64,000 nucleotides of DNA, taken from contig CAJINV010000003.1 in NCBI GenBank assembly GCA_905178155.1, positions 7,735,882 through 7,799,881 on the forward strand. The letters are read 5' to 3'. The notes beneath the pieces are model-generated. The model made no database searches and was not told where the DNA came from. It saw only the letters and a list, made by a program, of their open reading frames with translations. This DNA comes from Amoebophrya sp. A120. Taxonomy: Eukaryota > Protista > Dinoflagellata. Below, piece after piece: positions 1 through 64,000 of this stretch. The position numbers and the translations under genes are program-made. How positions within the stretch are numbered: the stretch's first letter is position 1; the number at the start of each line of letters is the position of its first letter.

Positions 1-608
1 TCCAGCTGTACTACGATCGTCCATCTCCCAGGTCTCATCGTTTTCACTCTCTCAGAAAGTCGTGAATACAATAAAACGTCGGCACAGCAAGCACGTGCAC
101 TGTATGCCGATGTGCGATGTCAAAGTTCTTTTCGTGCAATCGTCCAGCTTTTTTTTGCAAACTGATTCACCAAGTCGAATTCGTCCCAAGAAAACGTCGT
201 CTAAGAAACCAAGTTTGATTTTTTACGTTCGTACGAAAAAGCACCTCAGTGCAGCAACGCTGGCGGAAATTTTCGTACTTCGTGCTGTACATTTTTTATC
301 GCAATAAAATGCAAAATTGCAAGGCCATTTTTACCGACCTTTGTATTATGTTACACCCTTGAGTTCTAGGTAGAAGCCCTTTTTCCAATGCAAATTCTTT
401 CTAAAAGACGCTCGCCCCATCTGAGCCGCGGCTTCGCGACCTGTAACGAGCTATAAACTTGTTTCCCCCAGCAGCAACGTGGCGCTTTACTGTATAATTA
501 TGTGGTTGTGAATAACCCTTGACCAACCACCGTCCGCCATTCTACTGTGTGCCTTGACGTAGTGTAGTCCTCGTCCCATTCGGATCATCATATCCAGCCC
601 ACGGGAAG

Positions 609-3600
609 ATGTCGGGAGGTTTTTTCATTGCGCCGAAGAACAAGGGGCCCAGCCGAGAGGAGGGTTTGGTGGCGATGCGGCGGTCGCTGGGGTTGGAAGT
701 CGCCGAGGAGGAGCCCCCAGATCCGGTGGAGGAGAAGAAGTCGCGCAAGGGACGCAAGCTGCGAATCCTGGCGGAGATGGAGGCCGAGGAGGAGGCAAAG
801 AAGCGCAAAAAGCCGAAGCCGCCGGCCACCATCATCGGCACGCTGACGCGCCCGATCCGGGACAAGTTCAAGGGCGTGGACGTGAAGCACGAGGTGAAGA
901 ACTACGTGAAGAAGGAGCTTCTGCACCGGCGGAACTTTCGCGGCGGGGAGTTTTACCTCCGGGTGTTTTTGTTTTTGACCGCGGTGCTGTTCCTCATCCT
1001 GTACGAGATGCAGCAAGCGGCGGTGGCCAAGTACACGCTGGCTTTTTGCAAAATGAGTGGTTTCATGGAGCCCTGCGACAGCGGCGAGTGTTCGCTGATC
1101 ATCAGCGTGCGGACGATGGAAAACCCGGGCCTAGAGATCTACCAGCGCGGCTGGTTCCCGGAAACCGAGCCCGACGGCAACGACATCGTGTTCGTGGACA
1201 AGGAGATCTTCTCCTGCTGCCCGCTGTCCAACTGCTGCGGGTTCGCGTTCGAACCTCCCGGGCAGGAGGGGAGCCCGATGATTCAGCAGGTCTTCTGCGA
1301 CTCGGACGAGTTCGGGGGCGGCTGCGGGCCGGACCCATGGCAGTGCTACTTCGAGGAGTACCTCACGCCCTACGAGGTTACGGGCCTGCAGGTGGGCCGG
1401 CCCTGGGATGGCAGCGAGTTCGAAGTAATTTCCATCCTGTTCTGGGTATTCTTGATTCTCACCTACTGGCGAAAAATTTACGCGCTCTACAACGCGAGCA
1501 AGGAGTACGGCAAGAAAGCAGTGCTCTCGCTGCCGTGGTTTTTACGCGGGATCCTGTGGTGGACCCGATACGCCTTCGTCCACGTTTTCATGATCCCCGC
1601 AACAAAAGGTACAGATGTTTTCAGTTTTTTCTGTCGCATATGAAATTTGTACTTTAGGCATATTTCGCTTTTATCGACATTGTCGATAGGCATATTTCGC
1701 TTGGAACAATTGTCGTCCTAGCACATGATCGTCCGTGCATACGTGAGAAAAGTAGTTTTCGAGCAAGCAGAAAAGCAGCTATCGACGAAAAAACAAAAAT
1801 GAATTCCATAACAGCCATTGACGTGGTGAGCACAGTGTTTGGGATCCCGTTTCTCGTGGAGCGGCACAACGAGCGAATGATTTGGATCCGATGGATGAGC
1901 CAATTTGCGCAGCTCCCGGAACCACCCACGGAGAGCGAGAGCGAGGAGGAGCACCACACGGTCCAGGAGGTGGTGGAACATGTTATGGAAATCGTAAAGA
2001 AGGCCAAGTACCCCAGCATGAAGAAGCAGCTGAAGCCGCTGATCAAGCCGCTCCCCTTTCAGTGGAGCAACCGCACGGCCGTGCCCGAGGAGTTGATCAA
2101 GCGGCTGCGCATCGCCGACGCGCTGGAGCGGGACCGCGCGATGTACAAGCCGGACTACCTCAAGGAGGAGCGGCACAAGTACGACGCGGCGTTTTCCAAC
2201 CCCCTGAGGCTCGGGATCGGGAAGGTCAAGAAGGTGGAGGCGATCCAGGCGTTCGGTCCGGCGTTGCGGCCCAAGGGCTTCGTCACGCCGCCCGCGACAC
2301 CTCCGCCCGAGGAGAAAAGTAAAAAGGAGGAGAACGAGGAACGGCCGTCTCGGCTCGTCCGAGGGCGGATAGCGTCCCGCGAACAACCCGACGTCGGGGG
2401 CGACACGAAGGCCGCCGCGGCGAAGAAGAAGCCGCAGCGCGTGACCTCCTCCGAGGACGACGAAGATGGCGAGGAGGAGGGAGAGGAGCTGGATTCGGAC
2501 GACCCGCGGGCCGGGCCGCAGAAGTACGTGCGGAAAGCGAAGGTGCAGGAGCCCAGCATGGGCACGGTAGAAATCCCGGTGGACGTCGGCGAAGATGAGT
2601 CGCTCTACTCGCCCGACGATGCGAGGTCGCGGAGCGCCTCGCCCTCCATCGCGCCCGCCTCGCCCCGACCACCGGAAGCCGGCACCGCCGCTGCGATCGC
2701 GAAGGCGGCCGCGGACAAGAAGGCGGCGATGAAAGGGGACGGGTTCAGTCGCCCGGAGCAGAAGGTGGCGCCGCCGAAGAAGGACGAGTTGGAGATGACG
2801 CCGGAGGAGTACAAGAAGCACGTGGAGGAGCGCGAGAAGCGCAACAAGTTCAAGCGCATGCGCGGGGAGCCCACCAGCTCCGACGAGGAGCGGGCGGCGC
2901 TGACCCGGGAGCTGGGCAACCTGCAGGCGGCGGAGCGGGACGCCGGCACCTTCGCGGACCGCGGCAACGTGCTCGGCGTGGTCAGCATGATGCGGCGCAC
3001 TGCAAACAAGCTGGCGGAGCGCAAGCGCAAGCGCGACAACGCACGGTTGGTGCGGGAGCAGACCGGCGTCAGTCGCACGCAGGCGGAAATCATGCGGCTC
3101 CCCTTCGACCGGCGGGATGGTCCCGACTTCCGGATCCGCACGCGCACCGACATGCAGATTCTGGAAACCACGCCCACGCTGGAGAAACTGAAGGCCGAGG
3201 CGTTCCCGACCGAGGAGGACGAACACTGCTACCAGTGGCGCGCCGTCGCGTTCCAGAACCGGCTGGCCCGGGACTCGACAATTTTCCGGTACAACCCGGA
3301 GTGGCACCGGGAGGGGAAGTTCCAGCCCCCGCTGCAGCAGGTGCGCGGCAACCTGGTGGTGCACAAACAGGAGTTACCGCACGCGGAGCACATGCAAAAG
3401 CTCCGGGAAACGCTGTGGTACTTCCGGGACCAGCGCGAGTACCACGCGAAACACGTGACGGGCGACCAGGAGCACTGGATGAAGCTGCTGGACGGCTACA
3501 AGCTGTGGTGCCGCAAGGCGAAGTTCATGAAGGGCTTCGACCGCAAGCACGCCCCGGACCTGGACTTCCTGTTCGCCGACCAGGAGGGGCAGGGCAAGGC

Positions 3601-4027
3601 GCTGGACACGCAGTCCCTCAGCGCGGTCGCCACCAAGATGTTCGAGACGGAGAGCGACATCCCGGACCACGTCCGCAGCAAGGTGCAGAAGGACCTGGGC
3701 ACGTTCGCGCTGGGCGCGATCTGCGCGGACGAGCTGGGTCTCCTGCCCCACCGTGTGCGCCACGTGCCCACCTCCAGTCGCCTGCTCATCAACCAGGGGC
3801 GCAAGCGGAAGGACGTCGGGTTGTGGCAAAACACCGCGGTGGAGGAGCGGGAACCGGGTTTCGTCCGCTGGTTCGCGGAGCCGGGAAAACGCAGGCGGCA
3901 GGTGTCCCCCGAGCAGCAGCAAAGAAGGGCGGCGAAGAAAACGGCCATGGTCGAAAAGGAGGAGGAAAGCAAAAACGCACCGATGCTGACGTTCAACTGG
4001 AAAAAGCTAATCGGGCTTGAAGGATAG
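609..4027 (+). CDS. Hypothetical membrane protein, probably two exons (609-1608, 1722-4027)
   Basis: GC3-rich ORFs 609-1643 (hydrophobic segments, Cys-rich loop) and 1799-4027. A GT..AG intron at 1609-1721 joins them in frame (phase 1). No family recognised. Confidence 0.6.
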
Positions 4028-4686
4028 AGGATAATAACCCATGCCCGCAGTAGCTGGCGTTCCCGCACAGCATGTATGATTTCTGTTTTGTTCTCGTATA
4101 CTTTCCTAGTTTTCGCACGCTGGTGTACTTGTTTGTTATTTGAAAGGGGCTGGCCTCCTGTCAAAAAAGTTGGAATGTTCGTATGTACATCAATTATGTT
4201 TCCCTTGTTTCTTTTTTTACCCATTGAATGAATGACCCGACTACGCTAGATGAATCTACCCCGAATGTGCACTTCCTGAATCCTTGCGCAATTGCATTTT
4301 TGAATTCTTTGAGTGGCGGTATAATTTTGCTATCAAGAAAAAAATTGCTAATTTTTTTGGTTTGACTTTTCTTCCGTGCTCACCGGGTTTGACAGCACCG
4401 TATGTGTTCGAATGTACGTCTTCAACGTGGTTACTGCTCAGGTCGTTTGTGCCTAATCGAATTCGTGCCTACTTTGAGTCATGCCTTTTTGCTAATTTCC
4501 ACTGATATGTTCCAAATTGCAATAAAGTATATTGGTTGTGATCTGATCGTCATCGTCATCGTCTCCTCTCCTCTCCTCGCTCGGAAGCAATTGCTGATTT
4601 CAAGTTGCGATGGTGTGCCTGCGCTGCAAGAATTATTGGTGTCAAATCATATTCATGTTGTCGTCTATGCATGGGTCGTACTAGAA

Positions 4687-6264
4687 ATGGCAACAACGTC
4701 GAGTAGTGCGGTGCAGCTGTACACGCGGCAGCACGTTTGGATACGATTGTCCAAGAAAACGCAGCGGTGCCTGGTCGGAATTACGCGAACCGGGGTGAGT
4801 ATGCTGGACTCGGAAGTGGCACGGGTGCGGTTGCCAGCAGTTGGGTCCTATCTGGACTCCAGGCGCCCGCCGGATCGCGAGCCTGACTATCAGCGTCTGA
4901 AGCGGGGGGCTGCACTGCGCGAGGCGGAGGCCGAGGCAGAACTGCGTTTTCGAAGTGGCATTTCAGGATCAACACTAGACCAGCAGCGAGTGATGGCAAG
5001 GCGGAATCGGGATTTGTCGCAGGTTGGCGTTCGCCCACCATGGGCGACGGCAAACGCCGCCGCGTACCGACAGCGGCCCAACCTCGCGCGAGAAAAGCTG
5101 GCTTGCGAACGCAGGTCGCAATGGCTGGATGCGCTGCTCGACAGCCCCGAGGAATTAGAGGCTGCCGTGGCCAAGGACAGGGAAACCGCCAGTGGGTTTG
5201 TATCCGACTTCAAGAATAATTACACGGAAGGAGAGGATTCTCTTCGCGCTGGAAGAACAGGAGGCTCGACGCGAGGAGTCAAGAGCGTTGATGTACTATC
5301 CCATGAGTGCAGCAGCCCTTTCGTGTTACTAGAGGGGTTGTACGCGGAAGCGACTCTGCGTGTACCCCTGAGTGGAAGAGTTGTGGCGGTGAACCAACGG
5401 CTCACGGACTCCCCGTGGCTGGTCTCGCACCATCCAGAAGACCAGGGGTGGCTCTGCGAACTGCAGCTAGAAGACATCCCGAACCACCTGTACGCAGTCT
5501 GGAAGACCCCTGCGAAGCAGCGGACGCGGGAGAGGTTCGGTGCTTGCGTTGTTCCCGGCCCCGAGGGCCGCAGTTTGTACGACCACGATAGTGCAGAAGA
5601 AATAATGAACTGCGCAGAGCTGCAAGCCGCCATCACAGCTGACCAAAGCGACGGCTTCTCTTTTCCAGACACAACATCAGCGCCGCACACAGAGGCGCAG
5701 CTGCTGAGAGAAAACCACGACACTAGACATGACAAACAATTGCAACCAGAATCAGCCGCAAGGGGCAGCGAATTCCTTCTACGGCGAGACTATGTAGCTT
5801 TCGTGCAGCAGCAGGCGCAACATGACGGGGTGCTTGCAGCGTCTTCTAACACGTCTGCGCGAACAAGGGGAGACGGGGCCCACGCGGGTAAGAATATTAT
5901 GACTCGGAGCAAGGAGAATCTGATGCTGCAGCATCTACCGCCGGAGTCTTGGCCTGCCGCGCAATTTTTGTCTGCGGTAGAGGCGGAGGAGTTGCTGGCG
6001 CGAGACGACGCGGACGTGTGTAACTTTCTCCGGCGTGAACTGTGTCTATCTGGCATAACTGAATGGGAAACGCTGCTCGTGTTCCCGCCGGAGGTAGATA
6101 GCTACCAACGGGATCGACTGCATCGGCTTGCGCGGCAGCTGCAGATCTCGTCGGCAACGCAAGAAGATACAAGAACAGATGTGAGTTGGCCCCGGGTTGT
6201 CATGATGCGGCTACAGGACGAAAATACTACAATTGATGCGACAAGACGAGATGTGCGGCAGTAA
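4687..6264 (+). CDS. Glycine cleavage H-protein-like domain (interrupted, no lipoyl Lys) fused to a C-terminal R3H domain
   Basis: YTRQHVWIRL..CLVGIT matches the GcvH N-terminus. LEGLY..LRVPLSGRVVAVNQRLTDSPWLVSHHPEDQGWL matches the GcvH C-terminus. VFPPEVDSYQRDRLHRLARQLQI matches R3H. Start taken at ATG 4687. Confidence 0.7.
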   Translation: MATTSSSAVQLYTRQHVWIRLSKKTQRCLVGITRTGVSMLDSEVARVRLPAVGSYLDSRRPPDREPDYQRLKRGAALREAEAEAELRFRSGISGSTLDQQRVMARRNRDLSQVGVRPPWATANAAAYRQRPNLAREKLACERRSQWLDALLDSPEELEAAVAKDRETASGFVSDFKNNYTEGEDSLRAGRTGGSTRGVKSVDVLSHECSSPFVLLEGLYAEATLRVPLSGRVVAVNQRLTDSPWLVSHHPEDQGWLCELQLEDIPNHLYAVWKTPAKQRTRERFGACVVPGPEGRSLYDHDSAEEIMNCAELQAAITADQSDGFSFPDTTSAPHTEAQLLRENHDTRHDKQLQPESAARGSEFLLRRDYVAFVQQQAQHDGVLAASSNTSARTRGDGAHAGKNIMTRSKENLMLQHLPPESWPAAQFLSAVEAEELLARDDADVCNFLRRELCLSGITEWETLLVFPPEVDSYQRDRLHRLARQLQISSATQEDTRTDVSWPRVVMMRLQDENTTIDATRRDVRQ

Positions 6265-6723
6265 ATGGTTTGGACGAATGATCATCCTGCAGACGACCAG
6301 GAGCTTATTTAGTAGAATATCGATTTTATTCATATTCTTGCAACGCTTGGTGATTTAACTTTTCATGCAAGCTACAGCTGTGGGCACCACACCTGCTGCT
6401 CTGTGGACGAATCAATGCGATGTTTTTTGTCTTTTTTTCTTTACGAGGGTAGCGGTAGTTGTGCGCCGTGATTGAGCGAAGATACTGCAAGTAAGCAGAG
6501 CGAGGATTCGCGTCTTCTAACCTGAAATTATTGACCACTCCGGTTTACCCAAAGAGAAAGGCACTGGGCAAGGAGCGCACTTCTCTACTCGTCGGCTTTT
6601 TCTTTTTACCTTTAGCCGTTTCAGTGCAATTTGGCTCGTTCTTTGCGTAGTTTCCCTAGAATTTATCATGCGTGAGGCTCCTGCAATGTCGTGACCGTTT
6701 ACGTCGGAAAAAACTCTTGCGTC

Positions 6724-9549
6724 ATGACCAGCGAGAAAGTGGTTCACTACCGAGCCTCCCGGGCTTGGATCGAGGAGAAGTTCCGACACGACGTAACGAT
6801 CGAGGTTGATCTGGGCACGGGGAAGGTCATAAATGTCGTCGATGGGACGAAGGGCGACAGTACCAGTAGCATACCAAGGAATAAAGGGAGCGCAGCACCA
6901 GCGAAAGTGATTGACCTGCCGGAGAATGTACTCGTGATGCCGGGGTTCGTGAATTGTCACTCGCACGCGTTTCAGCGGGGCCTCCGCGGGAAGGGCGAGG
7001 AGGGCAAGGGCGATTTCTGGACGTGGCGCCAGGGAATGCACCGTCTGGTGACAGAGCTGGAGGAAGAGTCTTTCAAGAAGCACTGTCTGCGTTGCTTTTT
7101 GGACATGCGGGACGCGGGAGTCACGTCCGTCGGGGAGTTTCACTACTTTCACCACGGAAGGGAAAAACTACAAGCAGCGGCGTCAAGCACGTCCTCGAAG
7201 AATTCTACTTGGGCGTACCGGTACGACGACCTGATTCTGCAGGCGGCAAAGGAGGCGGGTATCCGGATCGTGCTGCTTTCGGCCTACTACGCCCGCGGGG
7301 GCGTGCAGCAGCCTGAATTGAACGCCGGGCAGAAGCGGTTTCGTACGACGGTGGGGAAGGACGGGTCGGACCGCGGGTCCGTGCAGTCGTTCCTGCGTGA
7401 CCAGGTGGAAGGATGTGCCGTGCAGTGCGAGAAAACGCAATCGGTCGGCGTGGTGGCGCACAGCATTCGCGCCCTGACGGTGGAAGATCTGCGAGAGCTC
7501 GTGGGCTACGCAAAGAGAACGAACCGCCCGTTTCACATGCACATGGAGGAGCAGCGACAGGAAATTGAGCAGTGCAGGGCGGGCAACGGCGGCCGCACGC
7601 CGTTGCGGTGCTTTCTGGACGCCAGTCCGCCTGGCGATTTGTCCTACTGCACGCTGGTGCATTGCACGCATTCAAACGGGCCCGACATGGCCGAATACAT
7701 GGGGAAGCGGGGTGGCAACGTCTGCGTCTGCCCACTGACGGAGGGATCGCTTGCGGACGGGCTGCCGCACGAAATCACGCAGCGGCCCGATCGAGTGGTC
7801 GTCGGATCGGACTCGAACTTGCGCATCGATTTGCTCGAGGAGGCACGGTGGCTAGAGTACGGTCAGCGTGTGCGCACAGAGGAGCGAGGCCACTTTGGCG
7901 TGTCGGATCTGGTTCGCGTGCTGACGACTAACGGGGCGCGGTCGTTGGGTCTGCCCGTGGGAAAAATAGCGCGCGGCCACTTTGCGGACTTTGCGCTACT
8001 GGACTGCAGCGTGCCGGTGCTGCAGAACGCGTTGGCGACGGGCGAAGAGTGTCTCGCGGCCTGCCTCTTCGGCTGTTCGGGGGCGGAAGTAGTGGCTGGG
8101 ACAGTTGTCGGCGGGGAACTTCGTGCGCGCCCGAACAGCACGATGCCGCGTATTTTGCAGCCATGGATTCTTGAGGGCGTCAGTGGTGGCAAGAACTACA
8201 CTATTGGCACTACTTCCGGGACGAGCGGGGGTGCACTCACGCGAGACGAGCGCTGCGATTGCCGATGGCGCGTGGATATGATCGAAGAGTGTGAGCCGGT
8301 TTTAGAGGGGCCGCAAGGTCGTGGTCTTGGGAAGGACTCCAGCCCAGCAGGAGCACCGCAGCAATCGCAGCAGAAAACAGCGGAGAACTTGCAGCAGATT
8401 TTGCAGCACCCCGCACCCGATGTGGTCGATCTCGCTCGGGCGTTGATCGACATCGACTCGGTTTCTGGCACGGAGGTGCCCATGGCCAACGCGCTGTCAA
8501 CGTGGTTCCAGGCGCACGGCTACGACCTGGACCTGCAGTCCGTCGAGCCGGAGACTGGGAAGCCTGGCGGCGGGTCGCGCTTCAACGTGCTCGCGTGGCC
8601 GAAAGGCACCAGAGTTGCGGACTTGCCCATCATTTTCAACACGCACATAGACGTGGTGCCGCCATACTTTCCCAGCGACCTCAAGCTCGACAAAGACGGA
8701 CGGGAAATCTTGACTGGGCGCGGCGCGTGCGACACCAAGTCTTTGATCGCAGCGATGCTGCTCAGCGTGCAAACGCCAATCCTGAAGCCGCACCGGCAGA
8801 AGATCGGTTTTCTCTTCGTGGTGTCGGAGGAGACCACGCACCAGGGTATGAAAAAGGCGAACGCGCTGCCGTTGGACAGCTTGAAATATCTGATCGTGGG
8901 GGAACCGACGGCGGGCAAGGTGATGCGGTACCAAAAAGGCATTCTAAAAGTGAAGATCGACTGCGAGGGCGTTGCGGCGCACAGCGGGTACCCACATCTC
9001 GGGGTGAGCGCCACGGAGCTGCTGCTGGATGTGCTGGAGAAAGTTCGGAAGACGGATTTTCCCAGCTCGAAACTGATCGGGCAAACCGACTGCAACATCG
9101 GTTTTCTGGACGGGGGGCAAGCGATCAACGCGCTGCCGGAGCGCGCAAGTGCGAGCTTGATGTTCCGACTGGTGTCGAAGCCTGAGGTGGTTTGGGTGGA
9201 GTTGGAGAAAATTCTTAGTGACGCAAACCAGAAGGCCGGGCAGGAACGGGTGCGTCTCACGAAGATCAGCGAAAACGCGCCGGTAGACCTCACGCACGTG
9301 GACAAGTATTTGGGAAAAAGCGGGAACTGGCAATTTGGAACCGCCTGCTTCAATACGGACATCCCGTACCTGCAGACTTCCGCCAAAGCCTTTCTGTACG
9401 GACACGGAGACATTTGCGACGCGCACTGCCCTCGGGAGTTCATCGGCATCGAGGACTTGCGAAACTGCGTCACCGCGTACGCGCAGCTGGCAAGTCAACT
9501 GTTGCTCTTTGAAGAAGCGTCCGCCTTTCCACCCGCCTCGAAACTGTAG
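6724..9549 (+). CDS. hutF: Formiminoglutamate deiminase (HutF-like amidohydrolase) fused to an M20/ArgE-like deacylase
   Basis: HutF motifs: PGFVNCHSHAFQRG, DFWTWR, GVTSVGEFHYFHH, AHSIRA, HMHMEEQ, LVHCTH, CPLTEGSLADG, GSDSN. M20 motifs: NTHIDVVPP, GRGACDTK, SEET, VGEPT, AHSGYP, YGHGD..AH. One uninterrupted ORF. Confidence 0.9.
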   Translation: MTSEKVVHYRASRAWIEEKFRHDVTIEVDLGTGKVINVVDGTKGDSTSSIPRNKGSAAPAKVIDLPENVLVMPGFVNCHSHAFQRGLRGKGEEGKGDFWTWRQGMHRLVTELEEESFKKHCLRCFLDMRDAGVTSVGEFHYFHHGREKLQAAASSTSSKNSTWAYRYDDLILQAAKEAGIRIVLLSAYYARGGVQQPELNAGQKRFRTTVGKDGSDRGSVQSFLRDQVEGCAVQCEKTQSVGVVAHSIRALTVEDLRELVGYAKRTNRPFHMHMEEQRQEIEQCRAGNGGRTPLRCFLDASPPGDLSYCTLVHCTHSNGPDMAEYMGKRGGNVCVCPLTEGSLADGLPHEITQRPDRVVVGSDSNLRIDLLEEARWLEYGQRVRTEERGHFGVSDLVRVLTTNGARSLGLPVGKIARGHFADFALLDCSVPVLQNALATGEECLAACLFGCSGAEVVAGTVVGGELRARPNSTMPRILQPWILEGVSGGKNYTIGTTSGTSGGALTRDERCDCRWRVDMIEECEPVLEGPQGRGLGKDSSPAGAPQQSQQKTAENLQQILQHPAPDVVDLARALIDIDSVSGTEVPMANALSTWFQAHGYDLDLQSVEPETGKPGGGSRFNVLAWPKGTRVADLPIIFNTHIDVVPPYFPSDLKLDKDGREILTGRGACDTKSLIAAMLLSVQTPILKPHRQKIGFLFVVSEETTHQGMKKANALPLDSLKYLIVGEPTAGKVMRYQKGILKVKIDCEGVAAHSGYPHLGVSATELLLDVLEKVRKTDFPSSKLIGQTDCNIGFLDGGQAINALPERASASLMFRLVSKPEVVWVELEKILSDANQKAGQERVRLTKISENAPVDLTHVDKYLGKSGNWQFGTACFNTDIPYLQTSAKAFLYGHGDICDAHCPREFIGIEDLRNCVTAYAQLASQLLLFEEASAFPPASKL

Positions 9550-10404
9550 TAAGCAACATTTTGCATCATGACAAGATCTATTTCTGACGCTAGTGTGGGA
9601 ATGAATGGTGGTAATAAATGAATGTGGTATAATTGAAGTAGTAGTCGAGGAGAAGGTAGCCGGAATTGTAGCGTTTTGAAAAATTCACAAAAGGTCGCCG
9701 GATGCTGGAGGACCGGCATCAAAGAGGCATCGAGTTTAAGAGCTTTTCGATGCGCTATAAGCCGAGACTGCGATTGGCACTACGTTTGTTGAAGTTGAGG
9801 TACTACTAGGTTGTCACTCAACGTGAACTCTTCCTAACTGAACGCACCGAAGTACCCAGATGATTTTTTGAAGGATGATCACTATCACAGGTTGAACAGT
9901 TCGCTTGTTGTTCTACAATTCGAAGCATGCCGCTCGTGATACGTGTAGACTTTTAGTACGGACATGGAGAATCGTCTCTTGCCCGAAGTCTCGACAGAAT
10001 TAAGACGCTGTATTTCGTTGCTCGGAGTCGTGAATTCAGAGTGAAATAGAATCCACAAAGCAGTTTCTGGTCGTCATTCGTAAAGGTTTCGGGTCGTAAA
10101 AGAAGAAGTTCGTGGAGTGGGTCGTTCTCGAGAAGTGATGTCTTCGGAAGAAAATGGGCTGCGGAATTTTTCTGCAATGCTCAAAAGCAAATGCAAATCG
10201 ACCATTTTTACTGCTAAGAATGAAAGCATCTTCCACTGACTTTTAGCGCCGTGAGGACTCTTTTGTGTACAAAACAAGAGCGCTTGCTTACTGCTAAGTA
10301 GCTTAGTGAATAACAACTTCCATAGACTTTGTCAATTTCTCTTCTGGTTTTCGCCAGAAAAAGTTTGCCACGTCTCTTGCGCAACAAGTTCACATGCAAC
10401 GGGA

Positions 10405-13400
10405 ATGCCTCCTATGAGCAGCGTCATGGACGAGCCAGAGTTGCCAACACCGCAAAAAACCGGGGAGGAAGGCTTTGAACCGGAGGCTAATGCCGGCTTC
10501 AGTACTGCAACGTTTTATTTTCTTGCGATTTCTTACTCTTCTTATTGTTTGTATCTTGAAACGTACTAGCGGTAGAAATTCATTTACCCGAATTCATTTC
10601 GAGAAAGCAGAATTCGCTAGTAAGTGTAAGTATGGTAATGTCAACGCGGACTCACTCTCAAAATTCAGTACCAAATAACAAATCACACAGAATCGCCGGT
10701 GAAGACGCCCGCGGCGAAGGCGACTGATGGATTTTTCAAACTGTACAAGGTGAGCTCCTTTTCTAGTGACCTGGACAATGACTACAACCACATCACGCAG
10801 GAGGAAATTTCCAACTGGGAAACCGAGTACCGCCTGGACAACGGTGCGCAGGAAAAATGGAATCGCATGGATCTCGAAGACAAGCAGCGCATCGTCGCGC
10901 ACGGTACTACATTCGGAATTAATGTGGTTAGTTCGTACAAGAATTATTCCTTCGCTCTAGAAGATGTAGTTGGAATTATCTCATTGACGAATGCAGCACG
11001 ACCGAGTCAGAGTCACACTGCAAAACACCTTGAGAATAATTGCGCATGAGTTCTTGAGTGAGTAGTTTTGTTAACGACGGCTTTCTTGATGTCCTCTCAT
11101 GAATGTGTCTCCACAGGTCCGATCCAGGGTGACAATGCCAGTGCGAGCTTGATGGCGCGCGTCGCGCAGCTGAACGCCAAGAAGAGACAGAAATACGGCA
11201 AGGGCGGCGGAGGCGGTCGGGGGCCCGCCATCTTGCACCAGAACGGCAAGGGACCATACGGCAAAGGATTCCAAGGGAAAGGCTGGAACGTGCCGATGGG
11301 ATTCAAACGTACCTTTCATTTTTGTAGTGTTTGCAGCACAAAGACAAAGTTTGCATCTGACGAGTTTCCTTTCGGGTATCAAAAATTTATGCCTGCACAC
11401 CGCCCTAAGAAATCAAATAACATCAAAAACAGCGTCACGAAGCGGCTGGGACGGCTGGGGTGCAGAGTTCGGAACCGACACCGGAGCCGGCGAAGTCCCC
11501 GTTCTGCGATTGAAGCAAGTGCCGTACCAAGTCAGTGCAGAAGCGATTCACGACTGGTTTGGTCACCACAACAGAAACATCGTTGGCACGGTATAGAAAC
11601 AAGACAAATTTAATATTAGGTGCACGTGCATCGGCTCGTTTGCTTCGGCACTTAGTGGATTGAGCAGAAGTGTTATGCGGATAAATGTTTTGTAGCCGTT
11701 CCAGGGTGCTATCGACATTCAAAATTCTATGAAAATTTGAAAAAAAAGATCCGCATTGACCGGCAAAATGGTGTCGCGCAAGTAGAGTTTAGGAATCTGG
11801 GAATGGCCTACGCGGCAAAGGCTGCGAAGGACTCTGCGCCGTTGAAGGGACATATGGTGGACATCATCGGGCCCATGAAGATGGACGAAAACGGAGGTAC
11901 TGATGGCGTTTTCTGTCCGAGTGTTCAAGAAAGGTTATTGCAGAACGTGCTTTTTCTTTTTGCAGAGCGTGCACTTTAAAACAGGCATGGATGAAAAAAA
12001 ATCTGAAAACCAAATTTGACAGTTGTCGGCAATGTTTTGGAAGGCGAATTGAAGGACTTTTTCGACCACCTGGCAGCGGAAGGCGAGGACACGGAAGCGC
12101 TCAAAACCATATCGCACTGAAATTTTCAAAGCTTGTTGAGTTAATGCTTTCGTTGCGTTTTTCCGTGCAAAACGCTTGGGCAGAATAGTTTTCATGTTTT
12201 CAGTCCGTGCATCCGGGAAAGACAATTCAAGTACTTACTTCTCATGATGGACGATAAGCACAAAACTGCCAACAATGAAGTTTGACTCATCAAGAGGGGT
12301 TTCTTATCCTAGGATACTAGAACAGTGCGGAGATGCAGAGCAAATTTAACGAATGGAAGAACGCGAGGAAGCCGGCGGCGGCGGTCCAGCGACCGGCTGG
12401 AACGCACCGTGCGGCGTATAACCGCGGTATGCCGGTGCCGGACTTCGGATCACCACCCCAGGGCAAGGGCTACGGGTATGGAGAGAAAAAAGTTTGTCAC
12501 AATCACTAAATTGCAGGTTTTGCATTACAAATTTTCTCAGCATCACAAACTTTCCTTGTATTGCAGAAACACTAGGGAAATCCCTAATGAAGTTTGGCTG
12601 TGATGCATTTTTACGCATGACAAACAACAATTTTGTATTGCAAAAATGCGCATGAGTGATCGTGACGAACTTTTTTTCTTTGATAACGGGGGCGCCAAGG
12701 GCAGTAGCTTCGACGACGGTAGCTGGGGCAAGAAGGTATGCATTGCAAATATGTCTGTGTCTGGAAGAATGCATGGATGTTTGTCATGCTTGTCTGGCAT
12801 GACTCTTAAATCTGTTATGCACGTTACCCAAGAGCTCCATTTTTCTGTGATGCAGAGACGTAGTCTGTCATGCAGAATAGGCAACACCTAGAAGCTCAGA
12901 AACTTGTCATGCTGAGCCAGCATCTGTGGCCTCATCATGAGACGCCGCCCAGCATCACAAGTTTCCAGACCCAGACACTTTTACATTTGATAGAAGGGCG
13001 GAAAGAACAACTGGAGCCACAAGAACCGCGGAAAGGGCGACGGCTACAATCAGCGGGGCGGAGGGGACGACTACCACCAGGACCACGACAGCTGGGGCGG
13101 ACACCAGCAGTCCTGGGGCGGGGGTAAAGACGGCGGTTGGGGCAAAGGCGGAACCAACTACAATCAGGACTACCCGATGTCGGACATGCCGGGCAAGGGC
13201 TACGGGAAGAAAGGCAACAAGGGCGGCCAGCAGCACGACCACGGTGGCGGTGGTGGAAAGGAGGGAATGCTGGCCGCGGCGCTGATGCAGTTGCAGAGTG
13301 GCGGCGGCAACAGTGCCGGCAGCTCCTGGGGCGGTGGCAACAACAACGCCAACAGCGGCGGTGGTGACGTACTCGCCGGGTTACTCAGCGGTATGGGAGG

Positions 13401-14133
13401 GGGCAACCAGCAGCAACAGCAACGACCACAACCGCAGCAAAACAGTAAGAGAGATTAAACTTTTTAATTTATACAGTAGGTATCTTCATGGCCGACGACC
13501 TCATTTGGGCTTGTGGATGCACGAGAAAATGAACTACGGCACATTTCTGATTCTATGCTCTGTATGAACGAGACACCACTTTGTACGAAAAACGAAACGC
13601 ATTTCAGATGACGATGCCTCGGCATGGCTTGGACAGCTTTTGGGACCAGGTGCGGGAAGTGACAACAATAACGCAGGTATTAATGCGCCACAGTCATTGA
13701 GAAATCTGACGACTTTGCGTTTGCACACACAAAATAGCTAATACTTAATGTTCGACCACTGAGGACAGAACAACAAATACAAAAACAACAACTCAGGTGC
13801 TGCCCCGAACAATAACAATAACAACAATGACTGGTTTGCCAATATCATCGGCGGAGGTGACCAGAAGGGAGGAGGCAACAACTGGAATCAGCAACAGCAA
13901 GGAAATAACAACAACAATTGGGCTGGAGGGTACTTTGGCTTTGTCTTTGACTGCGGAATTTTCTTGGCATGAGCAAATTGTACGAATGTAGACAACTTCT
14001 GCGCAGAACAAAGGCACATTGAGAGTGAGACGACACAAAAAAATCATACCACAGAAACGCCAGCGGAAACAACAACGCGGGTCAATCCAGCGGCGGTGAT
14101 GATATGTCCTGGTTAGCGGGTCTCCTTGGGTAA
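10405..14133 (+). CDS. Multi-exon RNA-binding protein: helical domain, RRM and Gly/Trp/Asn-rich low-complexity tail
   Basis: Exon fragments VLRLKQVPYQVSAEAIHDWFG and IRIDRQNGVAQVEFRNLGMAYAA form an RRM. Later exons are G/K/W/N-rich and end ...WLAGLLG* at 14133. Many introns; exact structure not fully resolved. Confidence 0.6.
12477..12685 (+). mobile_element. TIR introner-like element, 209 bp, TSD ACGGG
   Basis: Ends TATGGAGAGAAAAAAGTTTGTCACAATCACT and AGTGATCGTGACGAACTTTTTTTCTTTGATA. ACGGG at 12472-12476 and 12686-12690. Removal gives in-frame GKGYGGAKG. Confidence 0.85.
12737..12992 (+). mobile_element. TIR introner-like element (CCAGACCCAGAC family), 256 bp, TSD GAAGG
   Basis: Ends TATGCATTGCAAATATGTCTGTGTCTGGAA and TTCCAGACCCAGACACTTTTACATTTGATA. 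GAAGG on both sides. Removal gives SWGKKGGKNNW. Confidence 0.9.
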
Positions 14134-15500
14134 TGCTCAGCTGAGGAACGATACAATGTACGATTTTTTTAGTAAGAAATGCACAATAAACAACGAGAAA
14201 AGGTGGATTACAGAATCCAGATCACGAATCCGAATGAATCCAAGATTAGCATCTCAATATGGAAACTACTAAATACCAAGAAATGAAAAATAAAAATTAT
14301 CGGGTTAGAAACAGAAATAGCAAAGTATTGCAATTGCGAAGATTCAATGTAACAAAGTAAGAAAGTTCTTCGTTCTCAGAACAGTAGCTAGAAATCGTGA
14401 GCATCACTCTGACGGTTAGCGGGAAGTTTACACGCTACTTTGAACTTCGTTTGACGCGGGCAGTTCAACTGCTATACGAAATCCAAGATTGATATTGACT
14501 CGAAGCGCCTGCAACAAATATTTCTAATGTTTCACAAAATGTTTACAAAAATCAAGCAATGTTCTGATTGTTTCGTTTCGATTTTATAAAACACTTCAAT
14601 GCACCGAGTGGACAAACTTTTCAATATTCATTTTCACTTGCTCAATATGCAGCCTATTTCCTCGCGTCGTGTAGTTCGCCCGACGTTGAAGATTGTCTGT
14701 AGTGCCTGAGCATTTATGAGCTAACTTTGCAGCCAAGAACAACGAGTTTAGCAATCACGGCATATTCGCTACGTGAACTACGCCTGTGCCGGCCGATCGA
14801 ATGCCGATTCTTGTTTTTCTCCAAGTTTCGTGCGATCGAGCAGGGCATCAGTGCGCCCTATTCCATGAAAAGCGAAGTCGTCTTCGAACTCCAACTCTAG
14901 GTTTACTGTATCTTACTATTTTGTGTATACCACCGTGTCAGTCGTTGCCTGTTCTCCAAAGACAGGCGGATGAAGACTGTCTTGCGAACTAGAACTTGTT
15001 GCGCGCGAGGAACTCTTTCCCCCGAAAGCTCGCCTGTACAGTGCCGGGATCGCTTTTCAGTCGATACAGTGATGCTCCTGTGCGCGATCAGTCGCTTCTC
15101 AAGCTGCATTTTCTGCGGAGAATAAGGAGAATTTTGGAACCTGAGCCGAGAAGCTTTATAAGCCGGATTTTCGCTACTGTGTTTTGTTTGGCGCGTTTTC
15201 TCAGCGGACGGTTGGCTGCGTCGCTTCGCCACTTTCTGACTTAGTCGAGGGACGTAGCAGAGAGGCTTTTACGATCTCGTTCAAATAATTCGGAACGGAA
15301 CACATCGTGAAGTCTGGTACGAAAAATCGGTCGAGTGTCTCTATCGGCCACACACAGTAGTCACTCAAAGTTGCGAAAGGGGAGCGAAAAATGTGCATCG
15401 AAACATGGCATCGTGGCGTTTTTTTCGTGATTGATCTTGTAAAAAAGCTAGCAAGAGGTTAATTCGAAAAGGTGCTGTATCGGCAAAGGAGATAAAGAAA

Positions 15501-17235
15501 ATGGGCATGTTGGCGGATTTTTTTCTTGGTGCCCCCGACCCAGCGGCTTTGTCATCGCGGAAGAGTGTGGGGTCGGCGAGAATCACGAGTTCGTTTCTTG
15601 AAACATTTTTCGACGTTGCGATTGGGGGAAAGCCGGCGGGACGGATGACGTTCGAGCTGTTTGACAAGACGGTGCCGAAAACCGCTGAGAACTTTCGGGC
15701 ACTCTGCACAGGTACAGCTTTTTCTACCAAGTTCTCTTGCAAAAAAATGTCGTGAAGCAATTGGTTCTAAGTGTTTACGACCAAAGTAGGAAGGCGGTCA
15801 CTTTAGCACCGGACCTAAAAAAATTTCGTGGATGATTTTTAGGTCCCTTGTGCCAAAATAACAGATTTGGATAATTCAGAACTTGCAGAAGAATCAATTA
15901 TTCTGAACAGGTGAAAAGGGCGTTTCGTCGTACAGTCACCTGCCACTGCACTACAAGGGTTCCAAGTTTCACCGAGTGATTCCAGGCTTCATGGTCCAGG
16001 GGGGCGATTTCACGAACGAGGACGGGACGGGCGGCGAGTCCATCTACGGGCAGAAGTTCGCGGACGAAAACTTCCAACACGTCCACGAGGGCCCCGGAAC
16101 CCTCTCGATGGCGAACGCGGGCCCGAACACGAACGGCAGCCAGTTCTTCATCACCACGGAGCACACCCCCTGGCTGGACGGCCGCCACGTCGTGTTCGGG
16201 AAGTTGAAGACCGGGATGGTATCAAATACAAAAATGTCTGGGTCTGGAAGAGTGGAACTTGTAATGCTGTCTCTGGATTCCAAAAAAATCTGTGTTGCAT
16301 GAGTAGCAAAGGGGATGCAATTTTTGCTACGCTGAGAAGGCATTTGTCATGCGGAATAGGCATCAAAAAGCTCTCAAAAAATCTGTATTGCTAGGGTATG
16401 CATCACAGACATCATCGCTCATGCGAAACGTGCATGACAGCTGTCAGAATCTTCCAGACCCAGACATTTTTACAGTTGATAGATGGACGTGCTCCGCAAA
16501 ATCGAGGGCATGGGGTCCGACAGCGGCGAGCCGCAGGACGAGTTGACAATCACGGACTCTGGGGAGCTCGGCGTCTCCAAAGCATCCAGCAACAAGGACG
16601 CGCTCAGCAGCTTTCTCGAGGTAGAAGTAGGTCGTGCTGCGTCTTCACCGGGAGGAGCCACTGATGCATCAATAATTGCTCCTCCTCGCCTCAAGCGCAC
16701 AGATGATTTACGTATCAACAGTTTTCAAACAAGCCGCGGAAAGACCTCGTTCAATAGCGTCGCGGTCACTTCTCAGCCAGACCACGCGCAGCTGCACCCT
16801 GTTGCGGCTAGTACTGCTTCCCTTCTTGCGATCGACACCAAAGCGAAAACTTCACTTTCCAGGTCAACCTCGCCTGAAGGTCTGTTGCAGAAGATATCGG
16901 GACGTCCGGAGTTGTGTAGTTTCGATTCAGGAGGTGCTGCACAGGTGAACTGCCGCCGTAAGGAGCGACAGCACACAAGAAGAGCCTTTTCTTCGTTTCT
17001 TGTCGGAGATAGAAGAAAGACCAGAACTGCTTTTTTGTTTAGCCTGCCTGACTGGCTTACGGGCGACGTAAAACTCACGCCACACCGATATCCTCAACTA
17101 CCGAAGCCGTACTTTGTGGACAGTCACGAACGTGTTTGGCCCCCGCCTGATGACGACATCGAGCCAAAGCCGCCGGAGCAGGAGGGGGACGACTTTATCG
17201 GTATCGACATGGGTCTCCGCGATTTTCGAAACTAA
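15501..17235 (+). CDS. Cyclophilin-type peptidyl-prolyl isomerase with C-terminal extension (at least 3 exons)
   Basis: [36 protein letters not shown]|EKG...[16 protein letters not shown]...[34 protein letters not shown] intron 15712-15910 plus an element intron at 16220-16481. Confidence 0.92.
16220..16481 (+). mobile_element. TIR introner-like element (CCAGACCCAGAC family), 262 bp, TSD GATGG
   Basis: Ends TATCAAATACAAAAATGTCTGGGTCTGGAAG and CTTCCAGACCCAGACATTTTTACAGTTGATA. GATGG at 16215-16219 and 16482-16486. Removal restores cyclophilin [14 protein letters not shown]. Confidence 0.93.
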
Positions 17236-17734
17236 GTAGTGAGCTGTATCGTGTTTGTCCACGAGTTTTTTTGCTTTTTGTTTCTGTAATTTGTTTATGT
17301 TTTGCTGTCGCGGCTGCCAGGATATTCGATTTCCGAGAAACTTTGCTCGCAACAATTAATGATCGAAGTTTATTCGTGCGTTTCAAGTAGTACTTTTGCT
17401 TTTCGTTTCTCCCCTACATCGCTAACCTAGAGCTACTTTTGCGCAGCTTATTTCTAGCTGCAACTGGTTCATCCTTGCTCCGGAATTTGAGATGACGAAG
17501 TAGAAATTTGGAATTTGCGATTCGAAAAGGAAAGTGAAGTTTCTGCCGAAAATGCGAAAGGGAACGGATACGATTCGCAGTAGCGACCCGCGGGATACTT
17601 TCCTGACATTTTCGTATTTGTTCCTCTGCTCTTTTGTACGAATGTCAAATGGATGAACGCAACATTAACAACAATGCTTTTTTGGAAGTCGGGTTTCCGA
17701 AATTCGGCCACAAATTAGGCACGAGGCTGCGGCA

Positions 17735-20700
17735 ATGCCGGGCACTTCCCCCATGGCACCTACTGGTACCGCGCTGGAGTGGTGCGTGGAAGTGCTGTAT
17801 CCCAGCAAACCACGAACCTCCAAAGCGTCCACCCCTGTCGAGTTGCGTCTTCCCCCGCGGATCAGTCAGGAGCAAGTGTTGGAGGCGAGTCGTCTGCTCG
17901 CACGGTACGAGTCGGAGGCCTGGCAAGAGGGGATCTTCAAATGGAGACCCTTTTTTTGGAGTACGCTGTACGAGACTCCCCCGGCGTGGCTGGGGATGCT
18001 GCTCTGCTACGGGAAGGACGGCCCGCGCGCGGCCTACAACCGGTTTATCGCGATCGGCGGATTCCTCCCCGGCGATATCCAGGGCATCAACGGCAGTTGG
18101 GCCCTGGCGGTGCTGGTGCTGTGGATTTTGGTGCACATTGACCCAGCGCTGTTCTTCGCAGCCGGAAGCGGTACTAACAATCTGTACGCTTTCCACTGGA
18201 TGGACCTGGTCACCCTGCTCACCTTCCGCCTGATGCGCGCCTGTTCTGTCGGGATGAAGTATGGCTACTTCAACGACAGCGAGCTGGCCGTGATCAACAA
18301 CACGGCGGCCTACGGGGGCGAGGCCAAGATGGTGGCCCGGCGGCTGGGGGCCAGCATCTTTTTCGACGATGAAGGGGTGTTCGAATACTCGTTACTCGAG
18401 CAGTTGTTCCTTGCGAGTCTGCGTGCGAAGTGCCTCGGGGATCTGCGGGCCGCGGTTTTCACACCGGCCTCGGCCGCGGCGGCCGAGGCCGCAAGCATGA
18501 GCGCTGCCACGCGGCAACTACGGCAGTCCGACGTTGAGCTAAGGCGTGCGTGGGTGGAAGACTTCCTAGCGCAGACCGAGGTGATGCACGACCGCTCGTG
18601 CTACGAACGCGCAAAGAAACAGTGCCTCTTCCAGGTTGATTACGACTACGCGCGCGTGGGCAAGTTCGGAGACCTCGAGAGGCTGCTCAATCTGACGCAC
18701 GTGCGGGGCGATGAAATGCAAAATGAAGTAGATCAGACGACGGCGGAAATAAGATCTCACGAGCGTGTAGTCGTTGACTCAGAAGTCAATAGCTCGTCGC
18801 CCACTGCATGTCCCGTCGAACTACAACCAGCGACGCTTCCCGTGGGCGCGTTTCTGTACGCGCTCACCTGCCGGGCGTACCGTCCTCTACCGCCCCCGCG
18901 TCGCGGCCCACCGAACATTATCCGATTTTTGCTCTTTTCCTACCTTTGCATGTTCCTGTGCGGGTGCTGCACGCGCAAGCTGCAGTATGGCGTGTGGTTC
19001 GGCGACTCCGATGTGGAAATCTGGATGGGAGTCGGGCGCTACCTGACCATCGCGACACACAACTGGGTGATCCTCCTCTACGCCAGTTACCCCGTGATGG
19101 AAATGGGCCGGCGGTTGCGACTCGCAAAGATGCTGCTTGCTGTGTTTGGTGACGCACTGGCGCTCGCAGAGTTGGAGCAGAAGCACCGAAAAAGGAGAGG
19201 CAAAACAACGCCCCCGCCGGGCAGAATAGACCAGGCGGGCAGAATAGACACAGAAAGTGCCTCGAGAGGAAACTCTTCGTTTATCATGTCCACGAAAGAT
19301 GAACTTCTGTCATCCAGTCACGCCGCGGGCAAGAGTTCCAGCGCGGCGGAAGGAGTTAGAAAAGACCAAAGATTCTCGGTCACGTCTTTTCGTTCTGGCG
19401 GGACAACGCTATCCTCTGGGAGTTCTTTTGGGCCACCTGGAGATAGTTTTTCTTCGGCCAGGCGTCGGGGATCAAAATTTAAGGAAGTGTTGCAGGAGGT
19501 GAATGCCAGCGCGGATCTGGCTGGCGGCGACTTAATTGTTGGGACCGAGGTTCTGGAACGGCACCTGTCGCTGCAGGAGCAGGCGGTGCAGAAACTGACG
19601 GTCGCGTCGACGGTTTCCAAGGCGGTAGTCAAATTCAAAAGCTTGAAGAAAGCATCAAGTAACAACTCGAAAGTCTACGCCATCGCCGGCGCTCGTCCTG
19701 CCGGAGACGCAGCCGCTGTATACCAGCAAGGGTCCTCGTGCGAGAACGGAAATCGCGCTGGAGACGAGGAAGGAGAAGAGGCGCTCGGAAGAGAAAGCAA
19801 GGATTTTATCATCGCGACGCCCGAGGAACGTGAGGTTGGAACCGAGACGAGTACGAGGAAGACGGATTTACACACTGAGAAGATGTTGAACTCCGTCAAA
19901 AGCGAAGATGCGGAAGATTGGATTCGCGACGAGTCCCGACCAGCTGAGAACGCAGCGCCAACGACCGTGGACGACACAAGTCCACCAGAACCTGATACCT
20001 ATTCGGACTACGAATTTATCGCCCTTCATCCGATCGGTGTTGCCTCCACCTCCGACCTGATTGCGCTGCATACGACGCTAAAGACGGCCGGCACGGGCAC
20101 CTTTTTTCTGAACTTTGGAACACGCTACTCGTCGGCGTTTGCGCTCAATATCATCGCGTTTCTACTGTTCCATGCCGGCTTGCTGGTCTTCTTCATTTTG
20201 TCCACCGACCCCGTGCAAGGACAGCGCGGCACGGGGCCCTGGCGGTCCGCGCTGCACCTTCCGGTGTGCGTTGAGCTCGGATTCGCACTGCTCGTGACGG
20301 CCGCTTCGACGGTCGTTACAGTTACTTTAGGCGCGATGGCGAATTCCTGGCTGGAGCGCGTGCCCCTGCTGTTGCGCGGCATGCAGGCGCGAAAGCTCCG
20401 GCGGCTGCAGCAGCTCAAGCAGGAGACAAAAGCAACGGCTGCGGAACATGGTGGGCGGGAAGAGAAACCCACAAATGGTGCGGAGAAGCCCACAAATGGT
20501 GCGGACGCAACGACAAAGGAACTAGACGCCGAGCAAAAAGAAGCCGAAGAGTTTGTCAATTACGCCGAATACATGATAGAGGACATACTGATGCGGCACG
20601 AGATCGAACCCATTCGCTTCCTCTACATGCGCTGCACGTATACGGTGCTACAAGTCATGTATTCTCTGATCAGCGTGGTACTTAGTTCGCTGGTTTCCGC

Positions 20701-20764
20701 ACTTTTCACACGAGGATACATGTCTATCACTTCGACACAAACAACACAGAATCGATCAACCTAA
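17735..20764 (+). CDS. Large polytopic membrane protein of unknown family
   Basis: 1009-aa intact ORF with three clusters of hydrophobic segments separated by long hydrophilic, partly Ser-rich loops. Confidence 0.75.
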   Translation: MPGTSPMAPTGTALEWCVEVLYPSKPRTSKASTPVELRLPPRISQEQVLEASRLLARYESEAWQEGIFKWRPFFWSTLYETPPAWLGMLLCYGKDGPRAAYNRFIAIGGFLPGDIQGINGSWALAVLVLWILVHIDPALFFAAGSGTNNLYAFHWMDLVTLLTFRLMRACSVGMKYGYFNDSELAVINNTAAYGGEAKMVARRLGASIFFDDEGVFEYSLLEQLFLASLRAKCLGDLRAAVFTPASAAAAEAASMSAATRQLRQSDVELRRAWVEDFLAQTEVMHDRSCYERAKKQCLFQVDYDYARVGKFGDLERLLNLTHVRGDEMQNEVDQTTAEIRSHERVVVDSEVNSSSPTACPVELQPATLPVGAFLYALTCRAYRPLPPPRRGPPNIIRFLLFSYLCMFLCGCCTRKLQYGVWFGDSDVEIWMGVGRYLTIATHNWVILLYASYPVMEMGRRLRLAKMLLAVFGDALALAELEQKHRKRRGKTTPPPGRIDQAGRIDTESASRGNSSFIMSTKDELLSSSHAAGKSSSAAEGVRKDQRFSVTSFRSGGTTLSSGSSFGPPGDSFSSARRRGSKFKEVLQEVNASADLAGGDLIVGTEVLERHLSLQEQAVQKLTVASTVSKAVVKFKSLKKASSNNSKVYAIAGARPAGDAAAVYQQGSSCENGNRAGDEEGEEALGRESKDFIIATPEEREVGTETSTRKTDLHTEKMLNSVKSEDAEDWIRDESRPAENAAPTTVDDTSPPEPDTYSDYEFIALHPIGVASTSDLIALHTTLKTAGTGTFFLNFGTRYSSAFALNIIAFLLFHAGLLVFFILSTDPVQGQRGTGPWRSALHLPVCVELGFALLVTAASTVVTVTLGAMANSWLERVPLLLRGMQARKLRRLQQLKQETKATAAEHGGREEKPTNGAEKPTNGADATTKELDAEQKEAEEFVNYAEYMIEDILMRHEIEPIRFLYMRCTYTVLQVMYSLISVVLSSLVSALFTRGYMSITSTQTTQNRST

Positions 20765-20959
20765 ACATGGCAAACCACATCCGGAAACCGGCGGCCAACT
20801 CTTTTGAGTTATGATGCCCTGCCTCCGTAATGGCCATAGGCTCTGAGGGCTGAAGGATTTTTCATAGGACTAGGAAACATGAATCAACACTAAGAAGCCT
20901 TCCCTTGTCTCCCCTTCAATGTGGGAATACTAACTAACGCACTTTGATGCCATCTAGAT

Positions 20960-22830
20960 CCGATCTCCCACCCCCACCATCCTAACTATCAAGATTTTCA
21001 AATCAATATCAAATCTCCGAGAATGGCGGCATCTTCTCATTTCAAAATATTGGGGTCTTGATCAATGATCTCGATCTCTTCAATCATATACCGATGAATC
21101 TGGAATTGAAATGGATCATCTCGATTCCATTTTCATGGAATTTATGATTTGGATTTATCCATGAGAGGGATTGACATTGAGAATGCAAGGAAATTTTTAG
21201 GGGCTTGAATTTTTGACGCCAACCATGCCTGGGCATGCATAGAAACAAAGAAAGATCCAGGAGAGAATCTTTCTTCATGATGATGAAGAAAAAAATGCAT
21301 AATTTAGGTTATATTGTATAGGAAATTTTTAAAAGTTCTCAAATCGATGGAATGATTGAATTCATCAATCTTCAGAAATATTTATTGAAATAATGTGGGA
21401 TTCTTTCATATTCTTATCGATATTTTCCATTTGAAAATATTCCGAATAGGATCAAATTCCCATCACATAATCCGAGATATCATTTGCAAGATAAATTTGC
21501 AAAAAAATATCGATGTAGCAAAAGTGCTTAGTGGAACACAGAATGCAAATTTCCCGCGAAGATGAATTCACGGAGAACAAGAATTCTCAATTGTATTTTT
21601 TCCTTCAAGTTCTTATCATAGATGTTGTCACTTCAAGACTTACAGGCGTTCACAGTGCAGTGTGTGGCACGTCGTAGTTTCAAAGTTCCTAACTGTTTTT
21701 GGGTTCAAAATGGTTTTTGAAAGCAACACAAATTCATCATCATTGTTGTTGCCTCGTCAATTTCGCGCGCAATGAAGTCCAGATTACAATTTCTAGTGTT
21801 GGAAAACTGCTGCTACATTTTTTCGTACACAAGAGGAATTTCGTGACCTACTTCATTTTTCATTGTTGAGTGGAGTTTGTTGCTGTGGAGAAAAGATCTT
21901 CTCATGTTGTCCTCGCAAATCTGTAATGCTATTTTGCGCTTCGAACACGGTGAGAATGGTGCGCAGACGGTTTCTATGGACGCCCATCGCTACAATCGAT
22001 ATCTCTTTCGTGGATCAATCCGAATGGATTCCATATCTATATTTTCATGATAAATTGATTTTGAAAATATTGTGAAAAAATTCGAAATATTTTGGAGAAA
22101 ATGAATCGACTCAATCATCGAAAAATTTATTTTTGGAAAAATATCCATCCGAAAATTTTTGGAATATTCTTGAAATATTATACCATCTAAAATCTTCTCC
22201 CGATTTTATCAGAATGAATATCATTATCTTCCAAGAAATATCCGGATTCCCATCATGAAAAAAAATGCAAAAAACAAGAAAATATTTTCTTCCGAGGACA
22301 TCAATCGATCCAGATTCTGGATTCCAGAACCAAATCTTGATGTTATCAAGACATAAAGATCTGAAAGAAGATATTTCCATTTATTCGGATACATGGACAG
22401 AATCAATTTCTAATTTATTTTTAAATTTAGAATTTCATTCGAAATCGAATCCGATTCTGAATTATCAAATTCGAATTCATTCTTTTTTCTTTCGATCGGC
22501 AAATATTTATTCATGATTTATCGGAGAATATGATATTCAATCGATTCGATATCAGAAAAACGAAGATAAAACATAGATTCATTTCGATATCTATGATATT
22601 CGAATAGATGAAGAGATTCTATGATATATGAACAAATTTTCAAATTTTATATATTGAATTGAAATTGGATTTTAATCTCTTTCGGATGAGGAGGATTTTT
22701 TTTGGATCTGGACCCAATTTTGAACGAAAGAAGTGGAATTATTCATGACTTAAATCTTTGTCACACCTGGATAATCAGAAATCATATTCATCGAAATTGA
22801 CATGAGAAGCTCAGGCATATCATATGCCAA
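20960..22830. other. AT-rich, GAT/ATC- and GAA/TTC-rich non-coding island at the convergent strand switch
   Basis: Abrupt compositional change visible in the sequence; only short ORFs. Confidence 0.7.
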
Positions 22831-23450
22831 TGATTTTTTTGCTGTGCGCTTTGTGTGTTTGTTGATGGTTTTCAATTTTAATCGTCGTCATGTTTCTTCT
22901 TTTTCGGTTTGTTGTTCAGGATGCTTTATTTTCTATCAACCCTCTAGCACTCATCGGTTCTTCGGGAGTCAGGTAGTTCTATGGAATCAAAAAACGGAAG
23001 TTATCGTTTTCCAGTATGCATAATTGTTTGCCCGATGTGATTTTCATTATTCAATTATGTTCTGTCTGCAGTGTGTGAAGATGCATAGAGGTGACGGGGG
23101 CAATTTGTGTCGTGGCTGTGGCACATGCAACGATAACCAATTGCGTACAATTTGTTAAATCCAGCTCCACAAATTGGATTTTACTGTCCGTCGTGGTCTT
23201 GCTAGATCGGTGGGTCGCAAATTGCCTCGAGCGCTGCATCTGCGTTTTGTGCTCGACTCCTTGCCTACCAGAACGAAAACTGCCAACTGTGTCACAATAG
23301 TCTGATTCGATCGTCTCCAGTGTCATGCAGAAAACGGATCATGGGAGAGAGTTGTCATCATGCCAATTGTAAGAAGTGCCTTACTTCTTATTGCCAACGT
23401 CGAGCAAGTCATACTTTTGTCGTGGACTAAATCGCGATACGCAGTGCACG

Positions 23451-26400
23451 TCATGAGGCAGGTTGAAAGCAGATTGCATTTTGGTAGGGATCCCTATCAA
23501 ATGTAAAAGTGTCTGGGTCTGGAAGATTGCCAGGTTTGTCATCATCATCATGTAGTGGACACCCGCTCCCAGCGCCACAGGTCAAGGATCCCCTCCCCGG
23601 GGGGTGGGCGTGCGAGGAAGCACTTTCGGCGACCCATGATGTCTTTGATGCATATTTTGAATGACCCATGATGTCTTTGATGCATGCCCTAGCATCACAG
23701 ATTTTTAGAGGACTTTGTGATGCCTCTACCGCATGAGAAATGCCCTCTCCACGTAGCACAAACTGGAGTCCTTTTGCTGGTCATGCAATACAAATTTTTT
23801 TTAGAATCCAGTTTAGAATCTTCCAGACCCAGACATTTTTACATTTGATAATCCCTTCCGTCGTCCAAAAGGTCTAGTTCGACGTAAACCTGTTCCAGCG
23901 CCTCTTTGCAGTTACCGATGCGGACGTCGATTGTGCGAGGGTCGTATTTCAGTTTTTTCACCTCGTTCAACGCCGACTCCAGTGCCAGTCGCTGTTTCAT
24001 TAGCTCTGCGTAGGTGCGCTGGCTCTGGTCGATGCTGCCTTGACGGGTGATAATTTCTCCGAACCGGTCATTCAGGTGGTTTAGTCGCACATTTAAAATC
24101 CGGAACTGCTTTGCAAGTGCGAGCAGAATGAATAACACCCCGAATATGGCCCACAAAAAGAGCAAGGTCATGCCGCCCCGCAGTCGATTTTTGAAACTGC
24201 CGTCAAGGATATTCATGAAGACGCCGGGTGCCAGCGTCCCCGCAGCGAAACCCAGCACATTGAAGGACGCTTGCGCCACCGCGCTTGCAGTCGCCCGGAA
24301 GTCGCTCCGAACCTTGTGTCATTTGGAAGCATCACTCTTCGAAAAGTAGGAAAAACTTCAAGTTTTATTCTCGGCATATAGTTTCGCGCTCTGTCTTTGG
24401 GACAGACACCGCAGCCGCAGGGTTGCGTGAACTATGTATCAAACTCTTTGTGTTTGTTGACTTGTGTAGAACAAAAAAAGCATCACGTGTTGTATGAAGC
24501 TTAGATAGCGTACCACGCTGAGCATCATGCCCGTGAGGGCAGGCACCATCGCGCCCCCGAAGAAGAGAAGGAACCACAACAGCACGACGACCGCGTAAAA
24601 TTGGCCCATATTTTTTCCGTGGGGAACAAACGCGGCGGCCACTCCGCAAGCGGTTGCGAGAAGCGCGGAGGTAAGTAAAGCCTGCATGGTGGAAATACGG
24701 GCGCGCAGCCCGTCGTAGCCCCCGATGGAATCGATGAAGAGGCCGCCGAATACTACTCCCAGCGCGGGGCCCGTGGCGGCTACAATCGAAAACGCTATAA
24801 TGACCGTGATCTTAAACGACTCCTCCTTTTCGCCAGGCGGTCGAAATACCTCTACCGTACTATCCAGGGGAAAACAGAAAGAAATCAGTGCACGGTGGCA
24901 ATTTTGGAACCGAAGCCCGGTTGGTTTTTCTTCTTGCACGTATCGCTATACATACAAGTTGAAGTGTTTTTTATTTCTTCTTTCACTACCGTTGCTTGTT
25001 GCACCCTTGCCGATTCATGCACAGCAGGGAAATGGCCGTATCACAAAATCTTTCCGGCATAGAAGTAGATGGTCGCCCAGTACTGCACGCCGGTAACGAC
25101 GAAGTACAGTACCGAGAGCGTCAAAATGCACAGCACGAAAACTGTGTTCCGGCGCAGCCGCATCACGCGCCGCAGCATGGACGGAGGCGCGGGGGTAAAT
25201 TGAGTGTTTGTTGAGAGTGTACTAATGCGAAGGTTCCTGTCCTTGTTTAGTTCATTTCTTCCGAGGGCGGAAGACGTTGCGGAGCTAGAGTGCGCCAGCA
25301 TCTTGTTCGTTCGCACAGGATCATCATCCGCTGCTTCCGGGCTTTCCTGTGCCGTTCCCTCCTGGTCGGCCGGGGAATGAGCTTTATTCGACCCTTCAGA
25401 AATAGGGGGGAAATCGGGGTGATCGCGCGACGAGGGCGGCTGGTTGCAGCCGTCCAGATGGGCAACGATGTCGTCGAGCGATCCGTTAGTTTCGCCAGCG
25501 GGCGTGTTCTTCTCGCTTTGCCACATGCGCTGCAAGTCCACAAACTCAAAGCTGCGATTGCTCTCTAGGACCGAAGGCGAATTCATCAGCTTGGCCTTCA
25601 GAGTCATCGAACAGAAAAACGATTCGCAGTTGCATCTCAGTATCTACTTTGGTGCCGCACGGACGGCCGCAGCAGGATTCAACATGCAAAAGGATCCACA
25701 ATTCGTCATTTTTTGATGTCGGGCTCGTCGTCCTGCACAAAAAGATACGTGTAATACATCGAGATGCGCACCATTTTGTTTTTCGGATACGGGTGCGCGG
25801 TGCAGGGCCCGACGAACGCGACGCCTGCGTCGCCGCACTTTGCCTTACGTTATCCGTGTTGTCGGGCTTCCTTTTGGCGGGCGAAATAAACTGATCCCGC
25901 CATTTGGCCATCGCTGGAGAGGACCATGGATTGTCGACGAAGCGCACGGACGTGAAAAACAGGAAAATGAGCAGGATCCCCAGGGAGATGCATTGGACGT
26001 GTGTATGGAATTTCACCGCTGCAGGAACGAAGTGTTCGGCTTCATTTTTGTTTTCATCTTCTGATCAACATGTTTGCTATAACGAGCACAAGAAGCACAT
26101 GCCTCACACGGACACGGTCATTGGTTTTCATATTTTGCACTTCAATACATGTAGTCCGGATCAAATCTCGAAGTAGAGTTGTGGCTGACTTTAAAACGAG
26201 GAAGTTTCAGTTACTCGGCATGACCTTCGAGCATTGGCAGGGTGCCACAAGGCCTCCTTCGTTCTGCTGCTACTCCTTCAGCTCCTTAACTCATGGCGTA
26301 CGACCAGTGAACCTCGGCGGAGACCAGCAAACCGGCTACGAGGTACCTGAAAAAAAGGAACGTGCCAGGTCGAAATCTGCGTGATAGCATCATGAGCAAT

Positions 26401-27804
26401 GACATCGACCCTTTATCTGAGCAATAAGTAGGCCAACCTTGTTGTCCCTAATGGTACAGAGACCGGTAGAAAAAACAAATGACATTCACTCACTTTAAGT
26501 TGTTGGAGATGAAAATGTAGTCTGTTTTATATACCCGAGCATAACTCCGAGGGGCACGCCGACCTGAAGCAGGGCAACCCAGAGCGTTTTTGTATCTAAG
26601 GGTGCAAATTCCTCTACCCACACTGTGGAGTAGATCACGAAGGGCGCCTGCGTGAAGCCGATAAAGCCGCGGGCCACCAGGAGATGCCAGTATTCACTCG
26701 CGAACGCGAGAAGCGCGCAGAACATGGCATTGAACAAGAGGGCAAAGATGAGAATGGTTTTCTGCGAATATTTGTTCAACAGGAACCCGAAGATGGGCGC
26801 CGCCACGGTGATCCCGAGGTAGGGAATGCAACCCAAGGTGCCCAACGCGCTGGGTTCCAGGTCGAACTCCTCTTTAATGATCTCCAGCACGGACGGAATG
26901 GCGCCGCTGTCGTAGTTCACAAAGGCCTGGATCGTATGAGAGCACACAACTCCCCCTCCCCCTCATTTGTACCGCATGAACGCCAGCAATAGAAACAACA
27001 GCACACGTGGAGGGTGTGCATGACAAGTTCATGCGCCGAATGTAGTAAGTAGCAGTACTTCTATTTGGGCTTCATGCATAATAAGTAGAGGTGACACAAC
27101 GGAACAACTGGAGTTGTGAATTTTGCATCAGAAATGAGAACGAGGGGGTGGAGTTGTGCACTCGGATAGATCAGCAGCAGAAGCCGGAAGGTGTGCCGAA
27201 CGGCCTTGCGCTCCTCGCGGGGGTGGCCGCAATGGGCCCGCCCAAGCGCTGGCGTGGATACGGCCGGCTCTGGGTAGTGTGGAACAATCGCAAGATGATC
27301 TGCTTGATGTAGTTCATCGCTGTCTTTGACGAAGACTTGTAGTTCTTCTTGTTGTTGCGCCGCCCCAAGGTCTGTTACAACTTCGACAACCGGAACGGCA
27401 ACACTTTGGCTGTTGGCGGCAAGATTGTCGGTGTCAATGTTGAGACCCGCGCGCCGGGAGTTGCTAGCGGAGGACGACGAGGAACGGCCCGCTTCCTCCG
27501 TTCCCGGCGGCGGGTAAATGGTTCCACTCTCCCCGCCCGGCACCAGTTCGACCTCAACTCCTGCAACATCCAGGGGCGGGGGTGATGTCGACGTGCCCCC
27601 GCTGACCATTCTATTTGGGAACAATCGGTTTCGGGTCTGCGAAGAACTCTGGCTGCCCGCTCGGCGCGTGGTGGAACGACGTTCCGTGCTGTCGTTCCGT
27701 ACTGCCGTACTATATTCTTCTTGTTCTCGTCCCCAACAACTACTGCTGTGCTCGCTCAGGAGTGTCTGGCGGGTAGCTTCGCGCGCAGTGCCGTCATGGA
27801 GCAT
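23451..27804 (-). CDS. Spinster-like MFS transporter, multi-exon
   Basis: Exons: IQAFVNYDSGAIPSVL..LLVARGFIGFTQAPFVIYSTVWVEEFAP; LSVLYFVVTGVQYWATIYF; ATGPALGVVFGGLFID; MLSV|VRSDFRATASAVAQASFNVLGFAAG. The last exon follows the element at 23495-23850. Confidence 0.82.
23495..23850 (-). mobile_element. TIR introner-like element (CCAGACCCAGAC family), 356 bp, TSD ATCCC (+ strand)
   Basis: About 30-bp near-perfect TIR TATCAAATGTAAAA(G/A)TGTCTGGGTCTGGAAG. ATCCC at 23490-23494 and 23851-23855. Internal 23-bp direct repeat GACCCATGATGTCTTTGATGCAT. Removal gives DDGRDPYQN. Confidence 0.93.
24861..25061 (-). mobile_element. Probable degenerate TAT...ATA element acting as an intron in the MFS gene
   Basis: Begins TATCCAGGGGAAA and ends TTTCCGGCATA, between two MFS exons. 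No intact TSD. Confidence 0.4.
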
Positions 27805-28333
27805 GCTCGGCGCTTTCGGTCATTCGCACGAGCAGCAGTATTCGGGAACAGCAACAGACATCAAACGGGGAGTTTTGAGGAAGGAATGAAGTAAGGAACT
27901 ATCAGCACATTGCATTTGCAGTCCCGACGTTCCGGGCGTGCCAGAAAGTAATAGTTTGGTATCGTCCGCATTTTTGCCAAAGAACGAATGGCGTAGTTGT
28001 GAAGCTGTTGACAAGTCTTAGTTGCAGTTGGTTCACATACTGAGATGCTGCAAGTATGTAAGTACACATGGAACTGGTATCTGATATCTGTGTCTTTTCG
28101 TCAGACGACCAGCGCATGTGGATATACCACTGGAAACAAATTACAAGAAAGAATAAGAAAGAAAGAAAGAAACGAAAACAACCGAACAAGGTGACGAGCG
28201 ATGTAAAAGCTGCCCACGAGGTATCTCCACAGGTTTTGACATGTGCGTGTTATTTGTGGCACTGACAGCCACAACAAGAAATATCTTGCAAAAAAGTATA
28301 CGCGCGGCGTCTGCACGTTATTGATCGGTGAAT

Positions 28334-28669
28334 TCACCACGTACTGAGTTTTTTCTTTTTACTGGCAACAAAGTGCAATTTCGACCCGGATGAGCTACTT
28401 CCTGCTTTCTTTCCTTCCGTTTTCTGGCCCTCCTTTTCGTCCCTCCGCAGTTCGGTGTCAAGCTCCCGGAGCCTTTGGTGCTTGGCTTTCTGCTCCTCAC
28501 GAACACGGGCGAAGTTCCTCTTGCGGGTCTTGGCATCCTGGCAGCCGAAAAAACGCTGCTGCGGTCCTCGAGGAAGCAAGAGTGCCGAAAACGCAAATCG
28601 ATAGGTCGTCAGTGTCCTCGCGATGGTCAGAGAGGCTGGAGTCGCGGTGCAGCCCAACCACTTTAGCAT
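28334..28669 (-). CDS. Small basic hypothetical protein, possible mitochondrial presequence
   Basis: 111-aa ORF with an Arg/Thr/Leu-rich N-terminus followed by a charged helix. No homology recognised. Confidence 0.35.
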   Translation of the reverse strand: MLKWLGCTATPASLTIARTLTTYRFAFSALLLPRGPQQRFFGCQDAKTRKRNFARVREEQKAKHQRLRELDTELRRDEKEGQKTEGKKAGSSSSGSKLHFVASKKKKLSTW

Positions 28670-29181
28670 TCGATCTACAAGAACATATAGGCGGTTAGCG
28701 TGGATTCATGATTGTTTAGAAGTTAAACTAAAACGATCACGGTGCTCAGTGAAATAACGTAAGACTATCACCTTTCTTTTGAACATTTTCACGTATATGG
28801 ACGAAGTCGTTCAAGGCATCGCTCGAGCAGCGTCAAGGCTGGTCGTTCTTAGTGGTCGCATCTCTTGAAACCTACCCGGATTTCGCACGACTCAGAGATA
28901 ACTAAGTGTAAGGTTGATTGCAACACGAAGACTTCTCAATATCGTCACGACGAGGAACAAAAGTATGCATCGAAGTTGATTTCGGTGTCGTGGGTATCTT
29001 AGAGGTCGTTCGTCCGTTTCCTCTTGTCGTACTTCTTGATCTTCTTATCTACTCCGTTCTTGCATGATATTCTTCACTCTACTATACTTGTTTCGGGAGT
29101 TGTACTTCAGAATTGCCAGCAGATATGAGAGAAAAGGATCATCGTATTGAAAATGTGTTGCTGGACGAACGTAGAAGTCAG

Positions 29182-30765
29182 TTACATGGATTCCCTGCGT
29201 CCAATTTCTGCACCAGCGGTACTATTGGTTGCAATGCCGGTCTGGCTGCGTGTCGGATCTCCGAAAAGCACATCGAGGCTCCCTTTGGTCAAAACAAAAC
29301 GCTTTCGGCCCGCTTCGGTCCTTCTGCTACTCACCAGAGCTAGCGCTTCGGAAGAGTCGCTTCGTGCCAGAGGCCCCCGCGTGAGCCCTCCAGCATGAAA
29401 GACTGCGCCGTGGTCCGACATAGAAGCTGGGGGCGGTTGGTCTGCTGCCCGGGAGGAGGAGCCTTTGTCTCCCCCAACTCCGGACGAGGTTTTGTGCTCG
29501 TCACCTTGCAAAATGAGCGCCTCGCAGTTCTCCGGGTTTCGCATGCGCAGGAAGGTCTCCCAGTTCCAGTTCATCCATTTCATGAGGGCGACCCGCATGG
29601 CTAAGCCGTGGGTAACGATCAGGGCTACTTGTCCCTCCATCTCGGGGTGAGACCGGAAGTCGCGCCAGATGGTATGAAAGAAGAGACTCACCCGGTCAAA
29701 CACGTCGGCGCTGCTCTCGCCGCCCCGCGGCCGCGAGAAGAACCGGCCCGCGGACATGGACGTTTCTTCGCCGGTCCAGCCGAACGGCAGTTCGCGCTCG
29801 CGGATGCGCGGGTCCTCGATCACCCGAGCGATCTCGATGCCCTGCTCCTGCAGCGACTCCGCAACGTGCTGCGCGGTCTGCCGGGTGCGCACGTAGGGGG
29901 AGCAGTAGAGAAAGACCTTCTTGTGTACTTTCTGAGTCGTGCTCGCATTGATCATTTTCTGTACTTGTAGTTGCAGCTCGTTTGGAGGGACATCTGCCGC
30001 TCCGACGGGGGCGCCGCTTTTAATATTTCTGCTTGAGGACGAGTTTGCTGTGCCTGTAGTCCTTGCGGTCGTGCAAGATGTAGCTGTACTCGTCGTCGTG
30101 TTGGTTTTATTAGTTGTTACGGGAGGGCCGCTGCTGGTCAGGGTCGTGGCGCTCGTTTGCAAGTTTGTCGTCGTCGCAGGCTGGTGGGCACCAGCACCTT
30201 CTTGTTGCAGGAGCAAAAGTTCGTCGAGCGTATTCGCGTCAGCGGGTGCTTGTTGATGCAGTTTATGGATGACTTTCGCGAGCCGCTGGCCCGCCTGCTT
30301 TGCCTGCAGCACGCCCGTTGGCGTGAGTTCTATGTAGGTATTGAGAGGAAAAATCCCCCCTCCCCATATTGAAAAGGTAAGTTTAGAAAAATTTGCGTTG
30401 CGGATTTGAGGTCACAAATCACATCTGTCTTGCAAGAAGACAAGGGCAGAAGCTTCCGCCCCATTATGAAAGCAATTTGCCATGCTGCTGGGCCTAAAGG
30501 GGAATCGTTTGCCATGCTGAACAGCTAGACACGTGCGCCTCTACCTAGCCTGGGGACCTGGCCGCAGTGCCTCTCTGCAATACAAAGCTGATTTGTGGCC
30601 CCAAATCAGCATCACAAATTTCCGTTTTGATATGGGGTGGGAGGATTTTTCATTTTGATAGTAGGGGTCGCCCTTGGAGGAGTAGAGAGACGGGTCCACA
30701 TTGGCTTCGCTCTCGCCGTGACGCAGGAACACGATCGCGGACGGGTTATCCTGAGTAAAATCCAT
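29182..30765 (-). CDS. Histidine phosphatase / phosphoglycerate mutase family protein, 2 exons
   Basis: FLRHGESEAN...KGDPY|IELTPTGVLQAKQAG; YCSPYVRTRQTA; EDPRIRERE; GGESSADVFDRV; LIVTHG; NPENC. Confidence 0.9.
30339..30660 (-). mobile_element. TIR introner-like element, 322 bp, TSD GTAGG (+ strand)
   Basis: About 44-bp imperfect TIR: TATTGAGAGGAAAAATCCCCCCTCCCCATATTGAAAA versus TATCAAAATGAAAAATCCTCCCACCCCATATCAAAAC. GTAGG at 30334-30338 and 30661-30665. Removal rebuilds the conserved D..LT..G..QA motif. Confidence 0.92.
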
Positions 30766-31074
30766 CGTCTACACCCCAGATTTTATTTCATGCAATTCTG
30801 CATGCTCAGGATGTTTCTCATGCGCAGCTTGCTTCATGAGGAGCATTTGTTTTGGAACAATTGGAGTACGGCTTGCTATAACCAGCATGAAAAGAACGAT
30901 CGCGATTTTTTGTGACACGCACGCATTAGGTAAAAATCTTGACTGCGCTGCGAGCAGTCCACCCGTTGCGCAACAGCGAAAGCGTGTTGATGTGTGTACG
31001 TACACAAGCCACCAAGTTCTTTTTGCTAAGCACCCATCTTGACAGACTATGGGGTGATGTCGTGGGCCGCGTTT

Positions 31075-31344
31075 TTACTTCGGATACGGGTAGTAGCTGC
31101 GGTGGGCGTCATGCACGTGCTTCACCTGCTTCTCCAACTCGCCCACTCGCTTTTGAAGTGTGTGCGTGAGGTTTCGGTCCCGAAAAAGCAGCACCGAGAA
31201 AAATGCGAGGCACAGGAGTGCGACAAGGGAGGCCCCGATCGTCGGGACGGCGCGCAGATCCAGCGGCGGGAATAATCTTCCCGCATCGGGTTCGTGCAAG
31301 AACACCGAGTCGACAATGAGGTGCCACATGTCGCTCAGATCCAT
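31075..31344 (-). CDS. Small single-pass membrane protein with coiled coil
   Basis: 89-aa ORF with hydrophobic IGASLVALLCLAFFSVLLF followed by a heptad-like segment. Confidence 0.45.
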   Translation of the reverse strand: MDLSDMWHLIVDSVFLHEPDAGRLFPPLDLRAVPTIGASLVALLCLAFFSVLLFRDRNLTHTLQKRVGELEKQVKHVHDAHRSYYPYPK

Positions 31345-32287
31345 AATCGTGGTGCTCCTCTCTACAATTCATAACACCATCGATGGAATAATCATAACTC
31401 CACAATTCAGAACATATTCAGATCATCCTCCTCCATTGCTGTTTCATTCGACTGGTTGCTCGTGGAAGTGGCTGCGAGATACCGGACAAACGCTTCAAAA
31501 TCGTCGTCCGTTTCTTTTGGTGGGATGATTTCCACGTTTTCTGGGTGCGGTAGTTCGAAAATCCGGTCCGGGCCGGTGTAGACAGACGCGGAGTCAGATA
31601 AATCAAGTTCTTCGTCGAAAAACAACCGTCTGCGCGTGCCGTTTTGCACCTGTACCAGGTGAATTCCAGAGCCGCTGAAATTGGTTGCGAAAGTACTGCT
31701 CGTCCCGTTGGAACTCGTAGTTGTCGTGTTTTCCCCTAGTGAAGAAGATGTTGGCCCAGAGTCGTCGTCGTCAAACAGGGATAATGATAAACGGCTGCCA
31801 GCGCTGGCGTTTGTGGTATTACCGGAAGATGATGTGTTGAAAGCGCTGAAGTCTTCGTCTTCATCCACCAGCGAGGTCCGGGAAGCAGAGGTACTAGTTT
31901 CATTAGTAACATTGGTCGCATTCACATCAATCGTGCTATCGACCACAGCCGCCTCCTCCTCCTATCCAAGAAAAAAACATTGTAGGTGTAACTTTTTTGG
32001 AGGAACAGCATTACAAATTTGTCTGGCATGACAGCAAAAACCTGTCATGCGCAGATAGTATGTGAAAACGCCCTTTGATGGGCCCTACGATGCATGCCAA
32101 GCACGACAGACGCAATCACCTTGCATGTTGCGCATCACAAATTTACACTAACAACGTTTTTTTCCTGCATACCTCCGGCGCGGAAACTACCGTCGTCGTC
32201 CCCCCGTCCACACTGACCGCCAGCACTGACAGTTTCCCGCATCGGGTTCGTGCAAGAACACCGAGTCGACAATGAGTTGCCACATGT
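31278..32287. repeat. 54-bp direct repeat pair (31278-31331 and 32234-32287), one mismatch
   Basis: TTCCCGCATCGGGTTCGTGCAAGAACACCGAGTCGACAATGAG[G/T]TGCCACATGT read at both positions. Confidence 0.9.
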
Positions 32288-32300
32288 TACTATCTAACAT
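31407..32300 (-). CDS. Ser/Thr/Asp-rich hypothetical protein with many NxS/T sites; 5' end unresolved
   Basis: ORF 31407-31946 extends upstream across the element at 31963-32171 (VVSAPE|EEAAVVDST). Confidence 0.45.
31963..32171 (-). mobile_element. TIR introner-like element, 209 bp, TSD CCTCC (+ strand)
   Basis: Ends TATCCAAGAAAAAAACATTGTAGGTGTAA and TTACACTAACAACGTTTTTTTCCTGCATA. CCTCC at 31958-31962 and 32172-32176. Confidence 0.88.
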
Positions 32301-32893
32301 CTTGCACTGACTGTCATTTGGGAGATGATGATGATGTTGGCAGAAAGGAGATGAAAAACAAGAAGCGATGAAATGATGCGTGCTACTTACATATTCCACG
32401 GCGCTCCTGCCTCCAAGGCAGAGCTACTGTAACGTGGGCCGTGGAGGGAAAATTGATATGGCTCTACAAATGATGTTGAGCTTGAAGGAGCTTGAAGGCG
32501 ACACTCTTCCTGAATGTAGGACTCGAATAAAAATTATGAACAAACACAAACAGACTGTATGATTTTGCTTGTAATATGCTCATCTTAGCAGTACTAAGTT
32601 AAAAACGATTTCTACAAGCAAAAAGCGCTGCCATCAATGGATCGTAAAACAGACAACAGAAAGCTTTCTCATTTCAAGCTGGAATTCTTCGAATGCACAA
32701 AAGAAGAAAGGTTATCAGAACTTTCCGTTAGAGGAATGAGATGAGAAGTGAAGTCATGTCGTTACTGGAAACTGACATCTTCTGTGGCACGGGAACCAAC
32801 AAAACTCCTGCAGGGTGGCAAGATTTTTTCTTTCCGGTTGTGTGTATCTGCCTTGTTAACTTCGCGAGGAATTTATCAGTGTATTGATGAATT

Positions 32894-34828
32894 CTAAAGA
32901 AAGTCGGTTTCTTCCTGCAGTAATTGGTCGTCGCGGACGAGGAGCGGATCGATTGCGGCTGTTTCCGGAAACAGCGCGCTCGTTTCATTACAATGAAAAA
33001 TGCCCCCCACTCCAGCACTTGGCAGCATTTGTATATGCAAACTTTTCCAATAGAAACATTCCCCGTCTTGCATATATCAGCATCACAAATTTTCCATGCT
33101 GAATAGCTCAAATTTGTGTTGCAAAGGAGCCCAACAGCAGGCGGATCTGCTATGCAGCAGATGCCTTGCGTGCCTAGATTCTGCATCAGAGAGGCTCAGA
33201 GTCCTTTCATGCAAGACAAAAACAAAAAGCTTTCATTTGGAAACTTTGCATGAGAAACTTTTGCAAGATCCGGGGTGGGGGCATTCTTCACTTGAATACG
33301 TTTGATGCCGACACTCCCGGCCGTAGTACACGGGCTGGGAACTGGCGTCCACCGGGCGCTGCCGAAATTCGTGGTAGTTCCAATCGGGGTCGTAGCGGTC
33401 TAAATAGAGGAACTCCCCTGACAGCGACACGCCCGCAACGACACAGAGCACCGCGTCGCCAACGGCGACGGTCTGTAAGCGGCCCAACGCCGACGGCGTG
33501 CTGGTCACGCCTGTGCGGCCAAGATTCAGCTTCCAATACACCGCTTTGTTGCGCGCCGCGTGGCTCCCGGACTGCGCGCAGCACAGCGCCCAAAGGACCG
33601 TGCCGATCTTGGCCGCATCGCTTGGCTTGCTTAGATGCAAGTTGAACTCCGGGTATTGCAGGCACTGTTTTTCGGTTTGCGATACGATCTTCCGTTCTAC
33701 CGCCCTGGCTGCGTTGTGTTCCAGTTCCAGTGGTTCGAAAAGATCAGGACGCCGTGCTGCTAACGCACGGTTTTGGCGGTCGTACAAGTCGCGGAGGCGG
33801 TGACACCCATGTACTGCATACTTCACGAGTTCGCCAGTGAGCGGACGCCTCCGCCACAGTGTGCTGTCCTCCGCCATCTGACGTTTTACGCGCTGCAGAT
33901 ACGACGTCGAAGTGCTGCTGCCGTAATTTATATCGGGCTTTTCATCTTCTACTTTGGAATGTGCAGGCCGCGTGATGTCAGCACAGAAATCCGATCCTAC
34001 TGACAAAGATTGAGTGGCGCAGGATGGAAGGGTTGATATCATTGCAGCACTACCTTCAGCGGTTTCTCGTTCTCGCAACACTGATGTGGCACCGGTGCGA
34101 CAACTTTTGTCCATACTGCTGTTGCCCGTCTTACCGAAGTGGTCCGGTCTACTTGGGGAAATAAAGTGATCATTTTCACAAAGGAAGGAGAGGGCCTCTT
34201 GGAAGCCGGAATGCGTGCTCGCTGGATGGAGCAGTGCGTGCGCCACTTGGGTATCGTAGACTGCCCGAAGGCGGATGTGGTGCTGGTGCCGAAGCGCCGC
34301 GGCGTCTTCCCGACAGTCGTGTACAACTTTAACTACGGAGGCATCCTCCAGAAGGGTGCGGAACGCAGCGACTACTTGTCCATTTGCCGCCAGGGCGTCT
34401 ACGAGCCAGCACGATTTTCGAAGCTCTTCAACAAGACCTTCGCTTTCATCATGCGTCCGAACGCACGAAGCCGCCGCACTACGGTCACGCGTTTCCATCA
34501 CGCTGCACGGAGCAGAGGGTAGTTCTTGCATGGCGCCGCAGTCTTGTTCTACTTTCGCGCCGGTTTTCTGCATCCTCTCGATCTGTTTGTCTTCATACTG
34601 ATGGGCGGGCGCTTTTTCCCGGGGTGACAGAACGCAGATTTGAAGGCTACACAGCTGTCCAAACCGACCTAGTGCAACTCCCTCGCAGTCGAGTCCGATA
34701 ACGCGTGCCATGGAACGTATTCGCCGCGCGGCACGGGCGGCCTGCGCGACGGTGGAAACCAAGTGTACCTTCAACATGACCTGCTCAGAGAGATCTTCGT
34801 AATCGTGCGCAAAGTCTGACGGCTGCAT
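32894..34828 (-). CDS. DEDDy 3'-5' exonuclease domain protein (EXD1/Egalitarian-like), 2 exons
   Basis: VIGLDCEGVALGRFGQLCSLQI; KVVHDCREDAAAL..VYDTQVAH; LWRRRPLTGELVKYAV. Last exon ..HQTSALFPE..TDFL* follows the element. Confidence 0.83.
32986..33298 (-). mobile_element. TIR introner-like element, 313 bp, TSD CGTTT (+ strand)
   Basis: Ends CATTACAATGAAAAATGCCCCCCAC and GTGGGGGCATTCTTCACTTGAATA. CGTTT at 32981-32985 and 33299-33303. One terminus is CAT rather than TAT. Confidence 0.85.
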
Positions 34829-35439
34829 TAAGTGAAATGATGAAAGATATGTGTGGCCGGCACAAGACGATCGCAAGAGCACGCATGCTGGCTACGCTGC
34901 CGTTCAGTTGTTACCCGGAACAGGGGGAAAACAATATGGCACAAGTTTCTTCGGTACTGTAATACAATACGAAAGGCTCGGGACTGCCGGCTCTGATCCG
35001 CTCTTCATTCAAAAACATTTACTTCGCAACGATTCGTTGTACTTTTCTTCAGATGTTGTTGTACAGAAATGTACTAGCTTTATTCCCGGGAAGTGCAAAA
35101 TTTCTGGCGCCAGTGCTCGGTAGAGATATTGAAATTCATCTGTAAATATATCTTCGAATCGTATTAAAATTGACTTCGGTATCTATTAATTTCACGGCGA
35201 CGTAACAAGCGAAAGGTATACTCTTTGACAAACTTGGAGACGCCTCGTGCGAAGATCTACACGTAAGTTTGAGAGCCGTAGAGCATCTTTCATTCTGTCT
35301 GTCGAAGTGCCGAGAAGTCTCTTATCCAAGAATCATAAGTACAAAAACAATCATCAAATGTTTTCCACCTGCTTTGCCTGGAGATGGGTGCGATCGAGCG
35401 GCGGTAGAGAGTGAAAAAAGTACTTAGCACGACTGCCGT

Positions 35440-36114
35440 TTGTTCATCTTGCCACCACGGTGGTTACGGGGGACGAGCCGCAGCGAGCTGTCGGGCAAGC
35501 TCGTCAGCAATAGGAGCGAGATAGCCCGCCAGTTCCTGTCGGACCGCTTGTACAACCGATTCCGGGACTCCCAAAGATTCCTGGACCTCGAGCGCCTGCT
35601 CGACAAGTACCTGGAGAAGATGAAATATAATGTGCAGCTAGAAGGACATTAAAACGTCATGCGTGCTGCTCTCCCGCGGGAATAGCAATGCTGAAGTCAA
35701 CCGCAGAGGAAAATTATCCAGCGGAACACCTCTATTATTTGTGAAGTTTCTATGCAACTATTCTCTACATGATAGTCATAGCGATTCGAGCAAAATACAG
35801 TGCTGGCGCCGAAAAAGCAACTACAAGTTTTGCGCGCGTGCACCTGTGTGTTTGTGAGTGAGTTCTATCTAAGTAAGTACCTTTATTTTTCCGGATCCCA
35901 GAAGGGCGTCAAGCTTTGTTCGAAGCTCGTCCGCCATGTGTCTTGCCGCCGCTCCGATAACGCGGAGCTGTTGAGGCTTACCCGCCTCTCTTTCTCTCTG
36001 GGGCTGCAAAAGCCCTGCCAGCTGCCGAAAGCGGTTCCCCAGAGGCACCTGCGCGCCGACCCCGTTCTGCCCGAACTTTTTGTCCCGGAGATGCTGCAGA
36101 GTGTGCAGCAGTGA
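35440..36114 (+). CDS. Candidate small spliced hypothetical gene
   Basis: Two GC3-rich segments (about 35440-35625 and 35875-36114) separated by an AT-rich gap. Junctions and start unresolved. Confidence 0.35.
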
Positions 36115-36809
36115 CTTGAGGGCCACGACGGGGCCCTCCGTGACAATTTTGGTGAATGTTTCGGGCGAAACATCGAGGACCGCACCTGGAAATAAAGCGA
36201 TTCATTGAAGAGGGCGCTTCAAAAGGAAAACCTTTTCGTGACTGTGAATGAAAGAACGAAAGCCATAGATACTTACTATACTAGTGCATGAAAATACTAA
36301 ATGCACAACAACTTTGGCGAAGAGGATGCTCCTTTTATTGGCATATGAAGCTCCTCTCGACGTATGCTGTAGTTTCCTCGTTTGGGAACAAGCAGGCAGG
36401 CTTCCACTCTGCGACATTTGTGTCTCCTGGAATAAAGGAGCACAGAAAGACAGTATACCTTCCGCGACCAAAAGATTCCTCCCGGAGCGAAAGTACAAAT
36501 CTGTCGCAACTAGTGCCTGTTGTCGTCGATACAGAGACTGCTCCAGCGGGGTGAGGTCCTCGGTCGACTTTGCGGCTGTTGTGTACTCGTTACTGAGCTT
36601 CTCCAAAATGTTTGTGTCCCACACCGACAGTCGCAATTCCTCGGATGAAAGCAGAAACTGTAGGTCGGCTGTTAAGTTGAACAATACAATTAAAGCCGAA
36701 TTCACACTGGTTCATTCGCATCGCTATCGTTTTGAAGTACTTTGACGGCGGATGAAGCGAGTGACTAGTTCCATCAACTCAGCGCATCATTTTTGTTCCT
36801 TCGAAATAC

Positions 36810-38425
36810 TTAGTTACCCGCTCCCTTCTCGTCGACGAGGCCTTGCGTGATCATGTCGCGCATTTGCATGTCGAGGGGGTCGTGTTTGTCGAGTGGACCC
36901 AAAAGGCTGCGAAAGGGACGCCGTCTTGCGGGAGCTTTTGGCGCTGTGTTTTTCCCACCTCCGAAAAGCTGGGCAAATAGCCCGCCAGCAGCAGGTATCC
37001 AAGAAAAAAACATTGTTAGCGTATTAACTTTGTGACGCGCAAGAACGTAAGCGCGTTTTCACGTACTATCTGCGCATCATGACAAGTTTCATCTGCTCTC
37101 GTGCCATAATGCTGTTCCTCGAAAAAAGTTACACATAAGATCTTTCTTTCTTGGATAGCAGGGGCTGCAGGTTCTGCGCCCGGCGCGTGCCTTTCCACGA
37201 CCTCGGGAACTTGTGTTTCCTCGGGGCCGATTTCGAGGAACACCACTACCTGTTCGGGCGTCCGCGGAACGGGAAAGTGGTCGTGTTTCAGTATGCTCCA
37301 TATCCAATTTGTCTCCGCGACGGATACCTGTCGATTTTTTGCCCCCTTGTCGCAGACAGAAGAAACGTCGAGAAGGCAACTGCGCTCAGTGCAGTAAGCG
37401 TCATGCATGCATCAGGAACTACAGGGGAGCCTAGTACAACCGAACTGCTATACTATTTGTTGAAGAGGCAGATAGTATTGAGAATGCTATTCCTGTTTCT
37501 TTTATAGTTCAAAAATAAGTAGTACCGGGTTGGTGTAGGTTATGTGATCTTCGGACGTCGCGGTCGGAAGGTAGTGATACCGAACTTTCGCTTTGCGTTC
37601 GAGCGGTGGCTCTGGTCTCCGTCTGTTGTTCGCCGCGATCACAAAGAACAAGATGACCCCGAGCCAGAGAGCGACACACGTTGCCGTCAGCAACTGGCAA
37701 AAACGGTTAAACCGGCGCGGCTTCGTGCCGGTCTTTCTCCCGGAAGAACCGGGCCCGAAGGACAGGGAGCGGCGGAAGTTTCCTTCCTCGTCGTCCTCGT
37801 CGGAACTCAAGAACAGGTCATCCAGGGAGGTGCGTGACAGCTTCGAGTACATCCTGCTGGCATCAACATACTGACCGCTGGCGCCCGAGCGTCGCCACGA
37901 GGCCACACTTCGTGCCGTTCGTGCTTGGGAGGCCGTTGCGGTTCCACGAGGGGCGGCCCCGAGTGCAGTTGTACTTCGGACGGACTTCGCCGCCTGTGTT
38001 CCTCCGCGACCGCGATCTCGATCTCCCGGCGCCCGCGGGCCAAGTATACTACTACTGCCGGCCGCGGCCGCTCCTGTTCCAGCACCGCCGCCATGCGTCT
38101 TGGCGTTCTTTCTGTTGTCCTGTGCTCGCCGCAATGACTGCTCCGCCTCATCTTCCTCCGAGCTTTGGTACAACAGGCTCGAGCGAGTTGGGTCGTGCGG
38201 CCCGTCGCCAAAAGTGTTCAGGTCCTCGTCGTCGGAGCTGCTACTGGCATCGAGGTCCTGATTGCGACGGTAGCACCAGGGAAACAGCAGCTTGCAGCAA
38301 ATCGTCCAGGGCGCGGGCGGTCGAGCCGGCCCGGCTGTGGGGTGTATTGACCTGGCCGGCTTCGATCGCAGCACGCGCGTTTCTCGAACTCCTGGCCAAT
38401 CATCGCTGTCCGACGACGCCATCAA
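36810..38425 (-). CDS. Hypothetical single-pass membrane protein, multi-exon
   Basis: ORF 37502-38425 has a low-complexity N-terminus and one TM segment. Downstream exons join across the element at 36996-37157 (EPAAPA|AGGLFAQLFG). Confidence 0.55.
36996..37157 (-). mobile_element. TIR introner-like element, 162 bp, TSD GCAGG (+ strand); same end family as 31963-32171
   Basis: Ends TATCCAAGAAAAAAACATTGT and TCTTTCTTTCTTGGATA. GCAGG at 36991-36995 and 37158-37162. Confidence 0.88.
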
Positions 38426-38877
38426 TTTGGTCCCGTCGTGCGTGCTGTGTCGCCTCCTATCTTCGATGCGTCCTCACATGATTTCACCGCCACAGCAGCA
38501 AGCGCGTCGTTAAAAATATTGCGACGGGCGGCTCAACACTGCAGCGCCACAATTGATGTTCACGATCATTTTGTAAAGAACGATCTTCCGCGAAGAGTGC
38601 CTATTGGTTCACGAACAACTTCTCAGAAACCTTCGATATGTTGCGGTTGGATCTGTGCCGGATGTGCCTGAAGCAAGCACAGCTAATGAACGAACAGCTG
38701 TTGATGAAACAGACACTTACAAAAATTAGACCGAGAGGCTGCAAATTGAAGCCATAGAGCAGAGAGAACCACAATCACTTATTCGGGGCACGGAAAGAAG
38801 CTGAAACATCACAAGATCGAGACGTGATCGGAAAACAACAGTATGATCATTTTCCTTCTCAAGATCCTCGTCACCTG

Positions 38878-38940
38878 TGTCGCATCGGCACGACCACGAC
38901 CACGAAACTATGTCGCATCGGCACGACCACGACCAAGAAA
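38878..38940. repeat. 33-bp-period tandem duplication
   Basis: TGTCGCATCGGCACGACCACGACCA at 38878 and 38911. Confidence 0.8.
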
Positions 38941-39302
38941 GCAAATGGTGCGCAATCGGATCATAATCATCCAGGGCCGTACGAAGCCACGAAATAAAAC
39001 GAATAAAAATCGGATCGTTGCAAACCACTCGTGCGCTTTTTTCCGCGCCGACTTGGCGGGGTAGAGATTTCGTGCCAACCGGATAACTGAAACGTCTATC
39101 TAAGAGAAGCACCTCCCAGGACAAGTATGACATTCAACTTTGGTGAAACCGAACATGAATGAAGAGAAAAGTAAGTATCACGGCGACACAGGAGTGCTGG
39201 CAAGAAGTAGCTTCACCGCCCCAAACATTCTTTTGCGAAATGAGAATACGTTTCATGCGATCAAGCGACTCATTGGAAAGAGGCAGCCCAGCTATGGCTT
39301 CC

Positions 39303-42300
39303 TTAGGATGGGGCCGTATCCAGATTTTCAAAGTACATTGCCAAGTGCTTGAAATCGTGTGCGGAAAGGTTCCCGTTGTGTCCGCAGTCGATGTGGACGA
39401 CGTAGCCCAGCTTCTGGAGCCTCACCTTGGTCCTGCGGGCCTTCTCGAGTTGGTCCAGTTGGCCCAACGACGAGGCTTTCAGTTTATCCCTTCCGCCGTC
39501 GGCTTCCTGCTCTGGCGGGACCGCTTGTTTTCCTCCCCCGGTGGAAGTGAAATCACGGAGTTCGATCGCGTTTTCCTGTGAGGATGTTGATTGGTTGTCT
39601 GCTCTCTGTGTAGTCTGGCTATCGAATAGCAGGCTCCTGGCGCTATCAAAGAATCCGGACGAGGCCGCGCTGGCGCGGTGTTGCCGGCCACCGGGCGACC
39701 GACCGACCGCACTATCAGACGGCGCCAGGCCGGTTCGCTCGCGCGCACTGGACGAGAAGCTGTCCGCCTCCGAGGCCGCGGCGTGGTGCGAGGCGTCGGA
39801 CGAAAGGGAAAGCTCGGCGAAGAGCTCGGGCACCGCGCTGCTCGCACAATTCGAGTACTGCTGCAGGAACCGCGACGCGAGGGAAAAAACAAGCTCGACG
39901 CTTTGCAGCTTGGATTTGATGAAGTATTTCAAGTCGTCCGTCTGCGTGTACGCACTGACGACGCCTGGTTCGTGAAGATGTGAATGCTGTGCGTGCCCGA
40001 TCAGTCCCGGTTGCAGCCCCGGCTGCGGAGTAGACCCCTGGAGGTGGCCGCTACCGGTGCCACTGGTGTGGTGTGAGTCCAGGACACCGGAGCCATTTGA
40101 GGAGGCCGGGCAGCTCTGCAGCAAATCGTCGGTGGACAGCAGGGACACCTGCTGCATCTTCTTGCGGAACTGGGCCCGGGCGCGGTGGACCAGCACAAAC
40201 GCCAGGATGCGGTGGTATTCGGCCACCGCGTCGGGACTGGGACGCTCCTCGGTGGTCAAGTTGAACAAAGCGCCGCCTCCCCGTGTGCCGGAGCTTGATG
40301 TTCCGTAACCGGCGGGCCGCAGGGCGCGTTTGTTGTACACGTAGCGCTCCACCGCGAGCAGGTGCGGGGCAAGCGTGGTCCCGGCCAGGTCCGACAGGAA
40401 CCCCCCCCGGCTGACGGGGAGGGATCCCCAACAAACGAGGTTGGCCAGGTACTGGCGCAAACCGAAGACGTAGTCCACATGGTTGCCGTACTCCGACAGG
40501 GAGAGCACCTCGTCCAGGCTGCTGCCGCCCGCATTCCACTCGCTGCACAGCGCCTCGAAGGCAGCCCGCACCTGCGCAATCAGGGGTGACTCGGCGAACA
40601 AGTGCCGCACGAACTTCTTGTTGTCGTCCAGCCACTTAACGCTGTTGACGCCGTGCTCTTCGCGGACCAACTCATTGAACAGCTGCTGCTCAACCTGCCA
40701 CGCCTGCATCGGCTGGTACAACCGCCGTCCCCCCCGGCTGCCCGACGACGCGGCGGAATTCGTGCTGTACTGTGCGGCAGTAGTGGTCGCGGCGGGAGCG
40801 GTGTATTCCTCGTCACCCGTGTAGATCAGCTCCAACAGCCGCTGCAGCCACTGGTAGGACCCGATCACCTTTGCAAAAACCTTTTCCCACTCTGCCTCCT
40901 CGAGGTGATTCTCGCTCAGCGGCAGGGTTTCGCCCGGGAAAAATTCCTCGCTGGTGCTCCAGCGCTGCAGCTGCGTGCAAAGGTCCTTGAGTTGCTTGGC
41001 CGCGTCCGTCGCTGGCGATGCGTTCAAAGTAGAGGCGCTTCCGGTACTTCCGCCGACCTGTAGCCGAAACGGTTCCGTGGCGTCGAAGCTGCTCGTTCGC
41101 GAAGATGTTGACAAACTGGGCGTGGCGGTCACGCTGCCGGTGGTGGTCGTCAGGTCGTCAGCCGGGGTTTCTTGTTGCTCCGCCGGTGTTGTTGAAAGTG
41201 CGCCCCAAGGAGAGGGCTCCGCGGCCATTTTTGTTCCATTTGCTTTACTGCTTGTTATAGCAGTACCTCCTAGAAGTCCAACCGGTACAGCCGCAGCGTT
41301 CTCGCTGGGCGGTCCAAGTCCCTCGCACGCCGCACGGGATAGCTCTCTTCCGGCGAAGGCCTCGTCGCAGAGTGCTCGCAACGACACGTGGCTGCGCAAC
41401 GAGGCGAGATCGGGGATGATCTCGTCGGTCGGATCCACGAGCAGAATTTTGCGCGCCCGGATGCTCAGAAAGTTGCGGACGTTGCTCACATCGTAGAAGT
41501 TGGCCCGCAGGCCCCATTTCGCCCACGAACCGTAGCTGAGTTCCGCAGTGCGCTGCAGGGTTCCGAACCCACGATCCACAACACAGAAGGCGACATCCTC
41601 CTTCGCCGCAATTTCGCACGCGCACACGGATCCGATGCTGCGCCCGTGTACGCCGATCTTCGCGATGCCATGTCGGCGCAAGAACTGGTACACCGCGCGG
41701 CCGTCCGCGCGCACGTTCTCGGGGTGCACAGCGCCAGTACTGCGTGCGAACCCGCGGTAGTTGAACAGCACGACGGAGCAGTTTAGCGAGAGGTAGAAAT
41801 CAACCCAGTCACCCTGGAACGCGGTGGACTCGTAGTAGCCGGCGTTGGGGTTGCACATAATCACCGCCGCGGGAACATGTGCGAACGCTTGCGCCAGGTT
41901 GTCACCATGCAGGTTATAACACACTGCGGTTTCCGGGTCCGCACTTGATGCCAGCGAACCACTCGCATGATTAGGCCCATTCTGCTCTGCTTTTGGTCTG
42001 TGGCTTCCGTGGCGGATGATGACGGCGTCGAGCTCCGCGCCCGCGGAAACGGGCACCCAAAATTGTCGAGCCCCCGGCCGGCGCTGCAGTAGCTCGGCGC
42101 GAACTTGGTCAAGCGAACCTATCGTGGCGGGAGCGAAAAACCGCTTCGCGCCGGCCCAGTACGTCTCTTCCGGTTCTTCCAGTTGCCGCATCAGCGCAGC
42201 CACTTTCCGGAGTTCGGCCACTCCCGGTAACTCTTCGGTCAATCGTAGCTTTTGCTCCACGCACGTGTCAGCCTTGTTGGATCCCGCGCTTTCCCGGAGC

Positions 42301-43096
42301 CACCGCAAGAACCCCACGGTGGAACCGTCGCGCTTCTCGATGCGCACGTTCTCGTGGCCGAGAATGTTCAGCACGGCGTGCACCTTTTTCTCCAGCCCTA
42401 GCTTCTTCTGGCTGAAAACAGCGCATCGCGGGTCCTGCCTCTGAATCTGGAAATTTCGCTGCAGCTGCTGCAGCACGTTCACACCAAAAGCCGCTTGCTG
42501 CAGGGTCCACTTGCGCCAGGCGACACGGCCGGACAACACCAAAATCAACTGTTCCAACTGCACTATCGCGTCGCAGTATGCTTTGCTCAGGTCGGTCTGT
42601 TGTGAGTATGCTTTCATCTATTTTGCGCTCCACAACAAGAGATGAAGGGAGGCTGTGAGAGAGGGAAATACTACCACGTGCATAGAGAAGCAAGTTGAGA
42701 TTTGCTTCATCTACGACAAGACAAACATGACGCGCTTTTGCAACGTCGGGCCTTATGTAAGTACGTACTTACCCGGTAGGAGTTCTCGATTTTCTTCTGC
42801 CAGAGCAGCGTGCTTCCTGGAAAAACCAATGCGCGAACGAGAAATCGGACAAGCAACACGAAGAGGGTGAGATACAGAACCACTACTCCCGGCGTGGAGA
42901 GCAAAGCTCGAAACAAACTAGTAAACATGGTGATTACCACACAGATCAAAAAGATCAGAAAGACGAGGGTCAGGATGACGGTGGGATTCTCGCGCGTACA
43001 CGTGTACGCCCTCCGCCCCCAGAAAATCACGAAACTCTTGGCCTTACCGATCATGACCTTGAGCTGGTTCACTTCGCCCGCACTACGCTCCGCCAT
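39303..43096 (-). CDS. Membrane-anchored alpha/beta hydrolase with large insertions
   Basis: MCNPNAGYYE, VVLFNYRGFARSTG, GVHGRSIGS (GxSxG), VVDRGF, DEIIP and a distal HIDCGHNG. The upstream exon 42707-43096 carries TM helices. Confidence 0.8.
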
Positions 43097-43641
43097 CTTG
43101 TCTCTTAAGTTCTTCGAGCACGTCGTGAAACTGAAGGAAGCAAACAGAAATCCGTTCGATGCCTGTAAGTGAACTGTTTGAGAAGTTATTCCTCAGTGCT
43201 GCAGCCATTGCGAATACATATAGTTGATGTACATGAAGCTACATACTCCTTTTTCCGCCACTGCGCACGAGCAATTTGCGTCCACGCGTCACCATGATCT
43301 CGAGGTTAAGTACTCCCTACATGATTTACAAAGATACAGGGTACGAAACAAGAAGCGGGTCAGCTTGGGATCATATTCGCAGATTTTGCAACGTTTGAAC
43401 CACGTTCGCGATCAAAAACGATTGCGGGTAGATAGAGCAGGAACAACGATGGCACCTTTCGGACTCTATCCCTGGTTCGAACTCGCAGACGCACGAGCAC
43501 ACGAAGTTACTTTGCACTTGTTGATCAGTCCCTCTATATGCACATGCGCGTGGTTGCGTGCCACTCGTAGTAGCAGCTGCGGCCGCTACTTAAATTGTTG
43601 ATCCATCTTCGTCTCATTTTGATGACATCCGATGCGTTTTG

Positions 43642-45936
43642 TCATTCTTGTCCTTGTGGCGGAAATGAAAACTCGAATTGGCAGAGGAATCTCGGGACGA
43701 CTTGAGTGCGATCGTAGACGGCGTACTCGTTTAGCGCAAAACGTGTTTCCCGCTCCATCTCGGCCTCTTGCAGATCTCCCACCGCGAATACTATGTTTTC
43801 CTCTTCGGGCAGCTCTTTCGCATTTGTAACGGTCTGGTTCTCCACCTTGTCGAGAGCCACTCCTGCGTCTGCCCCGCCGTCTACGTCCATGGGCGCGGGA
43901 CCGTCCTTTTCCCCCTCGGCGGGACCCGGAGCTGGCGGCGGCTCAACACCAGCGGCGTAGGCCTCCAGCATGGCAGGCGAAAAGCTCACCCACTGGTGCG
44001 CCTGTTCGCACCCGAGTGCCAGGCCCGAATTCATCCCCTCCTGCCACATGGCCGCCTTGCTCAATCCGGGTTCGGGTCGTGTGGACGTCCGGACGTGTCC
44101 CAGCGAGACTTCGCACAACAAGGCCAGGCCGCGGTTTTCGTTTTCCGTGGCGTCGCACCGCCAGGCCGCGTAACTGAGGCAGTCCTGCAGATACAGTGCG
44201 GGGCCCCCGAGAGAGCCCTGCAGCTCCTCCCAATCCAACGGGAGGTCTTCGCACCAGGCGTCCGAGGTTTTTTTGCCGTCGGTTCCGGTCAGGCCGGGGG
44301 AGGCGGTGGGCAGCTGCAGGCCCTGCGTCAAAAGGCGCGCCCACTGCCGCAACGGTCCGCCGTACCAAAGCAGCTGCTTGTTGGGCAGGTCACATGGGTC
44401 CAGGTCTTCGGTGGGATTCTCTAATGCAAACACCTGCTCGAGCTTCAACGAAAAGGAGCGGTGTCGCAGCGCGTGCAGGTTTCGGGTGACGTAGTTCACC
44501 AGGGTGGGGATGGTGTGCGCAGGCTCCAGAGGGCGAAGCCGGTACTTGAACTTCTTGTACCTCACGTCGTGGGGGTGATCTGTGATTTCCAACTTGGCAC
44601 TGGAAGAAGCCCGCTGAGCGATGACCCGGTAACTCTCAACCGCCTCCTGGAGTCTCCGGAGATTCGTTACCTCCTCCGCCAGTCGTTGCGGCGTGTTGAT
44701 GATGAAATTCTGTACAATTAAGTGTTTTCAATTCACGACTCAACGACCATCACATGACACCGACACCAATGCGCGAAACATCATAGCTAGAAGAGACCAG
44801 CACACGACCAGCGGGGAATGTGCAGAACAGATTTGAGTACTTACTGTTCTCAAGCGCGACCACGAGAGACGGACACAGACTCGTCTCGAAATCAAAACAT
44901 ACGTACGTAAGTACTTCCATCTTCTTGAAGCCTGTGTAGTGCGGAATGAACTGGAAGAACTGCGACGTGAGAGTGCTCAGCTTTGACTGGCTGGCTCCGT
45001 CCAGCTGGTGCAGTTCGGTATTGATTCGCTTCAGCACCGCGAATGCCTCCTCCAAAACCTTCTCTGACACCGTTCCGAGATCAAGTCGCGCGGTGTCGAG
45101 TCCGATGTCGAAAATCTCTTGTTCCAGCAGATCTGTACGAAGGAATGACTCATACAACTTGATAAAACAATTGAAGCATCATGATATCATGCATGCGCGG
45201 GCCACTTTGCACCCATGGGCACCAGGCGCGATGTGGTGCGCATGAATCTGTGATATTTTTGAATGAAGCAGAAGCAGAACGGCCAAGAATAAAACTGTTG
45301 CGCATTGACAAGTTTTTGGGAAACTACTACTACATCACCTACCAACACTGTCTATCTTGGGTAAGATCTACGCGCCGGAAGCAGTTGCTTACCTTCGTCG
45401 CAGATAAGCTCCATGAGCACCTGGAGCGATTCTGGGAGGGTGCTAGGTTGGTGGCTGGTTTTCGTGGAGCCGGGGGCGGCCGGGTTCTTTCCCGGCGGCA
45501 AGTACTGGTACTTTCCGTCGACGTGTGTGAAGGGTTCCTTCCCGAAGTGGTTCGCGGTCTTGTCGTAGAACTTCTGCGTAAACGCTTGGAGGGCCGCTTC
45601 TTTCAGATTCCTCGGGTGCGTGACAGTACTGAAAATGACGTTGGCGTGCTGTCCCTCGTAGCCATGGCGTCCCCACCGGGTCCACAGCACGAACAGGCTC
45701 CCCCGCTTCAGGTCGTGTTCCAGCAGCTGGATGATGTAGTATTTGTTGTTATTGCGCGATAAAGAGGTCTGGTTCAATTTCGCGTTGTACAAAGCCTGTC
45801 CGTCCTGGTAGACATGAAACTCTTGTGCGTGGTCCGGGCAGTCGACAACCACGCCGTTCTTCAACGTCTTTCCATACCGGGAGCCGCCCTCTGCTCCGCC
45901 CGGCAGACCGGAGGACGAAGAGGAAGATGTTGCCAT
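43642..45936 (-). CDS. PARP2/3-like protein (WGR + regulatory + catalytic domains), multi-exon, divergent active site
   Basis: YNAKLNQTSLSRNNNKYYIIQLL..WTRWGRHG (WGR). LSTLTSQFFQFIPH (PARP_reg). NKQLLWYGG..LALLCEVSLG..NEYAVYDRTQV (catalytic). Confidence 0.85.
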
Positions 45937-46525
45937 GCTAGTAGAGCCTCTTTGGGTTTTCGACTTCGTCTACGTTGCTCCTCTTGATACCTACCTACGA
46001 GTCATCATCTCGGTGCTTGTTTTAGACAACTACGACGAGTGAGCACTGCGTAAAAATGAGTTTTGCGTCAATATCTGGAGGCGTGCCTGAAATCATGCAT
46101 GAGTTGTTCTTACCATATCATTCCTGCAACTACGAGGGAGCTGATGCAACGACCAATGTGGAAAATTGAGCAAAAGGACGAGTCACGCGACGACAGACTG
46201 GCACTTTTTCACTTCGCTTGTACTGCTGCACGAAGCCTTCTCTTTTTGTGCAGCAGAGCATCTTCACGGAGCGGCGCTACTAGTATCTAATCTATCAGGA
46301 GCCCCCTCTTCGGGCAAGAACAACATCAAGCTTTTCTTGTAGCATGTGAGTTTTCACAACCACGACAGAAGAAAACCCGGTTGCGTCAGATCTTCGAACA
46401 AATCAGGATCATGCAATTGGCGCCGAGGAGCCGTCCGTGGCGAACACCAGTGGGGACATCGTTAATACCGGGACCAGACAATGACGATGACAATTTTCAT
46501 CTTTGGCTTCGAAATCCTCGATCGA

Positions 46526-47976
46526 TTATTTTGTAGTTCGACCAGTGCTGCTTGTGTTCGCGGCAGGGTGCAGAGTTTGGAGCTTCTGCTTTACATCCTG
46601 TATGACAGCAACTGAAGTGCTGGGGTTCCCCTCAAAAATAGCCAGCGAGGCGCGTATATGAACTGCAAAAGTATCGCACTCGTATAAATGCATATACAAA
46701 TTTTCTCAGCATGAGAAATAAAATTTGTAATGCGGATTTACCTTCGGAAAAAGTTTGTAATGCATGACTGCAATACGAATACGATACTTTTGCACAGGAT
46801 AGCGTAGTGCGTCGACCGCCTCGGACTGGTAGGAATTCCCCTTCAACATGTACACCGTTCCCATGGCTTTAAGCGTTCGGGCGAGCTGAACTGACTGCTG
46901 CCCATACAGACCGCGCTCCAATTTCCTTGTTTGATTTTTTATCAATCAAGATTGTTTGAGTTCAAGGTATATATAAGATGAGCTCACTACACAATATACT
47001 AGGTCGACAAATAATGATCCAGGGCCTCGCTCTCGCCGCACGCACTTCGTTTCTCAGAACTAGGTACCACCAAGAGAAAGAAGAGGAACGCAAATTAACA
47101 AAATTAATACTGGACGTCCGCGAGGTATTCGAGAGCTTGGTCGTGCTCACGTCGTTTTATGAGGAGCAGCGCCAGCTCGCGTTTGATTTCGACCATGCGG
47201 GGGTGGTGCGCGTCGTGGTTTCGCAGCAAGTGCTCCACGTCACGAAGGCGGTCCAGTGCGGTCTTCGTGTCGGTCCATTTGGCCAGGCGGAGCGCCGCGT
47301 CCGTGGCGAGGTTGGGGTATTTCCCAACTTTGATCACCTTGTCGACGACCGACTGCTGCAGCGACAAGGCCTCCTCCTGGTCTCCGGCCAGGTGGTGGAC
47401 CCAGGCCATATCCAGCCACAGCAGGAGCGTCTGTTCGTGCTCCCACCCGAGACAGTGCTCGCGGATTTCCCAGGCCTGCGAGAGGTGCTCCAACGCTGTG
47501 CTGTACTCCTTCCGCGTGGTGGTCACTTTGCCCAGCAGTTCGTACGCGCGCGCGAGCTGCAAGTCCTCGGGGCCGTAGGCCTGTTTCAGCAGCGTGGCGG
47601 CCTTGTGCAGGCACTGCAGCGCGAGCTGATAGTCCTTTCCCTCTGCGACGTAGGCGAACCCCTCGGCCAGGGCCAGGCTGCTCCCGAGCCGGTGCGAGGG
47701 GCCGTTGTCGTAGATCTGGCTCTCCACGATCTGCTGCCCGTAGTGCACGTGCTCCAGGGCCTGCGCCACGTAACCCCCAAGACTGTAGGCCTCGGACAGC
47801 AGGCAGTGCTGGTGGCACGCGGCCGCGATGGGAAGGTCGTGCACGTCCACCAGCAGCTGCGTACTGGCCAACTGGTGGATCCGGCACTCGATCACGCCGT
47901 CCCGGTCCCCGACCGCCTCCAGTTCGGCCACTTTGCGCTCCAGCGCGTCTATGGAGCTCAGCGGGTGCATCATCAC
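46526..47976 (-). CDS. TPR-repeat protein (TTC23-like), about 3 exons
   Basis: Repeats such as LARAYELLGKV..KEYSTALEHLSQAWEIREHCLG and LARTLKAMGTVYM. The final exon DALR|ASLAIFEG follows the element. Confidence 0.78.
46657..46801 (-). mobile_element. TIR introner-like element, 145 bp, TSD GCGTA (+ strand)
   Basis: Ends TATGAACTGCAAAAGTATCGCACTCGTAT and ATACGAATACGATACTTTTGCACAGGATA. GCGTA at 46652-46656 and 46802-46806. Confidence 0.88.
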
Positions 47977-48961
47977 GCGACCAGGCGGATGATATTCGGT
48001 CCCTGTCGTTCTGCCTTGTCTCCTCGCCTTGGCCTAGAGGATCATGCTGTTCAAGTTTCGTGCACTCCGCCTGTGTCAATGCTCCTGTCGCACGCACAAA
48101 GAAAGAAAGACTCCTACGTCGACCACATGATGGTTTGTATCGTTATTATAACCTGCTTTATCTATATACTTTTGACTCTTCTTGACGAACTACAACATCT
48201 CCTCTCTAGTACAAACTCTTCCGGTCCTCTCCAACTTTTTGCCCTCATCGAAGCTTGCTTGCACACTGATCGCGATAATGTTCATTCGTATATGACGTGC
48301 TTCCTATTTTTACATTTGAGGAAATCATGAACATCTCGCTCGGCGACCACGGTGCGCGAATGTGTTGCCAAGTACCTGAAGCAGTTGGCTAGGAGTAGGA
48401 GTTGTGTGTTGCTGTTGTCATATGTGAGGGAAAAAATATGCTGAGACGTGTACTATAAATCGCAAAAAATTAGAGCAGGCACTGTTCCTACTGTTGACTT
48501 GCGTTCGTTATTTGGCACTCACACTGTTGGCGGAAATAGCTTGACGTCGTGCTTGAGGGGTTGTCGAGGCCTCGTAAATATTTCTTTGGTTGGATTACGT
48601 GAATTGCAACTTCGTTGCATGTTGCGACGGTGAAGAAGCAGGAGTGTGAAAATGTTCTCTTTTATTCTGGTCAAGACCTGTATGTCGTGTACTTCATCCT
48701 CCACACCATGATAAAGTCTTGAGGTGTCCGAGAGATTCAGGCATACGGATAGGATACGCTGTCGATATTCGTACATTGCTGAACAACAGAGTGCAAGCAA
48801 TTCCGCGTTGTCTCTTTGTGCCTTACCCTTCTACCAAGATACTTACTAGATATCACAGCTGGCGCATCTTCATCGTGGTAAAAATCGAACCGACAGTCAC
48901 GACCATCTTCGAGGCTATCAAACTTGGGTGAGACTGACAGATCTTCTCGCGTGGCAAGCAG

Positions 48962-50297
48962 CTAAATTGTCAGCAGGGGCCGACGGCGCAGGAGGTCCTC
49001 CTCTTGCCGCCAGTTGTGCATCACCTGGCGGTGGATCAGCAGGGGGAGTCTCCCGCCGTTGAATCGTAACTCCTTCTGGTTCACCAACCGGTCCTGCGTG
49101 GGGCGGCGGAAAATGGGGTGGGGGTTGTCTGGAATCTCCAAAATCCACACTCTGTTTTGGTCGTCAAAAATCCAGGTCGGCGGCAACTCGTAAACGAGAA
49201 CGTCTCCCGAATCTCGGCGGAGCTGCAGGCGAACGTGGTCCATGGAATGCGGGGGCCCGTACATTTTGCCCAGCTTGTGGCTGCTGTCCCCCAGGGGCCA
49301 GTCCCGCAGCTGTTTCTGCCACCTTTCCAACTCCTCGGCCTGCTGCTTCCGGCGACTCCGCTCGTAGCGCTGCCGGCGGTCGTGGCCCTCCACGCCGAGG
49401 CGGGCTCGCTCTCGCAGCGCGCGCTCCTTCGGGTCCACCGAGCTGCCGGGGGGCCCGCGCAACACCCTCGCCACCTCCTCCCGCAGCAGCGGATCCGCGA
49501 CACCGGCTGCGGCTGCCTCTGCGCCGGCCGCCCGTTCCTTGTCCGCCGCTTCTTCCCGCAGGCGCTTGCGGTCCTCGGCAAAGGCCCCGTACCCAATGGG
49601 GTCGTCGAACCGGGGGTCAGCGGCCCCCTTCGCGACCAGCCTCTTCCGCGGGTCGTATGGGTAGCGACCCCCGGGGGTCTTGCGTTGGTTGATATGCATT
49701 GCAAATATCGATCTGGGTCTGGGAAAGGACGAACTGGTACTGCGTGTTGCGGGCCCCACAAATTTCTGTCTTGCAAAAGATGCCAAACTTTCTGGCCATG
49801 CTGAGAGCGGGTTTCTCATGCACCAGAGTAGGCATTTTTACCAAGGGGCTCCAGAAGTTGTTGTCATGCTTAGCCCTGCGTAGAAGTTGCAGACTTTGAC
49901 TTTTCGGCACTTGGAAAACAAACTGAAATTTCGCAAGCTTCCAGATCCAGACCCAGACATATTTGCAATATGCATAGTTGAAGTCCGGGAACAAGAAGGG
50001 GCCTGTCCTCGTAAATTCCCGGTCTGCGCTGATGTCCACCCACTTTCCCTTGTCATCGTCGTACTGCCACTCCGGAGCGCCCAGCGGCTTCTTCAGCGGA
50101 ACGCGTTTGCTCGGTTTCCCGAAGTCGTACGGTGCCGTGGAAACCTCGGTCGCGCCCCTCCGCCCCTTGCCACCGCGAAAAAGTGCATTCGACCACGCCG
50201 GCGGCGGTCGCTTTTTTCTTGGTGGAACGTAGTCTGGCTGCGAGTGTGGCTTTTTCACCACAAAGTTGCTGGTCGGGTACCCCGCCTGAACAAACAT
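48962..50297 (-). CDS. Hypothetical basic Pro/Arg-rich protein, 2 exons
   Basis: ORFs 49617-50297 and 48962-49819 join in frame (FPDFN|QRKTPGG) when the element is removed. Confidence 0.7.
49693..49976 (-). mobile_element. TIR introner-like element (CCAGACCCAGAC family), 284 bp, TSD GTTGA (+ strand)
   Basis: Ends TATGCATTGCAAATATCGATCTGGGTCTGG and CCAGACCCAGACATATTTGCAATATGCATA. GTTGA at 49688-49692 and 49977-49981. Confidence 0.92.
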
Positions 50298-51169
50298 TAT
50301 TGATGCTGTAGGTAATTATTATTTTCGCTGTTTGAGAATCCAAGGATCCTTCTAGTACTAGATTATAGAATAGGAGTACTACTTGCGACGAAATTTTCCC
50401 GTCTATCAATTGGTGCGGAAAACATTAACGACTTGCGTTTTGTCTTCCTATTCGAAGGTGGAGGGGGTACACGACTAATTGGAGTTCGTCACATTGTTTG
50501 AGGACCTGGATACGCATCGAACTTTGTGGTCCCGAGCTCTGAACACCGGTGCTGTAAAGTAGAAATCACGATTGGTTTCTTGCCTTGGTTCAAGACTTGA
50601 TTATTGTGAGGTGCATCACTAGGATAATCAGGGGCCTGATGTTCGTGTTTTAGTGTAGTCATTCTGTGAAGAATGTCGCCACTTTTGATATCCTTGCATC
50701 GCTCTCATCATGTTCATGAATTGCTAATTATTTCTTACCGAGTAGTGTCGTTCTTTGACCGATAGGTCCACAAACTTTAAGTTTTACTTCTGAAAAGGTT
50801 TCTTCTTTTTGCGTGATTGCTGCTGACTCGACAGAAAAACGTTAACTACCGACAACACTTTTACCTACGAATGACCGAGTACTTCGCGGAAGGGTTGAAA
50901 AGAGTTCCAAGACTGGTACGATTATAAATGGACCGACACTAGCTTGCACATGCGAACCGACGACAATAAAACTTACGACCACATCATTTAAGTCAGAAGC
51001 GGACAAAGAGCACTGCCAGTTGCTGGTGTTTGCAACACGAGGAGATGATCAGATTCTTTTGCTGTAGAAGCAGCTCATTTTTTGAGTTTAAACGACGAAT
51101 AAATACTTACAAAGGTATAGTACCAAGATCACTCGCGCTGCGTCGTCGTCGGGTCGTCCGCATCCACCT

Positions 51170-52975
51170 TTACGTGGCGGATAGGTCATACAGCGTCATC
51201 TTTTGATCGAGTACCACCAATCGGTCTTCCTCGTAACTGTGGTCACTGCACAGGTACCCACCAAGAAACGCCGTGGTCAGAACCAGCAGCTGCCACAACC
51301 AGAAGCGCGTTGCCCTTGCCCAGCCGCGTCCGCAACAGCATAGAAGCCAGAGGCAGCACCGCGCCGCGATAAAACGACGCGCTGCCGGAGGGGCGGGGGT
51401 CGTGTTAGCAGCGGGCGCCTGATGTTGAACTACCTCTGCACCGCCGAAGACCGCGAACTCACTGCGCTTCGACCGCGTGTCCGTATGATCGTCCATTGGC
51501 ACCTCCACCGTGCCGCTTCGCGCGTCGTTCCCACCGGCTGAACTGCGGGGAAGTGGCCCTCCGCCCGAAGAGGACGTCTGGTCAACAGGAGCTGTAGATG
51601 CTTCGGGTGGTGCAGCGGCCGTGTCAGGTGGGGAGAGCAGAGCACCAGCGTGAGGTTGCTGCACCTGATTCTTCCTTGAAGATGAGCGCAACGTCGCTGA
51701 CGTCAACCATGCCGCGGTGGTCGTCTGGAGCCGGATCGTACGTGCGTTAGTAGCTTCTCCACCGCGGTTTACTAATGACGAGCGGTCCTGTAGAGATTCC
51801 ACCAGCGCAGAGCTCTGCAGCTCCACCTGTTGGACGGCTTGTAACGCGACTGCCTGCAGAATGAGACACACCAAGTTTTTCAGCGTCAGTGTCTCGATCG
51901 AGCGCGTCTCTTCGGGCGATAGGTAGTAGTGCAAACCGCGCAAGATGAGGAATGGCAGATCGACAAAAAGGATGGAAACCAGAGCACTGCGCTTCCGAGC
52001 CTTCATCATGTTCACGCCGTGCACCTGACTTAATGGCCCCGGCGCGAACAGGCCCCGCTTCGCTTTCCCCACGGTTTTAGTGGCGTTCGCGGCCGCAGAA
52101 GCAACCAGGCCGCCCGGTCGAGCCAAAGAACCCGGCGCCGCACCACCGCTCCGCGCCGTCCTGGTGGCAGCGCGGTAGAGCTCCTCCGACGGGTCTTGTC
52201 GCCACGGAGTGCCAGGAAAAGACTGCTGATGAAAAAACAGGGCGCAACATATGAAGATACCGGCTGCGGTACTCATGGCCTGTGCCTGACCCGTCGGTAT
52301 ACCGTAAAACGTGTCCAGTTCCATGCCTACCGCTTCGTCCTCCGCGAGCGGGGCTTGGCCATAGGGTCGCTGCACCTGGATAGCACTATTCCCCCGTTGG
52401 CCCGGCGCGAAGTCGAACATGTGAATCACGTCCACGAAATCCACGGTGCAGTGCCAGGCCATATCGGTGTGCATCATGGTGTCGATAGTGATCTTCCGAC
52501 CCACGTGCAGTTCGGTAAAGGAGCGAAACATGAGGAGCGCGTAGATGATGGCAAAGTTCGCGACGGAATAAGTCATCACCTGCGGTCCAAACACGCCTTG
52601 TTTGCTGCGCAAGGACGGCATGATTACGAAGTAGAACAAAGTGTATTTCGGAGCATTGATCCAGCAGTAGCAGATCCACTGAAACGATCCGTTTCGGGAA
52701 ACGGTTCCGCGGGAAAATAGAATGTGCAGAAAGAGCAGAGTGTCGAAGACAACGAACGTCCATGAGATTACGGCCCGCTCGTCGGCCTTCGGCATACTGA
52801 CGGCATGCTCAACCTCCGTTGTTTCCGCGGCCCACGCGTACAGAAACCTCCAAGTTACGCCAGTCACAAAGGCGTAGAAGAACAGGTAGGTGAAGTGCGA
52901 GAGGGCGCCAGAACTCTTGCGCTTGGGAATCACGCCTAGCTGGCCGGTAGACTCCCGCTCGGTTGCCTTCGACAT
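51170..52975 (-). CDS. Polytopic membrane protein, TMEM121/TMEM26-like
   Basis: 601-aa ORF with multiple TM segments and the motifs VDFVDVIHMF and ILFVDLPFLILRG...LKNLV. Confidence 0.65.
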   Translation of the reverse strand: MSKATERESTGQLGVIPKRKSSGALSHFTYLFFYAFVTGVTWRFLYAWAAETTEVEHAVSMPKADERAVISWTFVVFDTLLFLHILFSRGTVSRNGSFQWICYCWINAPKYTLFYFVIMPSLRSKQGVFGPQVMTYSVANFAIIYALLMFRSFTELHVGRKITIDTMMHTDMAWHCTVDFVDVIHMFDFAPGQRGNSAIQVQRPYGQAPLAEDEAVGMELDTFYGIPTGQAQAMSTAAGIFICCALFFHQQSFPGTPWRQDPSEELYRAATRTARSGGAAPGSLARPGGLVASAAANATKTVGKAKRGLFAPGPLSQVHGVNMMKARKRSALVSILFVDLPFLILRGLHYYLSPEETRSIETLTLKNLVCLILQAVALQAVQQVELQSSALVESLQDRSSLVNRGGEATNARTIRLQTTTAAWLTSATLRSSSRKNQVQQPHAGALLSPPDTAAAPPEASTAPVDQTSSSGGGPLPRSSAGGNDARSGTVEVPMDDHTDTRSKRSEFAVFGGAEVVQHQAPAANTTPAPPAARRFIAARCCLWLLCCCGRGWARATRFWLWQLLVLTTAFLGGYLCSDHSYEEDRLVVLDQKMTLYDLSAT

Positions 52976-53817
52976 TTTTTTATCTCATCTTCGTCGGCAG
53001 AACGTTCAAATGAGCTCAGCTTTTATTTACGTTAGGTTTGTCGTGTGACAAAGACAAATGAAGAGTCGCGTAATGCTAGAACGAAAAATTCAACAAACTA
53101 GCCCATCCTGTAATTCAATGGAGCGAAGCACTGACAAGGCTCTCATTCTTGTCAAACTTTCTTCTCTGATGCACTTATCAAGCCGTCCCTCAGCTTCTAA
53201 TAATCCTGCTAGGAAAAGAACAGCAGATCGACACACAACAAGCGGTATTCTTCCATCCGCGCGAGACAAAGCAGCTGCCTTAATCGACCGTGACGCCAGC
53301 ACGCACCACGTCATCACACGACTCGGAGGCGGCTTCGATTCTTGTTTTGCTTTTGGGTGCTGCTCGTCGAAATTTCACGCACAATACAGTCTCTTGATCC
53401 ATGTCACAGCTCGCAGGTCACCTCCATACGGAAGAACCATCTGAGACCAGATCTGATTGATTCAAGTACACTTGTTGTTGTTCGCATTTCTCGCTGCCGT
53501 CTTTTATCTAGTGTGCCAGTACAGCAAAAAAGCAGTAGCGCTCGAGCTCCCATCGCATGAGTCGCGCAGCTGGTGTACATTAGGTGAGACACGACAACTT
53601 CGTAGCTCGAAGGACATTGGTATAATCTTCCGATGGTAGAAAGCAGAGTGAGAATTATCAACTACAGAAAGGACTTCTGTTGACGGCCGTCCCCTACGCA
53701 AACAGTACTTCGTATCAGTTGCTTGCTCACAGGAGCATGTAGTTCGCCACTCAAAGTAGAGTCATTAATTGTGAGGTGCTTCTCTCTCGGGCATCCGACG
53801 AATCCGAGGAACACGAT

Positions 53818-56168
53818 CTAGATTTCGTCGTCGTCCTTGTCATCGTCCGCATCGATGTCGCCGTCATCGTCTTCAGCCGGTGCTGGTGTGGTGGTCGTGG
53901 TCTCGGACTCCTTCTTCTTCTCGAGCTCCACCTTGTTCAACGCTTCCCACTTTTCCGCGAACTTGTCAGCCTCAGCCTCGTCGTCCGTGATGATCAAGTT
54001 GTCGAAGAAGGAGCCAGCTGTGTGAATGAATCAATGCGGTTTGTTGATCATCTTCATGTTGCTGGAAAACAATCCGCACGACTAAGCGGGAAATGCAGCG
54101 ATGCTGCTCAACACAAAAAGTCACGCTATTGTGCTTTGTCCTAGCACTGAAGTTGTGATACAAGAACCAACAATTATGCAGAGAAGAATTGATAGTACCT
54201 TTCACTTGCCAGAGGTCAAAGCCAACGAACGCAAACTCGTCGTAGGCGTACAGGGAATCGTTGGCCTCATACTCTGGGTTCGCAATCTTCTTGGGGGCCC
54301 ATACGCCCTTGTATTCCGGGTTCTTGATGCGCTTTGGCTTCCACTCGCCCTTGTAGTCCGGGTTGGCCTTCTTCGGTGCCTCCCACTCGCCATCCTCCTC
54401 AGCATCCCAGTCCTGTGTGTGAAGTTTTTTCATCGAAGACTACGCTGCACTTCGACCTACGCGTGCCCCTACGCACGGTCAAGTTGTACGCTCGGTATGT
54501 ATCGCCGGACCCCGAAATAACTGTAACAGCAGCAACCCGTGAGATAATCAGTTGCACAAGCATGTAAATAGATGAATGAAAAATCACCTCTGGCTTTTTT
54601 GCATCCGGGTCCTCGATCTCGGCTTCTTCGACCCAGTCCTCCGGCTTCTTGTCTTCCGGGTCATCCATGAACTCCTCGTCAACCTGAAGGTTTCAAATTC
54701 AATGAATGGAATCAGCCCTAATAGAAGAGTTAAGTAGTTGCGGCGTTGTCGACGAATGAGGTGCCATAGACCTACAACTCTATCAATCTTCAGACCTTCA
54801 ACCCAGAGCACAGCAACGCAATCAGATTAGGTTTGCGAATCATAACAAGTACCCAGTCGGCGGGCTTTTTGTCCTCCGGGTCATTGATTTCCTTGGCGGG
54901 AAGCAAGTCCCAGTCTTTCTCGAGCTCGCCGCTGTAGATTTCCTGCTTGTCGACGAGGACTTTTACCGTGTTATCCGGCTTAACAACCAGTCGGTACAGG
55001 TTCGTAACTCCGTCCTTATCCTGCTTGTACGGAAGGTCGCTAGTCTTCAAAACGTTCTTACCTGAGGAGGAAGCGAATTATCTATTGATGTTTTTCACAT
55101 TTCACATGTCGGAGAGAACAAGCGAAGGACAGTCCTTCGCTTGTTCTCTCCCTAGTTTACTGGATTGTATTTCAAACAACCCGGTAGTGAATTGTTGAGT
55201 CAGAGTAGTGTCGACAGCGCTCCACTGGAAAAATGGAGCCTCCGTCCGACGTCGAACTTTGTTGTCTTGTAAGATACCTAACTGAAAAGAGTGTCAATAT
55301 CAGAGACCAGCGGTAGTGTCTCGACAGTGCCCCCTCACAGGGAGGGCCTCCGTCCGACTTCGATCTTCTGGTAGGATTCTCGTCATGATCATGAGAGGCA
55401 AGCCTTCCTGCCACCTGCTTCACAACTCGTGCTTGTCAGAAGCAAATTATACGAGTTTGTCTTCCTAGCTGGCCCGAGGGACGCAGCTCTGTTCGACCTC
55501 TATCTCGTCGCGTTCATCCTTACAACTGGAGTTGTATTTCCCTGCATGTCAATAAATGACACATGTTAATACCACGACAGTTACTTACTTACTTCCTTAC
55601 CCTTGTAGCTGAAGATCAGGTGTGTTCGCTTGTTGTAGCCGCACTTGTCGGGCCCGAACATGATGTTGTATACGGTTGGGTCGCCAAACTTCGTCGCGTC
55701 CTCCATCTTTGGTCCTGTATAATTCGTTTCATAGTTTTGTGTCGTGTCAAGTCTAGTGCATCGCGCTACCTGGCTGATGTCAAAATCGTGTACACATACA
55801 CCAAAGCAGAGACACTTCTGACAGGACAAAAAAAATTGTGTATACATAGTACCTAGCTTGATGTAACCGCCGCCACACTCGATGTCCTTGTCGTACTTGG
55901 CCTGGTACTGCACGATGAGCGTCTTGCCCTTGTTTGAGAAGGGTTCGAAGCTGGCGCTGGCGCCGTAGAAGCGGGCGTCCTGCGTGGTCGCGAGCGCCTT
56001 GTCCTCCTCCTCATCGGCGGACCACTTGCCGGCTTTGATCTCGAAGGTTCCCATCTCCGAGTCCGATTTCCACGTGGACGCGGTCCACTTCGACATGTCG
56101 CTGAAGGTGTCGCTGAAGAACACCTCGGCGGCGGCGCCGCCGACGAGTACGGAACTCAAACGATTCAT
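53818..56168 (-). CDS. CALR: Calreticulin, multi-exon
   Basis: TTQDARFYG, PFSNKGKTLIVQY..IECGGGYIKL, YNIMFGPDKCG, P-domain repeats DPEDKKPEDW and GEWEAP/GEWKPKRIKNPEYKG, VGFDLWQVK, acidic tail ending DDDEI*. Confidence 0.95.
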
Positions 56169-57019
56169 CTTCCGAAAACGATCGATGTGTGAGTTGTAGC
56201 CCGGAGTGCAAAGACCACGGTCCACAAAACTTTCCGATAAGGTAGAGACTTGTGCTAGGTTGTATATATTTTTTGCGAAAATAGAATTTCGGTGTTTTTT
56301 ATGATGGAAGAAAAAAAAGGGAACATCAATCACGATCAGCAAACGCACGCATGCCATGGAACATCAATGACAAAAGCCATAGATCATCGACGGCGACAGA
56401 ACAGATCCGTTGCAAAATGGGATCACACCCGGATACGCACTGTCCGGGATCGAACGTGCTGCGCCGGAAAAAAAAAACGCGTCAGAAACAGTTGTCATCG
56501 ATCGAAACTGGATCTGCTTTCATCAAACTGATCCTGAATTGTGAAAACTGTGATGAAGGTTCAAAGATGCGCAAAGAATGAGGGGAACTGAAAACTGCGG
56601 GCACCGAAGTTGTGTAAGCCAAGACCGCGAAGCGCAGCGACTTCTATTGTCCGGTAAACGCAAAATAGTACACGCCGCCCGTGCGTCCCTTTGGACATTG
56701 ATCGGAATCGTTGGAGGAAAATTATAGGACGTGAGAGAAGGCAGTCAGGACCTGTTTCACGTTATGGATCTGTCGAGATAGGCTTCCTTCCTGCGAGTGG
56801 GTTGAACACACTGCCTACCAAGTTGTCACTGCACGACGGGGCTGCAGCCTCTACAACCACTCCTCTGCGGGACGTGAAATTCGATTCTTACAAGCAAGCC
56901 TTTCATTTGAAACATGCATTCTTGTTCTTCATCGAGTTGGTGTTACTTAGAATCATTCCGGGAGACTACTGCAATTCCAAGATCATACACGAGAGACGTG
57001 AAAGACATAATTGCCCGTT

Positions 57020-59424
57020 TCAAGTCGGATGGACTTCAAGCCTTGTGCGACTCCCGCCGCGAAACAGGCTCATCACGCTCTGCTGGATGCGTCCGAAGAC
57101 AGTAGATGCACGACGTGGCTCGACCGCCCCGCTTCGGGACAGCGAGGATCTTCGACCTGATGCACCCAGTGACGATGCGTCGCGGAAGCTCTTACCATCT
57201 GTTCCGGGCGATTCCGCGAGGATCTGGACCTTCTTCTTGCGTCGTTTCCGCCGCGCTGCTTCCGTTGGCTCACCGTTGCTATCCAGCAATGAAACCGCCA
57301 CGGGTGGGTGATCCACGAGCTGTAGCCCTGCCACTGGCGGCGGCGGCCAGGCTTCGGAAGGTGCGCTGCTTGTTTCCTTTGAGCTAGAGCTGCTGTTCGT
57401 TGATGCGGACACCGCGGAGCCCGAGCTGGGCTGATCTCGGATCGGCGCGATGGCGTCAGCACTACCATCTCGATCTCCTGGTGGTCCAGATCTTGAAGAC
57501 GACGGCTGCTGCGCACCATGACAGAATTGCCCGGAGCTGCTTCCTGTAGTACCTGATTTGTCGGCCTTCACTTTCCGCTCACGCGACTTCTCTTTTTTTC
57601 GCGCGGAGTGCTTGCTTGAGATATCGCTGATGTTTCCCCGGAAATACCCGCTGTAGGGACTGCTCGCGGCGTGGTCCTTATTTCTCTCGGGGTTTTGATG
57701 AAACTCCTGCGCTGCCCCTCCCAATGCCCCCAGCACATCCGTCTTGCTCTTCCGGCCTCCGTGCTTGCTCCACCCGCGTACGGACGAGCTTGACGACGAG
57801 GCCGAGCTGTTGGCGCAGGAACTATTGGCGGACGACGGCGGGACCATTCGCGTGTGTGACCCGTCCAAGTGCGGTATGTCGTCGTCCACGTCGTCCTCGT
57901 GTTCACTGTTCCCCGGGAACTGCACGGCTGGCCCAGAGGTTGACGCAGCAAGACTGGAGGCCGCGGGGGACCCGGTCGGTTGTGGTTCGCCGGGACCGTG
58001 CGTTTCCCGCTTGGACTTTTCCAGCGCCTGGGAGAGGAGCTCGTCGTCCTCCAGGTCTTGCGGTTGGTTCAGCTTACTGAACCGATCCACAAAATTCATG
58101 CGGCGCTCCAGTTGCGCGGACTCCAACATGGCTTTCCGCACGGCCTCGTCAGCATGGTCGCGCACGGATGCCGCGGTCGGGGCGGCTTGAGACGCCTAAA
58201 GGAGAAGACGAGAAAGGAATAGATAGTACGTGAAAAATACAACTTTTTTCGTACGCGCTTCTTTGCATGCGGATTCGGCTGGGACTATTAAGCCCAGCGC
58301 GCAAAATGAGAATCGAAAAGGAAAACTTGGATGCAATCTCGCAGTCTAGCACGGAGCGGCAATGAGAGCCAAACTACTTTCCACTCTGTCTATGTATTGC
58401 GCTTCTTTCCATTTATACAAGTACTTATGTACCTGTAGGCGCTGGCGTGCCTCCTCCTCTTGCTTCGCAGCCAGTTCGCGTCGCTGTGCCTCCTGCCACC
58501 GATACTGCGCACCAGGTTCGTAAAAAGTGGATGGATCCACGGTCGCGGGTGCGTTGTTTGGCCTGCTCCGGCGCTCCTCCTCCGTGAGCATCGAGGTCAA
58601 ATCAACTTCGCGTCTACTGGTCGCGACAGCAGCTTGCACGTCTTCGAGGCCTGTAGGGTGATTTGACAATTAACGGATCTTTCTGTCGTGGAACCGGGGG
58701 AAAGAGACTCATCACCCTTATTCGTCTAACAGCAAAACACTTACACTGTAGTTCTACTGTAGTATAAGCTTAAAACAGTCATCTGCGGTGGCAATCCAAC
58801 CTGTGCGCTGCTCCATCTGGAACTGGTGGTAACTGTCTTCTGCTGCCTTCTGCCAGCTCGCCAATTGCGCCATGGGATCTACTTCCACGCGGGACCGCAG
58901 TTCCGTAAGCCGGTCATCCTTAGCCTCTTTGCGATACGTTGTCCCACTATCGTCGCACGCGCGTAGGAATTCGTCTTCCTCGGCGCCGAAGGTGTCCAGA
59001 TACTCGTCCAAGGAGGTTGCCAGGGCGTTTTCCGTCTCGTCGATGAGATTCCGCTCCAGTACCCTGCGGGTCGTTTTTCCGAAAATTATATCTGCTTTTC
59101 GAGCATCAAAAATAACGACTTACACAAAGAAAGCGCACGATTAATATGCAGTGGAATAGGGCCAAATAAATAACTTGGAACGCAGAAGTTGCACTAGTCG
59201 CAAAATAAAACACTCCAGAAGTGCAGCTGATATCAACCGAAAACAAAAAGATACCGCACGCCAAAACTGTATTCCGGAGTTGTCTTCTTAAGTTTCCAGA
59301 AGGACAACCGCTTGTATTTTTCATCTTGTGTCTCCTTGTGTTGCACGTTCATCATCGCCTCGGCTCCGAAATTCTGCTCCTGCTGTTGAAACCGCTGGAA
59401 AACAGCCAATTGCGAGTCCGTCAT
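57020..59424 (-). CDS. Multi-exon protein with ubiquitin-interacting-motif-like helices and a Ser-rich tail
   Basis: EDVQAAVATSRRE, DEAVRKAMLESAQ and DDELLSQALEKSKRE fit the UIM pattern. Exon linkage is inferred. Confidence 0.5.
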
Positions 59425-59624
59425 TTGCTTATCCTGTTGTTTAGTATGATGTCTCGATGAGAAAATGAAACAGCAGTCGGGAAGTAAGTACTTACTACAC
59501 ACGACTGCCTTGAAGTTAGTTGTCATGCTTGCCCATCATCTTCGGCGAATCTATTTTGCATGATTGCCGATGCCGATCGTAAGAAGAGAAAAGCAAAAGC
59601 GGCTCGGGCGATGAAAGATAAGCA

Positions 59625-61715
59625 TTACATACTTACCGCCATGAGTGCCATCTTGTCTTGTTGTTTTCTCATGTGCTGCTTGAGCCTTTCCAGGTAGTCG
59701 AGCCGGCCGAGAAGGTCCTGGGAGTTATACACCTCGACGTTGGTGCCGGAGAGGAACTCGCACGTGTACACGAGGAAGTACTTGCTCGGGACCAAACCAC
59801 AGACGGAGGGCAAGCCCGGATCCGGCGACTCGGAGAGAATCACGCGCTTCAGATCGCTGGCCGTGAGCGTGCCAAACTTGATCTGGTGGGCCAGGAGTTT
59901 GGACCGTTTTGCGATTTCCTCAAAGATCGCCAGTGTGTCGGAGACCTTGAACATGATAACCTCGCGCGACTTATCGCCGTAGGTTTTCGGGTCGTGCGCG
60001 AGGAATACCGTGTTCGCGGTCTGCAACAAGAGTTTCGATACCGTGTCGACGTCGTATCCGAGTGCACAACTCCCCCTCCCGCTCAATGATATGAATGAAT
60101 GCCTTGAGCAGCAACAGGAGCAAGGACCGGACGCGAATGCAGTGTCTGCATGTTAAATCCACACATGGACTGTAGTCCTTTTTATGGTTCCGTAACCTGT
60201 GATGCAGGCAGTGCTAAAAGGCAAGGGGTGGGCGAGTTAATGTGTTGTGCATGCCAAATGAGGGGGAGGGGGAGCTGTGCACTCTGGTAGGTCGTAGCCG
60301 GTGAGGATGGGTGCGAACGTATCCTGTGTAAAAACGTCCCATAAATATCCAGAGTTGTTGTCATGCTGAAGGAGGAATTGCAGTACTACAATTTGCACCC
60401 CACCTCTGCCCTAGGCCTGCGCTGTCATGCAGATCTGCAATTGCTGGAACACGTGCAACGCGCATCCCGCCCAAGAACAGAAGAGTATTTTCAGTCGTAT
60501 TTTTGCCCTGTAACGATCCTGCAAATAGAGCAAGGAGATGGCTTTATTTGTGACGCGGTTGTCCTTGCTAACCTACACTACAATCGAGCGCAAAACGTGT
60601 CGCGCGTGGGTGACTCCCAAATTATTTGTGCTGCAGAGATTGATACCAATCACGGACAATCATGGGGTGGAGACGTTTTTAGTCATGGGATAGAGCATGA
60701 TGTGGCGTACCGCGAGCATCTTGGGGATTTTTTTGAGGCAGTTGAGCACCATGTTGGCGCTGTCTCCCCAGGAGCAGAGGTGCACGCGGGGAATTTTAAG
60801 CGTTTCCAGCACCACCCGGATCACGTCCACGTCGAAACTTTTCCACTTGTCCGGCGAGCAGCGGCTCATGGAGCCCACGGTGGACTTGGAAAACCCCGGG
60901 AGATCCAGGAAGATGCAGTTGAAGTTGTTCTTCACCAGGTGCGGGGCGAACTTCATCCAGCACCAGCTGGTGGTCAAATTTTCGTCCGTCCGCCAACCGG
61001 GCAGAAACATGACGAATTTCGTACTCTTGCGCGCCTTGGCCACCTGGCTCATGGGCACGTCCCCGCTCTCGTACATTTTCGCGGTGGCCATGGTGGCCGG
61101 GTCGTACACCGTGCGCAGGTAGATCTGCAGGTTCAACCCCGTGACCACGTCGATCTTTTTGTTGCGGATCGCCTCCTTCAGGAAAATGCCCTCCTCCGGG
61201 GTGAAGTAGGTGCTCTGCAGCACCTTCCCGTCCGCGATGGTGACGGACAGAGTAAACACGTCGCCCCCGACGTCGAACACCTGAAATTGCTTCGACATGC
61301 GGGCTCTGCGTGGGAAATATCGACCTGGGTCTGGAGATATCAAAGCGCACACTTGTGACGCGTCCTGGTGCCGGTCACACAAAAATTTCAATTTGTCTGG
61401 CATGCGTTGCGATGAATGATGCTATTCCTGGCCATGCTGAATTGGGTGTTACTTTTCATGCAGAAGTGTAGGCATTGCTAACGCGTTCCCGCCGTCGAAT
61501 CTGTGATGCTAGCCCCTGCATTCCACATATTATCATACCTGTTGTATAGAGGGCATGGACAAGCTGCGTGACAAACTTCTGCACTGTTCCAGACCCAGAC
61601 ATATTTGCACTCGATACTGGTCTAGTGCGGTCCAAAAGTTCGTATTTGGTATTGAGTTCTCTGCGCCAAATGCTGCGGCGGTCGTCGGGATGCCGTGTCG
61701 AAGTAGTTGCACCAC
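59625..61715 (-). CDS. Alpha/beta-hydrolase-fold protein, multi-exon (59625-60086 may be a separate gene)
   Basis: VMFLPGW..SWCWMKFAPHLVKNNFNCIFLDLPGFSKS..VLETLKIPRVHLCSWGDSA. Confidence 0.55.
61305..61616 (-). mobile_element. Older member of the CCAGACCCAGAC family with eroded end and TSD
   Basis: TCTGCGTGGGAAATATCGACCTGGGTCTGG ... TTCCAGACCCAGACATATTTGCACTCGATA. Interior resembles 49693-49976. Flanks CGGGC/CTGGT match at 3 of 5 positions. Confidence 0.8.
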
Positions 61716-62717
61716 GACACACTTGTAGTGCGCTGGTGGACCTTGTCCGACGGTCTGGGGCTTACATCTAAACCATGTACTACATACCCCTTGGTTGTGT
61801 GATGATGAGAATAACTAATTCAGAAAATTTTCTTCATGATGCGTTATAATGTTCGAAGAAGAACTTGTTGTGTTAGAAGCTGTGTGTCTGTGCTAGTGTC
61901 CGCAGGTAATCTGTGTTCCACTTCGAGTAGAAGACGTAGCTTGCGTTGCTGCAGCTGCGCTCTTGTCGCGTAGTCAAGATGCCGTGCCGCGCTTGGTACG
62001 TACATTAGTATTGACGATGGAGAAGCTGCACGTCAAGGTGAGACACTTGGTCATTTTTTGTTCGTTGTCAGCTTGAAAAGCTTGCACCAAGGAGACAAGG
62101 AAAGCAGTGCGTACAGGCGGTGCGTGATGTAGTATACGTAGTTAGAAGATTCTAAGTCAGTGGAGGCCTGGAGCAGTTGGAAAAAGATTTATATGGGTCA
62201 GAATTTTACAACACATTCATACGAGCCGCATTGCGTGTCTCCTAGGCACAAACGCGCACACTCTGCCTCTCCCGCTCTCTGTCGTGGCTGTGCGATTTCT
62301 TTCTGTCTTTTTCGCTCTGCAGAAAACTTAAGCCTTACTCGATCAATGTAGGCTGAATCAGCGTTCCTGGTGTGGTTTCATCGATCCTGAGTACGAGAAC
62401 AATCCAGGTATGGTTTGGTTCCATCTCCACCACGGCATGCACACACATGCAACGCCCAGGGTGTCCAGTCAGTGTGTGGGCGTCTGACAAATTTCATGTA
62501 GATTCTTTCGTGAGAATCAAGACGGCGGGCGCTTCGAAGCAAAAGGATTCGCAACATTGACTTGCAACTGTGCGCGAGTGTAAGCATGAAGTCAATGTGT
62601 CATCATCACTCCGTCTTCGCATCTGGCAGCTTACAACTTTTCGCAATTCTTTTATCCATTTTGTTCTCACTCTTCCCGCCCACATAATAAATTATTATGT
62701 GAAAGAACTTGCTTCTT

Positions 62718-64000
62718 CTACTCCGATCTTGCGCTAAGCAGATCCTCCTCTTCATTGTTCTCGGAATCCTCAGCACCCTCCCAATCTGCCTCCGTACCGG
62801 GTAACGCACTCGCGAAACGCTCAAGCCTGGGCTCCAGCAGTGCCGTGTTAATGCGAATCAGAACGTCGGACGAAGCCTCGGTGGCGTAGTCGGCTTGGCT
62901 GTCACTGAACTGCGAGACGGTATGCTGGGTGTCCTCGCTGCGCAAGTCCATATCGTCGTCCGGGAGGTCCACCAAGTCCTGCTCCGAGGCAGCGTCCGGA
63001 CCATCCGCCGGGGAATCCTCGTGAATCAGCACGTTTTGTTCGGAGTTCGCTTTGCTCCTGGAGGAGATTGATGTTTCCGATCCATTACTTTGATCAGCGG
63101 AGGAAGACGAGGATGAGACCGCTGCACCATCTTCGTCGTTTTCAGAACCAGACGAGTGTTTGTTTTCGCTGAAATCGTCGTCCTCATGGTCGCTGCTTCC
63201 TTCGTCTTTGTCGTCCTCCTGCTCCTCCTCTGCTTCTCGTGCAAAGGCAAATTCGTCTACTTCCTCGCCTTGCTCAGCGATTATGGTGCTCGAGCGTGTA
63301 CGACCCGGTGCGTTGTCTAAGTCAAGAATAACGCTGCTACGCGCCGGCAAAGACTGCAATTGAAGGTCGTGGTGGTGGTCCTCGTGCTGCTCTTGCTGCG
63401 AAACGGCTCTGCCTCGCGTGGTGTCCGAGTGGTCTGATAGCACTTCTGTGGCAAAGCCGCGCTCTTCACTTGGTCGTCGAGAGGCAGCTTCTGGCTCGCT
63501 CGTGATACGCCGTTTTGTAGCGCTCTTCCCTGGCGGCCGAGGAGGTGTCGTGGGAGCGGTCGCTGCCGAAGGTTGAAGTTCCTCGATCTCATCCACCGCT
63601 AGGGAAGAACGCCGGCCGTTTTCTTCCGGGTCTTCCTGCAGATTCTCCGCGGAGACTACATCGAAGACCCAGGTCTCGCGAACAGCCTCGCCGTCGTCGC
63701 CAGGTTGTTCCATTTGCAGATGACCGCCAGCAGCTTTCTTTGCTGCCTTCTCGCTGGTGACATCAAGACCAAGGTGATGAGACGCCGCACGTGTTGCTTG
63801 TTTCTCAACATCCGCGTTCTTGTCTCCACCAAATTTTTGGATCGCGCTCGGCGAGGGAAAGGGCGTTCGCGACGACCTCGACGCGGTTTGGCCAAACGAC
63901 CAGTCCAGAATGTTTTGGTCATGATCATCTTCATCACGTCGTCCACCGTCGGCTTCAGCGGACGAAGACGTAGCTGAACTTTGATGTTCCTGGTTTGTGT
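62718..64000 (-). CDS. 3' part of an acidic low-complexity protein continuing beyond the window
   Basis: 331-aa D/E/S-rich ORF ending at 62718; start not established. Confidence 0.5.
   Translation of the reverse strand, partial: TNQEHQSSATSSSAEADGGRRDEDDHDQNILDWSFGQTASRSSRTPFPSPSAIQKFGGDKNADVEKQATRAASHHLGLDVTSEKAAKKAAGGHLQMEQPGDDGEAVRETWVFDVVSAENLQEDPEENGRRSSLAVDEIEELQPSAATAPTTPPRPPGKSATKRRITSEPEAASRRPSEERGFATEVLSDHSDTTRGRAVSQQEQHEDHHHDLQLQSLPARSSVILDLDNAPGRTRSSTIIAEQGEEVDEFAFAREAEEEQEDDKDEGSSDHEDDDFSENKHSSGSENDEDGAAVSSSSSSADQSNGSETSISSRSKANSEQNVLIHEDSPADGPDAASEQDLVDLPDDDMDLRSEDTQHTVSQFSDSQADYATEASSDVLIRINTALLEPRLERFASALPGTEADWEGAEDSENNEEEDLLSARSE

Follow-up and report, generated by a model that had tools for sequence, protein, structure and literature searches.

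What does a protein that joins a HutF-type amidohydrolase to an M20 deacylase do in a dinoflagellate parasite? The gene lies in a 64,000-nucleotide stretch of Amoebophrya sp. A120 DNA that we analyzed as a whole (the window), and it bears on the end of histidine catabolism, which in eukaryotes is usually drawn with FTCD. We conclude that the gene product, a single polypeptide in which both hydrolase domains are complete, likely carries out the last two steps of the type II histidine pathway, the one that yields formate. Its HutF half is predicted to convert N-formimino-L-glutamate (FIGLU) to N-formyl-L-glutamate and ammonia, and its M20 half, as a non-homologous replacement for HutG, would likely take off the formyl group, leaving glutamate and releasing formate. 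An earlier interpretation made from the DNA letters alone (the sequence-only reading) had proposed this replacement, and as a prediction it is indirectly supported here by the retention of the fusion in eukaryotes that are only distantly related, by the same M20 subtype adjoining bacterial hutF with a matching residue signature, by a parallel case in which HutF is joined to a peptide-deformylase paralog, and by upstream Hut genes in strain AT5.2.

Pfam, alignment and the structure model agree with the earlier description of a HutF-type amidohydrolase and an M20 domain with intact metal-ligand motifs in one reading frame. Pfam places Amidohydro_1 at residues 70-466 (E 3e-36), Peptidase_M20 at residues 637-924 and M20_dimer at residues 737-834, and the model contains two folded domains. 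The linker had been called low-complexity; it is instead disordered (pLDDT <50 in the model), with an entropy of 3.97 bits that falls within the 3.90-4.14 bits of the domains, and it varies from 17 to 109 residues among homologs. Because the linker is flexible, the two domains probably act as tethered neighbors rather than via a tunnel. The gene had also been described as intronless, which it is not: contigs splice an intron at its 3' end. These contigs, here called RNA-like, come from one sample and their RNA status is a guess; in three raw-read RNA runs bearing the same species label, no reads aligned, and these runs carry no weight either way. A single RNA-like contig comprises 6624-9545 joined to 9694-9873, so both halves lie on one spliced contig rather than on separate transcripts. 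A tblastn search found no other hut genes in the window.

Table 1. Features of the HutF-M20 fusion gene (positions in the window)
Feature	Position	Strand	Details
HutF+M20 fusion ORF	6724-9549	+	941 codons, one open frame
HutF-type amidohydrolase domain, residues 1-470	6724..8133	+	predicted N-formimino-L-glutamate deiminase; Pfam, NCBIfam, PDB 3mdu, fold, conserved residues
Disordered linker, residues 473-551	8140..8376	+	in-frame; pLDDT <50; entropy; homolog lengths
M20 deacylase domain of the His706/Asn877 subtype, residues 560-933	8401..9522	+	predicted N-formyl-L-glutamate deformylase; Pfam, NCBIfam, model, fold, residue signature
Transcribed span (approximate)	6624..9877	+	RNA-like contig starts 6624-6670, ends 9873-9877; zero depth on either flank
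Ser-Lys-Leu plus stop, PTS1-type end	9538..9549	+	present with retained intron or downstream donor
GT-AG intron, upstream donor, 148 nt	9546..9693	+	stop removed, 955-aa form; joint 9545>9694
Same intron, downstream donor, 145 nt	9549..9693	+	TAG re-formed, 941-aa SKL form; joint 9548>9694
Second exon, 14-residue basic NLS-like tail masking PTS1	9694..9739	+	annotated protein; K[KR]x[KR] scan

Judged from its sequence, the HutF half very probably has FIGLU deiminase activity. First, its six best NCBIfam models are all HutF, and the next family follows at E 1e-21. Second, phmmer matches it to HutF of P. aeruginosa (PDB 3mdu) at E 2e-51, and the top three fold matches are this same enzyme (TM 0.84 on the target, ∼29% structural identity). 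Third, H79, H81, H273, E276, H313 and D363 are invariant among 22 aligned fusions in all rows that have the residue, and these six, together with R102, R249, Q84, Y141 and H246, align with 3mdu; by the roles reportedly assigned in Fedorov et al. 2015, the aligned residues include the single-metal ligands (HxH, His, Asp), the catalytic Glu and His, and two Arg among the substrate residues. The closest HutF relatives are of Gemmatimonadota/Thermoanaerobaculia types. An N-terminal domain that has drifted to another amidine substrate, with the pair serving a different two-step route, would be in keeping with the missed HutF equivalog cut-offs (NF006681, 321-322 bits versus 362; TIGR02022, 277-280 versus 413) and with the ∼29% structural identity to the characterized enzyme. 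However, the exclusive ranking of HutF models, the retained active-site residues and the presence of the three upstream enzymes in the sister strain make such drift improbable. In the supplement data of AT5.2, these enzymes, on which the sequence-only reading depended, are represented by HutH and HutU plus a protein carrying the motifs of HutI, and no FGase or FTCD family appears among the AT5.2 annotation rows listed.

The M20 half matches both of its Pfam families above threshold (PF01546, 57.3 bits versus a gathering threshold of 24.6; PF07687, 67.2 versus 21), and its metal and catalytic set (H641, D670, E702, E703, E727 and H901) is kept in 22/22 fusions, counting all rows with the residue. 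The model is confident (pLDDT 95.5), and its fold matches DapE and ArgE structures at Z 35-36, with 342-356 residues superposed at an rmsd of 2.5-4.2. In NCBIfam the half scores as ArgE/DapE-type below the cut-offs: the ArgE model TIGR01892 is missed (126 versus 297.7), while hutF-adjacent bacterial ArgE-type proteins do pass it, and every DapE model is far below its cut-off. Pfam found no match in the protein to PF05013, the FGase domain of HutG, which weakens the statement that this half is a HutG and leaves untouched the idea that it works like one. The residue at position 706 is a His in all 22 fusions and in 14/14 hutF-adjacent bacterial M20 proteins, versus 0/13 dap-adjacent proteins of lysine operons, 0/3 others and, in a motif scan, 0/56 dap-operon copies. 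On sequence grounds, the M20 half belongs to a His706/Asn877 subtype within an otherwise DapE-like family.

Could the M20 half nevertheless serve biosynthesis as a DapE or ArgE whose link to HutF has nothing to do with histidine? ArgE and DapE do head its profile and fold matches, and 55/80 bacterial loci of the wider M20 family sit with dap/asd/lysC genes. On the other hand, the fusion domains form a clade apart from the dap-operon copies in the M20 tree and differ from them at positions 706 and 877; the AT5.2 table has no entry in its rows for DapD and DapE, assigns four genes to ArgE and never names the fusion gene; in A120, no ornithine/arginine synthesis was detected; and oomycetes use a DapB-DapL fusion. 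We regard a biosynthetic role as quite improbable, marginally more so than a drifted HutF domain.

Gene context in bacteria bears on the substrate of the M20 half. Among 80 bacterial hutF-like loci, 15 have a directly adjacent ArgE-type M20 and 4 an allantoate-type M20; FGase lies within 4 kb in 12, peptide deformylase in 3, and none of these in 46. At no locus do any two of M20, classical HutG and the peptide-deformylase paralog occur together. hutF is present in 23/251 Planctomycetota genomes, with a His706-type M20 as neighbor in 13, FGase in 3, an ArgE-type M20 in 2 and none in 5. In 51 Holophagae genomes, hutF accompanies the sister-clade M20 in all nine genomes that have this M20, and the M20 is absent from all 41 genomes that lack hutF, a pattern that probably represents one lineage. 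The exclusion is local only, and we rejected a genome-wide exclusion of M20 and FGase: a weaker FGase-family gene occurs elsewhere in 10/14 Planctomycetes with the M20-hutF pair, and an FGase-family gene occurs elsewhere in 2/9 Holophagae with the sister-clade M20. It also counts against the deformylase reading that 5/5 genomes tested have FtcD-like genes. Three small genomes with a His-type M20 were rejected as hutF-positive, because a TRZ/ATZ-type assignment gives their amidohydrolase the higher score. A search for hut-linked peptide deformylase on plasmids gave no match. The peptide-deformylase paralog occupies the same slot as M20 in both operons and fusions, and therefore points to the formyl group.

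Deformylation of N-formylglutamate by an M20 protein has a precedent that counsels caution. In the part of the source available to us, Gerdes 2011 (PMC3223725) predicted an M20 protein as an alternative N-formylglutamate deformylase, and the Streptomyces avermitilis protein was inactive. The SEED role "N-formylglutamate deformylase [alternative form]" (COG0624) expresses the same idea of M20 replacing HutG; it differs in concerning another M20 branch, experimentally invalidated, unfused and not tied to eukaryotic HutF. The Gerdes protein belongs to the allantoate-amidohydrolase branch and, for the one representative compared, has no significant BLAST match to the fusion M20. By analogy, the negative assay counts against a deformylase and shows that such gene context can mislead. 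It also favors an alternative in which HutF acts as predicted, formylglutamate is handled elsewhere, and the M20 half is a broad aminoacylase or has as its substrate a different N-acyl compound connected with histidine turnover (N-carbamoyl-L-glutamate or N-formyl-L-aspartate, for example). The branch assayed scores against the ErtE N-carbamyl-glutamate amidohydrolase, FGase-family genes coexist in many genomes, and His-type M20 proteins also occur without clear hutF, in one genome with neither hutF nor urocanase and in three Bdellovibrionia with FGase, and brown algae, Capsaspora and Mortierella have them as proteins of their own. Against it stand the peptide-deformylase paralog in the same slot and the lack of FGase and FTCD among the AT5.2 rows listed. 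We consider this alternative unlikely, albeit the most serious of those weighed here, and N-formylglutamate deformylase activity of the M20 half, read from sequence, probable.

The fusion recurs in distant eukaryotes. Both Pfam families occur in 34/73 database matches, including Amoebophrya, Perkinsus, oomycetes and Sphaeroforma; four Amoebophrya strains have the layout, which is found in >30 database clusters whose entries give no explanation for it. In eight further proteins the partner of HutF is a peptide-deformylase domain whose motifs are intact, and the HutF tree has a polytomy around the two kinds of fusion that does not separate replacement of the M20 by the deformylase from independent fusion of each. 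The Morris 2009 list of oomycete fusions (supplementary files) gave no match for the domains. The free-standing closest relatives of both halves include bacteria, as expected if two genes had been merged by assembly or had come from bacterial contamination. The presence of both halves on one DNA contig and one spliced RNA-like contig and the recurrence of the fusion refute such an artefact, the GC3 of 0.75 lies within the 0.60-0.88 of neighboring genes, and we give it a negligible chance. The trees of relatives and the GC3 also led us to reject a recent horizontal transfer into Amoebophrya; if the gene did come from bacteria, as proposed, the event was ancient.

The sequence-only reading overlooked both the PTS1 and the alternative splicing. 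Two donors 3 nt apart form a tandem GTAGT site. The joint 9545>9694 was found in 4/4 RNA-like contig sets and 9548>9694 in 3/4, the latter with a short side of 28 letters and the flag "between: not known", and neither is in the DNA run. Splicing from the upstream donor matches the annotated 955-aa protein exactly, and the SKL-stop survives in two RNA forms. The same SKL ending is present in two other Amoebophrya proteins, in the A25 gene model a comparable basic tail comes after the SKL, and PEX1, PEX5, PEX7, PEX11, PEX12 and PEX16 were detected in A120. Donor choice likely decides peroxisomal entry: the SKL form would be sorted to peroxisomes and the basic-tail form to the cytosol or nucleus.

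If the M20 half is the deformylase, a pathway hole is filled, and the gene points to alveolates, oomycetes and ichthyosporeans having the five-step bacterial route, with its free formate and additional ammonia. A candidate substrate is then proposed for a large uncharacterized M20 subfamily, which the two-residue marker His706/Asn877 separates from DapE-like paralogs; and a small-molecule role is predicted for the peptide-deformylase paralog. The splice switch is a candidate dual-targeting mechanism in dinoflagellates. The literature searched did not contain a eukaryotic formate-yielding route or these deformylases: nothing on the last histidine step was found in PMC8305020, PMC9240870 or bioRxiv 2026.06.22.733842, and the relevant terms are absent from PMC6176090, the PMC6482013 main text and bioRxiv 2020.02.12.941195. 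More speculatively, and with considerable doubt, a formate-yielding histidine pathway may be of ancient date and common among eukaryotes, also in nematodes, its last step performed by at least two unrecognized enzymes (the His/Asn-type M20 and the peptide-deformylase paralog), both of which have joined HutF in one lineage or another. The 3-nucleotide donor shift of Amoebophrya would then move the bifunctional enzyme between peroxisome and nucleus, where it would supply formate locally.

The fusion shares features with several known systems. Its HutF half has the fold and residues of Pseudomonas HutF (EC 3.5.3.13), and the proposed net reaction, in which FIGLU yields glutamate together with formate and ammonia, is that of Pseudomonas HutF plus HutG (EC 3.5.1.68), a bacterial pathway described in PMC12772324. 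However, the Pseudomonas enzymes are a bacterial pair with a PF05013 HutG, whereas Amoebophrya has one eukaryotic polypeptide in which the second step is assigned to an M20 metallo-deacylase. ArgE and DapE (M20A) have in common with this domain the fold, the two-metal ligand set and the dimerization domain, but they are only 20-23% identical and are linked to arg or dap genes rather than to hutF; dap-operon relatives carry Ser/Gly in place of His706/Asn877 (a search of PMC10809365 for the pocket residues of DapE gave nothing). The top Swiss-Prot match of the AT5.2 ortholog (31%) is a fungal "probable carboxypeptidase" M20 of the P20D1 family, whose members are stand-alone with an uncharacterized substrate; Mortierella relatives also have His706, but Asn877 is absent in both Mortierellaceae rows. 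In fungi and animals, a cryptic C-terminal PTS1 is likewise exposed or hidden by splice choice, according to PMC4207609; Amoebophrya differs in the 3-nt donor shift, in being a dinoflagellate parasite and in the NLS-like end of the masked form. Finally, the claim of the sequence-only reading that a eukaryote ends its histidine catabolism without folate is supported here, but the case is not the first: as PMC12203737 describes, Trypanosoma cruzi uses a formiminoglutamase (EC 3.5.3.8), which in one arginase-fold step yields formamide, while the Amoebophrya fusion is predicted to take two steps and to yield formate and extra ammonia.

Here, we describe the HutF-M20 fusion gene of Amoebophrya sp. 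A120 as a real and conserved gene that is predicted to be bifunctional, its product probably converting N-formimino-L-glutamate (FIGLU) to glutamate, formate and ammonia. An annotated 955-aa A120 protein is identical to the ORF over the ORF's length. The six top-ranked NCBIfam models for the N half are HutF and the top models for the C half are ArgE/DapE, with every score below cut-off, and the closest structural matches are P. aeruginosa HutF for the N half and E. coli ArgE or DapE for the C half. The AlphaFold2 model contains two confident domains (mean pLDDT 81.6, pTM 0.54). The sequence-only reading had reported intact metal-ligand motifs in both halves, and metal and catalytic residues are indeed invariant across 22 aligned fusions, counting rows with a residue there. 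It had also called the linker low-complexity; computed complexity says otherwise, and the model shows disorder.

Features of the fusion protein (residues) and of the surrounding window (nucleotides)
Feature	Position	Strand	Source
Fusion ORF, 941 open codons	window 6724-9549	+	
Amidohydrolase domain	residues 70-466	+	Pfam
Disordered linker	residues 473-551	+	AlphaFold2
M20 domain with dimerisation insert	residues 637-924	+	Pfam
Upstream ORF, partial glycine-cleavage H-protein domain (residues 310-360)	window 4402-6264		Pfam, E 2e-10
Next gene	window 10245-10501 and 10691 onward		RNA-like contigs
Apparent canonical GT-AG intron of next gene, 189 nt	window 10502-10690		
ORF presumably resembling an intron-interrupted calreticulin	window 55581-56357	-	

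The upstream H-protein ORF is a one-carbon gene, possibly adjacent by chance.

RNA evidence comes from four contig sets from one sample, whose RNA nature is guessed. They span about 6624-9877, with depth zero on either side, and a single contig extends from 6624 to 9545, resuming at 9694. Because this contig covers both halves, the halves are not transcribed apart, consistent with the proposed one-polypeptide gene. The same gene had been read as intronless; joints in the contigs reveal that its 3' end contains a GT-AG intron. A donor at 9546 (4/4 contig sets) removes the stop, so that the protein runs to 955 aa and finishes in a basic tail, while a donor at 9549 (3/4) restores TAG and thereby preserves the -SKL end (PTS1), a joint with 28 letters on its short side that the tool flags as uncertain. 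Intron-retaining pieces in three contig sets may be pre-mRNA or DNA; no splice joints were found in a DNA run that is possibly the source of the window. SKL is the C-terminus of two other Amoebophrya proteins, and the A25 gene model has SKL followed by a basic tail. Six core peroxins are reported for A120 (PMC7789003), and splice control of PTS1 exposure is described for fungi and animals (PMC4207609). By pattern match, the basic tail is a putative NLS. Basic NLS-like stretches were also seen in tails or linkers of several HutF fusions (P0003, P0006, P0007, P0039). Several oomycete fusions (P0008, P0010, P0014, P0021) have an Arg/Ser-rich N-terminal extension resembling a mitochondrial presequence, so the enzyme's compartment may vary between lineages.

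The upstream pathway is represented in strain AT5.2, for which the published annotation (PMC6482013) includes histidine ammonia-lyase and urocanase and labels the fusion 'probable carboxypeptidase'; the strain's peptide file adds a protein that has HutI motifs. Neither FTCD nor the classical HutG family (FGase) was found among the AT5.2 entries listed, and the one arginase-family gene best matches fungal arginase. The M20 half could alternatively act in lysine or arginine synthesis, as the wider family is mostly DapE-like (55/80 loci with dap genes). This is unlikely, because AT5.2 has DapL with blank DapD and DapE rows, arginine synthesis is undetected in A120 and A25 (PMC7789003), and oomycete lysine synthesis is described as running via a DapB-DapL fusion (PMC2705460).

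His706 and Asn877 mark a subtype of the M20 family, predicted to be N-formyl-L-glutamate deformylases. Both residues occur in 22/22 fusions, and a motif scan found His at 706 in 0/56 dap-linked copies. Among 251 Planctomycetota genomes, 32 matched and 30 loci were fetched, with a hutF-like gene directly downstream in 14, dap genes in 13 and neither in 3. His706 is present in 14/14, 0/13 and 0/3 of these, respectively, and Asn877 in 12/14, 0/13 and 0/3; the hutF-adjacent M20s are spread over two or more parts of the tree. HutF was the best score for the downstream partner in 4/4 distinct loci checked, one above cut-off. Urocanase occurs in 13/14 genomes with the pair versus 162/251 overall. Of the 23/251 genomes with hutF, 13 have a His-type M20 next to it, 3 an FGase and 2 an ArgE-type M20, and 5 have none of these there. 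In 51 Holophagae, each of the nine genomes that carry the sister-clade M20 also has hutF, at a separate location, and FGase occurs in the tenth genome bearing hutF. Counting against the deformylase reading, FGase-family genes lie elsewhere in 10/14 Planctomycetes with the pair, FtcD-like genes occur in 5/5 genomes of one set examined and 1/5 of another, and seven bacterial His-type M20s come from genomes without a clear hutF. Three small genomes (G057, G058, G059; loci L213, L214) combine urocanase with a His/Asn-type M20; no clear HutF, FGase, FtcD or formiminoglutamase was found in them, and two carry a TRZ/ATZ-type amidohydrolase about 14-16 kb from hutU. A Ser/Gly subtype within this family is probably DapE; in Acidobacteriota, Calditrichota and Planctomycetota it lies in dapA/dapB/dapD/asd/lysC operons (L012-L080, L186-L206, L229-L244), and the NCBIfam models missed the single copy scanned.

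Among 80 metagenomic hutF-like loci, several within hutU-hutI-hutF operons, an ArgE-type M20 directly adjoins hutF in 15 (two near duplicates), an allantoate-type M20 lies beside it in 4, FGase lies within 4 kb in 12 and a peptide deformylase is present in 3; 46 loci, many short, have none of these. No locus has two candidate types (0/80), and the absence of M20-FGase overlap has a chance probability of 0.03, kinship ignored. ArgE-type neighbours, some within hut operons (L083-L093, L098, L105, L113, L122, L154, L246, L247), may be mis-annotated deformylases; both of the two scanned exceed the acetylornithine deacetylase cut-off.

A peptide-deformylase paralogue is likely a third N-formylglutamate deformylase. 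Eight matches (P0036-P0043) carry this domain at the N-terminus of HutF with EGCLS and QHExDHL motifs intact, and these fusion clusters group with eukaryotic HutFs. The operon deformylase shares 42-44% identity with the fused ones. Operon and fused paralogues have an NPRYPYKP motif in common, and in bacterial operons the gene sits between hutU and hutF (L135:455-1027, L155:5318-5890, L143).

A domain-architecture search, as the sequence-only reading had proposed, recovered both families in 34/73 similar-length matches, two of which look like read-through bacterial gene pairs. Carriers include four Amoebophrya strains, two Perkinsus species, many oomycetes and Sphaeroforma, and an ESM Atlas cluster of 69 members has this layout under the sole name 'Formiminoglutamate deiminase'. 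In a careful LG+G4 tree of 44 HutF domains hand-chosen from the matches, with the eukaryote label of some rows inferred, M20 fusions, deformylase fusions and a nematode HutF form a single clade (99/98) nested within Gemmatimonadota/Thermoanaerobaculia-type HutFs. All other trees come from quick searches that used no mixture model; in these, M20 halves cluster with brown-algal and Capsaspora proteins that are not fused (88-93), with a mostly Holophagae sister clade (95-97), separate from dap-operon copies. From these trees, the fusion is old, and its halves differ in their nearest bacterial relatives. A bacterial origin, as proposed for the gene, would have to be ancient, and GC3 is in line with adjacent genes. 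The M20 half of Sphaeroforma P0007 joins Perkinsus and Amoebophrya (98-99), apart from Capsaspora, hinting at transfer between eukaryotes. Nematode HutFs without an M20 half fall in the eukaryotic clade (P0367, P0371, P0377; an Aphelenchoides record), and the formate route may thus operate in some animals. The P0367 gene model joins HutF to a MutS-like gene, and Nematoda is the commonest phylum in a 71-member ESM Atlas cluster of this type.

An M20 enzyme was proposed as an alternative N-formylglutamate deformylase by Gerdes et al. 2011, and the S. avermitilis protein was found to be inactive (PMC3223725); this negative result, which counts against the deformylase reading, was the one experiment on the idea in the literature searched. 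That protein belongs to the allantoate-amidohydrolase branch and has no significant match to the fusion's M20 domain. Searches of the open full-text literature turned up no description of a HutF route in eukaryotes or of HutF fused to either an M20 domain or a deformylase. The eukaryotic fusion, the M20-subtype deformylase, the deformylase paralogue and the splice switch appear undescribed, whereas the type of pathway is already known. Among eukaryotes, T. cruzi catabolizes histidine independently of folate, but by a different enzyme (PMC12203737).

What the first reader, a model, noticed from the sequence alone, without database searches (positions are those of the whole stretch)
12472..61621. 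Exon-invading TAT...ATA TIR elements with 5-bp TSDs that must be removed as introns
Seen: at least 11 elements of 145-356 bp (starts 12477, 12737, 16220, 23495, 30339, 31963, 32986, 36996, 46657, 49693, 61305) interrupt coding sequence. Ten have an exact 5-bp duplication and every duplication is different. Several TIR families that look unrelated share only the terminal TAT/ATA. Deleting an element plus one TSD restores the frame, including conserved cyclophilin and phosphatase motifs. Established: introner elements exist in several eukaryotes, and repeat-bounded non-canonical introns are reported in Amoebophrya. Inference: these are non-autonomous DNA transposons mobilised by one transposase type. 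I do not recognise TAT ends with a 5-bp TSD as the signature of a standard superfamily, and no transposase gene lies in this window.
Basis: partly seen in the sequence, partly recalled or inferred. Interest (0 to 1): 0.9.

Follow-up and report, generated by a model that had tools for sequence, protein, structure and literature searches.

The report
Amoebophrya transposon introns, exactly excised
These short hairpin-ended insertions in genes of the marine parasite Amoebophrya A120 are its already published introner elements, likely mobile DNA, and they appear to be cut from the RNA at a fixed distance from their ends without the usual splice signals.

Summary
The elements are real. Ten of the 11 listed have an exact 5-bp duplication; the eleventh (61305) lacks one and lies just upstream of a start codon. 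I found eight more. The window is Amoebophrya sp. A120 (100% protein matches). These are its published introner elements: Farhat 2021 describes inverted repeats starting TAT plus an A-run with 3-5-nt direct repeats, and Gozashti 2025 lists one A120 family as '5-bp TSD, TA/TA termini'. Verdict: already known.

What the tools add: (1) In a second assembly the duplication is 5 bp in 226 of 291 element pairs, with near-random targets, which points to one type of transposase. None was found. (2) A probable RNA contig and deposited proteins show removal of the element plus five bases, although GT-AG is available no more often than chance (24 of 268). (3) Old elements whose two 5-mers have diverged fix the cut: one base before TAT and four after ATA, even with no repeat left. 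This rests on five introns in two genes and is unique for one. I did not find it stated as a rule in print. It makes the splicing mechanism testable.

The parts
12110..12316 (+). Old element, TAT...ATA, 5-mers 1/5 alike; intron 12109-12320 under the fixed-offset rule, now ending in AG
   Evidence: Loose end of run X3 joins 12108 to 12321; inverted repeat not significant
12477..12685 (+). Element, 209 bp, exact 5-bp duplication, in a glycine-rich gene
   Evidence: 92% copy in L058
12737..12992 (+). Element, 256 bp, exact duplication, main family; exact removal can also be written as GT-AG
16220..16481 (+). Element, 262 bp, in the cyclophilin gene; exact removal gives the deposited protein, not the +1-codon GT-AG form
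   Evidence: hairpin z -5.6
23495..23850 (-). Element, 356 bp, near the 3' end of the MFS transporter gene; downstream join unresolved
   Evidence: X3 contig stops matching at 23851; deposited model resumes at 23261
24861..25061 (-). Old element, 5-mers 0/5 alike; the case that fixes the cut uniquely (intron 24857-25062)
   Evidence: X3 piece ends at 25063 = record 808; Leu612 shared with the A25 and AT5 orthologues
25605..25789 (-). Old element, 5-mers 3/5 alike; intron 25601-25790
26004..26288 (-). Old element, 5-mers 0/5 alike, decayed inverted repeat (p 0.008); intron 26000-26289
   Evidence: deposited protein and contig length
26935..27168 (-). Element, 234 bp, 5-mers 4/5 alike, in the MFS motif
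   Evidence: X3 piece resumes at 27169
30339..30660 (-). Element, 322 bp, in the histidine phosphatase gene; no GT or AG in any exact register
   Evidence: hairpin z -8.2
30747..31086 (-).
31963..32171 (-). Element, 209 bp, exact duplication
   Evidence: X3 piece ends at 31957, and the 92 unlisted letters match 32172-32263 in length
32986..33298 (-). Element, 313 bp, exact duplication, one end mutated; near the C-terminus of a 3'-5' exonuclease gene
36996..37157 (-). Element, 162 bp, same family as 31963 in the opposite orientation
46657..46801 (-). Element, 145 bp, in a TPR-repeat gene
49693..49976 (-). Element, 284 bp, exact duplication
60055..60289 (-). Element, 235 bp, 5-mers 4/5 alike, same family as 26935
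   Evidence: removal gives a gap-free alignment to the A25 orthologue
60320..60692 (-). Element, 373 bp, 5-mers 3/5 alike
61305..61616 (-). Degenerate element of the main family, 6 bases upstream of the ATG at 61298; probably 5' UTR

Best explanation
These are the Amoebophrya A120 introner elements: short insertions with TAT...ATA inverted ends and a 5-bp target duplication, likely non-autonomous DNA transposons moved by an unfound, likely integrase-related transposase, which appear to be removed from transcripts together with five flanking bases. Shown: the anatomy, a fixed 5-bp duplication across families, near-random targets, both orientations, many copies, and exact removal in a probable RNA contig and in deposited proteins. 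Shown for five old introns in two genes (uniquely for one): the cut lies one base before the 5' TAT and four bases after the 3' ATA, and the two 5-mers need not match. Inferred, mobilisation (about 60%): an integrase-like DDE enzyme acts in trans, binds the shared TAT-N7-AAA end and makes a 5-bp staggered cut. Inferred, splicing (about 55%): the paired ends form a stem that holds the two sites together, and a modified major spliceosome reads N-TA in place of G-TA and takes the acceptor at a fixed distance from the stem. Because exactly five duplicated bases leave with the element, an insertion leaves the protein unchanged, which would let the elements fill exons.
For: Identity: window exons match A120 proteins at 100%, and the published signature is TAT, seven bases, three or more A, with 3-5-nt repeats. 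Duplication: 54 of 61 anchored pairs; 226 of 291 pairs chosen without regard to flanks are exact at 5 bp and 32 more match 4 of 5; 275 elements against 1, 0, 0 in three shuffles; 234 different 5-mers among 272. Removal: one X3 contig's listed piece limits and total length are reproduced exactly only by the one-before/four-after cut, which also gives deposited P0122 with no mismatch over 880 residues; the other five registers give 2-5 mismatches. Element plus 5 (or the same length modulo 3) best restores a coding frame in 201 of 302. No need for GT-AG: 24 of 268 allow exact GT-AG removal, 7% expected; G before TAT on the sense strand is 0.32 against 0.30 in flanks (n 71). Orientation: 41 same, 35 opposite pairs. 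Stems: z -5.6 and -8.2. For the spliceosome: 18 of 23 hand-picked GT-AG introns start GTA; the predominant A120 non-canonical donors visible in Farhat Table S4 (list seen only in part) have T second; all but six of 89 spliceosomal proteins were found. For an integrase-like mover: A120 family 38 has TA/TA ends, a 5-bp duplication and Copia/Gypsy-like ORF homology; IS3EU/GingerRoot have TA..TA ends.
Against: No transposase or integrase family in 113 window ORFs or 140 locus ORFs, no long coding copy among 275 elements, and Farhat 2021 found none in A120 and argued against general transposase mobilisation. No near-identical copies in my sample: 0 of 270 at 98% or more, 11 at 95% or more. The RNA evidence is assembled contigs of a run only guessed to be RNA, not reads, and the strand is unseen. 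The register rests on five introns. A codon-model test on 17 imperfect repeats in the second assembly was inconclusive, and the A25 orthologue cannot decide the register at 60055. The deposited model at 23495 does not use exact removal. Old elements are still removed although their whole-element fold is no better than shuffled (z -1.5 to +0.1), which weakens a strict stem requirement. U1 was not found in A120. The second assembly may be the same strain. No empty DNA site was seen.
Confidence: 0.8

Rival explanations
1. Same elements, but removed by a dedicated non-spliceosomal system: a structure-guided endonuclease and ligase that measure one and four bases from the paired ends, as is suspected for Euglena non-conventional introns.
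For: Either orientation works; no GT or AG is needed; fixed asymmetric offsets parallel the Euglena rule of fixed spacers around paired motifs, whose machinery is unknown; U1 is missing.
Against: The cut places T at +2 and A at +3, as in the host's GTA donors; old elements with weak stems are still removed; one old element has acquired a terminal AG; tunicates splice such introns with an adapted spliceosome (review).
Confidence: 0.3
2. The elements spread through RNA (reverse splicing or reverse transcription of the excised intron) or by a non-DDE route, not by a cut-and-paste transposase.
For: No transposase found here or by Farhat 2021, who favoured copy-paste; the excised intron is an abundant RNA hairpin by inference.
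Against: Both orientations relative to the host gene and a fixed 5-bp duplication of random sequence are what a staggered DNA cut gives; reverse splicing should keep sense orientation (established knowledge).
Confidence: 0.12
3. The elements are ordinary GT-AG introns whose sites are borrowed from the duplication, as in other introners.
For: Exact GT-AG removal is possible at 12737 and 31963.
Against: Possible in only 24 of 268, at chance level; 30339 and 26935 offer no GT or AG yet are removed exactly; at 16220 the available +1-codon GT-AG form is not the deposited one.
Confidence: 0.03
4. The elements are excised from DNA in part of the life cycle, like ciliate internal eliminated sequences, or are assembly artefacts.
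For: Short inverted-repeat elements with TA ends in exons recall eliminated sequences (recalled); run X3 is only guessed to be RNA.
Against: The X3 contig also lacks two GT-AG introns, so it behaves as cDNA; contigs of the presumed DNA run X1 run into the element ends from unique flanks; the same families occur in a second assembly.
Confidence: 0.04

Closest known systems
Amoebophrya sp. A120 introner elements (Farhat et al. 2021, PMC7789003; read sections 10, 11, 12, 16, passages and parts of the supplement, figures not seen)
   Same: Same genome; inverted repeat starting TAT, seven bases, three or more A; direct repeats; hairpin; removal as non-canonical introns; 29,850 copies in 1,954 families reported.
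   Different: Nothing in kind. The paper gives repeats of variable 3-5 nt and variable cut positions. Measured from the TAT/ATA ends, I find 5 bp nearly always and one register in five informative introns. Their remark that four repeat bases lie upstream of the 5' end may already reflect this.
A120 introner family 38 (Gozashti et al. 2025, PMC12130899; read passages and 43 of the 58 A120 rows of supplementary file 8)
   Same: '5-bp TSD, TA/TA termini', TIR DNA element, generates introns.
   Different: About 810 bp with ORF homology to Copia/Gypsy; the window's elements are 145-373 bp with no coding match. Its sequence was not compared with them. Most other A120 families seen are classed 'TIR DNA, unknown'.
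IS3EU/GingerRoot and Ginger1/Ginger2 DNA transposons (PMC10045372 and PMC2836005, passages)
   Same: Integrase-related cut-and-paste elements. IS3EU/GingerRoot end in TA..TA; Ginger2/TDD make 4-5-bp duplications.
   Different: IS3EU/GingerRoot make 6-bp duplications; Ginger ends are TGTNR with preferred targets. No transposase is available here to place the elements.
Euglena non-conventional introns (PMC12501133, abstract and passages)
   Same: MITE-like, paired ends, no GT-AG, cut sites at fixed spacers from the paired motifs, majority intron class.
   Different: Motif CAG/CTG with spacers of 3 and 5-6 bases and a purine starting the next exon, against TAT/ATA with 1 and 4; unrelated lineage.
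Fritillaria, Micromonas and Polarella introners (review PMC11282704, passages)
   Same: TIR plus target duplication elements that became introns on a genomic scale.
   Different: Micromonas and similar introners carry or borrow GT/GC and AG; Fritillaria has preferred AG-AC/AT sites. A120 elements need no fixed terminal dinucleotide.

Membership tests
Amoebophrya A120 introner elements | Lies in the A120 genome | tested here: met
   Three window exons match A120 proteins at 100%
Amoebophrya A120 introner elements | Inverted repeat starting TAT, seven bases, then three or more A | tested here: met
   A at 0.88-0.93 in positions 11-13 (sample anchored on one family's pattern)
Amoebophrya A120 introner elements | Direct repeat of 3-5 nt at the exon/intron borders | tested here: met
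   5 bp, exact in 11 of 19 window elements
Amoebophrya A120 introner elements | Repeated in families across the genome | tested here: met
   34 clusters among 270 elements; 12 of 16 window elements tested have near-full-length relatives
Amoebophrya A120 introner elements | Removed from transcripts as non-canonical introns | tested here: met
   Probable RNA contigs and deposited proteins; contig level only
Non-autonomous TIR DNA transposon (MITE) | Terminal inverted repeats, fixed-length target duplication, short and non-coding | tested here: met
Non-autonomous TIR DNA transposon (MITE) | A cognate autonomous element with a transposase | tested here: inconclusive
   None in the window or in 155 loci; the whole genome was not available
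Non-autonomous TIR DNA transposon (MITE) | Empty orthologous site with a single 5-mer in a related strain | not testable with these tools
   Only protein-level colinearity with A25 and AT5 orthologues
Ginger1/Ginger2 | TGTNR termini | tested here: not met
   Ends are TAT
Ginger1/Ginger2 | Preferred target (CCGG/CCGT, or AT-rich RTATAY) | tested here: not met
   Near-uniform 5-mer composition
IS3EU/GingerRoot | TA..TA termini | tested here: met
IS3EU/GingerRoot | 6-bp target duplication | tested here: not met
   0 of 291 pairs at 6 bp, 226 at 5 bp
Canonical U2 intron | GT(GC)-AG borders | tested here: not met
   Available in 24 of 268 (29 with GC), near chance
Canonical U2 intron | Lariat with branch point; dependence on U2/U5/U6 | not testable with these tools
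   Needs lariat sequencing or inhibition
Euglena-type non-conventional intron | Cut at fixed spacers from paired terminal motifs | tested here: met
   One and four bases in five introns; works alike, no shared ancestry implied
Euglena-type non-conventional intron | N3-CDG ... CHG-N5-6 signature | tested here: not met
   Ends are TAT/ATA

The most novel reading that the evidence does not exclude
A120 has a second splicing code, N-TAT...ATA-NNNN, read as a ruler from the paired element ends by a non-spliceosomal or U1-free machine. Its five-base excision is matched to the five-base duplication made by a single undescribed integrase-like transposon superfamily, so every insertion in either orientation is silent.
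Probability: 0.3. Interest if true: 0.75.

Novelty: already known. Interest (0 to 1): 0.38.

Why it matters
The elements themselves are published. How an organism with no detected U1 removes tens of thousands of introns that lack GT-AG is still open. A fixed cut measured from the element ends, independent of the duplication's sequence and of orientation, turns that into direct tests: a genome-wide register count on introns with diverged repeats, lariat sequencing, and spacer mutants as done in Euglena. It would also explain why a transposon can fill exons at little cost. The constant 5-bp duplication narrows the search for the missing transposase to integrase-like enzymes.

Tried and rejected
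No whole genome was on hand, so there was no genome-wide scan, no search for an autonomous copy and no empty-site test. No RNA holder listed on record. The two raw-read RNA runs laid, X9 and X10, gave 18 and 5 reads, nearly all partial, and say nothing about this strain. In one search the joint table was filled by repeat-to-repeat joins from X1 (15 shown, 578 not), so junction evidence comes from the piece and loose-end tables; read-level junctions were not obtained.

Ten solo inverted-repeat ends in the loci proved to be mutated, truncated or unpaired short elements, and none showed a long copy. The five elements over 420 bp gave no integrase motif; only ORFs of 225 aa or more were scanned with Pfam. 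Two viral contigs held one 19-base match each and were not followed.

A codon-model test of which repeat copy is kept, on 17 imperfect elements, was inconclusive. The idea that the host's GT-AG introns are decayed elements was not supported: 1 of 23 hand-picked introns has ATA at the expected place (some of those borders are unverified). A first model of the transporter transcript had one canonical intron misplaced by 2 bases and was corrected. My first guess that 61305 interrupts coding sequence was dropped. Three look-ups of earlier findings gave nothing relevant. Paper searches showed no paper stating the fixed register or naming the splicing machine or an intact A120 transposase; subscription papers, figures (Farhat Fig. 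3, S19-S23) and 15 A120 rows of Gozashti file 8 were not seen.
Full report
Observation. Ten of the 11 listed elements have inverted ends and an exact 5-bp direct repeat at the stated places; the one at 61305 does not. A scan for both TAT ends, an exact 5-mer and an inverted repeat gave 10 hits in the window against 0-1 in each of 12 shuffles. A scan that did not ask for TAT gave 9 hits at 5 bp, 8 of them these elements, against 0-2 in 10 shuffles, and no TAT-ended class at 3 or 4 bp. I added 30747-31086, three elements with imperfect repeats (26935, 60055, 60320) and four old ones (12110, 24861, 25605, 26004). The total is 19, covering 7.6% of the window, and the 11 exact repeats all differ. 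The two elements folded in detail form end-to-end hairpins (z -5.6 and -8.2). The old ones fold no better than shuffled sequence.

Source. Three window exons match proteins of Amoebophrya sp. A120 at 100% (accessions). Farhat et al. 2021 (PMC7789003; sections 10, 11, 12 and 16, passages and supplement parts read, figures not seen) report that over 60% of A120 introns are non-canonical. They describe introner elements with inverted repeats starting TAT, seven bases and three or more A, 3-5-nt direct repeats and 29,850 copies; U1 and transposases were not found. Gozashti et al. 2025 (PMC12130899; passages and 43 of 58 A120 rows of supplementary file 8) list A120 family 38 as 'Ginger, 5-bp TSD, TA/TA termini' with ORF homology to Copia and Gypsy elements, while noting that it lacks the ends expected of Ginger. 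The finding is therefore a known system.

The duplication. A pattern from the main family's end found 157 stretches in the part of the metagenome collection scanned (13 of 64 parts); all 155 loci are from one assembly prefix, which may be the same strain. Of 61 anchored end pairs, 54 have an exact 5-bp repeat. Of 291 strong end pairs chosen without regard to flanks, 226 are exact at 5 bp, 32 match 4 of 5, and none is at 6 bp. There were 275 elements against 1, 0 and 0 in three shuffles, with 234 different 5-mers among 272. They fall into 34 clusters; 11 of 270 have a copy at 95% or more and none at 98%. In the presumed DNA run X1, summed depth is near 30 on unique bins and 1,100-110,000 on bins with elements (not a copy number). 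One duplication length across unrelated-looking families, random targets and a shared TAT-N7-AAA end point to one kind of staggered-cutting enzyme (inference). No transposase or integrase family matched 113 window ORFs of 135 aa or more or 140 locus ORFs of 225 aa or more.

Removal. Deposited proteins show element plus five bases removed at 16220, 26935, 30339 and 30747, and this keeps motifs aligned with homologues. At 16220 a GT-AG cut adding one codon is available but is not the deposited form. In the loci, element plus 5 best restores a coding frame in 201 of 302, against 49 and 52 for plus 4 and plus 6 (this test is blind to multiples of three). Run X3, guessed to be RNA, holds a 2824-base contig over the transporter gene. 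Its three listed pieces and its length are reproduced by removing two GT-AG introns and four elements with five bases each. Another X3 contig fits exact removal at 31963 by length, and a loose end joins 12108 to 12321. The raw-read runs X9 and X10 do not cover this strain. At 23495 the deposited model resumes further downstream, while exact removal would end the protein 12 codons later; this is unresolved.

Splice signals. Exact removal through GT-AG is possible on either strand for 24 of 268 elements, with 7% expected; allowing one extra codon, 56 of 268, with 18.6% expected. On the inferred sense strand the base before TAT is G in 32%, as in the flanks (n 71). Related elements lie in the same orientation to their host genes in 41 pairs and in the opposite one in 35 (88 of 302 elements could be oriented). 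Canonical sites are thus not needed.

The register. With identical repeats the cut cannot be placed, but old elements with diverged 5-mers place it. Testing all six registers on the four transporter elements, only a cut one base before TAT and four bases after ATA gives the contig's piece start (25063 at record 808) and the deposited protein with no mismatch in 880 residues; the others give 2-5 mismatches. The residue made at the decisive junction is a leucine also present in the A25 and AT5 orthologues. The 12110 intron allows this register or the one next to it, and 60320 favours a cut within two bases of TAT. Two of these introns have 0 of 5 repeat bases alike, so the cut does not need the repeat. 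The predominant A120 non-canonical donors visible in Farhat Table S4 have T second, which agrees, though CT-AC there may be antisense GT-AG. Limits: five introns in two genes, unique for one, contig-level data, and an inconclusive test on 17 imperfect elements elsewhere.

Mechanism. I commit to non-autonomous DNA transposons moved in trans by an integrase-like enzyme (inferred, about 60%) and removed by a modified major spliceosome guided by the paired ends (inferred, about 55%). For the spliceosome: the cut puts TA where the host's donors have it (18 of 23 hand-picked GT-AG introns start GTA), nearly all spliceosomal proteins are present, and tunicates give a precedent (review passages). The main rival is a structure-guided endonuclease-ligase. 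Euglena non-conventional introns follow a similar fixed-spacer rule with unknown machinery (PMC12501133, abstract and passages). Spread through RNA is less likely given both orientations.

Family placement. The elements are members of the A120 introner class and work like MITEs. They are not members of Ginger1/2 (TGTNR ends, preferred targets) or IS3EU/GingerRoot (TA..TA ends but 6-bp duplications) on the features tested, although these are the nearest superfamilies.

Verdict. Already known. The constant 5-bp duplication and the fixed asymmetric cut refine the published description; I did not find the cut stated as a rule in six paper searches, with figures and subscription papers unseen. Interest 0.38.

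Noticed in passing
window 20900-22900: AT-rich stretch (GC 0.39 in the 22-24 kb bin) where gene orientation switches from all + to all -; it holds a roughly 230-bp repeat at 21680-21913 with further copies in run X1.
   Followed up: no
window 6676-9546 (+): One long ORF joining an amidohydrolase domain to an M20 peptidase domain.
   Followed up: partly
window 1609-1814 (+): GT-AG intron with ATA exactly four bases before its end and a weak inverted repeat (p 0.055); possibly an element decayed into a canonical intron. The only such case among 23 checked.
   Followed up: partly
window 31278-31331 and 32234-32287: 54-bp, 98% identical duplication near the starts of two neighbouring minus-strand genes.
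   Followed up: no
window 55111-55151: Near-perfect 41-bp palindrome inside a long intron of the calreticulin gene.
   Followed up: no
window 23262-23850 (-): The deposited transporter model uses a long last intron, whereas exact removal of the 23495 element would end the protein after 12 more codons; the gene model may need correction.
   Followed up: partly
L020:505-1608: 1104-bp element with a different TAT-ended inverted repeat and exact 5-bp duplication; its longest frame (238 aa) has no Pfam match.
   Followed up: partly
loci L001-L155: Elements start after the first base of a codon in 38 of 71 oriented cases (18 and 15 in the other phases), which is phase 0 for the intron under the fixed register; a mild C-N3-G target preference may explain it.
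   Followed up: no
L011:2-4652 (-): Gene joining a DNA-repair metallo-beta-lactamase domain to DNA ligase domains.
   Followed up: no
window 43645-45969 (-): PARP gene with WGR, regulatory and catalytic domains.
   Followed up: no

Follow-up and report, generated by a model that had tools for sequence, protein, structure and literature searches.

How short insertions are removed precisely from the genes of Amoebophrya sp. A120, when most of them offer no GT-AG splice register, is the question raised by seven elements in the window, the whole 64,000-nt stretch of DNA analysed here. Each of them started with TAT (CAT at 32986), ended with ATA, carried a terminal inverted repeat (TIR) and was flanked by an exact 5-nt direct repeat (TSD; 7/7), within the 3-5 nt expected of introners in this organism. 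The inverted repeats followed the pattern TAT-N7-A run, with the exceptions of CAT at one end of 32986 and of a few copies with a shorter or interrupted A run. A scan by a strict rule recovered 10 elements in the window, missing 32986 and 26935, and the same rule found no element in 38 of 40 local shuffles and one in the other 2. Being short, non-coding and present in many copies, with TIRs and a TSD of fixed length, the elements had the features of MITEs. They also belonged to genomic families: the summed depth of element contigs was very high in a DNA-like run, family pairs occurred within the window, and a single family pattern gave 186 loci. The features are collected in Table 1.

Table 1. 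Introners, a degenerate sister element and one host gene in the window. Registers are the best available to the element plus one repeat copy, in transcript orientation.
Feature	Positions	Strand	TSD	Best register	RNA skip (nt)	Remarks
introner	12477..12685	+	ACGGG	GT..GG		strand from open frame and codon model only
introner	12737..12992	+	GAAGG	GT..AG possible		
introner	16220..16481	+	GATGG	no GT..AG		in a frame taken, from translated motifs, to be cyclophilin-like
degenerate sister element	23266..23486	-	none intact			TAC...GTA ends; inverted-repeat matches 14/18; adjoins 23495
introner	23495..23850	-	GGGAT	GG..AG		near 3' end of MFS transporter gene
introner	26935..27168	-	copies differ by one mismatch	no canonical register		MFS gene
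histidine phosphatase gene (His_Phos_1)	29182..31346	-				three exons, 496 aa; start approximate
introner	30339..30660	-	CCTAC (transcript orientation)	no canonical end	327	histidine-phosphatase gene
introner	30747..31086	-	ACCCG	GT..CC	345	histidine-phosphatase gene
introner	31963..32171	- (weakly inferred)	GGAGG	GT..AG possible on minus	214	
introner	32986..33298	-	AAACG	GT..AC	318	3'-5' exonuclease gene
introner	36996..37157	-	CCTGC	GC..CT or CT..AC	167	GT..AG only antisense
introner	46657..46801	-	TACGC	GC..AC		within TPR-protein exon; deposited protein and A25 orthologue collinear
introner	49693..49976	-	TCAAC	no canonical end		excision yields deposited 348-aa protein

The window elements belong to the introner elements that Farhat et al. 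2021 (PMC7789003) described from Amoebophrya sp. A120, a system already known, and deposited A120 proteins were 100% identical to three proteins of the window. Passages of that paper give the A120 inverted repeats as TAT, seven variable bases and at least 3 A (8-20 nt), the direct repeats as 3-5 nt lying across the exon/intron boundary, and the mean introner length as 240 nt. They also report that non-canonical introns make up 65% of A120 introns, that U1 snRNA was not found and nearly all spliceosomal proteins were present; they report no transposase, and PMC12130899 describes TIR families of A120 that carry integrase-like open frames. The best reading of the window elements, a very probable one, makes them inserts of likely transposon origin beside a 5-nt repeat of almost any sequence, which are kept in the DNA but lost, together with one copy of the repeat, from assembled transcripts; a modified spliceosome aided by the end-to-end hairpin is the likely means of removal. 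Compared with those passages, our elements shared the organism, the TAT-N7-AAA ends, the boundary repeat, lengths of about 240 nt, the lack of fixed dinucleotides, the hairpin and the removal from RNA; they differed in nothing defining. That A120 has such introns, that a hairpin may serve in their removal and that U1 is apparently lost was all published for the same organism in 2021 and is no discovery of this work, which makes small additions: a sharp 5-nt repeat, a mild enrichment of GT-AG-compatible targets, an internal motif and the apparent use of both orientations. The last three are absent from the text passages of PMC7789003, the figures S19-S25 of which may show repeat length, orientation or motif.

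To obtain the splice registers, the cut was shifted base by base across the repeat, with each element read in the direction of its transcript. The sequence-only reading had held that most elements lack a precise GT-AG register, and the dinucleotides it listed were reproduced at all seven. None of the seven allowed GT..AG in sense, so the pairing of a GT/GC donor with an AG acceptor, as in U2-type introns, was not found; at 30339 and 49693 there was neither a GT/GC start nor an AG end in any register. Apparent GT..AG solutions at 30339 and 36996 proved to be antisense registers and were rejected. Among the 12 strand-assigned elements of the window, a sense GT..AG register was present in two (12737 and 31963) and absent in 10. 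According to passages of PMC7789003, PMC11282704 and PMC12130899, Micromonas, Aureococcus and Polarella likewise have transposon-derived introners that are genome-wide and equipped with TIR and TSD, but these obtain canonical or near-canonical sites from the element or the TSD, whereas most A120 elements have none.

Exact removal was observed in RNA-like contigs covering 29000-37600. Nine joints were found there, each in 4/4 runs of one sample; five skipped an element plus 5 nt, and the other four were CT..AC on the plus strand, that is, GT-AG on the minus strand. All five elements in the region (three of them among the original seven) were skipped exactly, including the one at 30339, where cDNA across 30339-30660 had been suggested as a check and the 327-nt skip appeared in 4/4 runs; in four of the five, no sense GT..AG register exists. 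The host transcript of 36996 carries four ordinary GT-AG introns besides, on the minus strand, and its contig lacked both the element and these introns, which fixed the strand and marked the contig as spliced RNA. Use of nearby cryptic GT/GC-AG sites was seen in the contigs at none of the five elements, and the host genes in 29000-37600 were transcribed rather than silent pseudogenes, so that both of the conditions under which the sequence-only reading was to be given up turned out otherwise. The contigs are assemblies from one sample, whose RNA status is a guess, and rare products are dropped from them; they may underlie the deposited gene models and are to that extent not independent of them. 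Two raw RNA runs gave 0 and 1 matching read; the joints are those of the contigs, among which neither lariats nor circles nor branch points were seen.

A second assembly provided a wider survey. An exact 5-nt repeat flanked 70 of 77 copies chosen without assuming a repeat, which is sharper than the 3-5 nt given in passages of PMC7789003, and 5/77 had target repeats with one mismatch. The end consensus of 131 copies was TATCAAATGCAAAAAT ... ATTTTTGCATTTGATA. GT-AG-compatible targets were mildly enriched (12/131 copies vs 4.6 expected, p=0.002), and targets offering neither canonical end were fewer than expected (25/131 vs 35.1, p=0.048). Strands in this assembly were assigned by a codon model, which had called 10/11 window cases correctly, some of them among the genes it was trained on. 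Of 53 two-flank cases, 14 were strand-discordant; 29 of 39 strand-concordant cases gave an in-frame join. Both orientations seem to occur (31:14), as also in the window, where 31963 and 36996 belong to one family in opposite orientations. The internal motif GCA[AT][GTC]A[CG]A was present in 167/167 copies, a set separate from the window but biased by family. Within the window it had 43 matches in 3,356 nt of elements vs 24 in the remaining 60,644 nt, and shuffles gave 1.2 on average and never more than 6; this count is post hoc, the motif having been derived from the 13 elements or candidates of the window itself.

The second part of the sequence-only reading, that removal is guided by the paired TIR stem and the direct repeat, fared unevenly. 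Fold z-scores ranged from -2.2 to -8.8 in 12/12 elements vs +1.2 to -2.4 in four ordinary introns, and guidance by the stem is plausible on this ground, although transposon ends alone already account for the strength of the hairpin; pairing of the ends was poor at 12737 (0.06). The expected sign of strand selection did not appear: G-U vs A-C mismatches showed no sense bias in the window elements (18:17) or in the second assembly (57:48, p=0.44), and the sense strand folded better than the antisense in only 9/12 window elements (p=0.077). Neither the G-U/A-C asymmetry nor the sense-antisense comparison thus supports selection on the stem as an RNA strand.

These results can be arranged in a tentative course of events. 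Insertion would be by a cut-and-paste or related transposase that makes a 5-nt duplication. The inserted element would then form an end-to-end hairpin in the pre-mRNA, bringing its ends together, perhaps with a protein bound to the internal motif, and a U1-independent, end-tolerant spliceosome may cut at the hairpin base. Since each position of the target is present once in the exon and once in the intron, any register within the repeat gives the same mRNA; what is needed is a consistent register between the two cuts, not a fixed dinucleotide. A bolder and less probable reading is a splicing route blind to sequence and orientation, in which a factor would bind the internal repeats and the terminal hairpin and both cuts would fall at a set spacing from the foot of the stem, requiring neither U1 nor a dinucleotide. 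On balance we favour the spliceosome as the catalyst, and the enrichment of GT-AG-compatible targets together with the shortage of targets lacking both ends argues for it. Among the openly accessible papers listed by searches on Amoebophrya introners and splicing, none settles the mechanism.

The most serious competitor, possible but the less probable, accepts the same elements and their removal at the RNA level and competes for the catalytic step only. It holds that an endonuclease and ligase reading the hairpin, or a second machine, frees full-length circles, as suggested for euglenids. It would account for the copies without a usable dinucleotide (25/131, as well as 30339 and 49693), for the apparent tolerance of both orientations and for the U1 snRNA not found in A120 according to passages of PMC7789003; passages of PMC11282704 report euglenid introns leaving as circles without lariats. 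Against it stand the mild enrichment of GT-AG-compatible targets, the lack of the Euglena CAG/CTG signature at the element ends, and a nearly complete spliceosome, which handles the ordinary introns of the very transcripts concerned. The euglenid nonconventional introns resemble the A120 elements in their non-GT-AG ends, terminal pairing, TSD-like repeats and likely MITE origin, as far as passages of PMC11282704 and of Nomura et al. 2025 (PMC12501133) describe them. They differ in the CAG/CTG-type signature that the Euglena introns carry at fixed spacing from the ends (passages of PMC12501133), which the 131-copy consensus lacked; the A120 elements have TAT...ATA ends and an alveolate host.

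A further rival, in which the insertions break their host genes or leave the transcript imprecisely by way of cryptic canonical sites, is highly improbable overall, and for 30339, 30747, 31963, 32986 and 36996 this reading is largely refuted by the exact skips in 4/4 runs. Reading frames were intact and matched deposited proteins and an orthologue: the spliced frames were identical to P0001 and P0011, the last exon pair of P0012 was contained, and the A25 orthologue and the deposited TPR protein were collinear across 46657. The phosphatase had been said to need both exons, and indeed its RHG motif lies upstream of 30339 and splicing yields a frame identical to the deposited protein of 496 aa. 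In-frame retention of the elements was rejected too, since the retained 30339 element brings an in-frame stop into the phosphatase frame and removed lengths in the second assembly showed no multiple-of-three bias (60:53:54 by phase). The case for imprecise removal comes from 23495, where P0015, a near-identical protein in the database, points to a single intron of 589 nt, 23262-23850, in place of the element plus one repeat; that junction (TA..CA) is itself non-canonical. The 23495 element lies within the last codons of its frame, where precise removal is not needed.

Excision at the DNA level, taking place in certain nuclei or stages of the life cycle and leaving element-free expressed alleles, is the least probable reading, and the window evidence excludes it as the main route. 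The sequence-only reading had left removal open between RNA and DNA; the exact skips at 5/5 elements supported the RNA part, and the DNA part was not supported, with contigs of the DNA-like run X1 (one sample) spanning the elements at full single-copy depth. One 13,447-nt contig of X1 crossed 36996 and its four ordinary introns without gaps or differences, another crossed 30747, and junction-crossing contigs had a depth of 42-44, that of unique DNA. The IESs of Paramecium are cut out of the DNA as the macronucleus develops, which leaves one TA behind. The A120 elements resemble these short, precisely removed inserts of coding exons, with TA at start and finish, but they are kept in the DNA, and their joints drop both terminal TA and keep a single copy of a variable 5-mer; the proposed ciliate-like, TA-bounded elimination is not supported. 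Moreover, the element-free contigs lacked the ordinary GT-AG introns as well, and Amoebophrya is not known to have a germline/soma nuclear dualism. Rare joined DNA forms are possible in the DNA-like run, where the best 15 of 145 joints were filled by paralogous copies. An end-to-start joint at 46657-46801 occurred in 28 contigs among the matches listed; where letters were displayed, such joints had 20-21 nt of other sequence between end and start, as neighbouring copies with a tiny exon between them would, and for the joints so displayed excised circles are the less likely reading.

The elements touch the question of how an organism for which no U1 snRNA was found can take out tens of thousands of signal-free introns with precision. 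As canonical ends are absent in every register, 30339 and 49693 are clean test loci for it. Copies with mismatched repeats offer a cheap way to map, from existing RNA-seq, the cut position left unknown in the 2021 paper: target repeats differing by one base would reveal the cut register.

The seven elements picked out by the sequence-only reading were present with the coordinates, ends and repeats that it described. They were 145-356 nt long, started with TAT (CAT at 32986) and finished with ATA, and each carried an inverted repeat of ~15-35 nt and an exact 5-nt direct repeat on both flanks. A strict detection rule, applied to the window and to 40 local shuffles as the chance control, returned 10 elements in the window, none in 38 of the shuffles and 1 in each of the other 2. 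Further inserts resembling the elements, with changed ends or inexact repeats, were observed at about 60056-60289 (a relative of 26935), 61340-61616 and 9307-9570. Sliding the cut through the repeat reproduced the proposed splice registers in 7/7 elements. Among the 12 strand-assigned elements of the window, a sense GT..AG register was available in 12737 and 31963 only, and in 30339 and 36996 it was confined to the antisense strand. Strand-blind aligners would label 30338-30664 and 36995-37161, which read GT..AG antisense, as canonical, and such calling may skew published canonical/non-canonical counts.

Three exons of the window (that of the phosphatase, the one following 49693 and that of the TPR protein) were each matched at 100% identity by a protein deposited for Amoebophrya sp. 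A120. Passages of Farhat et al. 2021 (PMC7789003) give A120 66,565 RNA-supported introns, 65% of them non-canonical, and describe introners with direct repeats of 3-5 nt and inverted repeats in which an initial TAT is followed by seven variable bases and at least three A; part of PMC12130899 places A120 introners among diverse transposon classes. The window elements share the host, the TAT-starting inverted repeats and the short direct repeats, and are the introner elements of that already known system (PMC7789003).

Removal from RNA was examined over 29000-37600 in contigs of four RNA-like runs (X3-X6), all from a single sample and guessed to be RNA. Nine joints were found, each in all four runs, and five of them skipped an element plus exactly 5 nt, which supports the suggestion that the elements leave the RNA. 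The other four, CT..AC on the plus strand, were GT-AG introns on the minus strand. Since a single contig lacked both these four introns and the 36996 element, the strand was fixed and the contigs were marked as spliced transcripts. The use of nearby cryptic canonical sites, named earlier as a refutation, was not seen in these contigs, in which rare forms are lost.

Elements of the window and their exact skips in the RNA-like contigs
Element	Position in window	Length skipped	Runs with skip
12477	12477-12685		
23495	23495-23850		
30339	30339-30660	327 nt	4/4
30747		345 nt	4/4
31963		214 nt	4/4
32986	32986-33298	318 nt	4/4
36996	36996-37157	167 nt	4/4
46657	46657-46801		
49693	49693-49976		

The joined 2,642 nt of the 36996 host transcript contained an open frame of 633 aa, counted from its first Met. 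The spliced phosphatase frame equalled the database protein P0001, and retention of the element introduced an in-frame stop. By protein comparison (RNA contigs covered 29000-37600), removal of 49693 gave P0011 and removal of 46657 gave the end of P0012, collinear with its A25 orthologue P0013; deposited gene models and RNA runs may share a source and are thus not independent. The four ordinary introns, in 35605-37522, had boundary repeats of 8, 4, 1 and 4 nt but neither the internal motif nor a strong hairpin. A 54-nt duplication (98%; 31278-31331 and 32234-32287) covered the region where the phosphatase gene starts, and between its copies lay a transcribed 221-aa open frame on the minus strand, with no upstream ATG after 31963 splicing. 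Elsewhere, 6676-9549 was a single open frame fusing an amidohydrolase and an M20 peptidase domain, and 21000-23000 was A+T-rich (GC 0.39 in 22001-24000), contained short internal repeats and lacked a long open frame.

One family pattern, scanned over 10 of 64 parts, gave at least 186 loci (L001-L186), all in a single other assembly (contigs with the JACKZZ01 prefix); none of the top matches shared a long flank with the window. The window's element families recurred there at 80-90% identity to the window copies. In 77 copies matched at both ends, with the repeat not assumed, an exact 5-nt repeat was present in 70 and one mismatch in 5, and target composition was near that of the flanks. A codon model, correct in 10/11 window cases, gave an accepted strand for 131 of the 167 copies chosen for their exact repeat; the other 36 were left out. 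GT-AG was possible in 12/131, against 4.6 expected from the flanks (p=0.002), and 25/131 offered neither canonical end (35.1 expected, p=0.048); by these counts, about nine in ten copies lack GT-AG, and canonical-compatible targets are in mild excess. Of 39 strand-concordant cases, 29 regained the frame when the element and one repeat were removed; a further 14 cases were discordant. Relative to the inferred transcript, one family lay one way in 31 copies and the other way in 14; 31963 (strand weakly called) and 36996 belong to the same family in opposite orientation, and both were spliced.

All 12 elements had predicted folds of greater stability than shuffled sequences (z -2.2 to -8.8; four ordinary introns, +1.2 to -2.4), and the ends were paired with mean probability 0.41-0.99 in 11/12. 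The predicted stems agree with the earlier idea of guidance by a paired stem, but transposon ends alone would give such folding, and a sense-strand G-U bias in the element stems was tested for and not found; we therefore infer rather than observe a role of the stem. PMC7789003 also proposed hairpins for the introners and did not fix the border position; there, U1 snRNA was not found in A120 and spliceosomal proteins were nearly all found. We lean towards a tolerant, U1-independent spliceosome because the parts are present, the same transcripts are processed and canonical-compatible targets are enriched. The main rival, a euglenid-like non-spliceosomal removal, seems a less probable explanation; euglenid nonconventional introns were compared through portions of PMC11282704, PMC12501133 and PMC12621601, and the literature searched held no solution to the splicing chemistry of the A120 introns.

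Excision at the DNA level, the other branch of the sequence-only reading, was unsupported, as contigs of the DNA-like run X1 (gap-free, depth flat at about 43) reached across the boundaries of 30339, 32986, 46657 and 49693 with depths of 42-44 (in some, by <31 letters), one 13,447-nt contig covered 36996 with its four ordinary introns, and one spanned 30747. The element-bearing allele is the main genomic form in this sample; rare excision may still occur, since 15 of 145 joints were listed and contigs lose rare alleles. Ciliate IESs are TA-bounded, whereas here both terminal TA are lost and a variable 5-mer is kept, so the analogy fails on anatomy. At 46657-46801, end-to-start joints occurred in 28 DNA contigs; in those listed, end and start were separated by 20-21 other letters, as expected of neighbouring copies with tiny exons between them, and the remaining unlisted ones may be circles.

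The MFS transporter gene was an exception. The near-identical database protein P0015 implied a single 589-nt TA..CA intron (23850 to 23262) spanning 23495 and an adjoining degenerate TAC...GTA element at 23266-23486 (14/18 inverted-repeat matches). No sliding is possible at this junction, which, if real, sets the 5' cut directly before TAT in this one gene model. The two copies of the 26935 repeat are not identical in their first base, and P0015, again one gene model, keeps the upstream one, which would exclude a register starting at that base.

The internal motif GCA[AT][GTC]A[CG]A, which occurs in both directions, had 43 hits within the window elements (3,356 nt), 24 in the 60,644 nt outside them and 0 in the four ordinary introns, and was found in 167/167 further copies. 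Either a transposase or a splicing factor could make use of it. In the reading that we favour, a tolerant, U1-independent spliceosome would remove these elements from the RNA of Amoebophrya sp. A120.
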